This document shows positions 1 through 55,646 of a stretch of 55,646 nt of DNA, piece by piece. A model generated the notes under the pieces. It had not been told where the DNA came from. It saw only the letters and a program-made list of their open reading frames with translations, and made no database searches. Every line of letters starts with the position of its first letter. Position 1 is the stretch's first letter. The position numbers and the translations under genes were made by a program. The stretch is from Macrostomum lignano (Eukaryota): contig NIVC01002172.1 in assembly GCA_002269645.1 (NCBI GenBank), positions 1-55,646 of the forward strand, in the 5' to 3' direction.

Positions 1-238
1 TACTCGTAGTATGAGACTATTGTATCATAATTACTGTTGCATCCTTTCAATCGATGTTGTCAGATTTTATAGCATCTGCGCCTATTTAGTATTTGCCTTT
101 AGGAATGAAACCAAAATTGTAGAAGGATTTTTATGCGTTTTTATTTTTATCACTTTTGCGGTGGTGATTAAAAACTTTCAAACTTTGTACATCGAAGCTC
201 AAAGAAAGAGCAAAACTCCTAAACAACACGCATTGTAG

Positions 239-524
239 CCCATGGCTTCGAATACAAAGGATGCTACAAAGATAGTAGAAATCGTGACCTGCCAAAACTG
301 CACAGTCATCGATCAGTAGAGCGTGGAGAGGTGTGGCCGTCTGTGCAGCTCGTACCGCTACTTCGGTGTGCAGTTCTCCAAGGAGTGCTGGTGCGGCAAC
401 TCGTACGGCAAGCACGGAAAGCGACCAGGACGCGAGTGCAACATGGCCTGCAGAGGCAACTCCAGAGAGAAGTGCGGCTCTCACTGGAGAAATAATGTCT
501 ATGCAACTCGGTCGACTGGCTCCC
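239..524 (+). CDS. WSC-domain exon with an internal frameshift near 305-322
   Basis: Acceptor cattgtag|CC and donor TCC C|gtgagt (phase 1-1). One frame reads HGFEYKGCYKDSRNRDLPK and the next reads VERCGRLCSSYRYFGVQFSKECWCGNSYG...CRGNSREKCGSHWRNNVY, the WSC 8-Cys pattern. Confidence 0.8.
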
Positions 525-3500
525 GTGAGTACATTCTCCGCATCAACACCTGAAAACGCTTGACATGACGCTGGCCAGAAAAGAGAGTACAGTATCGATA
601 TATACGCGCCGCTTGCCCTTGTAGACAGCACATGAACTGCAGGGTCCACCAATGAAAGGGTTAGCTTTAAAATCGCTGTCTCTCTAGGCTCAGTGGATCT
701 AAAATACACATTACTAGCTCGTACGTTTAGTTCTCCTTGACAGTGGTCGGCAAAAATTTATGGTCTATTTCAACTTGCAAGTAGCCTATTTAATGATGAC
801 ATGAGCGGTGGCCGATAGAATTACAAAATACAGTCACGTACTACGTACATGAAAGCTTAGAGAGGTGGCCAGACAAAGCGAAGAAAACGGGAGAGAATGA
901 TGTGCATTTACAATGCGTGCGGATAATATAGGTTACTTAGTTAGTGCCAGAGTTAGCATTCCCTACCCAAACACTATACGAGCGTATATCCAAGTTTCCT
1001 TGATGCATCTGTAATATAGCCCATTTTGATGAATCCTGACGGTGTCCACACGGAGTCAAAAAATATCCCGATGCCTTTGTCATCAGTTTAACTCCTTATG
1101 CATTTTGTGCTCACCAAATTCAATTGTGTTTTACAAATGCTCACTTGGCTTACTTTATTAAATTCGATTTGGATTTAAAGTTTTTAATATGCAGTTGCCG
1201 TTTCTAATATGCAACACTAGCTCGTAAAACTTACACTCAAATTTTGAATAATATTATGAAACGTTAAATGCCCACGAGCGCTAGGCTGCAAACGGGTGAG
1301 ATCTACACCGTCAAGCCTGTCGAGCTACAAGTCCAAGGTCGGTCAGTGCTTCGAGTTCCGAGTGACTGGTCGATTGAGAGGAAACGTGTGGGGGAGCGGG
1401 ATCTACACTGCCGACTCGTCGCTTAGCAAGGCCGCCGTACATGCAGGAATTGTGAGGAACGGCCAGACAAAGTACATCCGTGTTCGAGTGTTGAGGGTCG
1501 CAGCTCGTACCGATCCACTAGACGCAACGGCGTCAAGACGAGACGCTACGGCAGATACAGGCTTAGCTACAAGTTCATCGGCTCGCGATCGGTTCCTAGC
1601 AAGAAGCCTAGGTGTAAGTTTCGCTAGTCGTATGTCATGGTATTCTGAAGCTGTTTATAATGAAAATCACTTTGATTTCGATAAAATATACATTTCCTAT
1701 CGCCGACTGAGTTTTACGTTGCATGTGTAATCACAATGAAGAAAAAGTATAATATTTTTGCAGCATGCCCATCAGGATCAAGGTTGTCTGTGACCTCGCG
1801 TCGCACCTGCCGCTGTGCCCCGATATCTCCTGGACGGAAGTTGGGCTCGCTGATCTTTGTTATTGACATTACCGGAAGCATGGGAAGCGTGATTAACTCG
1901 GTAAAGAGCAACATCCGGCGAATTCTCTCTGCTAACACTCGATTTAGCAACTATGTTGTTGCAACCTTTGGCGATCCGTATGTGAGGCGAGTAATCAAGA
2001 CGAGGAGTATCACTGCTGTGAGAAACTTCCTGAAAAGATTGTCTGCCAGAGGAGGCGGTGACTGTCCCGAGTACGCTATGTCAGGAGCTCTGGATGCTGC
2101 AAAGAGCGCGGACTCGAACTCCGTCATGCTCCTGTTTACTGACGCTTCAGCCAAGGACAAGAGACGAGTGGGCCAGGTGTCTTCACTGGCGAAGAGGAAG
2201 CGAATTCGAGTGTTTACCGTCGAGAGCGGAAACATGTGTGGAAAAGCGCCAGAGTTTAAGCAGTTGGCCCGGAAGTCTTTTGGAGAGGTCTCCCGACTAC
2301 GATCTGGCACTTTCAACAAGGTAGGGCGTTTTATTAGAGATTCAGCTATGGCATGGCTTGCTCACGGACAACAAGAACAACGACAAACGTATAAGTATTT
2401 TCTACTCGTATTTCTATCCACAGTTGATGGAGTTCCTCAGACGCGCCGTAAAAGGAAGAATCAGCTTCAGCGCATTCCAAGAAGCCCGTCGGCGCTCAAA
2501 AAGGCTCTCAGAGGCAGTGAGTATTTCTTTTTAACATACCTTACATACGAGCAACAGTTGCAGCCAAGAGGATTATCCGTGGCATTGAAACCTACTCGTA
2601 ATTTACTACTTATGGTATGAAACAGGCGCGGAGCCTGTTAAATTGGATAATAATTTACTATAAAAGGGACTCCACAAACATCAGTTACCTGACAGTAACG
2701 ATTTCAATAATATAATTGCAGAATGCCGTTGTCGAACTGTCAGGCACCGTCGATGCAAACGATTTTCATCGCGTGAGTGCCAGATTATTTTTTATGGTGC
2801 AATACCACTATCTAAATTCGGCTTTTAAATAATATTATGAAACGTTAAATGCCCACGAGCGCTAGGCTGCAAACGGGTGAGATCTACACCGTCAAGCCTG
2901 TCGAGCTACAAGTCCAAGGTCGGTCAGTGCTTCGAGTTCCGAGTGACTGGTCGATTGAGAGGAAACGTGTGGGGGAGCGGGATCTACACTGCCGACTCGT
3001 CGCTTAGCAAGGCCGCCGTACATGCAGGAATTGTGAGGAACGGCCAGACAAAGTACATCCGTGTTCGAGTGTTGAGGGGTCGCAGCTCGTACCGATCCAC
3101 TAGACGCAACGGCGTCAAGACGAGACGCTACGGCAGATACAGGCTTAGCTACAAGTTCATCGGCTCGCGATCGGTTCCTAGCAAGAAGCCTAGGTGTAAG
3201 TTTCGCTAGTCGTATGTCATGGTATTCTGAAGCTGTTTATAATGAAAATCACTTTGATTTCGATAAAATATACATTTCCTATCGCCGACTGAGTTTTACG
3301 TTGCATGTGTAATCACAATGAAGAAAAAGTATAATATTTTTTGCAGCATGCCCATCAGGATCAAGGTTGTCTGTGACCTCGCGTCGCACCTGCCGCTGTG
3401 CCCCGATATCTCCTGGACGGAAGTTGGGCTCGCTGATCTTTGTTATTGACATTACCGGAAGCATGGGAAGCGTGATTATCTCGGTAAAGAGCAACATCCG

Positions 3501-6500
3501 GCGAATTCTCTCTGCTAACACTCGATTTAGCAACTATGTTGTTGCAACCTTTGGCGATCCGTATGTGAGGCGAGTAATCAAGACGAGGAGTATCACTGCT
3601 GTGAGAAACTTCCTGAAAAGATTGTCTGCCAGAGGAGGCGGTGACTGTCCCGAGTACGCTATGTCAGGAGCTCTGGATGCTGCAAAGAGCGCGGACTCGA
3701 ACTCCGTCATGCTCCTGTTTACTGACGCTTCAGCCAAGGACAAGAGACGAGTGGGCCAGGTGTCTTCACTGGCGAAGAGGAAGCGAATTCGAGTGTTTAC
3801 CGTCGAGAGCGGAAACATGTGTGGAAAAGCGCCAGAGTTTAAGCAGTTGGCCCGGAAGTCTTTTGGAGAGGTCTCCCGACTACGATCTGGCACTTTCAAC
3901 AAGGTAGGGCGTTTTATTAGAGATTCAGCTATGGCATGGCTTGCTCACGGACAACAAGAACAACGACAAACGTATAAGTATTTTCTACTCGTATTTCTAT
4001 CCACAGTTGATGGAGTTCCTCAGACGCGCCGTAAAAGGAAGAATCAGCTTCAGCGCATTCCCAAGAAGCCCGTCGGCGCTCAAAAAGGCTCTCAGAGGCA
4101 GTGAGTATTTCTTTTTAACATACCTTACATACGAGCAACAGTTGCAGCCAAGAGGATTATCCGTGGCATTGAAACCTACTCGTAATTTACTACTTATGGT
4201 ATGAAACAGGCGCGGAGCCTGTTAAATTGGATAATAATTTACTATAAAAGGGACTCCACAAACATCAGTTACCTGACAGTAACGATTTCAATAATATAAT
4301 TGCAGAATGCCGTTGTCGAACTGTCAGGCACCGTCGATGCAAACGAGTTTCATCGCGTGAGTGCCAGATTATTTTTTATGGTGCAATACCACTATCTAAA
4401 TTTGGCTTTTAAATAATATTAAACTAATCTATTAATTAAACTATAATTAAACTATAATAATATTACACTATATCTACTAATAGATGTCTCAATGAACAAT
4501 GGTTTATAGACTAGACTAATCCAAGAGAGGTGCGCGTGCCAGCCGATTGAATCTAGTTGGAGCCTTTAATATTCGTAGTCGTAACTAAAATGATGCCCTT
4601 CTGACCTTCCAGCGGCCGGAGTGAAGTACGTCGGCTGCTTCAAGGACAATCGCAACAGGGATTTGCCGGTAGTTTACACTGCCAACTACAAGACGACAAA
4701 GGCTTACTGCTTCCGCTATTGTCGAGCCAAGGGCTACAGGTACTTTGGTCTGCAAAACGGCAATGCGTGCACCTGCGGAAACACCGTCGGTCGGTATGGA
4801 AGAGCGTCGAGCAAGGATTGCGCCAGGTCCACCTGTAAGGGCGACAAGAGGTCCAAATGTGGTGGACCATGGAGGAACAGCGTCTTCACAACCGGACTGA
4901 AGCCCAAGAGCTTCAAGAGTAAGTGTGCAGTCAAGCAGAAAATTCGCTTTCCACGCTCGCTCGTAGGCTCGTAGGGTACATAAGCCTTTTTAAAGTAAAA
5001 CGGTGAAGTGAGACATTTTGGCCCTGAAAGTTTCAATCCAGTTTGAATGTATTTCCAACCAATGAACGCGCTCCAGCAAGCAAAAGCTGAGCACATGATC
5101 CCAGTCTTAGCTAATGAAAAGTAGACATCCTTTCCCTACAACAGACTGAACCTTCGGTTCCCCCGAACAATTAGAACCTACCATAGACTTGAGTTAATCT
5201 CGAGATTGCGAACACCAAATACAATACAACGGTCAGTAAGTTAACATCAATTGATTGCATCATCAGGAAAAGTTAGTCGAATCCGCCGCCTTAGTTATTT
5301 GGCTCTCACATTGGTAATTGAAGTTATTATTGAGCTTAGTAGTGAGAGATCAGAAGACCAAAGACACCCAAGTTATAGACATATATAAAAAATTTCAACG
5401 GGCTGGCTCTGTCCGTGTCTTGGATTAGGAGCCAACCAGCTGGGGTTTTACTGACCTGCGTGTGCCCACTATTTCTTTTTTAAGCACCTGGAATGTCTCA
5501 CATTGGCTGCTTTGTTGACGGCCGGAGGCGCGATCTTCCAACTGTGGGAGGAAAAGGCAGCATAACTGTTGGAAGGTGCTACGGACTGTGCAAGAAAAAG
5601 GGATTCCGATTCTTTGGCGTTCAGATAGGAAAACAGTGCTGGTGCGGCAACCACTACGGTCGCTACGGCCGACGCGACAAACGCGAGTGCCGCTACCAGT
5701 GCAGAGGAGACAAGACGACCTACTGTGGCGGCTCCTGGAGAAACGACGTGTACGCTACCGGACTCGAAGAGCACGCCTCCGGAGTTACCCTACTTGGCTG
5801 CTTCCGCGACAATTCGAAGCGCGACTTGCCCCTTGTACACGGCGCCGGTCACCGGACCACAAAGGCGTACTGTCTGAAGTACTGCAAGTCTCGCGGCTAC
5901 AGGTACTTTGGCCTCCAGGCTGGATCTGCGTGCACCTGCGGCAACAAATATGGCAGCTTTGGCCGAGTCAATGCAAAGCAGTGCAGAACGCGCTGTAGAG
6001 GCGACAAAAGACGAACCTGCGGCGGCTCTTGGAGAAACTCTGTCTACTCGACTGGAATCGGCAGCAAGCCTGTTCGTCGTGAGTACAACAGTACAGATTC
6101 GCAATTGATTGCTTTTTTGTCCACCTAGCTCGTGTTTATATTAGTTTGCAGCTCTCAGTTGAGAACTATGCGATGCCTCACTAATTGCGCGCGCCGTTTC
6201 TCTTCCTTCCATAAATACGAGTAGTTTCAAGCAATATAAGGTGGCTAATTTGAAATTGTGCGCAAATTAGTCTGACATCTTGAAACTTTAAATGCATTAA
6301 ATATCATCAGCGAAAGCGTGGGCGTCCAAGAGTTGAGCCTTTCTCATAAGTTGTTTACATAAACGACAGCAAATAATGTGTACAGTAGTAGTCTGTCGCT
6401 ACCGCTTTCAGTGCCCGGATTGAAGCATCTCGGCTGCTATCTGGACAAGAGCTCCAGAGATCTTAGAAAGCTGGTTCTCTCCGGATCAGTTACTGTGCCA

Positions 6501-9500
6501 AAGTGCTACAAGGCGTGCAAAGCCAGGAAATATCGCTTCTTCGGTGTGCAAAATGGCTACCAGTGCTGGTGCGGCAACCACTATGGCAGGTACAGAATCC
6601 GATCAAACTTGGAGTGCAGAGTACAGTGCAGAGGAGACAAGTCGACCTACTGCGGAGGCGCGTGGAGAAACAATGTCTACGCGACGGGTGTTGTCGTCGC
6701 CAGCAAAGGTAACCGAGTCTGTCAACAGGTTTACGCTTGTAGCTTTCTGGAGATCCAAGCAATCCTAGTGTACTGCTGTTTTTCGTTGCGCCATCTAGCC
6801 ATTTAGCCAGCAGCACTACTAATAGATGTCTCAATGAACAATGGTTTATAGACTAGACTAATCCAAGAGAGGTGGGCGATGCCAGCCGATTGAATCTAGT
6901 TGGAGCGTTTAATATTCGTAGTCGTAACTAAAATGATGCCCTTCTGATCTTCCAGCGGCCGGAGTGAAGTACGTCGGCTGCTTCAAGGACAATCGCTACA
7001 GGGATTTGCCGGTAGTTTACACTGCCAACTACAAGACGACAAAGGCTTACTGCTTCCGCTATTGTCGAGCCAAGGGCTACAGGTACTTTGGTCTGCAAAA
7101 CGGCAATGCGTGCACCTGCGGAAACACCGTCGGTCGGTATGGAAAGCGTCGAGCAAGGATTGCGCCAGGTCCACCTGTAAGGGCGACAAGAGGTCCAAAT
7201 GTGGTGGACCATGGAGGAACAGCGTCTTCACAACCGGACTGAAGCCCAAGAGCTTCAAGAGTAAGTGTGCAGTCAAGCAGAAAATTCGCTTTCCACGCTC
7301 GCTCGTAGGCTCGTACGGTATATTAGATATTTTTGAATGTAAAACGAGATTGCTCTGTACGGTTTGGATGGGGTTTTGCTGACCTGCATGTGCCCACTAT
7401 TTCTCTTTTAAGCACCTGGAATGTCTCACATTGGCTGCTTTGTTGACGGCCGGAGGCGCGATCTTCCAACTGTGGGAGGAAAAGGCAGCATAACTGTTGG
7501 AAGGTGCTACGGACTGTGCAAGAAAAAGGGATTCCGATTCTTTGGCGTTCAGATAGGAAAACAGTGCTGGTGCGGCAACCACTACGGTCGCTACGGCCGA
7601 CGCGACAAACGCGAGTGCCGCTACCAGTGCAGAGGAGACAAGACGACCTACTGTGGCGGCTCCTGGAGAAACGACGTGTACGCTACCGGACTCGAAGAGC
7701 ACGCCTCCGGAGTTACCCTACTTGGCTGCTTCCGCGACAATTCGAAGCGCGACTTGCCCCTTGTACACGGCGCCGGTCACCGGACCACAAAGGCGTACTG
7801 TCTGAAGTACTGCAAGTCTCGCGGCTACAGGTACTTTGGCCTCCAGGCTGGATCTGCGTGCACCTGCGGCAACAAATATGGCAGCTTTGGCCGAGTCAAT
7901 GCAAAGCAGTGCAGAACGCGCTGTAGAGGCGACAAAAGACGAACCTGCGGCGGCTCTTGGAGAAACTCTGTCTACTCGACTGGAATCGGCAGCAAGCCTG
8001 TTCGTCGTGAGTACAACAGTACAGATTCGCAATTGATTGCTTTTTTGTCCACCTAGCTCGTGTTTATATTAGTTTGCAGCTCTCAGTTGAGAACTATGCG
8101 ATGCCTCACTAATTGCGCGCGCCGTTTCTCTTCCTTCCATAAATACGAGTAGTTTCAAGCAATATAAGGTGGCTAATTTGAAATTGTGCGCAAATTAGTC
8201 TGACATCTTGAAACTTTAAATGCATTAAATATCATCAGCGAAAGCGTGGGCGTCCAAGAGTTGAGCCTTTCTCATAAGTTGTTTACATAAACGACAGCAA
8301 ATAATGTGTACAGTAGTAGTCTGTCGCTACCGCTTTCAGTGCCCGGATTGAAGCATCTCGGCTGCTATCTGGACAAGAGCTCCAGAGATCTTAGAAAGCT
8401 GGTTCTCTCCGGATCAGTTACTGTGCCAAAGTGCTACAAGGCGTGCAAAGCCAGGAAATATCGCTTCTTCGGTGTGCAAAATGGCTACCAGTGCTGGTGC
8501 GGCAACCACTATGGCAGGTACAGAATCCGATCAAACTTGGAGTGCAGAGTACAGTGCAGAGGAGACAAGTCGACCTACTGCGGAGGCGCGTGGAGAAACA
8601 ATGTCTACGCGACGGGTGTTGTCGTCGCCAGCAAAGGTAACCGAGTCTGTCAACAGGTTTACGCTTGTAGCTTTCTGGAGATCCAAGCAATCCTAGTGTA
8701 CTGCTGTTTTTCGTTGCGCCATCTAGCCATTTAGCCAGCAGCACTACTAATAGATGTCTCAATGAACAATGGTTTATAGACTAGAATAATCCAAGAGAGG
8801 TGGGCGATGCCAGCCGATTGAATCTAGTTGGAGCGTTTAATATTCGTAGTCGTAACTAAAATGATGCCCTTCTGATCTTCCAGCGGCCGGAGTGAAGTAC
8901 GTCGGCTGCTTTAAGGACAATCGCTACAGGGATTTGCCGGTAGTTTACACTGCCAACTACAAGACGACAAAGGCTTACTGCTTCCGCTATTGTCGAGCCA
9001 AGGGCTACAGGTACTTTGGTCTGCAAAACGGCAATGCGTGCACCTGCGGAAACACCGTCGGTCGGTATGGAAGAGCGTCGAGCAAGGATTGCGCCAGGTC
9101 CACCTGTAAGGGCGACAAGAGGTCCAAATGTGGTGGACCATGGAGGAACAGCGTCTTCACAACCGGACTGAAGCCCAAGAGCTTCAAGAGTAAGTGTGCA
9201 GTCAAGCAGAAAATTCGCTTTCCACGCTCGCTCGTAGGCTCGTACGGTATATTAGATATTTTTGAATGTAAAACGAGATTGCTCTGTACGGTTTGGATGG
9301 GGTTTTGCTGACCTGCATGTGCCCACTATTTCTCTTTTAAGCACCTGGAATGTCTCACATTGGCTGCTTTGTTGACGGCCGGAGGCGCGATCTTCCAACT
9401 GTGGGAGGAAAAGGCAGCATAACTGTTGGAAGGTGCTACGGACTGTGCAAGAAAAAGGGATTCCGATTCTTTGGCGTTCAGATAGGAAAACAGTGCTGGT

Positions 9501-12500
9501 GCGGCAACCACTACGGTCGCTACGGCCGACGCGACAAACGCGAGTGCCGCTACCAGTGCAGAGGAGACAAGACGACCTACTGTGGCGGCTCCTGGAGAAA
9601 CGACGTGTACGCTACCGGACTCGAAGAGCACGCCTCCGGAGTTACCCTACTTGGCTGCTTCCGCGACAATTCGAAGCGCGACTTGCCCCTTGTACACGGC
9701 GCCGGTCACCGGACCACAAAGGCGTACTGTCTGAAGTACTGCAAGTCTCGCGGCTACAGGTACTTTGGCCTCCAGGCTGGATCTGCGTGCACCTGCGGCA
9801 ACAAATATGGCAGCTTTGGCCGAGTCAATGCAAAGCAGTGCAGAACGCGCTGTAGAGGCGACAAAAGACGAACCTGCGGCGGCTCTTGGAGAAACTCTGT
9901 CTACTCGACTGGAATCGGCAGCAAGCCTGTTCGTCGTGAGTACAACAGTACAGATTCGCAATTGATTGCTTTTTTGTCCACCTAGCTCGTGTTTATATTA
10001 GTTTGCAGCTCTCAGTTGAGAACTATGCGATGCCTCACTAATTGCGCGCGCCGTTTCTCTTCCTTCCATAAATACGAGTAGTTTCAAGCAATATAAGGTG
10101 GCTAATTTGAAATTGTGCGCAAATTAGTCTGACATCTTGAAACTTTAAATGCATTAAATATCATCAGCGAAAGCGTGGGCGTCCAAGAGTTGAGCCTTTC
10201 TCATAAGTTGTTTACATAAACGACAGCAAATAATGTGTACAGTAGTAGTCTGTCGCTACCGCTTTCAGTGCCCGGATTGAAGCATCTCGGCTGCTATCTG
10301 GACAAGAGCTCCAGAGATCTTAGAAAGCTGGTTCTCTCCGGATCAGTTACTGTGCCAAAGTGCTACAAGGCGTGCAAAGCCAGGAAATATCGCTTCTTCG
10401 GTGTGCAAAATGGCTACCAGTGCTGGTGCGGCAACCACTATGGCAGGTACAGAATCCGATCAAACTTGGAGTGCAGAGTACAGTGCAGAGGAGACAAGTC
10501 GACCTACTGCGGAGGCGCGTGGAGAAACAATGTCTACGCGACGGGTGTTGTCGTCGCCAGCAAAGGTAACCGAGTCTGTCAACAGGTTTACGCTTGTAGC
10601 TTTCTGGAGATCCAAGCAATCCTAGTGTACTGCTGTTTTTCGTTGCGCCATCTAGCCATTTAGCCAGCAGCACTACTAATAGATGTCTCAATGAACAATG
10701 GTTTATAGACTAGACTAATCCAAGAGAGGTGGGCGATGCCAGCCGATTGAATCTAGTTGGAGCGTTTAATATTCGTAGTCGTAACTAAAATGATGCCCTT
10801 CTGATCTTCCAGCGGCCGGAGTGAAGTACGTCGGCTGCTTCAAGGACAATCGCTACAGGGATTTGCCGGTAGTTTACACTGCCAACTACAAGACGACAAA
10901 GGCTTACTGCTTCCGCTATTGTCGAGCCAAGGGCTACAGGTACTTTGGTCTGCAAAACGGCAATGCGTGCACCTGCGGAAACACCGTCGGTCGGTATGGA
11001 AAAGCGAAGAGCAAGGATTGCGCCAGGTCCACCTGTAAGGGCGACAAGAGGTCCAAATGTGGTGGACCATGGAGGAACAGCGTCTTCACAACCGGACTGA
11101 AGCCCAAGAGCTTCAAGAGTAAGTGTGCAGTCAAGCAGAAAATTCGCTTTCCACGCTCGCTCGTAGGCTCGTACGGTATATTAGATATTTTTGAATGTAA
11201 AACGAGATTGCTCTGTACGGTTTGGATGGGGTTTTGCTGACCTGCATGTGCCCACTATTTCTCTTTTAAGCACCTGGAATGTCTCACATTGGCTGCTTTG
11301 TTGACGGCCGGAGGCGCGATCTTCCAACTGTGGGAGGAAAAGGCAGCATAACTGTTGGAAGGTGCTACGGACTGTGCAAGAAAAAGGGATTCCGATTCTT
11401 TGGCGTTCAGATAGGAAAACAGTGCTGGTGCGGCAACCACTACGGTCGCTACGGCCGACGCGACAAACGCGAGTGCCGCTACCAGTGCAGAGGAGACAAG
11501 ACGACCTACTGTGGCGGCTCCTGGAGAAACGACGTGTACGCTACCGGACTCGAAGAGCACGCCTCCGGAGTTACCCTACTTGGCTGCTTCCGCGACAATT
11601 CGAAGCGCGACTTGCCCCTTGTACACGGCGCCGGTCACCGGACCACAAAGGCGTACTGTCTGAAGTACTGCAAGTCTCGCGGCTACAGGTACTTTGGCCT
11701 CCAGGCTGGATCTGCGTGCACCTGCGGCAACAAATATGGCAGCTTTGGCCGAGTCAATGCAAAGCAGTGCAGAACGCGCTGTAGAGGCGACAAAAGACGA
11801 ACCTGCGGCGGCTCTTGGAGAAACTCTGTCTACTCGACTGGAATCGGCAGCAAGCCTGTTCGTCGTGAGTACAACAGTACAGATTCGCAATTGATTGCTT
11901 TTTTGTCCACCTAGCTCGTGTTTATATTAGTTTGCAGCTCTCAGTTGAGAACTATGCGATGCCTCACTAATTGCGCGCGCCGTTTCTCTTCCTTCCATAA
12001 ATACGAGTAGTTTCAAGCAATATAAGGTGGCTAATTTGAAATTGTGCGCAAATTAGTCTGACATCTTGAAACTTTAAATGCATTAAATATCATCAGCGAA
12101 AGCGTGGGCGTCCAAGAGTTGAGCCTTTCTCATAAGTTGTTTACATAAACGACAGCAAATAATGTGTACAGTAGTAGTCTGTCGCTACCGCTTTCAGTGC
12201 CCGGATTGAAGCATCTCGGCTGCTATCTGGACAAGAGCTCCAGAGATCTTAGAAAGCTGGTTCTCTCCGGATCAGTTACTGTGCCAAAGTGCTACAAGGC
12301 GTGCAAAGCCAGGAAATATCGCTTCTTCGGTGTGCAAAATGGCTACCAGTGCTGGTGCGGCAACCACTATGGCAGGTACAGAATCCGATCAAACTTGGAG
12401 TGCAGAGTACAGTGCAGAGGAGACAAGTCGACCTACTGCGGAGGCGCGTGGAGAAACAATGTCTACGCGACGGGTGTTGTCGTCGCCAGCAAAGGTAACC

Positions 12501-15500
12501 GAGTCTGTCAACAGGTTTACGCTTGTAGCTTTCTGGAGATCCAAGCAATCCTAGTGTACTGCTGTTTTTCGTTGCGCCATCTAGCCATTTAGCCAGCAGC
12601 ACTACTAATAGATGTCTCAATGAACAATGGTTTATAGACTAGACTAATCCAAGAGAGGTGGGCGATGCCAGCCGATTGAATCTAGTTGGAGCGTTTAATA
12701 TTCGTAGTCGTAACTAAAATGATGCCCTTCTGATCTTCCAGCGGCCGGAGTGAAGTACGTCGGCTGCTTCAAGGACAATCGCTACAGGGATTTGCCGGTA
12801 GTTTACACTGCCAACTACAAGACGACAAAGGCTTACTGCTTCCGCTATTGTCGAGCCAAGGGCTACAGGTACTTTGGTCTGCAAAACGGCAATGCGTGCA
12901 CCTGCGGAAACACCGTCGGTCGGTATGGAAAAGCGAAGAGCAAGGATTGCGCCAGGTCCACCTGTAAGGGCGACAAGAGGTCCAAATGTGGTGGACCATG
13001 GAGGAACAGCGTCTTCACAACCGGACTGAAGCCCAAGAGCTTCAAGAGTAAGTGTGCAGTCAAGCAGAAAATTCGCTTTCCACGCTCGCTCGTAGGCTCG
13101 TACGGTATATTAGATATTTTTGAATGTAAAACGAGATTGCTCTGTACGGTTTGGATGGGGTTTTGCTGACCTGCATGTGCCCACTATTTCTCTTTTAAGC
13201 ACCTGGAATGTCTCACATTGGCTGCTTTGTTGACGGCCGGAGACGCGATCTTCCAACTGTGGGAGGAAAAGGCAGCATGACTGTTGGAAGGTGCTACGGA
13301 CTATGCAAGAAAAAGGGATTCCGATTCTTTGGCGTTCAGATAGGAAAACAGTGCTGGTGCGGCAACCACTACGGTCGCTACGGCCGACGCGACAAACGCG
13401 AGTGCCGCTACCAGTGCAGAGGAGACAAGACGACCTACTGTGGCGGCTCCTGGAGAAACGACGTGTACGCAACGGGTGTTGTCGTCGCCAGCAAAGGTAA
13501 CCGAGTCTGTCAACAGGTTTACGCTTGTAGCTTTCTGGAGATCCAAGCAATCCTAGTGTACTGCTGTTTTTCGTTGCGCCATCTAGCCATTTAGCCAGCA
13601 GCACTACTAATAGATGTCTCAATGAACAATGGTTTATAGACTAGACTAATCCAAGAGAGGTGGGCGATGCCAGCCGATTAAATCTAGTTGGAGCCTTTAA
13701 TATTCGTAGTCGTAACTAAAATGACCCTTCTGATCTTCCAGCGGCCGGAGTGAAGTACGTCGGCTGCTTCAAGGACAATCGCAACAGGGATTTGCCGGTA
13801 GTTTACACTGCCAACTACAAGACGACAAAGGCTTACTGCTTCCGCTATTGTCGAGCCAAGGGCTACAGGTACTTTGGTCTGCAAAACGGCAATGCGTGCA
13901 CCTGCGGAAACACCGTCGGTCGGTATGGAAGAGCGTCGAGCAAGGATTGCGCCAGGTCCACCTGTAAGGGCGACAAGAGGTCCAAATGTGGTGGACCATG
14001 GAGGAACAGCGTCTTCACAACCGGACTGAAGCCCAAGAGCTTCAAGAGTAAGTGTGCAGTCAAGCAGAAAATTCGCTTTCCACGCTCGCTCGTAGGCTCG
14101 TAGGGTACATAAGACATTTTGTAAAGTAAAACGGTGAAGTGAGACATTTTGGCCCTGAAAGTTTCAATCCAGTTTGAATGTATTTCCAACCAATGAACGC
14201 GCTCCAGCAAGCAAAAGCTGAGCACATGATCCCAGTCTTAGCTAATGAAAAGTAGACATCCTTTCCCTACAACAGACTGAACCTTCGGTTCCCCCGAACA
14301 ATTAGAACCTACCATAGACTTGAGTTAATCTCGAGATTGCGAACACCAAATACAATACAACGGTCAGTAAGTTAACATCAATTGATTGCATCATCAGGAA
14401 AAGTTAGTCGAATCCGCCGCCTTAGTTATTTGGCTCTCACATTGGTAATTGAAGTTATTATTGAGCTTAGTAGTGAGAGATCAGAAGACCAAAGACACCC
14501 AAGTTATAGACATATATAAAAAATTTCAACGGGCTGGCTCTGTCCGTGTCTTGGATTAGGAGCCAACCAGCTGGGGTTTTACTGACCTGCGTGTGCCCAC
14601 TATTTCTTTTTTAAGCACCTGGAATGTCTCACATTGGCTGCTTTGTTGACGGCCGGAGGCGCGATCTTCCAACTGTGGGAGGAAAAGGCAGCATAACTGT
14701 TGGAAGGTGCTACGGACTGTGCAAGAAAAAGGGATTCCGATTCTTTGGCGTTCAGATAGGAAAACAGTGCTGGTGCGGCAACCACTACGGTCGCTACGGC
14801 CGACGCGACAAACGCGAGTGCCGCTACCAGTGCAGAGGAGACAAGACGACCTACTGTGGCGGCTCCTGGAGAAACGACGTGTACGCTACCGGACTCGAAG
14901 AGCACGCCTCCGGAGTTACCCTACTTGGCTGCTTCCGCGACAATTCGAAGCGCGACTTGCCCCTTGTACACGGCGCCGGTCACCGGACCACAAAGGCGTA
15001 CTGTCTGAAGTACTGCAAGTCTCGCGGCTACAGGTACTTTGGCCTCCAGGCTGGATCTGCGTGCACCTGCGGCAACAAATATGGCAGCTTTGGCCGAGTC
15101 AATGCAAAGCAGTGCAGAACGCGCTGTAGAGGCGACAAAAGACGAACCTGCGGCGGCTCTTGGAGAAACTCTGTCTACTCGACTGGAATCGGCAGCAAGC
15201 CTGTTCGTCGTGAGTACAACAGTACAGATTCGCAATTGATTGCTTTTTTGTCCACCTAGCTCGTGTTTATATTAGTTTGCAGCTCTCAGTTGAGAACTAT
15301 GCGATGCCTCACTAATTGCGCGCGCCGTTTCTCTTCCTTCCATAAATACGAGTAGTTTCAAGCAATATAAGGTGGCTAATTTGAAATTGTGCGCAAATTA
15401 GTCTGACATCTTGAAACTTTAAATGCATTAAATATCATCAGCGAAAGCGTGGGCGTCCAAGAGTTGAGCCTTTCTCATAAGTTGTTTACATAAACGACAG

Positions 15501-18500
15501 CAAATAATGTGTACAGTAGTAGTCTGTCGCTACCGCTTTCAGTGCCCGGATTGAAGCATCTCGGCTGCTATCTGGACAAGAGCTCCAGAGATCTTAGAAA
15601 GCTGGTTCTCTCCGGATCAGTTACTGTGCCAAAGTGCTACAAGGCGTGCAAAGCCAGGAAATATCGCTTCTTCGGTGTGCAAAATGGCTACCAGTGCTGG
15701 TGCGGCAACCACTATGGCAGGTACAGAATCCGATCAAACTTGGAGTGCAGAGTACAGTGCAGAGGAGACAAGTCGACCTACTGCGGAGGCGCGTGGAGAA
15801 ACAATGTCTACGCGACGGGTGTTGTCGTCGCCAGCAAAGGTAACCGAGTCTGTCAACAGGTTTACGCTTGTAGCTTTCTGGAGATCCAAGCAATCCTAGT
15901 GTACTGCTGTTTTTCGTTGCGCCATCTAGCCATTTAGCCAGCAGCACTACTAATAGATGTCTCAATGAACAATGGTTTATAGACTAGACTAATCCAAGAG
16001 AGGTGGGCGATGCCAGCCGATTGAATCTAGTTGGAGCGTTTAATATTCGTAGTCGTAACTAAAATGATGCCCTTCTGATCTTCCAGCGGCCGGAGTGAAG
16101 TACGTCGGCTGCTTCAAGGACAATCGCTACAGGGATTTGCCGGTAGTTTACACTGCCAACTACAAGACGACAAAGGCTTACTGCTTCCGCTATTGTCGAG
16201 CCAAGGGCTACAGGTACTTTGGTCTGCAAAACGGCAATGCGTGCACCTGCGGAAACACCGTCGGTCGGTATGGAAAAGCGAAGAGCAAGGATTGCGCCAG
16301 GTCCACCTGTAAGGGCGACAAGAGGTCCAAATGTGGTGGACCATGGAGGAACAGCGTCTTCACAACCGGACTGAAGCCCAAGAGCTTCAAGAGTAAGTGT
16401 GCAGTCAAGCAGAAAATTCGCTTTCCACGCTCGCTCGTAGGCTCGTACGGTATATTAGATATTTTTGAATGTAAAACGAGATTGCTCTGTACGGTTTGGA
16501 TGGGGTTTTGCTGACCTGCATGTGCCCACTATTTCTCTTTTAAGCACCTGGAATGTCTCACATTGGCTGCTTTGTTGACGGCCGGAGACGCGATCTTCCA
16601 ACTCTGGGAGGAAAAGGCAGCATGACTGTTGGAAGGTGCTACGGACTATGCAAGAAAAAGGGATTCCGATTCTTTGGCGTTCAGATAGGAAAACAGTGCT
16701 GGTGCGGCAACCACTACGGTCGCTACGGCCGACGCGACAAACGCGAGTGCCGCTACCAGTGCAGAGGAGACAAGACGACCTACTGTGGCGGCTCCTGGAG
16801 AAACGACGTGTACGCAACGGGTGTTGTCGTCGCCAGCAAAGGTAACCGAGTCTGTCAACAGGTTTACGCTTGTAGCTTTCTGGAGATCCAAGCAATCCTA
16901 GTGTACTGCTGTTTTTCGTTGCGCCATCTAGCCATTTAGCCAGCAGCACTACTAATAGATGTCTCAATGAACAATGGTTTATAGACTAGACTAATCCAAG
17001 AGAGGTGGGCGATGCCAGCCGATTAAATCTAGTTGGAGCCTTTAATATTCGTAGTCGTAACTAAAATGATGCCCTTCTGATCTTCCAGCGGCCGGAGTGA
17101 AGTACGTCGGCTGCTTCAAGGACAATCGCAACAGGGATTTGCCGGTAGTTTACACTGCCAACTACAAGACGACAAAGGCTTACTGCTTCCGCTATTGTCG
17201 AGCCAAGGGCTACAGGTACTTTGGTCTGCAAAACGGCAATGCGTGCACCTGCGGAAACACCGTCGGTCGGTATGGAAGAGCGTCGAGCAAGGATTGCGCC
17301 AGGTCCACCTGTAAGGGCGACAAGAGGTCCAAATGTGGTGGACCATGGAGGAACAGCGTCTTCACAACCGGACTGAAGCCCAAGAGCTTCAAGAGTAAGT
17401 GTGCAGTCAAGCAGAAAATTCGCTTTCCACGCTCGCTCGTAGGCTCGTAGGGTACATAAGACATTTTGTAAAGTAAAACGGTGAAGTGAGACATTTTGGC
17501 CCTGAAAGTTTCAATCCAGTTTGAATGTATTTCCAACCAATGAACGCGCTCCAGCAAGCAAAAGCTGAGCACATGATCCCAGTCTTAGCTAATGAAAAGT
17601 AGACATCCTTTCCCTACAACAGACTGAACCTTCGGTTCCCCGAACAATTAGAACCTACCATAGACTTGAGTTAATCTCGAGATTGCGAACACCAAATACA
17701 ATACAACGGTCAGTAAGTTAACATCAATTGATTGCATCATCAGGAAAAGTTAGTCGAATCCGCCGCCTTAGTTATATGGCTCTCACATTGGTAATTGAAG
17801 TTATTATTGAGCTTAGTAGTGAGAGATCAGAAGACCAAAGACACCCAAGTTATAGACATATATAAAAAATTTCAACGGGCTGGCTCTGTCCGTGTCTTGG
17901 ATTAGGAGCCAACCAGCTGGGGTTTTACTGACCTGCGTGTGCCCACTATTTCTTTTTTAAGCACCTGGAATGTCTCACATTGGCTGCTTTGTTGACGGCC
18001 GGAGGCGCGATCTTCCAACTGTGGGAGGAAAAGGCAGCATAACTGTTGGAAGGTGCTACGGACTGTGCAAGAAAAAGGGATTCCGATTCTTTGGCGTTCA
18101 GATAGGAAAACAGTGCTGGTGCGGCAACCACTACGGTCGCTACGGCCGACGCGACAAACGCGAGTGCCGCTACCAGTGCAGAGGAGACAAGACGACCTAC
18201 TGTGGCGGCTCCTGGAGAAACGACGTGTACGCTACCGGACTCGAAGAGCACGCCTCCGGAGTTACCCTACTTGGCTGCTTCCGCGACAATTCGAAGCGCG
18301 ACTTGCCCCTTGTACACGGCGCCGGTCACCGGACCACAAAGGCGTACTGTCTGAAGTACTGCAAGTCTCGCGGCTACAGGTACTTTGGCCTCCAGGCTGG
18401 ATCTGCGTGCACCTGCGGCAACAAATATGGCAGCTTTGGCCGAGTCAATGCAAAGCAGTGCAGAACGCGCTGTAGAGGCGACAAAAGACGAACCTGCGGC

Positions 18501-21500
18501 GGCTCTTGGAGAAACTCTGTCTACTCGACTGGAATCGGCAGCAAGCCTGTTCGTCGTGAGTACAACAGTACAGATTCGCAATTGATTGCTTTTTTGTCCA
18601 CCTAGCTCGTGTTTATATTAGTTTGCAGCTCTCAGTTGAGAACTATGCGATGCCTCACTAATTGCGCGCGCCGTTTCTCTTCCTTCCATAAATACGAGTA
18701 GTTTCAAGCAATATAAGGTGGCTAATTTGAAATTGTGCGCAAATTAGTCTGACATCTTGAAACTTTAAATGCATTAAATATCATCAGCGAAAGCGTGGGC
18801 GTCCAAGAGTTGAGCCTTTCTCATAAGTTGTTTACATAAACGACAGCAAATAATGTGTACAGTAGTAGTCTGTCGCTACCGCTTTCAGTGCCCGGATTGA
18901 AGCATCTCGGCTGCTATCTGGACAAGAGCTCCAGAGATCTTAGAAAGCTGGTTCTCTCCGGATCAGTTACTGTGCCAAAGTGCTACAAGGCGTGCAAAGC
19001 CAGGAAATATCGCTTCTTCGGTGTGCAAAATGGCTACCAGTGCTGGTGCGGCAACCACTATGGCAGGTACAGAATCCGATCAAACTTGGAGTGCAGAGTA
19101 CAGTGCAGAGGAGACAAGTCGACCTACTGCGGAGGCGCGTGGAGAAACAATGTCTACGCGACGGGTGTTGTCGTCGCCAGCAAAGGTAACCGAGTCTGTC
19201 AACAGGTTTACGCTTGTAGCTTTCTGGAGATCCAAGCAATCCTAGTGTACTGCTGTTTTTCGTTGCGCCATCTAGCCATTTAGCCAGCAGCACTACTAAT
19301 AGATGTCTCAATGAACAATGGTTTATAGACTAGACTAATCCAAGAGAGGTGGGCGATGCCAGCCGATTGAATCTAGTTGGAGCGTTTAATATTCGTAGTC
19401 GTAACTAAAATGATGCCCTTCTGATCTTCCAGCGGCCGGAGTGAAGTACGTCGGCTGCTTCAAGGACAATCGCTACAGGGATTTGCCGGTAGTTTACACT
19501 GCCAACTACAAGACGACAAAGGCTTACTGCTTCCGCTATTGTCGAGCCAAGGGCTACAGGTACTTTGGTCTGCAAAACGGCAATGCGTGCACCTGCGGAA
19601 ACACCGTCGGTCGGTATGGAAAAGCGAAGAGCAAGGATTGCGCCAGGTCCACCTGTAAGGGCGACAAGAGGTCCAAATGTGGTGGACCATGGAGGAACAG
19701 CGTCTTCACAACCGGACTGAAGCCCAAGAGCTTCAAGAGTAAGTGTGCAGTCAAGCAGAAAATTCGCTTTCCACGCTCGCTCGTAGGCTCGTACGGTATA
19801 TTAGATATTTTTGAATGTAAAACGAGATTGCTCTGTACGGTTTGGATGGGGTTTTGCTGACCTGCATGTGCCCACTATTTCTCTTTTAAGCACCTGGAAT
19901 GTCTCACATTGGCTGCTTTGTTGACGGCCGGAGACGCGATCTTCCAACTCTGGGAGGAAAAGGCAGCATGACTGTTGGAAGGTGCTACGGACTATGCAAG
20001 AAAAAGGGATTCCGATTCTTTGGCGTTCAGATAGGAAAACAGTGCTGGTGCGGCAACCACTACGGTCGCTACGGCCGACGCGACAAACGCGAGTGCCGCT
20101 ACCAGTGCAGAGGAGACAAGACGACCTACTGTGGCGGCTGGAGAAACGACGTGTACGCAACGGGTGTTGTCGTCGCCAGCAAAGGTAACCGAGTCTGTCA
20201 ACAGGTTTACGCTTGTAGCTTTCTGGAGATCCAAGCAATCCTAGTGTACTGCTGTTTTTCGTTGCGCCATCTAGCCATTTAGCCAGCAGCACTACTAATA
20301 GATGTCTCAATGAACAATGGTTTATAGACTAGACTAATCCAAGAGAGGTGGGCGATGCCAGCCGATTAATCTAGTTGGAGCCTTTAATATTCGTAGTCGT
20401 AACTAAAATGATGCCCTTCTGATCTTCCAGCGGCCGGAGTGAAGTACGTCGGCTGCTTCAAGGACAATCGCACAGGGATTTGCCGGTAGTTTACACTGCC
20501 AACTACAAGACGACAAAGGCTTACTGCTTCCGCTATTGTCGAGCCAAGGGCTACAGGTACTTTGGTCTGCAAAACGGCAATGCGTGCACCTGCGGAAACA
20601 CCGTCGGTCGGTATGGAAGAGCGTCGAGCAAGGATTGCGCCAGGTCCACCTGTAAGGGCGACAAGAGGTCCAAATGTGGTGGACCATGGAGGAACAGCGT
20701 CTTCACAACCGGACTGAAGCCCAAGAGCTTCAAGAGTAAGTGTGCAGTCAAGCAGAAAATTCGCTTTCCACGCTCGCTCGTAGGCTCGTAGGGTACATAA
20801 GACATTTTGTAAAGTAAAACGGTGAAGTGAGACATTTTGGCCCTGAAAGTTTCAATCCAGTTTGAATGTATTTCCAACCAATGAACGCGCTCCAGCAAGC
20901 AAAAGCTGAGCACATGATCCCAGTCTTAGCTAATGAAAAGTAGACATCCTTTCCCTACAACAGACTGAACCTTCGGTTCCCCCGAACAATTAGAACCTAC
21001 CATAGACTTGAGTTAATCTCGAGATTGCGAACACCAAATACAATACAACGGTCAGTAAGTTAACATCAATTGATTGCATCATCAGGAAAAGTTAGTCGAA
21101 TCCGCCGCCTTAGTTATTGGCTCTCACATTGGTAATTGAAGTTATTATTGAGCTTAGTAGTGAGAGATCAGAAGACCAAAGACACCCAAGTTATAGACAT
21201 ATATAAAAAATTTCAACGGGCTGGCTCTGTCCGTGTCTTGGATTAGGAGCCAACCAGCTGGGGTTTTACTGACCTGCGTGTGCCCACTATTTCTTTTTTA
21301 AGCACCTGGAATGTCTCACATTGGCTGCTTTGTTGACGGCCGGAGGCGCGATCTTCCAACTGTGGGAGGAAAAGGCAGCATAACTGTTGGAAGGTGCTAC
21401 GGACTGTGCAAGAAAAAGGGATTCCGATTCTTTGGCGTTCAGATAGGAAAACAGTGCTGGTGCGGCAACCACTACGGTCGCTACGGCCGACGCGACAAAC

Positions 21501-24500
21501 GCGAGTGCCGCTACCAGTGCAGAGGAGACAAGACGACCTACTGTGGCGGCTCCTGGAGAAACGACGTGTACGCTACCGGACTCGAAGAGCACGCCTCCGG
21601 AGTTACCCTACTTGGCTGCTTCCGCGACAATTCGAAGCGCGACTTGCCCCTTGTACACGGCGCCGGTCACCGGACCACAAAGGCGTACTGTCTGAAGTAC
21701 TGCAAGTCTCGCGGCTACAGGTACTTTGGCCTCCAGGCTGGATCTGCGTGCACCTGCGGCAACAAATATGGCAGCTTTGGCCGAGTCAATGCAAAGCAGT
21801 GCAGAACGCGCTGTAGAGGCGACAAAAGACGAACCTGCGGCGGCTCTTGGAGAAACTCTGTCTACTCGACTGGAATCGGCAGCAAGCCTGTTCGTCGTGA
21901 GTACAACAGTACAGATTCGCAATTGATTGCTTTTTTGTCCACCTAGCTCGTGTTTATATTAGTTTGCAGCTCTCAGTTGAGAACTATGCGATGCCTCACT
22001 AATTGCGCGCGCCGTTTCTCTTCCTTCCATAAATACGAGTAGTTTCAAGCAATATAAGGTGGCTAATTTGAAATTGTGCGCAAATTAGTCTGACATCTTG
22101 AAACTTTAAATGCATTAAATATCATCAGCGAAGCGTGGGCGTCCAAGAGTTGAGCCTTTCTCATAAGTTGTTTACATAAACGACAGCAAATAATGTGTAC
22201 AGTAGTAGTCTGTCGCTACCGCTTTCAGTGCCCGGATTGAAGCATCTCGGCTGCTATCTGGACAAGAGCTCCAGAGATCTTAGAAAGCTGGTTCTCTCCG
22301 GATCAGTTACTGTGCCAAAGTGCTACAAGGCGTGCAAAGCCAGGAAATATCGCTTCTTCGGTGTGCAAAATGGCTACCAGTGCTGGTGCGGCAACCACTA
22401 TGGCAGGTACAGAATCCGATCAAACTTGGAGTGCAGAGTACAGTGCAGAGGAGACAAGTCGACCTACTGCGGAGGCGCGTGGAGAAACAATGTCTACGCG
22501 ACGGGTGTTGTCGTCGCCAGCAAAGGTAACCGAGTCTGTCAACAGGTTTACGCTTGTAGCTTTCTGGAGATCCAAGCAATCCTAGTGTACTGCTGTTTTT
22601 CGTTGCGCCATCTAGCCATTTAGCCAGCAGCACTACTAATAGATGTCTCAATGAACAATGGTTTATAGACTAGACTAATCCAAGAGAGGTGGGCGATGCC
22701 AGCCGATTGAATCTAGTTGGAGCCTTTAATATCGTAGTCGTAACTAAAATGATGCCCTTCTGATCTTCCAGCGGCCGGAGTGAAGTACGTCGGCTGCTTC
22801 AAGGACAATCGCTACAGGGATTTGCCGGTAGTTTACACTGCCAACTACAAGACGACAAAGGCTTACTGCTTCCGCTATTGTCGTGCCAGAGGCTACAGGT
22901 ACTTTGGTCTGCAAAACGGCAATGCGTGCACCTGCGGAAACACCGTCGGTCGGTATGGAAAAGCGAAGAGCAAGGATTGCGCCAGGTCCACCTGCAAGGG
23001 CGACAAGAGGTCCAAATGTGGTGGACCATGGAGGAACAGCGTCTTCACAACCGGACTGAAGCCCAAGAGCTTCAAGAGTAAGTGTGCAGTCAAGCAGAAA
23101 ATTCGCTTTCCACGCTCGCTCGTAGGCTCGTACGGTATATTAGATATTTTTGAATGTAAAACGAGATTGCTCTGTACGGTTTGGATGGGGTTTTGCTGAC
23201 CTGCATGTGCCCACTATTTCTCTTTTAAGCACCTGGAATGTCGCACATTGGCTGCTTCATTGACGGCCGGAGGCGCGATCTTCCAACTGTGGGAGGAAAA
23301 GGCAGCATGACTGTTGGAAGGTGCTACGGACTGTGCAAGAAAAAGGGATTCCGATTCTTTGGCGTTCAGATAGGAAAACAGTGCTGGTGCGGCAACCACT
23401 ACGGTCGCTATGGCCGACGCGACAAACGCGAGTGCCGCTACCAGTGCAGAGGAGACAAGACGACCTACTGTGGCGGCTCCTGGAGAAACGACGTGTACGC
23501 TACCGGACTCGAAGAGCACGCCTCCGGAGTTACCCTACTTGGCTGCTTCCGCGACAATTCGAAGCGCGACTTGCCCCTTGTACACGGCGCCGGTCACCGG
23601 ACCACAAAGGCGTACTGTCTGAAGTACTGCAAGTCTCGCGGCTACAGGTACTTTGGCCTCCAGGCTGGATCTGCGTGCACCTGCGGCAACAAATATGGCA
23701 GCTTTGGCCGAGTCAATGCAAAGCAGTGCAGAACGCGCTGTAGAGGCGACAAAAGACGAACCTGCGGCGGCTCTTGGAGAAACTCTGTCTACTCGACTGG
23801 AATCGGCAGCAAGCCTGTTCGTCGTGAGTACAACAGTACAGATTCGCAATTGATTGCTTTTTTGTCCACCTAGCTCGTGTTTATATTAGTTTGCAGCTCT
23901 CAGTTGAGAACTATGCGATGCCTCACTAATTGCGCGCGCCGTTTCTCTTCCTTCCATAAATACGAGTAGTTTCAAGCAATATAAGGTGGCTAATTTGAAA
24001 TTGTGCGCAAATTAGTCTGACATCTTGAAACTTTAAATGCATTAAATATCATCAGCGAAAGCGTGGGCGTCCAAGAGTTGAGCCTTTCTCATAAGTTGTT
24101 TACATAAACGACAGCAAATAATGTGTACAGTAGTAGTCTGTCGCTACCGCTTTCAGTGCCCGGATTGAAGCATCTCGGCTGCTATCTGGACAAGAGCTCC
24201 AGAGATCTTAGAAAGCTGGTTCTCTCCGGATCAGTTACTGTGCCAAAGTGCTACAAGGCGTGCAAAGCCAGGAAATATCGCTTCTTCGGTGTGCAAAATG
24301 GCTACCAGTGCTGGTGCGGCAACCACTATGGCAGGTACAGAATCCGATCAAACTTGGAGTGCAGAGTACAGTGCAGAGGAGACAAGTCGACCTACTGCGG
24401 AGGCGCGTGGAGAAACAATGTCTACGCGACGGGTGTTGTCGTCGCCAGCAAAGGTAACCGAGTCTGTCAACAGGTTTACGCTTGTAGCTTTCTGGAGATC

Positions 24501-27500
24501 CAAGCAATCCTAGTGTACTGCTGTTTTTCGTTGCGCCATCTAGCCATTTAGCCAGCAGCACTACTAATAGATGTCTCAATGAACAATGGTTTATAGACTA
24601 GACTAATCCAAGAGAGGTGGGCGATGCCAGCCGATTGAATCTAGTTGGAGCGTTTAATATTCGTAGTCGTAACTAAAATGATGCCCTTCTGATCTTCCAG
24701 CGGCCGGAGTGAAGTACGTCGGCTGCTTCAAGGACAATCGCTACAGGGATTTGCCGGTAGTTTACACTGCCAACTACAAGACGACAAAGGCTTACTGCTT
24801 CCGCTATTGTCGAGCCAAGGGCTACAGGTACTTTGGTCTGCAAAACGGCAATGCGTGCACCTGCGGAAACACCGTCGGTCGGTATGGAAAAGCGAAGAGC
24901 AAGGATTGCGCCAGGTCCACCTGTAAGGGCGACAAGAGGTCCAAATGTGGTGGACCATGGAGGAACAGCGTCTTCACAACCGGACTGAAGCCCAAGAGCT
25001 TCAAGAGTAAGTGTGCAGTCAAGCAGAAAATTCGCTTTCCACGCTCGCTCGTAGGCTCGTACGGTATATTAGATATTTTTGAATGTAAAACGAGATTGCT
25101 CTGTACGGTTTGGATGGGGTTTTGCTGACCTGCATGTGCCCACTATTTCTCTTTTAAGCACCTGGAATGTCTCACATTGGCTGCTTTGTTGACGGCCGGA
25201 GACGCGATCTTCCAACTCTGGGAGGAAAAGGCAGCATGACTGTTGGAAGGTGCTACGGACTATGCAAGAAAAAGGGATTCCGATTCTTTGGCGTTCAGAT
25301 AGGAAAACAGTGCTGGTGCGGCAACCACTACGGTCGCTACGGCCGACGCGACAAACGCGAGTGCCGCTACCAGTGCAGAGGAGACAAGACGACCTACTGT
25401 GGCGGCTCCTGGAGAAACGACGTGTACGCAACGGGTGTTGTCGTCGCCAGCAAAGGTAACCGAGTCTGTCAACAGGTTTACGCTTGTAGCTTTCTGGAGA
25501 TCCAAGCAATCCTAGTGTACTGCTGTTTTTCGTTGCGCCATCTAGCCATTTAGCCAGCAGCACTACTAATAGATGTCTCAATGAACAATGGTTTATAGAC
25601 TAGACTAATCCAAGAGAGGTGGGCGATGCCAGCCGATTAAATCTAGTTGGAGCCTTTAATATTCGTAGTCGTAACTAAAATGATGCCCTTCTGATCTTCC
25701 AGCGGCCGGAGTGAAGTACGTCGGCTGCTTCAAGGACAATCGCAACAGGGATTTGCCGGTAGTTTACACTGCCAACTACAAGACGACAAAGGCTTACTGC
25801 TTCCGCTATTGTCGAGCCAAGGGCTACAGGTACTTTGGTCTGCAAAACGGCAATGCGTGCACCTGCGGAAACACCGTCGGTCGGTATGGAAGAGCGTCGA
25901 GCAAGGATTGCGCCAGGTCCACCTGTAAGGGCGACAAGAGGTCCAAATGTGGTGGACCATGGAGGAACAGCGTCTTCACAACCGGACTGAAGCCCAAGAG
26001 CTTCAAGAGTAAGTGTGCAGTCAAGCAGAAAATTCGCTTTCCACGCTCGCTCGTAGGCTCGTAGGGTACATAAGACATTTTGTAAAGTAAAACGGTGAAG
26101 TGAGACATTTTGGCCCTGAAAGTTTCAATCCAGTTTGAATGTATTTCCAACCAATGAACGCGCTCCAGCAAGCAAAAGCTGAGCACATGATCCCAGTCTT
26201 AGCTAATGAAAAGTAGACATCCTTTCCCTACAACAGACTGAACCTTCGGTTCCCCCGAACAATTAGAACCTACCATAGACTTGAGTTAATCTCGAGATTG
26301 CGAACACCAAATACAATACAACGGTCAGTAAGTTAACATCAATTGATTGCATCATCAGGAAAAGTTAGTCGAATCCGCCGCCTTAGTTATATGGCTCTCA
26401 CATTGGTAATTGAAGTTATTATTGAGCTTAGTAGTGAGAGATCAGAAGACCAAAGACACCCAAGTTATAGACATATATAAAAAATTTCAACGGGCTGGCT
26501 CTGTCCGTGTCTTGGATTAGGAGCCAACCAGCTGGGGTTTTACTGACCTGCGTGTGCCCACTATTTCTTTTTTAAGCACCTGGAATGTCTCACATTGGCT
26601 GCTTTGTTGACGGCCGGAGGCGCGATCTTCCAACTGTGGGAGGAAAAGGCAGCATAACTGTTGGAAGGTGCTACGGACTGTGCAAGAAAAAGGGATTCCG
26701 ATTCTTTGGCGTTCAGATAGGAAAACAGTGCTGGTGCGGCAACCACTACGGTCGCTACGGCCGACGCGACAAACGCGAGTGCCGCTACCAGTGCAGAGGA
26801 GACAAGACGACCTACTGTGGCGGCTCCTGGAGAAACGACGTGTACGCTACCGGACTCGAAGAGCACGCCTCCGGAGTTACCCTACTTGGCTGCTTCCGCG
26901 ACAATTCGAAGCGCGACTTGCCCCTTGTACACGGCGCCGGTCACCGGACCACAAAGGCGTACTGTCTGAAGTACTGCAAGTCTCGCGGCTACAGGTACTT
27001 TGGCCTCCAGGCTGGATCTGCGTGCACCTGCGGCAACAAATATGGCAGCTTTGGCCGAGTCAATGCAAAGCAGTGCAGAACGCGCTGTAGAGGCGACAAA
27101 AGACGAACCTGCGGCGGCTCTTGGAGAAACTCTGTCTACTCGACTGGAATCGGCAGCAAGCCTGTTCGTCGTGAGTACAACAGTACAGATTCGCAATTGA
27201 TTGCTTTTTTGTCCACCTAGCTCGTGTTTATATTAGTTTGCAGCTCTCAGTTGAGAACTATGCGATGCCTCACTAATTGCGCGCGCCGTTTCTCTTCCTT
27301 CCATAAATACGAGTAGTTTCAAGCAATATAAGGTGGCTAATTTGAAATTGTGCGCAAATTAGTCTGACATCTTGAAACTTTAAATGCATTAAATATCATC
27401 AGCGAAAGCGTGGGCGTCCAAGAGTTGAGCCTTTCTCATAAGTTGTTTACATAAACGACAGCAAATAATGTGTACAGTAGTAGTCTGTCGCTACCGCTTT

Positions 27501-30500
27501 CAGTGCCCGGATTGAAGCATCTCGGCTGCTATCTGGACAAGAGCTCCAGAGATCTTAGAAAGCTGGTTCTCTCCGGATCAGTTACTGTGCCAAAGTGCTA
27601 CAAGGCGTGCAAAGCCAGGAAATATCGCTTCTTCGGTGTGCAAAATGGCTACCAGTGCTGGTGCGGCAACCACTATGGCAGGTACAGAATCCGATCAAAC
27701 TTGGAGTGCAGAGTACAGTGCAGAGGAGACAAGTCGACCTACTGCGGAGGCGCGTGGAGAAACAATGTCTACGCGACGGGTGTTGTCGTCGCCAGCAAAG
27801 GTAACCGAGTCTGTCAACAGGTTTACGCTTGTAGCTTTCTGGAGATCCAAGCAATCCTAGTGTACTGCTGTTTTTCGTTGCGCCATCTAGCCATTTAGCC
27901 AGCAGCACTACTAATAGATGTCTCAATGAACAATGGTTTATAGACTAGACTAATCCAAGAGAGGTGGGCGATGCCAGCCGATTGAATCTAGTTGGAGCGT
28001 TTAATATTCGTAGTCGTAACTAAAATGATGCCCTTCTGATCTTCCAGCGGCCGGAGTGAAGTACGTCGGCTGCTTCAAGGACAATCGCTACAGGGATTTG
28101 CCGGTAGTTTACACTGCCAACTACAAGACGACAAAGGCTTACTGCTTCCGCTATTGTCGAGCCAAGGGCTACAGGTACTTTGGTCTGCAAAACGGCAATG
28201 CGTGCACCTGCGGAAACACCGTCGGTCGGTATGGAAAAGCGAAGAGCAAGGATTGCGCCAGGTCCACCTGTAAGGGCGACAAGAGGTCCAAATGTGGTGG
28301 ACCATGGAGGAACAGCGTCTTCACAACCGGACTGAAGCCCAAGAGCTTCAAGAGTAAGTGTGCAGTCAAGCAGAAAATTCGCTTTCCACGCTCGCTCGTA
28401 GGCTCGTACGGTATATTAGATATTTTTGAATGTAAAACGAGATTGCTCTGTACGGTTTGGATGGGGTTTTGCTGACCTGCATGTGCCCACTATTTCTCTT
28501 TTAAGCACCTGGAATGTCTCACATTGGCTGCTTTGTTGACGGCCGGAGACGCGATCTTCCAACTCTGGGAGGAAAAGGCAGCATGACTGTTGGAAGGTGC
28601 TACGGACTATGCAAGAAAAAGGGATTCCGATTCTTTGGCGTTCAGATAGGAAAACAGTGCTGGTGCGGCAACCACTACGGTCGCTACGGCCGACGCGACA
28701 AACGCGAGTGCCGCTACCAGTGCAGAGGAGACAAGACGACCTACTGTGGCGGCTCCTGGAGAAACGACGTGTACGCAACGGGTGTTGTCGAGCAAAGGTA
28801 ACCGAGTCTGTCAACAGGTTTACGCTTGTAGCTTTCTGGAGATCCAAGCAATCCTAGTGTACTGCTGTTTTTCGTTGCGCCATCTAGCCAGCCAGCAGCA
28901 CTACTAATAGATGTCTCAATGAACAATGGTTTATAGACTAGACTAATCCAAGAGAGGTGGGCGATGCCAGCCGATCTAGTTGGAGCCTTTAATATTCGTA
29001 GTCGTAACTAAAATGATGCCCTTCTGTAGCGGCCGGAGTGAAGTACGTCGGCTGGGACAATCGCAACAGGGATTTGCCGGTAGTTTACACTGCCAACTAC
29101 AAGACGACAAAGGCTTACTGCTTCCGCTATTGTCGAGCCAAGGGCTACAGGTACTTTGTCTGCAAAACGGCAATGCGTGCACCTGCGGAAACACCGTTCG
29201 GTATGGAAGAGCGTCGAGCAAGGATTGCGCCAGGTCCACCTGTAAGGGCGACAAGAGGTCCAAATGTGGTGGACCATGGAGGAACAGCGTCTTCACAACC
29301 GGACTGAAGCCCAAGAGCTTCAAGAGTAAGTGTGCAGTCAATTCGCTTTCCACGCTCGCTCGTAGGCTCGTCTCAATGAACAATGGTTTATAGACTAGAC
29401 TAATCCAGCAGAGAGGTGGGCGATGCCAGCCTGATTAATCTAGTTGGAGCCTTTAATATTCGTAGTCGTAACTAAAATGATGCCCTTCTGATCTTCCAGC
29501 GGCCGGAGTGAAGTACGTCGGCTGCTTCAAGGACAATCGCAACAGGGATTTGCCGGTAGTTTACACTGCCAACTACAAGACGACAAAGGCTTACTGCTTC
29601 CGCTATTGTCGAGCCAAGGGCTACAGGTACTTTGGTCTGCAAAACGGCAATGCGTGCACCTGCGGAAACACCGTCGGTCGGTATGGAAGAGCGTCGAGCA
29701 AGGATTGCGCCAGGTCCACCTGTAAGGGCGACAAGAGGTCCAAATGTGGTGGACCATGGAGGAACAGCGTCTTCACAACCGGACTGAAGCCCAAGAGCTT
29801 CAAGAGTAAGTGTGCAGTCAAGCAGAAAATTCGCTTTCCACGCTCGCTCGTAGGCTCGTAGGGTACATAAGACATTTTGTAAAGTAAAACGGTGAAGTGA
29901 GACATTTTGGCCCTGAAAGTTTCAATCCAGTTTGAATGTATTTCCAACCAATGAACGCGCTCCAGCAAGCAAAAGCTGAGCACATGATCCCAGTCTTAGC
30001 TAATGAAAAGTAGACATCCTTTCCCTACAACAGACTGAACCTTCGGTTCCCCGAACAATTAGAACCTACCATAGACTTGAGTTAATCTCGAGATTGCGAA
30101 CACCAAATACAATACAACGGTCAGTAAGTTAACATCAATTGATTGCATCATCAGGAAAAGTTAGTCGAATCCGCCGCCTTAGTTATATGGCTCTCACATT
30201 GGTAATTGAAGTTATTATTGAGCTTAGTAGTGAGAGATCAGAAGACCAAAGACACCCAAGTTATAGACATATATAAAAAATTTCAACGGGCTGGCTCTGT
30301 CCGTGTCTTGGATTAGGAGCCAACCAGCTGGGGTTTTACTGACCTGCGTGTGCCCACTATTTCTTTTTTAAGCACCTGGAATGTCTCACATTGGCTGCTT
30401 TGTTGACGGCCGGAGGCGCGATCTTCCAACTGTGGGAGGAAAAGGCAGCATAACTGTTGGAAGGTGCTACGGACTGTGCAAGAAAAAGGGATTCCGATTC

Positions 30501-33500
30501 TTTGGCGTTCAGATAGGAAAACAGTGCTGGTGCGGCAACCACTACGGTCGCTACGGCCGACGCGACAAACGCGAGTGCCGCTACCAGTGCAGAGGAGACA
30601 AGACGACCTACTGTGGCGGCTCCTGGAGAAACGACGTGTACGCTACCGGACTCGAAGAGCACGCCTCCGGAGTTACCCTACTTGGCTGCTTCCGCGACAA
30701 TTCGAAGCGCGACTTGCCCCTTGTACACGGCGCCGGTCACCGGACCACAAAGGCGTACTGTCTGAAGTACTGCAAGTCTCGCGGCTACAGGTACTTTGGC
30801 CTCCAGGCTGGATCTGCGTGCACCTGCGGCAACAAATATGGCAGCTTTGGCCGAGTCAATGCAAAGCAGTGCAGAACGCGCTGTAGAGGCGACAAAAGAC
30901 GAACCTGCGGCGGCTCTTGGAGAAACTCTGTCTACTCGACTGGAATCGGCAGCAAGCCTGTTCGTCGTGAGTACAACAGTACAGATTCGCAATTGATTGC
31001 TTTTTTGTCCACCTAGCTCGTGTTTATATTAGTTTGCAGCTCTCAGTTGAGAACTATGCGATGCCTCACTAATTGCGCGCGCCGTTTCTCTTCCTTCCAT
31101 AAATACGAGTAGTTTCAAGCAATATAAGGTGGCTAATTTGAAATTGTGCGCAAATTAGTCTGACATCTTGAAACTTTAAATGCATTAAATATCATCAGCG
31201 AAAGCGTGGGCGTCCAAGAGTTGAGCCTTTCTCATAAGTTGTTTACATAAACGACAGCAAATAATGTGTACAGTAGTAGTCTGTCGCTACCGCTTTCAGT
31301 GCCCGGATTGAAGCATCTCGGCTGCTATCTGGACAAGAGCTCCAGAGATCTTAGAAAGCTGGTTCTCTCCGGATCAGTTACTGTGCCAAAGTGCTACAAG
31401 GCGTGCAAAGCCAGGAAATATCGCTTCTTCGGTGTGCAAAATGGCTACCAGTGCTGGTGCGGCAACCACTATGGCAGGTACAGAATCCGATCAAACTTGG
31501 AGTGCAGAGTACAGTGCAGAGGAGACAAGTCGACCTACTGCGGAGGCGCGTGGAGAAACAATGTCTACGCGACGGGTGTTGTCGTCGCCAGCAAAGGTAA
31601 CCGAGTCTGTCAACAGGTTTACGCTTGTAGCTTTCTGGAGATCCAAGCAATCCTAGTGTACTGCTGTTTTTCGTTGCGCCATCTAGCCATTTAGCCAGCA
31701 GCACTACTAATAGATGTCTCAATGAACAATGGTTTATAGACTAGACTAATCCAAGAGAGGTGGGCGATGCCAGCCGATTGAATCTAGTTGGAGCGTTTAA
31801 TATCGTAGTCGTAACTAAAATGATGCCCTTCTGATCTTCCAGCGGCCGGAGTGAAGTACGTCGGCTGCTTCAAGGACAATCGCTACAGGGATTTGCCGGT
31901 AGTTTACACTGCCAACTACAAGACGACAAAGGCTTACTGCTTCCGCTATTGTCGAGCCAAGGGCTACAGGTACTTTGGTCTGCAAAACGGCAATGCGTGC
32001 ACCTGCGGAAACACCGTCGGTCGGTATGGAAAAGCGAAGAGCAAGGATTGCGCCAGGTCCACCTGTAAGGGCGACAAGAGGTCCAAATGTGGTGGACCAT
32101 GGAGGAACAGCGTCTTCACAACCGGACTGAAGCCCAAGAGCTTCAAGAGTAAGTGTGCAGTCAAGCAGAAAATTCGCTTTCCACGCTCGCTCGTAGGCTC
32201 GTACGGTATATTAGATATTTTTGAATGTAAAACGAGATTGCTCTGTACGGTTTGGATGGGGTTTTGCTGACCTGCATGTGCCCACTATTTCTCTTTTAAG
32301 CACCTGGAATGTCTCACATTGGCTGCTTTATTGACGGCCGGAGACGCGATCTTCCAACTCTGGGAGGAAAAGGCAGCATGACTGTTGGAAGGTGCTACGG
32401 ACTATGCAAGAAAAAGGGATTCCGATTCTTTGGCGTTCAGATAGGAAAACAGTGCTGGTGCGGCAACCACTACGGTCGCTACGGCCGACGCGACAAACGC
32501 GAGTGCCGCTACCAGTGCAGAGGAGACAAGACGACCTACTGTGGCGGCTCCTGGAGAAACGACGTGTACGCAACGGGTGTTGTCGTCGCCAGCAAAGGTA
32601 ACCGAGTCTGTCAACAGGTTTACGCTTGTAGCTTTCTGGAGATCCAAGCAATCCTAGTGTACTGCTGTTTTTCGTTGCGCCATCTAGCCATTTAGCCAGC
32701 AGCACTACTAATAGATGTCTCAATGAACAATGGTTTATAGACTAGACTAATCCAAGAGAGGTGGGCGATGCCAGCCGATTAAATCTAGTTGGAGCCTTTA
32801 ATATTCGTAGTCGTAACTAAAATGATGCCCTTCTGATCTTCCAGCGGCCGGAGTGAAGTACGTCGGCTGCTTCAAGGACAATCGCAACAGGGATTTGCCG
32901 GTAGTTTACACTGCCAACTACAAGACGACAAAGGCTTACTGCTTCCGCTATTGTCGAGCCAAGGGCTACAGGTACTTTGGTCTGCAAAACGGCAATGCGT
33001 GCACCTGCGGAAACACCGTCGGTCGGTATGGAAGAGCGTCGAGCAAGGATTGCGCCAGGTCCACCTGTAAGGGCGACAAGAGGTCCAAATGTGGTGGACC
33101 ATGGAGGAACAGCGTCTTCACAACCGGACTGAAGCCCAAGAGCTTCAAGAGTAAGTGTGCAGTCAAGCAGAAAATTCGCTTTCCACGCTCGCTCGTAGGC
33201 TCGTAGGGTACATAAGACATTTTGTAAAGTAAAACGGTGAAGTGAGACATTTTGGCCCTGAAAGTTTCAATCCAGTTTGAATGTATTTCCAACCAATGAA
33301 CGCGCTCCAGCAAGCAAAAGCTGAGCACATGATCCCAGTCTTAGCTAATGAAAAGTAGACATCCTTTCCCTACAACAGACTGAACCTTCGGTTCCCCCGA
33401 ACAATTAGAACCTACCATAGACTTGAGTTAATCTCGAGATTGCGAACACCAAATACAATACAACGGTCAGTAAGTTAACATCAATTGATTGCATCATCAG

Positions 33501-36500
33501 GAAAAGTTAGTCGAATCCGCCGCCTTAGTTATATGGCTCTCACATTGGTAATTGAAGTTATTATTGAGCTTAGTAGTGAGAGATCAGAAGACCAAAGACA
33601 CCCAAGTTATAGACATATATAAAAAATTTCAACGGGCTGGCTCTGTCCGTGTCTTGGATTAGGAGCCAACCAGCTGGGGTTTTACTGACCTGCGTGTGCC
33701 CACTATTTCTTTTTTAAGCACCTGGAATGTCTCACATTGGCTGCTTTGTTGACGGCCGGAGGCGCGATCTTCCAACTGTGGGAGGAAAAGGCAGCATAAC
33801 TGTTGGAAGGTGCTACGGACTGTGCAAGAAAAAGGGATTCCGATTCTTTGGCGTTCAGATAGGAAAACAGTGCTGGTGCGGCAACCACTACGGTCGCTAC
33901 GGCCGACGCGACAAACGCGAGTGCCGCTACCAGTGCAGAGGAGACAAGACGACCTACTGTGGCGGCTCCTGGAGAAACGACGTGTACGCTACCGGACTCG
34001 AAGAGCACGCCTCCGGAGTTACCCTACTTGGCTGCTTCCGCGACAATTCGAAGCGCGACTTGCCCCTTGTACACGGCGCCGGTCACCGGACCACAAAGGC
34101 GTACTGTCTGAAGTACTGCAAGTCTCGCGGCTACAGGTACTTTGGCCTCCAGGCTGGATCTGCGTGCACCTGCGGCAACAAATATGGCAGCTTTGGCCGA
34201 GTCAATGCAAAGCAGTGCAGAACGCGCTGTAGAGGCGACAAAAGACGAACCTGCGGCGGCTCTTGAAAACTTGTTACTCGAGAATCGAGAACCCGCGAGT
34301 ACAACGTACAGATAAGTTAGTATCAATTGATTGCATCATCAGGAAAAGTTAGTCGAATCCGCCGCCTTAGTTATTGGCTCTCACATTGGTAATTGAAGTT
34401 ATTATTGAGCTTAGTAGTGAGAGATCAGAAGACCAAAGACACCCAAGTTATAGACATATATAAAAAAATTTCAACGGGCTGGCTCTGTCCGTGTTTGGAT
34501 TAGGAGCCAACCAGCTGGGGTTTTACTGACCTGCGTGTGCCCACTATTTCTTTTTTAAGCACCGGAATGTCTCACATCTGGCTGCTTTGTTGACGGCCGG
34601 AGGCGCGATCTTCCAACTGTGAGGAAAAGGCAGCATAACTGTTGGAAGGTGCTACGGACTGTGCAAGAAAAAGGGATTCCGATTCTTTGGCGTTCAGATA
34701 GGAAAACAGTGCTGGTGCGGCAACCACTACGGTCGCTACGGCCGACGCGACAAACGCGAGTGCCGCTACCAGTGCAGAGGAGACAAGACGACCTACTGTG
34801 GCGGCTCCTGGAGAAACGACGTGTACGCTACCGGACTCGAAGAGCACGCCTCCGGAGTTACCCTACTTGGCTGCTTCCGCGACAATTCGAAGCGCGACTT
34901 GCCCCTTGTACACGGCGCCGGTCACCGGACCACAAAGGCGTACTGTCTGAAGTACTGCAAGTCTCGCGGCTACAGGTACTTTGGCCTCCAGGCTGGATCT
35001 GCGTGCACCTGCGGCAACAAATATGGCAGCTTTGGCCGAGTCAATGCAAAGCAGTGCAGAACGCGCTGTAGAGGCGACAAAAGACGAACCTGCGGCGGCT
35101 CTTGGAGAAACTCTGTCTACTCGACTGGAATCGGCAGCAAGCCTGTTCGTCGTGAGTACAACAGTACAGATTCGCAATTGATTGCTTTTTTGTCCACCTA
35201 GCTCGTGTTTATATTAGTTTGCAGCTCTCAGTTGAGAACTATGCGATGCCTCACTAATTGCGCGCGCCGTTTCTCTTCCTTCCATAAATACGAGTAGTTT
35301 CAAGCAATATAAGGTGGCTAATTTGAAATTGTGCGCAAATTAGTCTGACATCTTGAAACTTTAAATGCATTAAATATCATCAGCGAAAGCGTGGGCGTCC
35401 AAGAGTTGAGCCTTTCTCATAAGTTGTTTACATAAACGACAGCAAATAATGTGTACAGTAGTAGTCTGTCGCTACCGCTTTCAGTGCCCGGATTGAAGCA
35501 TCTCGGCTGCTATCTGGACAAGAGCTCCAGAGATCTTAGAAAGCTGGTTCTCTCCGGATCAGTTACTGTGCCAAAGTGCTACAAGGCGTGCAAAGCCAGG
35601 AAATATCGCTTCTTCGGTGTGCAAAATGGCTACCAGTGCTGGTGCGGCAACCACTATGGCAGGTACAGAATCCGATCAAACTTGGAGTGCAGAGTACAGT
35701 GCAGAGGAGACAAGTCGACCTACTGCGGAGGCGCGTGGAGAAACAATGTCTACGCGACGGGTGTTGTCGTCGCCAGCAAAGGTAACCGAGTCTGTCAACA
35801 GGTTTACGCTTGTAGCTTTCTGGAGATCCAAGCAATCCTAGTGTACTGCTGTTTTTCGTTGCGCCATCTAGCCATTTAGCCAGCAGCACTACTAATAGAT
35901 GTCTCAATGAACAATGGTTTATAGACTAGACTAATCCAAGAGAGGTGGGCGATGCCAGCCGATTGAATCTAGTTGGAGCGTTTAATATTCGTAGTCGTAA
36001 CTAAAATGATGCCCTTCTGATCTTCCAGCGGCCGGAGTGAAGTACGTCGGCTGCTTCAAGGACAATCGCTACAGGGATTTGCCGGTAGTTTACACTGCCA
36101 ACTACAAGACGACAAAGGCTTACTGCTTCCGCTATTGTCGAGCCAAGGGCTACAGGTACTTTGGTCTGCAAAACGGCAATGCGTGCACCTGCGGAAACAC
36201 CGTCGGTCGGTATGGAAAAGCGAAGAGCAAGGATTGCGCCAGGTCCACCTGTAAGGGCGACAAGAGGTCCAAATGTGGTGGACCATGGAGGAACAGCGTC
36301 TTCACAACCGGACTGAAGCCCAAGAGCTTCAAGAGTAAGTGTGCAGTCAAGCAGAAAATTCGCTTTCCACGCTCGCTCGTAGGCTCGTACGGTATATTAG
36401 ATATTTTTGAATGTAAAACGAGATTGCTCTGTACGGTTTGGATGGGGTTTTGCTGACCTGCATGTGCCCACTATTTCTCTTTTAAGCACCTGGAATGTCT

Positions 36501-39500
36501 CACATTGGCTGCTTTGTTGACGGCCGGAGGCGCGATCTTCCAACTGTGGGAGGAAAAGGCAGCATAACTGTTGGAAGGTGCTACGGACTGTGCAAGAAAA
36601 AGGGATTCCGATTCTTTGGCGTTCAGATAGGAAAACAGTGCTGGTGCGGCAACCACTACGGTCGCTACGGCCGACGCGACAAACGCGAGTGCCGCTACCA
36701 GTGCAGAGGAGACAAGACGACCTACTGTGGCGGCTCCTGGAGAAACGACGTGTACGCTACCGGACTCGAAGAGCACGCCTCCGGAGTTACCCTACTTGGC
36801 TGCTTCCGCGACAATTCGAAGCGCGACTTGCCCCTTGTACACGGCGCCGGTCACCGGACCACAAAGGCGTACTGTCTGAAGTACTGCAAGTCTCGCGGCT
36901 ACAGGTACTTTGGCCTCCAGGCTGGATCTGCGTGCACCTGCGGCAACAAATATGGCAGCTTTGGCCGAGTCAATGCAAAGCAGTGCAGAACGCGCTGTAG
37001 AGGCGACAAAAGACGAACCTGCGGCGGCTCTTGGAGAAACTCTGTCTACTCGACTGGAATCGGCAGCAAGCCTGTTCGTCGTGAGTACAACAGTACAGAT
37101 TCGCAATTGATTGCTTTTTTGTCCACCTAGCTCGTGTTTATATTAGTTTGCAGCTCTCAGTTGAGAACTATGCGATGCCTCACTAATTGCGCGCGCCGTT
37201 TCTCTTCCTTCCATAAATACGAGTAGTTTCAAGCAATATAAGGTGGCTAATTTGAAATTGTGCGCAAATTAGTCTGACATCTTGAAACTTTAAATGCATT
37301 AAATATCATCAGCGAAAGCGTGGGCGTCCAAGAGTTGAGCCTTTCTCATAAGTTGTTTACATAAACGACAGCAAATAATGTGTACAGTAGTAGTCTGTCG
37401 CTACCGCTTTCAGTGCCCGGATTGAAGCATCTCGGCTGCTATCTGGACAAGAGCTCCAGAGATCTTAGAAAGCTGGTTCTCTCCGGATCAGTTACTGTGC
37501 CAAAGTGCTACAAGGCGTGCAAAGCCAGGAAATATCGCTTCTTCGGTGTGCAAAATGGCTACCAGTGCTGGTGCGGCAACCACTATGGCAGGTACAGAAT
37601 CCGATCAAACTTGGAGTGCAGAGTACAGTGCAGAGGAGACAAGTCGACCTACTGCGGAGGCGCGTGGAGAAACAATGTCTACGCGACGGGTGTTGTCGTC
37701 GCCAGCAAAGGTAACCGAGTCTGTCAACAGGTTTACGCTTGTAGCTTTCTGGAGATCCAAGCAATCCTAGTGTACTGCTGTTTTTCGTTGCGCCATCTAG
37801 CCATTTAGCCAGCAGCACTACTAATAGATGTCTCAATGAACAATGGTTTATAGACTAGACTAATCCAAGAGAGGTGGGCGATGCCAGCCGATTGAATCTA
37901 GTTGGAGCGTTTAATATTCGTAGTCGTAACTAAAATGATGCCCTTCTGATCTTCCAGCGGCCGGAGTGAAGTACGTCGGCTGCTTCAAGGACAATCGCTA
38001 CAGGGATTTGCCGGTAGTTTACACTGCCAACTACAAGACGACAAAGGCTTACTGCTTCCGCTATTGTCGAGCCAAGGGCTACAGGTACTTTGGTCTGCAA
38101 AACGGCAATGCGTGCACCTGCGGAAACACCGTCGGTCGGTATGGAAAAGCGAAGAGCAAGGATTGCGCCAGGTCCACCTGTAAGGGCGACAAGAGGTCCA
38201 AATGTGGTGGACCATGGAGGAACAGCGTCTTCACAACCGGACTGAAGCCCAAGAGCTTCAAGAGTAAGTGTGCAGTCAAGCAGAAAATTCGCTTTCCACG
38301 CTCGCTCGTAGGCTCGTACGGTATATTAGATATTTTTGAATGTAAAACGAGATTGCTCTGTACGGTTTGGATGGGGTTTTGCTGACCTGCATGTGCCCAC
38401 TATTTCTCTTTTAAGCACCTGGAATGTCTCACATTGGCTGCTTTGTTGACGGCCGGAGGCGCGATCTTCCAACTGTGGGAGGAAAAGGCAGCATAACTGT
38501 TGGAAGGTGCTACGGACTGTGCAAGAAAAAGGGATTCCGATTCTTTGGCGTTCAGATAGGAAAACAGTGCTGGTGCGGCAACCACTACGGTCGCTACGGC
38601 CGACGCGACAAACGCGAGTGCCGCTACCAGTGCAGAGGAGACAAGACGACCTACTGTGGCGGCTCCTGGAGAAACGACGTGTACGCTACCGGACTCGAAG
38701 AGCACGCCTCCGGAGTTACCCTACTTGGCTGCTTCCGCGACAATTCGAAGCGCGACTTGCCCCTTGTACACGGCGCCGGTCACCGGACCACAAAGGCGTA
38801 CTGTCTGAAGTACTGCAAGTCTCGCGGCTACAGGTACTTTGGCCTCCAGGCTGGATCTGCGTGCACCTGCGGCAACAAATATGGCAGCTTTGGCCGAGTC
38901 AATGCAAAGCAGTGCAGAACGCGCTGTAGAGGCGACAAAAGACGAACCTGCGGCGGCTCTTGGAGAAACTCTGTCTACTCGACTGGAATCGGCAGCAAGC
39001 CTGTTCGTCGTGAGTACAACAGTACAGATTCGCAATTGATTGCTTTTTTGTCCACCTAGCTCGTGTTTATATTAGTTTGCAGCTCTCAGTTGAGAACTAT
39101 GCGATGCCTCACTAATTGCGCGCGCCGTTTCTCTTCCTTCCATAAATACGAGTAGTTTCAAGCAATATAAGGTGGCTAATTTGAAATTGTGCGCAAATTA
39201 GTCTGACATCTTGAAACTTTAAATGCATTAAATATCATCAGCGAAAGCGTGGGCGTCCAAGAGTTGAGCCTTTCTCATAAGTTGTTTACATAAACGACAG
39301 CAAATAATGTGTACAGTAGTAGTCTGTCGCTACCGCTTTCAGTGCCCGGATTGAAGCATCTCGGCTGCTATCTGGACAAGAGCTCCAGAGATCTTAGAAA
39401 GCTGGTTCTCTCCGGATCAGTTACTGTGCCAAAGTGCTACAAGGCGTGCAAAGCCAGGAAATATCGCTTCTTCGGTGTGCAAAATGGCTACCAGTGCTGG

Positions 39501-42500
39501 TGCGGCAACCACTATGGCAGGTACAGAATCCGATCAAACTTGGAGTGCAGAGTACAGTGCAGAGGAGACAAGTCGACCTACTGCGGAGGCGCGTGGAGAA
39601 ACAATGTCTACGCGACGGGTGTTGTCGTCGCCAGCAAAGGTAACCGAGTCTGTCAACAGGTTTACGCTTGTAGCTTTCTGGAGATCCAAGCAATCCTAGT
39701 GTACTGCTGTTTTTCGTTGCGCCATCTAGCCATTTAGCCAGCAGCACTACTAATAGATGTCTCAATGAACAATGGTTTATAGACTAGACTAATCCAAGAG
39801 AGGTGGGCGATGCCAGCCGATTGAATCTAGTTGGAGCCTTTAATATTCGTAGTCGTAACTAAAATGATGCCCTTCTGATCTTCCAGCGGCCGGAGTGAAG
39901 TACGTCGGCTGCTTCAAGGACAATCGCTACAGGGATTTGCCGGTAGTTTACACTGCCAACTACAAGACGACAAAGGCTTACTGCTTCCGCTATTGTCGAG
40001 CCAAGGGCTACAGGTACTTTGGTCTGCAAAACGGCAATGCGTGCACCTGCGGAAACACCGTCGGTCGGTATGGAAAAGCGAAGAGCAAGGATTGCGCCAG
40101 GTCCACCTGTAAGGGCGACAAGAGGTCCAAATGTGGTGGACCATGGAGGAACAGCGTCTTCACAACCGGACTGAAGCCCAAGAGCTTCAAGAGTAAGTGT
40201 GCAGTCAAGCAGAAAATTCGCTTTCCACGCTCGCTCGTAGGCTCGTACGGTATATTAGATATTTTTGAATGTAAAACGAGATTGCTCTGTACGGTTTGGA
40301 TGGGGTTTTGCTGACCTGCATGTGCCCACTATTTCTCTTTTAAGCACCTGGAATGTCTCACATTGGCTGCTTTTTGACGGCCGGAGACGCGATCTTCCAA
40401 CTCTGGGAGGAAAAGGCAGCATGACTGTTGGAAGGTGCTACGGACTATGCAAGAAAAAGGGATTCCGATTCTTTGGCGTTCAGATAGGAAAACAGTGCTG
40501 GTGCGGCAACCACTACGGTCGCTACGGCCGACGCGACAAACGCGAGTGCCGCTACCAGTGCAGAGGAGACAAGACGACCTACTGTGGCGGCTCCTGGAGA
40601 AACGACGTGTACGCAACGGGTGTTGTCGTCGCCAGCAAAGGTAACCGAGTCTGTCAACAGGTTTACGCTTGTAGCTTTCTGGAGATCCAAGCAATCCTAG
40701 TGTACTGCTGTTTTTCGTTGCGCCATCTAGCCATTTAGCCAGCAGCACTACTAATAGATGTCTCAATGAACAATGGTTTATAGACTAGACTAATCCAAGA
40801 GAGGTGGGCGATGCCAGCCGATTAAATCTAGTTGGAGCCTTTAATATTCGTAGTCGTAACTAAAATGATGCCCTTCTGATCTTCCAGCGGCCGGAGTGAA
40901 GTACGTCGGCTGCTTCAAGGACAATCGCAACAGGGATTTGCCGGTAGTTTACACTGCCAACTACAAGACGACAAAGGCTTACTGCTTCCGCTATTGTCGA
41001 GCCAAGGGCTACAGGTACTTTGGTCTGCAAAACGGCAATGCGTGCACCTGCGGAAACACCGTCGGTCGGTATGGAAGAGCGTCGAGCAAGGATTGCGCCA
41101 GGTCCACCTGTAAGGGCGACAAGAGGTCCAAATGTGGTGGACCATGGAGGAACAGCGTCTTCACAACCGGACTGAAGCCCAAGAGCTTCAAGAGTAAGTG
41201 TGCAGTCAAGCAGAAAATTCGCTTTCCACGCTCGCTCGTAGGCTCGTAGGGTACATAAGACATTTTGTAAAGTAAAACGGTGAAGTGAGACATTTTGGCC
41301 CTGAAAGTTTCAATCCAGTTTGAATGTATTTCCAACCAATGAACGCGCTCCAGCAAGCAAAAGCTGAGCACATGATCCCAGTCTTAGCTAATGAAAAGTA
41401 GACATCCTTTCCCTACAACAGACTGAACCTTCGGTTCCCCCGAACAATTAGAACCTACCATAGACTTGAGTTAATCTCGAGATTGCGAACACCAAATACA
41501 ATACAACGGTCAGTAAGTTAACATCAATTGATTGCATCATCAGGAAAAGTTAGTCGAATCCGCCGCCTTAGTTATATGGCTCTCACATTGGTAATTGAAG
41601 TTATTATTGAGCTTAGTAGTGAGAGATCAGAAGACCAAAGACACCCAAGTTATAGACATATATAAAAAATTTCAACGGGCTGGCTCTGTCCGTGTCTTGG
41701 ATTAGGAGCCAACCAGCTGGGGTTTTACTGACCTGCGTGTGCCCACTATTTCTTTTTTAAGCACCTGGAATGTCTCACATTGGCTGCTTTGTTGACGGCC
41801 GGAGGCGCGATCTTCCAACTGTGGGAGGAAAAGGCAGCATAACTGTTGGAAGGTGCTACGGACTGTGCAAGAAAAAGGATTCCGATTCTTTGGCGTTCAG
41901 ATAGGAAAACAGTGCTGGTGCGGCAACCACTACGGTCGCTACGGCCGACGCGACAAACGCGAGTGCCGCTACCAGTGCAGAGAGACAAGACGACCTACTG
42001 TGGCGGCTCCTGGAGAAACGACGTGTACGCTACCGGACTCGAAGAGCACGCCTCCGGAGTTACCCTACTTGGCTGCTTCCGCGACAATTCGAAGCGCGAC
42101 TTGCCCCTTGTACACGGCGCCGGTCACCGGACCACAAAGGCGTACTGTCTGAAGTACTGCAAGTCTCGCGGCTACAGGTACTTTGGCCTCCAGGCTGGAT
42201 CTGCGTGCACCTGCGGCAACAAATATGGCAGCTTTGGCCGAGTCAATGCAAAGCAGTGCAGAACGCGCTGTAGAGGCGACAAAAGACGAACCTGCGGCGG
42301 CTCTTGGAGAAACTCTGTCTACTCGACTGGAATCGGCAGCAAGCCTGTTCGTCGTGAGTACAACAGTACAGATTCGCAATTGATTGCTTTTTTGTCCACC
42401 TAGCTCGTGTTTATATTAGTTTGCAGCTCTCAGTTGAGAACTATGCGATGCCTCACTAATTGCGCGCGCCGTTTCTCTTCCTTCCATAAATACGAGTAGT

Positions 42501-45500
42501 TTCAAGCAATATAAGGTGGCTAATTTGAAATTGTGCGCAAATTAGTCTGACATCTTGAAACTTTAAATGCATTAAATATCATCAGCGAAAGCGTGGGCGT
42601 CCAAGAGTTGAGCCTTTCTCATAAGTTGTTTACATAAACGACAGCAAATAATGTGTACAGTAGTAGTCTGTCGCTACCGCTTTCAGTGCCCGGATTGAAG
42701 CATCTCGGCTGCTATCTGGACAAGAGCTCCAGAGATCTTAGAAAGCTGGTTCTCTCCGGATCAGTTACTGTGCCAAAGTGCTACAAGGCGTGCAAAGCCA
42801 GGAAATATCGCTTCTTCGGTGTGCAAAATGGCTACCAGTGCTGGTGCGGCAACCACTATGGCAGGTACAGAATCCGATCAAACTTGGAGTGCAGAGTACA
42901 GTGCAGAGGAGACAAGTCGACCTACTGCGGAGGCGCGTGGAGAAACAATGTCTACGCGACGGGTGTTGTCGTCGCCAGCAAAGGTAACCGAGTCTGTCAA
43001 CAGGTTTACGCTTGTAGCTTTCTGGAGATCCAAGCAATCCTAGTGTACTGCTGTTTTTCGTTGCGCCATCTAGCCATTTAGCCAGCAGCACTACTAATAG
43101 ATGTCTCAATGAACAATGGTTTATAGACTAGACTAATCCAAGAGAGGTGGGCGATGCCAGCCGATTGAATCTAGTTGGAGCGTTTAATATTCGTAGTCGT
43201 AACTAAAATGATGCCCTTCTGATCTTCCAGCGGCCGGAGTGAAGTACGTCGGCTGCTTCAAGGACAATCGCTACAGGGATTTGCCGGTAGTTTACACTGC
43301 CAACTACAAGACGACAAAGGCTTACTGCTTCCGCTATTGTCGAGCCAAGGGCTACAGGTACTTTGGTCTGCAAAACGGCAATGCGTGCACCTGCGGAAAC
43401 ACCGTCGGTCGGTATGGAAAAGCGAAGAGCAAGGATTGCGCCAGGTCCACCTGTAAGGGCGACAAGAGGTCCAAATGTGGTGGACCATGGAGGAACAGCG
43501 TCTTCACAACCGGACTGAAGCCCAAGAGCTTCAAGAGTAAGTGTGCAGTCAAGCAGAAAATTCGCTTTCCACGCTCGCTCGTAGGCTCGTACGGTATATT
43601 AGATATTTTTGAATGTAAAACGAGATTGCTCTGTACGGTTTGGATGGGGTTTTGCTGACCTGCATGTGCCCACTATTTCTCTTTTAAGCACCTGGAATGT
43701 CTCACATTGGCTGCTTTGTTGACGGCCGGAGACGCGATCTTCCAACTCTGGGAGGAAAAGGCAGCATGACTGTTGGAAGGTGCTACGGACTATGCAAGAA
43801 AAAGGGATTCCGATTCTTTGGCGTTCAGATAGGAAAACAGTGCTGGTGCGGCAACCACTACGGTCGCTACGGCCGACGCGACAAACGCGAGTGCCGCTAC
43901 CAGTGCAGAGGAGACAAGACGACCTACTGTGGCGGCTCCTGGAGAAACGACGTGTACGCTACCGGACTCGAAGAGCACGCCTCCGGAGTTACCCTACTTG
44001 GCTGCTTCCGCGACAATTCGAAGCGCGACTTGCCCCTTGTACACGGCGCCGGTCACCGGACCACAAAGGCGTACTGTCTGAAGTACTGCAAGTCTCGCGG
44101 CTACAGGTACTTTGGCCTCCAGGCTGGATCTGCGTGCACCTGCGGCAACAAATATGGCAGCTTTGGCCGAGTCAATGCAAAGCAGTGCAGAACGCGCTGT
44201 AGAGGCGACAAAAGACGAACCTGCGGCGGCTCTTGGAGAAACTCTGTCTACTCGACTGGAATCGGCAGCAAGCCTGTTCGTCGTGAGTACAACAGTACAG
44301 ATTCGCAATTGATTGCTTTTTTGTCCACCTAGCTCGTGTTTATATTAGTTTGCAGCTCTCAGTTGAGAACTATGCGATGCCTCACTAATTGCGCGCGCCG
44401 TTTCTCTTCCTTCCATAAATACGAGTAGTTTCAAGCAATATAAGGTGGCTAATTTGAAATTGTGCGCAAATTAGTCTGACATCTTGAAACTTTAAATGCA
44501 TTAAATATCATCAGCGAAAGCGTGGGCGTCCAAGAGTTGAGCCTTTCTCATAAGTTGTTTACATAAACGACAGCAAATAATGTGTACAGTAGTAGTCTGT
44601 CGCTACCGCTTTCAGTGCCCGGATTGAAGCATCTCGGCTGCTATCTGGACAAGAGCTCCAGAGATCTTAGAAAGCTGGTTCTCTCCGGATCAGTTACTGT
44701 GCCAAAGTGCTACAAGGCGTGCAAAGCCAGGAAATATCGCTTCTTCGGTGTGCAAAATGGCTACCAGTGCTGGTGCGGCAACCACTATGGCAGGTACAGA
44801 ATCCGATCAAACTTGGAGTGCAGAGTACAGTGCAGAGGAGACAAGTCGACCTACTGCGGAGGCGCATGGAGAAACAACGTGTTTACAACTGGATATAATC
44901 CGAAAGCCTCAGGTGGGTCGGTTGTACAGAATTATTCAGGAATATAAAGTAGTTTCAAATGTGCGAATATTGCTTATATTTCAGTGAAAACCTGCCCATC
45001 GGGATCGAAGGCAACGACTGTGAAGCGCCTTGTATGTGGCTGTGCCCCCGCTTCGGGATCTCAGAGGCTTGGTTCTTTGGTGATTGTTGTCGACACAACG
45101 GGCAGCATGAGCAGTGTTTATAAATCTGTCCGCCGTAGCATTTCAAGGATTTTGTCGTCAAACAGGCGGTTCCAGAATTTTGTTGTTTCAAGCTACGGGG
45201 ATCCTTATAAGCGGCACGTCATTCGAACAAAATCCATTTCGAGGGTTCAGCGATTTCTCAACGGGCTTAAAATTAGAGGTGGTGGCGATTGTCCTGAGTA
45301 TTCAATGTCTGCCGTGATTGACGCGGCGAAATTGGCTGATAAAGATTCTGTTTTGCTTCTGTTTACTGATGCATCGGCTAAGGACCGCAGTTTGACGTCT
45401 AGTGCAGCAAAGTTGTTGAAGTCGAAACGAATTCGTTTCATCGCAATCGGCAGCGGTCGTCTTTGTGGCCGCGGTGCTGAGTATGATGTTCTCGCGAAAA

Positions 45501-46282
45501 ATACTGGTGGACTGGTAGCCAAGTTGAACCGTCGAGTTTCCGATAAGGTGACAGTTGAAATGGTATCTCTGTGACTGTACTTTTCCTTTCATTTTACATT
45601 ATAACGTATTCGGATTTTTTAATTTTTAGGTGATGAAACTAATTGAACTAGCAGCTAAAGGGAAAATGAGCTTCAGTGCTTTCCCGAAGAATACTCGCGA
45701 TCTTGCTAATGCTCTGAGAGGAAGTAAGTTTTTAATCCGGGTTTATTGCTTCTACGAGCTATTTCTTATATTTTGTTGCGGCTGACGCTGCTTAATGTTT
45801 CCAAAATTATTTTCAGAATGCCCGTGCCGAACTGTGACGCGTCATATCTGCGCGATGCCACATTCAGGTGAGAGTCTGTAATAGTCTTTATTCGGGTTGT
45901 GCATGTTGAGATTCTATGCTCACGGGTTAATTTATTTTGCGGCTTTAGCGTCAGTGGTAATTAGATTACTTTCCTTTTACTTTAACAGTATGATTTTTGT
46001 TCATTTTTAGCTTCGCTTGGGTGCTTCCTGGACGATCCCAAGTACCCAGACTTCTCGGTTGTTGCTGGCCGGGGCAAGATGACAGTGTGGAAGTGCAACA
46101 ACCTGTGCAAAGCTAAGAAGTTCTCGTATTTCGGTCTAAAGAACGGCTCGAAGTGCAGCTGCGGTGACAACTACGGAAACAGTGGCGGTGCAAAAGAGTC
46201 CAAGTGCAACAAACGCTGCTCTGGAAATTCCAAAGACAAATGCGGCGGCACCGCGACCAATAGCGTCTACAAGGTTGACTAA
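239..46282 (+). CDS. Giant multi-exon WSC-repeat / LCCL / VWA extracellular protein (5' end outside window)
   Basis: Manual splicing gives one phase-consistent chain: WSC exon 239-524; LCCL, VWA and two linker exons twice (1285-2772, 2866-4356); 61 WSC exons (4613-44912); VWA and linkers (44985-45867); terminal WSC exon 46011-46282 ending in TAA. No start codon or signal peptide is in the window. A few copies carry 1-nt deletions. Confidence 0.85.
1285..1613 (+). CDS. LCCL-domain exon, copy 1 (1-nt deletion near 1497)
   Basis: VWGSGIYTADSSLSKAAVHAG matches the LCCL signature. It is 329 nt versus 330 nt in copy 2 (GAGGGTCG vs GAGGGGTCG). Donor AGG T|gtaagt. Confidence 0.8.
1764..2320 (+). CDS. 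VWA-domain exon (hemicentin/VWA7 type), copy 1
   Basis: LIFVIDITGSMG, FGDP, GGGDCPEYAMSG and LLFTDASAKD are hemicentin-1/VWA7-like VWA motifs. Acceptor tttttgcag|, donor AAG|gtaggg. Confidence 0.88.
2424..2772 (+). CDS. Two small post-VWA exons, copy 1 (2424-2516 and 2722-2772)
   Basis: LMEFLRRAVKGRISFSAF-PRSPSALKKALRG (1-nt deletion relative to copy 2) and KCRCRTVRHRRCKRFSS. Canonical splice sites, and homologous exons occur at 45630-45723 and 45817-45867. Confidence 0.7.
2866..3195 (+). CDS. LCCL-domain exon, copy 2 (intact, 330 nt)
   Basis: GCKRVRSTPSSLSSYKSKVGQCFEFRVTGRLRGNVWGSGIYTADSSLSKAAVHAGIVRNG...YKFIGSRSVPSKKPR; phase 1-1. Confidence 0.85.
3347..3903 (+). CDS. VWA-domain exon (hemicentin/VWA7 type), copy 2
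   Basis: Same 557-nt exon as copy 1 with an N-to-I change; DITGSM, GGGDCPE and FTDASAKD motifs. Confidence 0.88.
4007..4356 (+). CDS. Two small post-VWA exons, copy 2 (4007-4100 and 4306-4356)
   Basis: LMEFLRRAVKGRISFSAFPRSPSALKKALRG and KCRCRTVRHRRCKRVSS; phases 0-1 and 1-1 link in frame to the first WSC array exon. Confidence 0.75.
4613..6708 (+). CDS. WSC unit A(long intron)-B-C: exons 4613-4918, 5485-6078, 6412-6708
   Basis: Acceptors ttccag|CGGCC, ttttaag|CACCT and ctttcag|TGCCC; donors AAG A|gtaagt, CGT C|gtgagt and AAA G|gtaacc. Each domain has the 8 WSC cysteines and the G-x-W-R-N-x-V-Y/F end. Confidence 0.9.
6956..12494 (+). CDS. Three A-B-C units (short intron): 6956-7260/7413-8006/8340-8636; 8884-9189/9342-9935/10269-10565; 10813-11118/11271-11864/12198-12494
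   Basis: 1928-1929-bp periodicity in the ORF track. The A copy at 6956 has a 1-nt deletion (GGAAAGCGTCG). Confidence 0.9.
12742..22525 (+). CDS. Alternating A-D and A(long)-B-C units: 12742-13047/13200-13496; 13742-14047/14616-15209/15543-15839; 16087-16392/16545-16841; 17089-17394/17962-18555/18889-19185; 19433-19738/19891-20184; 20431-20735/21303-21896/22229-22525
   Basis: The higher-order period is about 3345-3347 bp (13750 to 17097). D at 19891 lacks one codon (GGW vs GGSW), and A at 20431 has a 1-nt deletion. Confidence 0.88.
22772..28797 (+). CDS. Units 22772-23077/23230-23823/24157-24453 (variant A,B); 24701-25006/25159-25455; 25703-26008/26577-27170/27504-27800; 28048-28353/28506-28797
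   Basis: Same exon types. The last D has a 5-nt deletion near its 3' end. Confidence 0.85.
29030..29325 (+). pseudogene. Degraded A-type WSC exon (multiple small deletions; probable assembly artefact)
   Basis: About 10 nt shorter than A, with a damaged acceptor (cttctgtag) and frameshifts. It jumps at ~29370 from the A-B intron into the C/D-A intron. Confidence 0.6.
29500..35781 (+). CDS. Units 29500-29805/30373-30966/31300-31596; 31843-32148/32301-32597; 32845-33150/33719-~34263 (B truncated); 34560-35151 (B, 5' indels)/35485-35781
   Basis: Same exon types, with a scrambled junction at 34262-34330. Confidence 0.78.
36029..44912 (+). CDS. Units 36029-36334/36487-37080/37414-37710; 37958-38263/38416-39009/39343-39639; 39887-40192/40345-40640; 40888-41193/41762-42353/42687-42983; 43231-43536/43689-44282/44616-44912
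   Basis: Same exon types. D at 40345 has one 1-nt deletion and B at 41762 has two. The last C has a unique tail (NNVFTTGYNPKAS G|gtgggt). Confidence 0.85.
44985..45547 (+). CDS. Second-type VWA exon (hemicentin/VWA7 type)
   Basis: KTCPSGS...LGSLVIVVDTTGSMSS...YGDP...GGGDCPEYSMSA...LLFTDASAKD; acceptor atttcag|TG, donor AAG|gtgaca, the same intron position as in the 5' VWA exons. Confidence 0.9.
45630..45867 (+). CDS. Two small post-VWA exons (45630-45723 and 45817-45867)
   Basis: VMKLIELAAKGKMSFSAFPKNTRDLANALRG and KCPCRTVTRHICAMPHS; same lengths (94 and 51 nt) and phases as the 5' paralogous exons. Confidence 0.82.
46011..46282 (+). CDS. Terminal WSC-domain exon with stop codon
   Basis: tttttag|CT TCG: SLGCFLDDPKYPDFSVVAGRGKMTVWKCNNLCKAKKFSYFGLKNGSKCSCGDNYG...CNKRCSGNSKDKCGGTATNSVYKVD*. 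Confidence 0.88.
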
Positions 46283-46368
46283 TTAAGATTCAATTTAGAC
46301 TTGTCAACTCAAACGTTTAGGTGATGGTACAAAAGACTTGAGCAACTAAAATCACTAGAGATAAATAC

Positions 46369-46374
46369 ATTAAA
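46369..46374 (+). promoter_or_regulatory. Possible polyadenylation signal (ATTAAA) of the WSC gene
   Basis: The variant hexamer lies about 90 nt after the stop in AT-rich sequence; no transcript support is available. Confidence 0.3.
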
Positions 46375-47438
46375 TACAATACAACCGTCTATTACATTAC
46401 TGGTTCCGGTTATTGCTTCGAATTGTTTGAACGCAAAAAGATTTTTTGACTTAACAGTGCGGCCGCAATTTGAAACCCCTCGGAGCCTGATAGCTCGCAG
46501 TCGGGCATTACAACGCCAGTAAAATTAGCTGGCTCTAAACCCGTTTCATACTGGAAATATTTTGATTTTGCTATAAAAATTCAATATTTTGAAACTAGTT
46601 GATATCATGTAGGTCGTCATCAAACTCCTGTGAAACGATCGAAACTGAGTCATGCATGTGCTACACAAGGATGAATTATTAGCCCGTTCCTCGCCCCAAA
46701 TCGTGAGTGAGTTGTTGAGAACTCAGGCTTGCGTTGGGTTGGTCTGAGTCTGCCTTACTGCAGTATAATTCACTTACTGTAGCTGTTTGCACCGGGCTGC
46801 AGCACAGAGTTTTCTCAGAGTGCACTGTGTGCCAAGGCAGTCCAGCGTATGCTTGGACCAGGGACGTTTTAAGTTAGACATCTGGATAGGCGGCGAATCT
46901 GCGATTTGGTCATTGTAGTACAACTATAGGAATTAATAATTACATTTACAGAGCATCCAGATTCATATTATCACTGATTGCGAGCAGTTTATTGAGCATT
47001 TAAATGAGTCAGAAATTCTAAATATCAGATGCAGAGCTGCCAAGTCAATGCAGAACTTAGTAAGGTGCTCACTATTATATTTTAGTGAATTTCTTGCAAT
47101 ACAAATGGGCGAAATTCCGGTGCCGAGAGTAATAGAAAGAATGATGAAGCTCCAGATTCACTCTATTAATACTCCCTGGTTGTGCGGCTGAGTTTGTGCT
47201 TCGGACAAAAAACGATGTAAAAATGCGAAGTCTTGTGTGTACAGAGGGTGCAGAGGGACACAGAGAAGGGGGCGTCAACATGAGGGGTGGAGGCTTGTCA
47301 GAGCCGAGCAGAAAAGCGCGTGACACGAGGGCAAGGCAAAAAGACAGAGGCAACACTTCTTTCGGTTTGTGCAAGTCTCACTGCGCTTCTTTCACTCTTT
47401 CGTTAGCGCATAGCAGCGCTCAGAAGAAACCGAGTTCG

Positions 47439-50400
47439 ATGCCAGGCCGCGCCAGCGCGCTTTTCCTCATCGTGGCCTCCTTGTGGGGGGCCTGCTCTGC
47501 GGCTTCGATTCACGTTGGTAAGCTTCCTCTTCTTCACAAGCTTTCACAGGGATTCATTTTCACACTAAATTCAATGGAATTCACTGGAACTAGTGACTCC
47601 AACTTCAGGTGTTAGCGATCAGCAGAGCGTGCTAGACGAATTTGCGGCTATGAACAGCAGTCAGTTGAGCAGCCTATTTGGAAACAATACCGTGACCTTT
47701 AACCAATCAACGTGCCTTCGGGAAGGACTAGCGCAGATATTACACTTGTGAGAGCTCTAACCAAAAATAATTAAGGTTGCTCATTTTACTCGTCATCTTC
47801 CCTCGCAATTTACCTTTGTTGTTTTGGGGTAGTTCGTGCATTCGTGACACAAGTGAAAGTACGAGCTAAAGACTTTGCTTACTTCAATAAAGGTCGCACA
47901 TTCCTCTTCTTTGATAAAAATATAAATCAGTAGCCATAGCCACAGTGGCCGTAGCTGGTCTTTGTGGTGCAGTACTGACAAAACCGACCCTCTTTCAGTT
48001 GTAAACTCCATCCGAAGCGAGTCATTCAGCCTAGTAATCGGCACCTTCAACGAGTTGCTCGCGTCTGCCTGCTCTTTTCTGACAATCCCATTCTATTCGC
48101 TGAGCGAGAAGACGCTGGACCCGGCGCTAACTTCTTCTAGCTACCTGAGCGACAGCACGACTCTGCTGGCAAATGCTCTGCTGGATGAGCTGATGCTAGC
48201 TTCTGTTAACCTCACGACTCAAGTCGGAAAGCGAGAAACCATCGTCATGCTCGTTGACGATGTTGGAGCAAGTGAGTTTCCCGGGTCCGAACAAATACTC
48301 GTAGCTATGTTGAGCTTCCGCGACAACTAAGAACCAAAGCATTGTACCTCAAGCTAAGTGCAGGGTCTTTTCTACTCACAACTAAAAATCAAAGCATTGT
48401 ACCTCAAGCTAAGTGCAGGGTCTTTTCTACTCACAACTAAAAATCAAATCATTGTACCTCAAGCTAAGTGCAGGGTCTTTTCTACTCACAACTAAAAATC
48501 AAAGCATTGTACCTCAAGCTAAGTGCAGGGTCTTTTCTACTCACAACTAAAAATCAAATCATTGTACCTCAAGCTAAGTACAGGGCCTTTTCTACTCACA
48601 ACTAAAAATCAAAGCATTGTACTTCAAGCTAAGTGCAGGATCTTTTCTACTCACAACTAAAAATCAAAGCATTGTACCTCAAGCTAAGTACCATTTGCTT
48701 CACTGCTCTCAATCTTACCCGCAGGGCTCAACATCCTGTTTGAGAGGAACATCACGCTGGAGTTTCGCATATCTGTGGTGAACTCCAGCAATAGCCCGGA
48801 GATTCGACAGCAGCTGTATGAAACAACTCTGTATTCACCTGTAGATTCCACTGTCTACATGATTGTCTCAAAGCAGCCCGGGTTCGCGTCGAGCATCCTA
48901 AAAGAAGTATGATATAATCTAAGTTAGAAAATAGGCAATTTAAATGTGCATAAAACACAGAACCACTTTTTCACAGACATCCTTTTCTCTCATAGAAAGG
49001 GGTATTAAAATAAACATCTTTAGCCATAAAGCAATAAAATGTTTTTGTTTTTGGCCAAAAAGTTAGGATCAAATGTGAATACAAGCTAAAATCGCGAGTT
49101 TTTCCCTATCCTTTTTGGGAGTTATTGGCGGATATTAGCCAATAAAGGTCTGTTTTGTCTGCTTTTGGGGGGACATAATGTTGAGACTTTTGCATCGGTG
49201 TTCTGCTGCATGAATAATGGCTTCTAAAAACGCACCTATTTTTATATCCTCGAGTCATTAAAAAACTTTGGTTGCGTCAAAATAAGGTCCAAAACTCGTT
49301 TTAACTTGTATACGAGCTATTTGCATAGGAATCCTGTGTGACGAAACGAATGTGTTTCGATGGAATCAAAGTTTTATTGAAAAACAACCTTTGCATCTTC
49401 ATGCAGGCTGTATACCTCAGCATGTTGAAGAGCTCTGCCATCTGGATCGTTCCGGAACTGGTAAAACTGCTCAATTGTATTAATTTTTACTCAGACATGT
49501 TTCGTGTATATATACTTTTTAATGTGCTCCACTGCCTCTATGCTACAGTTTCTTGATCAAAGCGAGATTCTCCCCTTCTATGCCACGGGAGCGAGCATCA
49601 TCACCTTCCGGCTGCCGAACCCTGCAATCACTAATGATGCCCAGCTCAACATGTCCCTGGCTAGTGACGTCATCTCTCACTTCATCGCCAGCTATGAGAA
49701 GAATGTCACTAACGCCACTATTATGGAAAAAATTTTCATGGTACGCTCATCATTTTTTTAAATGCGCGATGCAAAGAAAACCCAGAATCTCTTGTGATCT
49801 ATTTTGATAACGAGTTAGTACCCAAGGACCAATCAATTAGAAAAACACGAAGCTACGGTCTTTGGAAATTTTTAGGAGGCAGGTTTACCGAAAAAAATAC
49901 ATTACGGAGAATGGAGCTTCTTTTTTTGTAAGCAAAAAATGTAAATTTCTTTTGATAGCAGACAAAATTTTCATATTTTGATACGACTTAACTTTCTAAT
50001 AACTCAATTGACATTTGTAGAGCTTTTTGTTTGAAAAATTTGAATTCTATGTTAATTTGATGTTTATGTCCTACCATAAAATTAAATGGAAATAAATTAA
50101 GGTATATCAAAAGTTTAAAATTGGGTCTGCCTTCGACTAAAAGCAATTACAAAATTTTGCTTACAAAATGAGAACTTCCATTCTCCGTACTGTATTTTTC
50201 AGTAAAACCGGCCTCCTAAAAGTTTCCAAGGACCGTAGTTTCCTGTCCTTCTACTTGACTAGTCCCTGTCAGTACCACGATTCAGACTATTGAAGCATCC
50301 CATCACTCTGAGGGAGAATCTGGGAGACTGAAATCGCAGTGACTTTGTCTTCCTGTTGGTTGCCAGCTGCTTCTAAGACACTTCTACCCATCTAGCCATA

Positions 50401-53400
50401 AATGAAAGTCCTGCAGGCCTCAGATGTCAAAATATACTCACCGTTTCGCTTGTTGCTCCGCAGACAACCACCGTCGGATCAGTGTCGATAATGCACTTTA
50501 ACTCGGTGGACAGACGTCTGGACATGTTCGCTGCTGATCTGATGAGCGTGGATTCTGGCTCGGCGACAAATCTGACGCTGGTAATTCGGACACTTAATTT
50601 GCCGGCTGCATTTTCAAACTTTAAATCACAATAATGCTATGCATATGTGAGTGTCTGATTCGGCCAAGCACTGGAAAGTGGGATGTCAACTGCAGTTGGA
50701 ATGGAGCCAGAAGTTTAGCTCTGGACCAAACCGACTGCAATGACCGGACCTAACGTGCCCGACCAGTGCACAGGCTCGCTGGGAATTGAGTTATTGATTG
50801 CAGTCGGTTTGGTCTCGAGCTTTACTTTGTACTGCATTCTAGAGCCTGAAGTTCGACTGAAATCCAAAGGAAGCAATTTGAATGGGGTGTCTCGTTGTTT
50901 CTACCGGTAGTCTTTAGTTGCCAGAGTTAACATTCCCTTTACCGATTACTTCTGTTCTATATTTGAGCTGAAACTGAATCAACTTGTTCTGCTCTGCAGT
51001 ACGCCACGTGGAACGAGTCGGTGTCAAACAGCCTCCAGTCCTCGAGAACGAAGGAAACTCTGAAGTTGCCGGTGCTGCGCCTCGCCGGAGATTTGGTAAG
51101 TGAATTTCGCATTGCTGCAACAATTGAGTTTAAATCAGCTGATTTATTGGTTATTTGCTCAGGTACACTCAATGCCGTAACGTCAGCCTTTTTTTCTCAG
51201 GGCACTTTCATCTTTTAGTATGCTATGAGCACATTAGCTAATATGCGACTTCGACATCGTGTGCCGTAAATTCTAATCAAGTGATGCAACTTGTTCCTCC
51301 CCGTTAGGTAAAGCCTTACCTGATGGGAGTGTCTGGTGGATATTCTGGCTACAGCATTAGTGTGCTGGAGAAGATCAGTAAAGACTTGTTCACTTACGAC
51401 CTAACCAGCTTGAAGCTTGGACCCAACTACTTTGAGTTGGTCCAGAAAGGGGTGAGATGCTGCAGCAAAGTTTTTCGCATTCATTTCTTTAATATTTTGT
51501 CAGAGCCAATAGAATAACTAGATATGTCATTCGCAATAAATGTAGTGTAAAAAAACTGGTGCCCATCATCATGAGCCTCCTACTCTATCCTTCAATTGGG
51601 CGACGAGTGACTGGAAGTTTTTGAGAAACATATCGTCAGCCCCGCCCTACTGGGGGTTACCTCTCATTCCGCCGAAACGCGTTTTGCCGGAAAGGTCATT
51701 TCACAACCCGCGACGGAAAATTATTGCTCTATGGGTGGGACGCAGCTAAGACAGTCGAGAGATGTCTATGATCTAAAGCGAATTCGCACATAAGAGCAGA
51801 AAATCCTGCTGTGCTCGCTTTTAGAGTAGAAGATAAACTCGTAATAACACTGAGAGCACCATGGCTCAAGCAGCTATTATACGAGCTGAGTGTATATCTT
51901 CCATCTATCTACAGTATCGGTCTGATACGCTCGTGGTTAGAAACTATTGACCTTTTCGGCGAAATGCGTTTCGGCAGTACCCCCCTACTGGGGGTTGTGG
52001 GAGCTTCAAAAGCTTTGAATATTCCAAAATTAAAACCATTTATTTCCCTTTTATGGTTAAAAAAGCGACTACATCTTTTTTAGACTGAAAAACATAATCG
52101 GCATTGAAAAAGCCACCCTAGAGAATTGGCAGAAGTGGCGGTTTTCAATGTTGCCGAGTATCAGATGAACGCATTTTTCGGGAGTGACATACCCAGTTAT
52201 TCTAGTATCTGTGGTTTCCATAAGCACAACACTCAGCTCATTCGCTCCGTAAACCTTAGGAAGCAGACATGACAGTTAACCTGGTGGAGCTGACAATAGC
52301 CCATATCAACGACACGCGCGTCTCATTTAGTGAGGTCCCATTGATGAGCAGCGGTGTCGCCGCCATGGGAAGATCGGCCATTAAAGAAGTGGACTTCCTC
52401 AGCCCCTTGTACCCGCTCACATGGAACGTTTGGTTCGCCATTATCGCAGCCTTCATTATCTTGTCGGCCACGCTATACCTGACGGACAAGATCAGCCCGA
52501 ACGACTACAAGCGACCGAAATTCAGCGTTGCCAAGGCGGCCTTTTTTGTTTATTCCTCATTCGTAATGTCGAAGCTGAAGTCCTCGGCAGTGAAGCCAAG
52601 CTCTCGGATTTTCATTCTAATTCTGTGGTTCGCCTCCCTGATGTACTGCACAACGTACGGCACTAATTACTTTTTCCTTCTGATTCGCACCAACCCGAAC
52701 CTACCGTTCACGAACATGCAAGGCCTGTACGATGAGAGAGACAACTACGAACTGCTGATGGTTCAGAACAGCACGGAGTACGCTTTGATGCGAGCGCAGA
52801 ACTCCAGCTCTGTGTACTGGAAATTGGCCGCGTCCCCGCCAACTTTCGTCCCCAGCATCGAAGCGGCTGCCAACATAGTAAAGAACTCGACCCTGCCAGG
52901 TCGGAAGAAGCCGATCTACATCGGCGATGAGCTCTCGGTGAATTATTACGCGGCTGGCGTCTGCGAATTAAAATCCGCCGGCAAGGGGGAGCTCTCCCGG
53001 AGTATGCACATCGTGCTCAGCAGCTCTTTGGACAAGAATCTCATTAGTAACATCAATAACCGCATCCAGGAGCTCAGCGACCGAGGCGAGCTAGAGCAGA
53101 TAAAAAATAAGTAAGTAAATTGATGGATAGTTACAATCAAAGCTGATAGCGTGTCGCTCCCGACCTTCGTAATTGTGCTAAGTTACTACCGGCCTACCGG
53201 CACTTTTGTGACCTGAGCTACAAAATTTTGAACCCATTGATGTTGATAAATGGAGAAGCTTTCGAACCGACACGAATTCAATCGCTCCTTTTCAGTTACT
53301 GGTCCGTGCTGCTCTGCTCAGCTAGTGAGAACCTGATCACCTATTCCGAGCTAACAGAGGTGACAATCGACCAAGTTGCGGGCATCTTCATGGTGCTTGC

Positions 53401-54297
53401 GGGCGCTTTTGTCCTGTCATTCCTCGTAGTAGCAATGGAGTACATTGGCTACATAATCGGGCTTCAGGTTCAGCGAACTGTAAGCTGCCATTACTGAATG
53501 CTTTTTTATTGCTTCATGGCAATTACATTTCTGATTGCTTCCCTCGGATAGTCTTACTACCCACACTACCCAGGGGCTGTAGCCTAGTGGTTAGAGCGTC
53601 GGACTCGCGACTGAAAGGTCTGGGGTTCGATTCTCGATCCCACTTGGAATAATTTGTGTCCTTGAGCAAGACTTTAACTCTTCATTGCTTCAGTTCACCC
53701 AGCTGTAAAATGGGTGCCAGCATTAGCTAGGGTAACTGAGGGTGTGTGGCGACACCCCAGTCCTTGTACTGAACAGCCGTACGCAGCCTTCAGATGCGCC
53801 GCGCAATAGCTGCGGCTGAGCTATCGGTTGCACATCTGCTGATTGGTGCAGGTGTAATCAATTATTGTTATGTCACTACCCATGCTACTTTGTAAGTAGC
53901 ATATTGTGTAAATAGTATGATGTCACAGCAACGTTTTACTCTGGCAGAGAGCCGACCCGGACTTGGAATTCAACAAGGCCTACCGCGCCCTCGTCACCAG
54001 CATCACCCCGACCGGAGTCTACGTGAAGCTGCACGGCGAGAAGATTCATACCGAATCAGATGCTGTCCCCAGATGCGTCCAAGGTGAGGCCTTATGCTCG
54101 CATGCTATATTTGGGCTTGAATCCAAAATTTGCAGACTGCTTACCAACTCTTTAAACAATCACACAATTGCAGGGCATGACAGCCTCGGATCTGCAGATT
54201 TCATGCGGCTCTATTGATCGAGATCACCTACCTGGGCAACGATCCGCCGAAGGCTACCGAATCTTCCACAGGCGTGGCTGAGACACTCGGGCGCTGA
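47439..54297 (+). CDS. Divergent ionotropic glutamate receptor-family subunit (~850 aa, 13 exons)
   Basis: Exons 47439-47517 (signal peptide MPGRASALFLIVASLWGACSA), 47609-47747, 47999-48271, 48725-48906, 49407-49460, 49549-49740, 50464-50580, 51000-51095, 51308-51451, 52260-53110, 53296-53479, 53948-54083 and 54174-54297 (or 54217). It shows S1 (EADM...LTI...VSFS..P), FLSP pre-M1, M1-M2-M3, S2 with a Cys pair and M4 (VAGIFMVL). The exon 2/3 junction and the last two exons need frame corrections. Confidence 0.85.
48336..48690. repeat. 55-bp minisatellite, about 6.4 copies, in iGluR intron 3
   Basis: AAAGCATTGTACCTCAAGCTAAGTGCAGGGTCTTTTCTACTCACAACTAAAAATC starts at 48336, 48391, 48446, 48501, 48556, 48611 and 48666 (partial). 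Confidence 0.95.
49818..50275. mobile_element. Foldback/MITE-like element with ~180-190-bp inverted arms
   Basis: The left arm (CTACGGTCTTTGGAAATTTTTAGGAGGC...TACGGAGAATGGAG...TGTAAGCAAAA) is the reverse complement of the right arm (TTTTGCTTACA...TTCCATTCTCCGTA...GCCTCCTAAAAGTTTCCAAGGACCGTAG). Non-coding and AT-rich. Confidence 0.8.
50685..50857. repeat. Small hairpin/MITE-like inverted repeat
   Basis: Perfect 18-bp inverted pair GACCAAACCGACTGCAAT (50724-50741) / ATTGCAGTCGGTTTGGTC (50797-50814), with degenerate outer arms. Confidence 0.75.
51640..52000. mobile_element. MITE-like inverted-repeat element in iGluR intron
   Basis: 51671-51698 and 51948-51975 are inverted with 25/28 matches, and both ends carry CCCTACTGGGGGTT. 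Confidence 0.6.
52260..53110 (+). CDS. iGluR core exon: end of S1, M1, M2, M3 and most of S2
   Basis: ORF 52269-53114: DFLSPLYPLTWNVWFAIIAAFIILSATLYLTDKISP, SSRIFILILWF, FTNMQGL, NINNRIQELSDRGELEQIKNK; acceptor ccttag|GAA, donor AA|gtaagt. Confidence 0.92.
53573..53873 (+). mobile_element. tRNA-derived CORE-type SINE with 9-bp target-site duplication
   Basis: tRNA-like head with A box TAGCCTAGTGG and B box GGTTCGATTC. TGTGTCCTTGAGCAAGACTTTAAC...TCAGTT...CTGTAAAATGGG resembles the CORE (MIR-type) domain. CACTACCCA flanks both sides (53564-53572, 53874-53882). Confidence 0.85.
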
Positions 54298-54302
54298 ATA
54301 AA
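54297..54302 (+). promoter_or_regulatory. Polyadenylation signal AATAAA overlapping the putative iGluR stop (TGAATAAA)
   Basis: TGA at 54295-54297 is followed directly by ATAAA. Confidence 0.5.
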
Positions 54303-54759
54303 GTTGCTGCTATTGCAAACGGTTGTTGACGTTGAGGACTGAATTGAGGTGCACTTTTAAAACTCATATGATCTCAAATGTAGTATTTATTCAGCAAAAG
54401 TATCATCTTTGATACCTTTGTTACCAATATTTACTGATGATTAAGAGGTACTATCGGTAACAAGTATTTATTAACGCTCATATTAATGCAAAACTGGTCA
54501 ATAAAATATTCTTCACTATATATCATGCTACTATGCCAATATATTATAAAAACAGGCTGTTCGTATGAACTTTCCATGCGGTGAATCCGCTATGCCGGAT
54601 AGAGTATGCACAAATGAATTTGAGTTGTATAAACAGAGCGTTCACTGCACTAGATTCAAGTCGAACGGTTAGTGGATGCCGTACTTAAAGCTATGAGCAT
54701 ATGCCAACGGCCCCGAAATACTTCGTACGGCTCGTATTTTGCCTTTAAAGCTCTCTTCG

Positions 54760-54915
54760 CAGTGTTGGGCACTTCCGTTACCGAGTAACTTGTAAATGGT
54801 AACGCAAGTTACTTTTTCGTAAAGCGTTCCTTACGCAAGTTACTTTCCTATTTTGGTAACGGAGTAACGGTAAGTTACTCAAATTTCGGAAGTCCGTTAC
54901 AGTTACTTTGCAACA
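54760..54915. mobile_element. Truncated non-autonomous DNA transposon end (hAT-like)
   Basis: Starts CAGTGTTGGG, followed by many GTAAC/GTTAC subterminal motifs in both orientations. No matching right end was seen. Confidence 0.5.
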
Positions 54916-55190
54916 ATCGCAATATTTAAATTTAAAACTGATATGCTTAGCTATTACTCCAGTTGTCACATTTTTAGCATTTTTCATTCCTAAATTCAAA
55001 ACTAAGTGAATAATATCATACGGTATTACGCTGTAATTAATAAAGAAATACTTGAAACATGTTTTTACTTTGTTATTTTCGGTAAAATATTTTTGCTTTT
55101 CGTTTTTAAGTTAATAAAAATATTTTGTTTAGTTCTTAGAAACAAACAACCAAAGAAAGAAATTCATCTGTAGTCTCCACAAATCCACTC

Positions 55191-55474
55191 AGTGATCGAC
55201 GTAGCCAGGAATTTTAATTGGGGGGGGGGGCGGGTTGGCCTGGCTGGCCATGCCTCATGCCATTGCCACTTTTAGCGCCGCAGGCACTCATTTAAGCGCC
55301 GCAAGCACTCATTTAAGCGCCGCAGGCACTCATTTAAGCGCCGCAGGCACTCAATCGCCTCATGGTTTTTGGTACCCGCCACGCCCAACCCCACCCCCCA
55401 GGTGGGGTGTCTTGCAGGTGGGGTGAAGTTGCCGCCCAACGATTGTTAAGGCGGCCTCCCTGGCTACACCACTA
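55191..55474. mobile_element. MITE with GTAGCCAGG/CCTGGCTAC terminal inverted repeats and an internal 21-bp tandem repeat
   Basis: GTAGCCAGG at 55201-55209 and CCTGGCTAC at 55459-55467, a poly-G tract, and TTTAAGCGCCGCAGGCACTCA x4 at ~55270-55353. Confidence 0.65.
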
Positions 55475-55646
55475 AAGTCCACTGGCACTGCACTGCACTG
55501 CACAATAATTTAATATTATGATAAATTGAAAATAAATAAAAAGACTAGTAAAGCAGACTATAGAGTGGAGTAAAGCCAGGTACTTATTACGAGCGATGTA
55601 TTATCAAGGACAACTGAAGTTACGTTAAGTTGTCCTTGTGTATTAT

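What the first reader, a model, noticed from the sequence alone, without database searches (positions are those of the whole stretch)
239..46282. Giant (~8,800 aa in window) protein with about 79 WSC domains bracketed by LCCL and hemicentin-type VWA domains
Seen: 23 A + 16 B (x2) + 15 C + 7 D exons give 77 array WSC domains, plus one at each end, two LCCL and three VWA domains, with no transmembrane segment before the stop. About 3 of these domains lie in suspected assembly artefacts. Established: WSC is a glycan-binding module usually present in one to a few copies; LCCL occurs in cochlin and Limulus factor C; hemicentin-type VWA mediates matrix assembly. Inference: a secreted, multivalent glycan-binding filament with VWA cross-linking ends, a candidate mucus, glue, cocoon or barrier protein with an architecture I do not recognise.
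Basis: partly seen in the sequence, partly recalled or inferred. Interest (0 to 1): 0.85.

Follow-up and report, generated by a model that had tools for sequence, protein, structure and literature searches.

The report
Giant secreted WSC-repeat protein gene, flatworm
This is a real gene of the flatworm Macrostomum lignano that encodes a roughly 1-MDa secreted, strongly positively charged chain of about 75-79 sugar-binding-type (WSC) modules; its architecture has not been described, its exact repeat number depends on an error-prone assembly, and its tissue and function are untested.

Summary
On the + strand, 239-46282 contains 74 AG/GT-bounded exons. The array has 23 A, 16 B (two WSC each), 15 C and 7 D exons, which gives 77 WSC domains. 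There is one more WSC at each end, plus two LCCL and three hemicentin-type VWA (Pfam VWA_4) domains, then a TAA stop. No transmembrane segment is present.

The window is Macrostomum lignano DNA. A sister assembly supplies the missing 5' exon, which carries a signal peptide.

Three caveats apply:
- The reading frame is not intact as assembled. Twelve exons carry small indels, almost all 1-bp deletions typical of old PacBio consensus, and two stretches are stutter duplications.
- The LCCL-VWA module is a 1.58-kb tandem duplicate. It is single-copy in the other assembly, which was built from the same reads.
- That other assembly also gives a different array unit, so copy number is uncertain.

The idealised product is 8,801 aa, with pI about 10.1, net charge about +1,395 and 7.5% Cys. 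The best reading is a secreted, multivalent, polycationic lectin-like matrix or gel protein from an unidentified gland. It is not the known adhesives Mlig-ap1/ap2. No protein with the same architecture was found. I rate it a new variant of a known kind, of moderate interest.

The parts
239..524 (+). Exon 1 in the window: the first WSC domain. It is 286 bp here and frameshifted by two 1-bp deletions. The signal-peptide exon lies about 330-420 bp upstream of window position 1.
   Evidence: The same exon is intact (288 bp) in L001 10667-10954.
1285..2772 (+). LCCL-VWA module, copy 1. Exons: LCCL 1285-1613 (329 bp, 1-bp deletion in a G run); VWA_4 1764-2320; linker 2424-2516 (93 bp, 1-bp deletion in a C run); 51-bp CxC exon 2722-2772.
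2866..4356 (+). LCCL-VWA module, copy 2, with all four exons intact: LCCL 2866-3195, VWA_4 3347-3903, linker 4007-4100, CxC exon 4306-4356. Region 2823-4421 is a 99.6% tandem duplicate of 1242-2837.
   Evidence: cochlin LCCL 1JBI, E 2e-6; VWA fold.
4613..44912 (+). WSC exon array: 23 A, 16 B, 15 C and 7 D exons. Units are [A' B C] 2343 bp (x1), S = [A B C] 1929 bp (x7, including the last) and L = [A D A' B C] about 3345 bp (x7, two of them with stutter insertions). The last C exon (44616-44912) has a variant 3' end.
28976..29436 (+). Suspected assembly stutter 1: an extra, degraded A exon (29030-29325, 10 bp of deletions), next to a 5-bp deletion at the end of the D exon at 28791.
33782..34620 (+). 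Suspected assembly stutter 2: an 839-bp partial re-duplication of a B exon. B at 33719 loses its 3' end and its GT donor. B at 34560 has three small indels at its 5' end.
44985..45867 (+). C-terminal VWA_4 module: VWA exon 44985-45547, linker exon 45630-45723 and CxC exon 45817-45867. All are intact.
46011..46282 (+). Last exon: the final WSC domain and stop codon TAA (46280-46282). ATTAAA follows at 46369.

Best explanation
[quoted passage not shown] In public annotations it appears only as unconnected fragments.

Its product is: signal peptide (exon just 5' of the window) - WSC - one or two [LCCL - VWA_4 - helical linker - CxC peptide] modules - roughly 74-77 WSC domains - VWA_4 - linker - CxC - WSC - stop.

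Every array exon is a symmetrical phase-1 cassette that encodes one or two whole WSC domains. The exons sit in 1.9-3.3 kb units that are at least 99.3% identical, introns included. The array therefore grew, and is still being homogenised, by recent unequal crossing-over. The D exon, a B/C hybrid, is a footprint of that process.

Most frame-breaking indels are consensus errors of an old PacBio assembly and are not real mutations.

Inferred mechanism: the mature protein is a disulfide-rich beads-on-a-string polymer of about 0.9-1 MDa. It has about 80 lectin-type WSC modules and a net charge near +1,400. After secretion from a gland it would bind polyanionic or glycan partners with very high avidity, for example sulphated glycans of flatworm secretions or surfaces. 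Its terminal VWA (MIDAS-type), LCCL and CxC modules would link molecules to each other or to other matrix proteins. The result would be a gel, glue, plug or coat.

Shown: gene structure, domain identities, folds, charge and a secretion signal.

Inferred: ligand, polymerisation, tissue and biological role.
For: Species and locus:
- Peptides are identical to M. lignano models P0012, P0001 and P0044.
- There is 97.7-99% DNA identity to Mlig_3_7 contig NIVC01000784.1.

Gene structure:
- 74 exons have AG/GT borders and compatible phases.
- The GenBank models are derived from RNA-seq (PMC5730564). They splice signal exon > WSC > LCCL > VWA at the junctions I predicted. A 931-aa WSC model continues into the array.

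Domains:
- Pfam finds WSC, LCCL and VWA_4 above their cut-offs.
- All six WSC types keep 8 Cys at 36-47% identity to one another.
- The AF2 model of a B exon has pLDDT 94.5. It superposes on the Kremen WSC (5FWS/5FWT, rmsd 1.1-1.3 A) and on yeast Wsc1 (7PZ2).
- The VWA part has pLDDT about 90 and matches ITIH1, integrin I-domains, ANTXR2 and mussel PTMP1.
- The VWA exons carry a D-x-T-x-S ... GGGDCPE ... FTDA MIDAS-like motif.

Errors versus decay:
- L units differ by 0-2 substitutions but by up to 11 indel columns.
- All small array lesions are deletions.
- The window is broken where L001 is intact (exon 1, LCCL, linker). L001 is broken in the VWA exon where the window is intact. Most of these lesions lie in homopolymer runs.
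- REAPR rated only 32% of ML2 bases and 64% of Mlig_3_7 bases as error-free.

Older constraint:
- A related organism's genomic contig (L002) keeps the B-C-A exon order with open frames at 60-76% aa identity. The introns align much worse.

Physical properties:
- 8,801 aa, 984 kDa, pI 10.1, net +1,395, Cys 7.5%, K+R 20.7%, Gly 13.5%, Tyr 6.7%, no TM segment.

Context:
- Flatworm slime and rhabdite structures are rich in sulphated GAGs (PMC5450325).
- M. lignano adhesion is sensitive to charge: negatively charged sugars inhibit adhesion (PMC6410801).
- Small WSC proteins are numerous among tail-specific transcripts in a screen for seminal-fluid proteins, and one is confirmed as prostate-gland-specific.
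Against: - No transcript or peptide spanning the head, the array and the tail was available. The GenBank annotation splits the locus into separate models.
- The frame is broken 11 times as assembled.
- One frameshifted A exon (305 bp) is base-for-base identical in the window (6956) and in L001 (20501), so at least that lesion may be real. However, both assemblies use the same PacBio reads.
- Array organisation differs between the two assemblies. The window has 1929/3345-bp units. L001 has a 2345-bp unit and a single LCCL-VWA module. The domain count is therefore not established.
- The ligand, tissue and function are entirely untested.
- The LCCL part gave a low-confidence model.
Confidence: 0.6

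Rival explanations
1. The gene is real but its size is largely an assembly artefact. The true locus would have far fewer units and a single LCCL-VWA module. The 40-kb array and the head duplication would then come from mis-tiling of near-identical PacBio CLR reads, or from haplotype or paralogue copies placed in tandem.
For: - The same reads assembled with Canu (Mlig_3_7) give one LCCL-VWA module and a different, 2345-bp unit.
- Two stutter duplications with dense indels lie inside the array.
- Units are at least 99.3% identical over 1.9-3.3 kb, so no read of that era could anchor the unit order across 40 kb.
- ML2 was rated 32% error-free.
Against: - Variant haplotypes are consistent. K-type A exons always precede the short intron. 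A'-type exons always follow a D exon and precede the long intron. All seven L units show the same pattern, which looks like a real higher-order repeat.
- L001 also carries at least 4 units and runs on beyond the fetched stretch, with a 931-aa WSC model.
- Two different ML2 gene models (P0001 and P0058, which differ in sequence) both show the order VWA > LCCL > VWA. That order requires the module duplication.
- The L001 unit could itself be a collapse of the L unit.
Confidence: 0.3
2. The locus is a decaying or pseudogenised array. The frameshifts would be real, so at most a short N-terminal fragment is made.
For: - Eleven frame-breaking lesions are present.
- The identical frameshifted A exon occurs in both assemblies.
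Against: - Lesions are almost all 1-bp deletions, while substitutions are near zero.
- The two assemblies are broken at different places.
- 52 of the 61 array exons and the whole tail are intact with good splice sites.
- RNA-seq-derived models exist for the locus.
- All exons are phase 1-1, so skipping a defective exon keeps the reading frame.
Confidence: 0.07
3. The array is a bank of alternatively spliced cassette exons, or several trans-spliced genes, that yields many small WSC proteins and no giant one.
For: - All exons are symmetrical phase-1 cassettes, so any subset can be joined in frame.
- M. lignano makes many WSC transcripts of about 1 kb, and it trans-splices polycistronic precursors.
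Against: - The cassettes are nearly identical, so choosing among them would create no diversity.
- Array exons have no start codon with a signal peptide of their own.
- The one small WSC transcript whose sequence I could compare (RNA815_80.4) is a different, AT-rich gene.
Confidence: 0.05

Closest known systems
WSC-domain proteins: yeast Wsc1-3 sensors, fungal WSC lectins and WSC-bearing oxidases, animal Kremen1/2, polycystin-1, WSCD1/2, and the small M. lignano WSC proteins that are prostate-gland or seminal-fluid candidates
   Same: - The same domain by Pfam.
- The same 8-Cys pattern.
- The same fold by AF2 and Foldseek against Kremen 5FWS and Wsc1 7PZ2.
- It belongs to a WSC family that is clearly expanded in M. 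lignano.
   Different: - Known members carry one to a few WSC domains, by my own knowledge. The longest WSC-only hits in the searches were 685 aa or shorter. This gene has about 75-79.
- It has no TM segment, kringle, CUB or sulfotransferase part.
- It is extremely basic.
Cochlin (LCCL followed by VWA domains; extracellular matrix and innate-defence protein)
   Same: - The same N-terminal order, LCCL then VWA.
- The LCCL exon matches the cochlin LCCL structure 1JBI at E 2e-6.
- Both are secreted.
   Different: - The VWA here is the hemicentin-like VWA_4 type, not the cochlin type.
- The spliced LCCL begins after the usual first cysteines and lacks the Cys of the 'C-G-A-A-V-H' motif (SKAAVHAG here; read from the spliced sequence, compared with cochlin from my own knowledge).
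- Cochlin has no WSC array.
Hemicentin-1 (N-terminal VWA of the VWA_4 type)
   Same: - VWA_4 (PF25106) is the best-scoring family for all three VWA exons.
- Xenopus hemicentin-1 is a distant hit, at 30% identity and E 2e-6.
- Both are giant tandem-domain secreted proteins.
   Different: - No Ig, G2F, EGF or fibulin-type modules are present.
- The nearest VWA_4 relatives are all M. lignano paralogues, e.g. BOX15_Mlig022224g1 (4,112 aa, two VWA_4 plus VWD).
Mlig-ap1 and Mlig-ap2, the giant repetitive adhesive proteins of M. lignano
   Same: - The same animal.
- Very large, cysteine-rich, highly repetitive and secreted.
- Mlig-ap1 is also extremely cationic, and its action depends on charge and glycans (PMC6410801).
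   Different: - The domain sets are entirely different. Mlig-ap1 has KR regions, a C-type lectin domain, vWD/C8/TIL and EGF. Mlig-ap2 has vWD, TIL, LDLR, TSP1 and 221/255-aa repeats.
- Neither has WSC, LCCL or VWA_4.
- Expression of the present gene in adhesive glands is unknown.

Membership tests
WSC domain (Pfam PF01822) | Profile match above the curated cut-off | tested here: met
   A, B (two stretches), C, D and the last exon score 60-123 bits against a cut-off of 27.8. Exon 1 failed Pfam only because of its frameshift. Its two halves match a WSC HMM, and the intact L001 copy is annotated as WSC.
WSC domain (Pfam PF01822) | Eight conserved cysteines and a PAN/apple-like fold | tested here: met
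   Eight invariant Cys are found in all six domain types. The AF2 model has pLDDT 94.5. Foldseek top hits are Kremen WSC 5FWS/5FWT (rmsd 1.1-1.3 A), Wsc1 7PZ2 and a glyoxal oxidase WSC.
WSC domain (Pfam PF01822) | Carbohydrate binding | not testable with these tools
   This needs recombinant protein tested on glycan arrays or in heparin or GAG binding assays.
LCCL domain (Pfam PF03815) | Profile match above the cut-off, and similarity to a solved LCCL domain | tested here: met
   Copy 2 scores 56.9 bits and copy 1 scores 36.7 bits, against a cut-off of 22.6. The cochlin structure 1JBI matches at E 2.1e-6.
LCCL domain (Pfam PF03815) | Complete domain with the canonical disulfide cysteines and fold | tested here: inconclusive
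   The RNA-supported acceptor puts the exon start at CKRVRST..., after the in-frame KCPRALGC. The Pfam match covers profile positions 12-93 of 96. The AF2 confidence for this part is below 50.
Hemicentin-type VWA (Pfam PF25106, VWA_4) | Best profile match, VWA Rossmann-like fold and a MIDAS-type motif | tested here: met
   VWA_4 scores 104-117 bits, against 30-40 bits for the generic VWA families. The AF2 pLDDT is about 90, and Foldseek matches ITIH1, integrin I-domains and ANTXR2. The motif D(I/T)TGS ... GGGDCPE ... FTDASAKD is present in all three copies.
Hemicentin / fibulin-6 protein family | Long Ig-domain array, a G2F domain, EGF repeats and a fibulin-type C-terminus | tested here: not met
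   No such domains were found in any exon ORF. Only the VWA type is shared.
Gel-forming mucins | VWD-C8-TIL assemblies and Pro/Thr/Ser-rich O-glycosylated repeats | tested here: not met
   No VWD, C8 or TIL hits were found. Composition is S 6.9%, T 6.0% and P 2.4%. The repeats are folded, Cys-rich domains.
M. lignano adhesive proteins Mlig-ap1/ap2 | Published domain composition and repeat sequences | tested here: not met
   The published domains do not overlap with WSC, LCCL or VWA_4. Only two papers in the searched library mention both WSC and Macrostomum, and neither is an adhesion paper.

The most novel reading that the evidence does not exclude
The locus encodes what may be the largest WSC-domain array yet seen: about 75-80 lectin-type modules in a polycationic protein of about 1 MDa. 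This would be an uncharacterised structural component of a flatworm secretion, such as mucus or rhabdites, cement, or a seminal or mating secretion. It would work by high-avidity, charge-assisted condensation of sulphated glycans. Its module number would change quickly by unequal crossing-over, giving copy-number polymorphism between lines and paralogous chromosomes.
Probability: 0.3. Interest if true: 0.7.

Novelty: new variant of a known kind. Interest (0 to 1): 0.55.

Why it matters
M. lignano is a model for temporary bioadhesion, for regeneration and for sexual conflict through seminal fluid. Only two giant secreted proteins (Mlig-ap1 and Mlig-ap2) have been worked out in it so far.

A third protein of megadalton class, built from lectin-type modules and carrying a huge positive charge, would be a concrete candidate for a missing glycan-binding or cohesive partner in one of its secretions. 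It can be tested directly with the ISH, RNAi and transgenic tools that already exist for this species.

It would also be a clean example of very recent domain-array expansion by exon-cassette amplification.

Finally, it is a warning for annotation. Both public gene sets break this locus into small 'hypothetical proteins', because of homopolymer errors and repeat filtering.

Tried and rejected
- Known adhesives: Mlig-ap1 and Mlig-ap2 have different domains. Rejected.
- Prostate transcript RNA815_80.4 (two WSC domains): its sequence in the supplement is a different, AT-rich gene of 969 nt. The other WSC transcripts in Weber et al. Table S1 have no sequences held, so they could not be mapped.
- I tried to measure the array length in Mlig_3_7 through the downstream glutamate-receptor gene. 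The only homologue in the protein database is a Logan transcript-like contig (P0057), so no second anchor was obtained. Only 12.3 kb of the Mlig_3_7 gene could be fetched.
That listing is dominated by multi-LCCL proteins, so the absence of the architecture elsewhere is only weakly supported.
- The AF2 model of the LCCL part was low-confidence.
- No tRNA or Rfam family occurs in the window.
- The repeated minus-strand ORFs (101-192 aa) have no Pfam match and are mirror images of the coding frame.
- Comparing the two LCCL-VWA copies with L001 did not show which copy is the 'extra' one.
- Literature searches found nothing that links WSC domains to flatworm mucus or to marine adhesives.
Full report
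**What is in the sequence**

The window is eukaryotic DNA of about 48-50% G+C across the array. Stop-to-stop ORFs on the + strand repeat with very high regularity.

I took one unit (8884-10565) as reference and defined three exons by their splice sites:
- A: 306 bp, one WSC domain.
- B: 594 bp, two WSC domains.
- C: 297 bp, one WSC domain.

All three are phase 1-1.

blastn and semi-global alignment then located 23 A, 16 B, 15 C and 7 D copies. D consists of the first 271 nt of B joined to the last 26 nt of C, and it is followed by C's downstream intron. All copies have AG/GT borders except the truncated B at 33719.

Pfam confirms WSC for each exon type and for the last exon. It confirms LCCL for 1260-1727 and 2841-3206. 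For the three VWA exons, VWA_4 is the best family.

An HMM of the six WSC types finds 74 uninterrupted and 5 frameshift-split WSC segments on the + strand. It finds none on the - strand. Minus-strand ORFs have no domain.

The gene model in the window has 74 exons and 26,363 nt:
- Exon 1 (239-524).
- Two modules of four exons each: LCCL, VWA, linker and a 51-bp CxC exon.
- The array (4613-44912).
- A third VWA module (44985-45867).
- A last WSC exon that ends in TAA at 46280-46282. ATTAAA lies 87 nt further on.

**Whose gene it is**

Protein searches hit Macrostomum lignano almost exclusively at the top. Stretches are identical to the window's translation: P0012, P0001 and P0044 (= BOX15_Mlig023956g1).

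The contig that carries P0044 is Mlig_3_7 NIVC01000784.1, fetched as locus L001. It aligns with the window at 97.7-99% identity.

P0044 is a transcript-derived model, because the GenBank annotation of Mlig_3_7 comes from a genome-guided RNA-seq assembly (PMC5730564). It joins a signal-peptide exon (…MLPTMAQAGWCLLFAICLGGITA|S…) to the first WSC exon, then to the LCCL exon at exactly the weak acceptor I had inferred (…STGSR|CKRVRST…), and then to the VWA exon.

Window position 1 corresponds to L001 10417, and the signal exon is at L001 10001-10090. The missing 5' exon therefore lies about 330-420 bp outside the window.

**Integrity of the reading frame**

As assembled, the frame fails at codon 84.

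Lesions in the head:
- Two 1-bp deletions in exon 1.
- A G-run contraction in LCCL copy 1.
- A C-run contraction in linker copy 1.

Lesions in the array, affecting nine exons:
- A at 6956 (-1).
- D at 19891 (-3, in-frame).
- A at 20431 (-1).
- D at 28506 (-5).
- A at 29030 (-10).
- B at 33719 (truncated).
- B at 34560 (net -2).
- D at 40345 (-1).
- B at 41762 (-2).

Three observations indicate that most of these are consensus errors:
- L units differ from each other by 0-2 substitutions in 3,345 bp but by up to 11 indel columns. Every small array lesion is a deletion.
- Against L001, the window is broken where L001 is intact (exon 1, LCCL, linker). L001 is broken in C runs of the VWA exon where the window is intact. 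That is why the GenBank model ends in …CRCARYLLDGSWAR.
- Both assemblies derive from the same PacBio CLR data. REAPR rated them 32% (ML2) and 64% (Mlig_3_7) error-free.

P0001, a WormBase-ParaSite model, reproduces the window's intron read-through and its module duplication. The window therefore behaves like ML2.

One lesion may be real. The 305-bp frameshifted A exon is identical in the window (6956) and in L001 (20501).

Two larger defects are partial re-duplications with dense indels, at about 28976-29436 and about 33782-34620.

**How reliable the numbers are**

The head module 1242-2837 is repeated at 2823-4421 with 99.6% identity. In L001 it is single. Two different ML2 models, P0001 and P0058, both have the order VWA > LCCL > VWA, so the duplication is not peculiar to one contig. 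Comparison with L001 does not resolve the matter.

The window's array consists of:
- One [A' B C] unit of 2343 bp.
- Seven S units of 1929 bp, counting the last one.
- Seven L units of about 3345 bp.

L001 shows at least four [A B C] units of 2345 bp, in which K-type A exons precede the long intron. That combination is never seen in the window. It could be a collapse of the L unit, or a real paralogue or haplotype. Mlig_3_7 still holds 180 Mb of duplicated blocks that are at least 95% identical.

No read of that generation spans 40 kb of 99.3-100% identical units. The 79/2/3 domain count is therefore a property of this assembly. Removing both stutters and one module gives about 76 WSC, 1 LCCL, 2 VWA and about 8,160 aa.

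**Age and constraint**

The six WSC types are only 36-47% identical to one another, yet all keep eight cysteines. A resembles B2, and B1 resembles C. The four-domain unit is therefore old and probably arose from a two-domain unit.

The units, in contrast, are almost identical, introns included. That means very recent amplification or ongoing homogenisation. The D exon is a B/C crossover product.

Genomic contigs from three public runs (L002-L004, organism not identified) carry B-like, C-like and A-like exons in the same order and spacing. Their frames are open and they show 60-76% amino-acid identity, while the introns align poorly. A second M. lignano array paralogue also exists (P0014, 55% identity).

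**Folds**

- The AF2 model of a B exon has pLDDT 94.5 and shows two compact domains. Foldseek places them on the Kremen WSC (5FWS/5FWT, rmsd 1.1-1.3 A), yeast Wsc1 (7PZ2) and a glyoxal oxidase WSC.
- The VWA part of P0001 has pLDDT about 90. It matches ITIH1, integrin I-domains, ANTXR2 and the mussel byssus protein PTMP1. All three VWA exons carry D(I/T)TGS…GGGDCPE…FTDA.
- The LCCL exon matches cochlin 1JBI by sequence, but its AF2 model was poor.

**Properties of the product**

For this calculation, broken exons were replaced by the consensus of their type and exon 1 was taken from L001. The chain is then 8,801 aa and 984 kDa. Its pI is 10.1, with K+R minus D+E equal to +1,395. Composition is 7.5% Cys, 13.5% Gly and 6.7% Tyr. 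It has one N-glycosylation sequon and no TM-like segment. Each WSC module alone carries a net charge of about +14 to +18.

**Interpretation**

The structure points to a secreted, disulfide-stabilised beads-on-a-string protein whose main features are multivalency and positive charge. By established knowledge of the family, WSC domains bind carbohydrates in fungi and mediate extracellular protein contacts in Kremen. Binding here is inferred, not shown.

Likely partners are polyanionic glycans:
- Planarian slime and rhabdite structures are rich in sulphated GAGs (PMC5450325).
- M. lignano adhesion is inhibited by negatively charged sugars (PMC6410801).

The terminal VWA, LCCL and CxC modules are the obvious candidates for linking molecules together.

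The tissue is unknown. Small WSC proteins are conspicuous among M. lignano tail-specific transcripts screened as seminal-fluid candidates, and one, RNA815_80.4, is confirmed as prostate-gland-specific. A reproductive secretion is therefore as plausible as mucus or cement.

The gene is not Mlig-ap1 or Mlig-ap2. It is not RNA815_80.4 either.

**Comparison and novelty**

All the domains are known. The LCCL-then-VWA order recalls cochlin, and the VWA type recalls hemicentin. The size and repetitiveness recall Mlig-ap2 and other giant matrix proteins. The gene fails the protein-level definitions of hemicentin, of gel-forming mucins and of the Mlig adhesives.

Neither the word-indexed search of 5.8 billion proteins nor the exhaustive phmmer search of 1.8 billion representatives found another protein that combines LCCL, VWA_4 and WSC, apart from M. 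lignano fragments of this same gene. No WSC-only hit exceeded 685 aa. These searches are not exhaustive for architecture.

I class it as a new variant of a known kind, a giant tandem-domain secreted protein. Interest is moderate because the assembly is uncertain and expression data are missing.

Noticed in passing
window 52269-54089 (+): The downstream neighbour is an ionotropic-glutamate-receptor-like gene. Pfam finds Lig_chan in ORF 52260-53111. A 391-aa Logan protein (P0057, about 77-89% identical) aligns in four blocks, so at least three further exons lie at 53294-54089.
   Followed up: partly
window 48323-48689: A tandem repeat of a 55-bp unit, 6.7 copies at 95% identity, lies in the intergenic or intronic space between the WSC gene and the receptor gene.
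   Followed up: no
window 55270-55353: A short tandem repeat of a 21-bp unit (TTTAAGCGCCGCAGGCACTCA), 4 copies.
   Followed up: no
window 49826-49953 and 50139-50268: An inverted repeat of about 130 bp at about 81% identity with a spacer of about 185 bp. It may be a small foldback or MITE-like element.
   Followed up: no
L001 12269 and 12516 (Mlig_3_7 NIVC01000784.1): The GenBank model BOX15_Mlig023956g1 is 'partial' and ends in an out-of-frame tail (…CRCARYLLDGSWAR). The Mlig_3_7 sequence lacks one C in each of two C runs of the VWA exon where the window is intact. The public annotation of this gene is therefore truncated by assembly errors.
   Followed up: yes
window 2841-2865 and 1260-1284: The LCCL reading frame stays open for 8 codons (NVKCPRALG) upstream of the RNA-supported acceptor (ctag|GC). 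These codons include the 'CP..GC' motif expected near the start of an LCCL domain, and no AG acceptor lies further upstream before the in-frame stop. The domain's N-terminus may have been lost from the mature protein, or the small preceding CxC exon may substitute for it.
   Followed up: partly
proteins P0063, P0002, P0003, P0061 (M. lignano): M. lignano has a family of paralogues built from tandem [VWA_4 - linker - CxC] modules. One is a 4,112-aa protein with two VWA_4 domains plus a VWD domain (BOX15_Mlig022224g1). The nearest relatives of this gene's VWA are all within the species.
   Followed up: partly
L005 (Logan ERR11809035), protein P0013: A 430-aa protein with four WSC domains is 40% identical to the flatworm unit over 97% of its length. 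It sits next to an ExbD gene, so it is probably bacterial. This is an unexpectedly close bacterial WSC array.
   Followed up: no
L002-L004 (Logan SRR31628425, SRR31628392, SRR31628393): Genomic contigs from an unidentified, related organism carry the same B-C-A exon order at 60-76% amino-acid identity. This is a ready-made orthologue for testing conservation of the array.
   Followed up: partly

Follow-up and report, generated by a model that had tools for sequence, protein, structure and literature searches.

An iGluR-like channel gene of Macrostomum lignano that probably ends in a PNPT1-type S1 domain

Introduction

The C-terminal tails of known iGluRs are short or disordered and carry trafficking and scaffold peptide motifs, and the segment that follows M4 is cytoplasmic in the iGluR topology. 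Channels with a globular cytosolic module are known from another superfamily, in which the C-terminal NUDT9-homology domain of TRPM2 became an intracellular ligand sensor; TRPM6 and TRPM7 also belong to this group. Unlike the known iGluR tails, the cytoplasmic tail of the flatworm channel described here is modelled as a folded S1 domain of the type found in the animal PNPase, PNPT1.

The gene, BOX15_Mlig012789g3 (Macrostomum lignano, assembly Mlig_3_7), is an iGluR-like channel gene (Pfam Lig_chan) at the 3' part of the window, by which we mean the whole stretch of DNA analysed (55,646 nucleotides, contig NIVC01002172.1, positions 1 to 55,646). An initial annotation, made from the letters of the window and their open reading frames, had proposed that an S1 RNA-binding module was joined to the tail of this receptor. 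Here we describe the structure, transcription, conservation and predicted fold of this tail, and weigh what the domain might do beneath a membrane channel.

Results

Gene structure and reading frames

The intact form of BOX15_Mlig012789g3 is an 852 aa protein with a signal peptide, an ATD-like region, putative ligand-binding lobes, M1-M3, M4 and an S1 tail. The S1/OB-fold domain comprises about 75 residues from the last two coding exons and begins about 10 residues past M4. The features of the locus are as follows.

47439..54281, + strand: CDS span of BOX15_Mlig012789g3; start codon (MPGRASALF) at 47439; public models P0006-P0013
47702..47742, + strand: N-terminal exon with two 1-nt assembly deletions, window versus sister contig L008
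52260..53110, + strand: large exon with open frame (end of putative ligand-binding lobe 1, M1, pore loop, M3, lobe 2)
53296..53479, + strand: M4 exon, ..VAGIFMVLAGAFVLSFLVVAMEYIGYIIGLQVQRT, with a phase-0 end, ..GLQVQRT/GTAAGC
53480..53947, + strand: intron between M4 exon and S1 exon A; GT..AG borders (AG 53946-53947); missing from transcript contig L001
53948..54083, + strand: S1 exon A (linker and beta1-beta3); true reading RADPDLEFNKAYRALVTSITPTGVYVKLHGEKEFIPNQMLSPDASK; window short by 2 nt at 54042-54044
54084..54173, + strand: phase-0 intron within the S1 domain; GTGAGG..GCAG borders
54174..54281, + strand: S1 exon B (beta4-beta5); true reading GMTASDLQISCGSMIEITYLGNDPAEGYRIFHRRG; stop TGA 54279-54281
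54297..54302, + strand: AATAAA polyadenylation signal, 15 nt past the true stop

The large exon aligns in frame and gap-free to its paralogue with 53% identity, and the protein sequence IKNNYWSV served to place its donor (AA/GTAAGT). At the paralogue locus (L002) an intron lies at the position matching 54084..54173. Among the public models, P0006 begins MLASVNL and P0010 begins MPGRAS.

Three-frame translation reproduced, at their positions, all of the reading frames quoted in the initial annotation. In the uncorrected window, exon 53948-54083 reads RADPDLEFNKAYRALVTSITPTGVYVKLHGEK and continues one frame over as FIPNQMLSPDASK up to the 54083 donor, the shifted frame giving (F)IPNQMLSPDASK before 54083/GTGAGG. 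The exon from 54174 reads GMTASDLQISCGS and then, in the +1 frame, LIEITYLGNDP. Beyond NDP, exon B returns to frame 0 and ends AEGYRIFHRRG followed by the TGA at 54279-54281; the paralogue has GERLFRR at the corresponding place, and PNPT1 has GRMRLSRK. The last S1 strand, which had been described as not evident, is present in this segment, and the ending first proposed for the protein, PPKATESSTGVAETLGR with a TGA overlapping AATAAA, is not in the coding frame. The intact Mlig012789 protein ends ...YLGNDPAEGYRIFHRRG.

Two repeats of the window may be mentioned here. A tRNA-like repeat lies at about 53565-53640, inside intron 53480..53947, for which neither ARAGORN nor Rfam returned a call. The 1,929-bp WSC repeat units of the window, otherwise identical, differ only by indels, one cluster holding 7 indels in 360 nt.

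The channel part

Pfam Lig_chan (PF00060) matched the window exons at 62.3 bits and the protein P0007 at 58.8 bits (cut-off 30.8). SBP_bac_3 scored 19.6-22.1 bits, below its cut-off of 26.4, and Lig_chan-Glu_bd reached 38.8 bits in P0032 and 33.4 bits in P0043 (cut-off 30), both members of the same family. UniRef labels these proteins 'PBPe domain-containing'. M3 reads YCTTYGTNYFFLLI where iGluRs have the conserved gate motif SYTANLAAF; set against that motif, LMYCTTYGTNYFFLLI retains the Y and the N alone. Because variant IRs deviate at this position too, the deviation points to a divergent member rather than excluding the protein from the family. The closest named relative outside flatworms in a profile search was insect IR8a (E 1.4e-5, 23% identity). 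Judged by these domain and profile matches, the Mlig012789 protein is a divergent iGluR/IR-type channel.

Transcription and splicing of the fusion

For the closest orthologue, from a related species, a single transcript contig was available, L001 (Logan SRR28338165, 1,369 nt). Its alignment with the window falls into the blocks 52260-53113, 53297-53477 and 53964-54085, and the two intervening introns are spliced out, confirming the junction from M4 to S1. The two junctions proposed initially, 53479-53948 and 54083-54174, are both used in the deposited protein PAA60268.1, and the first is the one found spliced in L001; together with the annotated models, the spliced contig excludes transcripts that end or splice elsewhere after M4. 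L001 reads through the last donor, so that its last intron is retained and its product would stop after half the domain. We accordingly rejected L001 as support for the second junction, which rests on the M. lignano gene models because the contig runs through that donor.

This unspliced last intron speaks for an artefact of gene modelling, namely a stray PNPT1 fragment or pseudogene wrongly joined to the adjacent receptor, and entries from the tapeworm Schistocephalus solidus that carry the name PNPT1 could be read in the same way. Against such an artefact stand the spliced junction from M4 to S1 in L001 and the transcripts of other members: Logan contigs L004 and L005 each hold one continuous open reading frame with Lig_chan and tail, and the S. 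solidus entries, also transcripts, carry Lig_chan and tail in one sequence and a single frame. Two paralogues that are 51% identical share the same exon structure, RNase PH and KH domains occur nowhere in these proteins, and selection acts in frame (below). The continuous frames and the missing RNase PH and KH domains exclude a separate PNPT1 fragment outside the receptor mRNA, and we regard a modelling artefact as scarcely credible.

Frameshifts in the S1 exons

The window carries three frame disturbances in the S1 exons: GAG to A (two 1-nt deletions, 54042-54044), a T inserted at 54214 and a C missing at about 54243-54245. The initial annotation was right that the frame must be corrected; comparison with sister contig L008 raises its count of two corrections to three. 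Over 10.3 kb (window 45,348-55,646), L008, the g2 contig, showed 0 substitutions and 11 one-base indels relative to the window. At 9 of the 11 sites the window has lost a base, mostly within a short homopolymer; the S1 exons hold four of the indels (54042, 54044, 54214 and ~54243-54245) and the N-terminal exon another two (47702 and 47742). L008 codes for an intact tail, ...GEKEFIPNQMLSPDASKGMTASDLQISCGSMIEITYLGNDPAEGYRIFHRRG followed by a stop, and copies g1 and g2, together with five older gene models, have intact tails that end ...KLHGEKEFIPNQMLSPDASKGMTASDLQISCGSMIEITYLGNDPAEGYRIFHRRG. Contig L003, of copy g4, represents another haplotype and holds 26-31 SNPs in its upstream blocks; the first and third S1 sites are intact there, and a separate -1 error affects the second. 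At this second site (54214), g4 reads TCT-TGATC, g2 TCTATGATC and the window TCTATTGATC.

The deposited protein PAA60268.1 (P0006, BOX15_Mlig012789g3, 692 aa) ends ...KLHGEKIHTESDAVPRCVQGHDSLGSADFMRLY, and this C-terminus is the uncorrected product of the window spliced at 53479>53948 and 54083>54174. If the g3 frameshifts were genuine, the gene would be in decay, as an allele or as a paralogue, and its protein would indeed end ...KLHGEKIHTESDAVPRCVQGHDSLGSADFMRLY, with half an S1 domain. Such decay matches the deposited annotation, would account for three indels inside 200 nt and would suit a genome with many duplicated loci. It is contradicted by the 0 substitutions found alongside 11 single-base indels, by the two further indels that break the N-terminal exon, and by the second S1 site, where g4 has a different indel and g1 and g2 are intact. 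The WSC repeat units likewise differ by indels only. The 13 codons past the first shift, compared with L001 in the S1 frame, differ by 7 synonymous substitutions and 1 non-synonymous one, so that codons beyond the shift stay conserved in the S1 frame. We consider genuine frameshifts highly improbable, and a pseudogene or decaying copy was rejected on the absence of SNPs among the 11 indels separating the window from its sister contig. Because L008 combines 0 substitutions and 11 one-base indels with an intact tail, the frameshifts of the window are, on this contig comparison, single-base consensus errors of a redundant contig. The N-terminal indels at 47702 and 47742 therefore leave the public model of this contig N-terminally truncated (692 aa), and PAA60268.1 is cut at both ends by assembly indels.

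Sequence identity of the tail domain

A phmmer search of 177,635 PDB sequences with the tail, corrected as in the initial annotation, placed the S1 domain of human PNPT1 (631-698) first (E = 0.005), and the alignment reproduced the 13 of 24 identities given in the initial annotation. A profile of three tails gave PNPT1 an E of 6e-7, with nothing else below 0.01. When the profile was built from 10 channel tails, with PNPases left out, it matched human PNPT1 625-707 at E 2.5e-15, which excludes the case of a tail with no significant S1/OB match; the next PDB matches were Rrp5 (1e-3), ribosomal protein S1 (0.09) and bacterial PNPases (0.2 or worse). By these profile matches, the tail domain is specifically homologous to the S1 domain of animal PNPase (PNPT1).

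Pfam S1 (PF00575) recognized the tail of paralogue Mlig026429 alone (24.6 bits, gathering threshold 22). For the window gene, the intact tail scored 16.4 bits, below that threshold, and 7 of the 12 family tails matched at E <= 0.1. A Pfam search of the window's own tail, raw or corrected, gave no match, and a word-index search with the tail corrected as in the initial annotation found nothing. The query of the latter was short and its residues near the indels were incorrect; a query of channel body and tail together worked.

Pfam found no RNase_PH, PNPase or KH domains in P0003, P0007, P0018 and P0021, whereas the genuine PNPase P0029 contains RNase_PH and PNPase domains. The channel proteins are thus, by domain content, not PNPases, and have the S1 module alone in common with them.

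Family members, conservation and selection

Searching with the channel exons plus tail returned a second M. lignano protein (P0002, 51% identical) and a protein from a Logan assembly (P0001, 82%), and a profile search returned BOX15_Mlig012789g4, with PAA60268.1 in the same 90% cluster. The paralogue Mlig026429 encodes an 867 aa full-length protein; its tail is intact and its exons follow the three-exon layout of the window gene. An exhaustive search with the tail profile across 1.84 billion representatives yielded 30 matches at E <= 1e-3. Four matches in a single stretch add Lig_chan proteins that end in the tail: P0018, which is M. lignano A0A1I8HFD1; P0021/P0047, from the tapeworm S. solidus, where Pfam gives Lig_chan only but the automatic name is "polyribonucleotide nucleotidyltransferase 1"; and P0032 and P0043, from Logan assemblies, each one unbroken reading frame on its contig. 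The source of P0032 is a Tara Pacific coral long-read metagenome. The remaining matches included several fragments with M4 and tail and two genuine PNPases (P0029 and a spider protein), the nearest non-channel matches. Multi-stretch matches (P0017, P0019 and others, E to 1e-26) were rejected as WD40 repeat proteins with summed weak FSPDG-like matches.

The search proposed for Lig_chan plus S1 architectures thus found the combination in three M. lignano gene families, in S. solidus and in several further assemblies. For the window gene versus L001, dN/dS was 0.051 in S1 exon A and 0.085 in the channel body. Judged from these distributions and rates, the fusion is old and under purifying selection, being shared by several M. 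lignano channel paralogues and a cestode.

Full-text literature searches found no published account of an iGluR with an S1 or PNPase-derived tail, or of the gene ids, in agreement with the initial annotation, which knew of no such fusion. The Lig_chan plus S1 architecture appears undescribed, the proteins being already public as hypothetical or misnamed entries; the tapeworm homologues carry the wrong name "polyribonucleotide nucleotidyltransferase 1".

Origin of the module

In M. lignano one phase-0 intron borders the S1 module and another interrupts it. A spider PNPT1-like gene has phase-0 introns 1 and 2 codons off the M. lignano positions, and an extra phase-2 intron. The module may have been captured from a PNPT1 gene at the level of exons; the introns are compatible with, and not proof of, such capture, because the comparison gene is that of a spider and not a flatworm PNPT1.

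Predicted fold and surface

AlphaFold2 modelled the intact tail from a 12-sequence alignment with a pLDDT of 85.3 and a pTM of 0.70, and the model has the topology b1-b2-b3-short helix-b4-b5 (E14-22, E26-31, E34-39, H40-43, E63-71, E78-82). In a Foldseek search of this model against the PDB, the top matches were all S1 domains (probability 1.00, TM 0.6-0.69), from ribosomal S1, eIF2-alpha, Rpb7, Tex, DHX8, RNase II and PNPase, and the highest sequence identity to the tail was that of human PNPase (33%). Structure prediction had been suggested as a check on the domain, and its outcome supports a tail that forms a five-stranded antiparallel OB/S1 barrel.

The surface of the barrel presents a mixed picture. 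At the position of the second beta2 aromatic of canonical S1 domains, 8 of 10 channel tails have W, Y or F and the PNPases have Met or Lys. An Asp in beta5 is near-invariant among the channel tails, with Arg or Lys after it. The first beta2 aromatic and the beta3 His are without conservation in the channel tails; these two positions are equivalent to Phe19 and His34 of E. coli PNPase, classical S1 RNA contacts. The linkers after M4 are basic in all members (QRTR, RRRSRNK, RCRRRD and others), which fits a cytoplasmic placement of the tail.

Discussion

The proposal that an S1/OB-fold module sits on an iGluR tail is borne out by intact frames in sister copies, the Pfam S1 match of the paralogue, the PNPT1 profile match, AlphaFold and Foldseek, selection and recurrence. 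We think it quite probable that the Mlig012789 region genuinely forms the 3' end of an iGluR-like gene with a PNPT1-type S1 tail, captured and now used as a membrane-proximal binding module. Because the segment after M4 is cytoplasmic, the S1 barrel would lie about 10-15 residues below the membrane, in four copies per tetramer, directly under the pore domain.

On the basis of the tail surface residues, mixed as their picture is, we favour a ligand-binding role, and tentatively name single-stranded RNA or another polyanion as the likeliest ligand, contacting a surface formed by the beta2 aromatic and the beta5 Asp-Arg pair. Binding there would hold RNA or RNP at the receptor, or would make its trafficking or gating responsive to an intracellular ligand. 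RNA binding by the S1 tail is plausible from its sequence. A working RNA or oligonucleotide site, through which the receptor would anchor specific RNAs or RNPs at a synaptic or sensory membrane or be gated or modulated by RNA from inside, we consider rather unlikely.

The main rival to ligand binding is a role in protein interaction or assembly. The S1-fold tail would then be real and its nucleic-acid binding lost, and it would act as an assembly or trafficking module, for instance as a cytoplasmic ring or a docking site for partners, as many OB folds serve as protein-interaction modules. The channel tails have lost the equivalents of Phe19 and His34, the parent PNPT1 S1 was already off the canonical S1 surface and without the beta2 aromatic, and Pfam S1 scores are weak for several members. 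However, a stacking aromatic in beta2 that PNPases lack is found in 8 of 10 channel tails (W/Y/F), the beta5 Asp/Arg is retained and the linker past M4 is strongly basic. We judge a non-binding tail to be a serious possibility, though less likely than not, and continue to favour ligand binding.

It is unexpected to find a fold of the nucleic-acid-binding type directly under a pore, conserved between macrostomid flatworms and a tapeworm. Were RNA bound there, a channel of the neurotransmitter or chemosensory type would be coupled to RNA localisation or to the sensing of an intracellular ligand. Such direct coupling of receptor and RNA, comparable to the NUDT9 domain of TRPM2, has been described for no iGluR. 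The idea is testable because M. lignano is transgenic-tractable.

Compared with the S1 domain of PNPT1 (PDB 9kjr, 9kjt, 9njb), the channel tail aligns over the whole domain (~80 residues) and shares LEF..Y.A.V, GV.VKL and Y(F/L)G.DP..G, the predicted OB barrel and introns near-identical in position and of the same phase (spider PNPT1-like gene). The channel proteins differ from PNPT1 in being without its two RNase PH domains and KH domain, in placing the S1 domain on the cytosolic side of a membrane channel whereas PNPT1 is mitochondrial, and in having gained a beta2 aromatic where PNPT1 has Met or Lys. With iGluRs and variant IRs, of which IR8a is nearest, the flatworm channel shares the signal peptide, the ATD-like region, a putative bilobed ligand-binding region and the order M1/pore loop/M3...M4, although it is very divergent from them (23% identity) and has a degenerate M3. 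Like TRPM2, a cation channel, it has a cytosolic C-terminal domain that probably derives from a soluble (mitochondrial) enzyme of nucleotide or RNA metabolism; the channel superfamily and the donor fold are different, and the likeness of TRPM2 to the flatworm channel is one of functional analogy only.

Sequence features in and around the receptor gene

Features of the contig and of the haplotype contig L003 (window coordinates unless stated)
4474-44877 and 44984-45574: tandem array of 1,929-bp units (for example 7412-9340), upstream of the receptor gene
47702 and 47742: two further one-base assembly deletions, N-terminal exon of the receptor gene
48323-48691: 55-bp tandem repeat, about 6-7 copies, within a receptor intron
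51153: counterpart position of a ~3.6-kb insertion (L003 6991-10591), within a receptor intron
53565-53640: tRNA-like sequence whose motifs resemble A and B boxes, intron preceding the S1 exon
55210-55470: a G-run followed by a ~22-bp repeat and C-runs, inverted in arrangement, close to the contig end

The one-base deletions at the N terminus account for the start of the deposited protein model PAA60268.1, which begins MLASVNL and has 692 aa, whereas the intact form begins MPGRAS and has 852 aa. The upstream array contains at least 14 full-length copies with an identity of 99.4-100%, together with shorter variants, and every 1,929-bp unit encodes paired WSC (carbohydrate-binding) domains. A VWA-domain exon lies after the array, and on sister contigs the neighbour is annotated as a WSC and VWA protein. 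Because the copies differ mainly by single-base indels, array copy number and reading frames are unreliable in this assembly. Assembly indels are also present in the homopolymers close to the contig end, where the four copies of the repeat (CATTTAAGCGCCGCAGGCACT) and their flanking runs may represent a mobile-element terminus.

Within the receptor introns, the tRNA-like sequence carries box-like motifs (GGGGCTGTAGCCTAGTGGTTAGAGCG...GGTTCGATTC), and contig g4, from the other haplotype, has an identical copy; the element is probably a tRNA-derived SINE, and neither ARAGORN nor Rfam produced a call for it. The 55-bp repeat shows up as a ladder of 45-aa ORFs that are almost the same in sequence. 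The ~3.6-kb insertion in the g4 haplotype contig is absent from both the window and the sister g2 contig, possibly reflecting a transposon polymorphism.

The last intron and relatives of the channel with an S1-type tail

In L001, a transcript contig from a related species, the last donor (AAG/GTAGAG) is read through at 1205-1369 and a stop follows three codons downstream. The contig is either a pre-mRNA that still retains this intron or a real, shorter isoform carrying half of the S1 domain. UniProt lists two Schistocephalus solidus proteins, A0A0X3NVQ4 and A0A0X3PEC1, under the name 'Polyribonucleotide nucleotidyltransferase 1'. Both of these tapeworm sequences are Lig_chan channel proteins in which the PNPase-like part is the S1-like tail only, indicating that the name is an annotation error arising from similarity of the tail to PNPT1. 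A full-length protein combining Lig_chan with the S1 tail is also encoded by an uninterrupted ORF (255-2828) in a Logan contig (L004, ERR14224705) from a Tara Pacific coral long-read metagenome, and the family may reach past the named flatworms.
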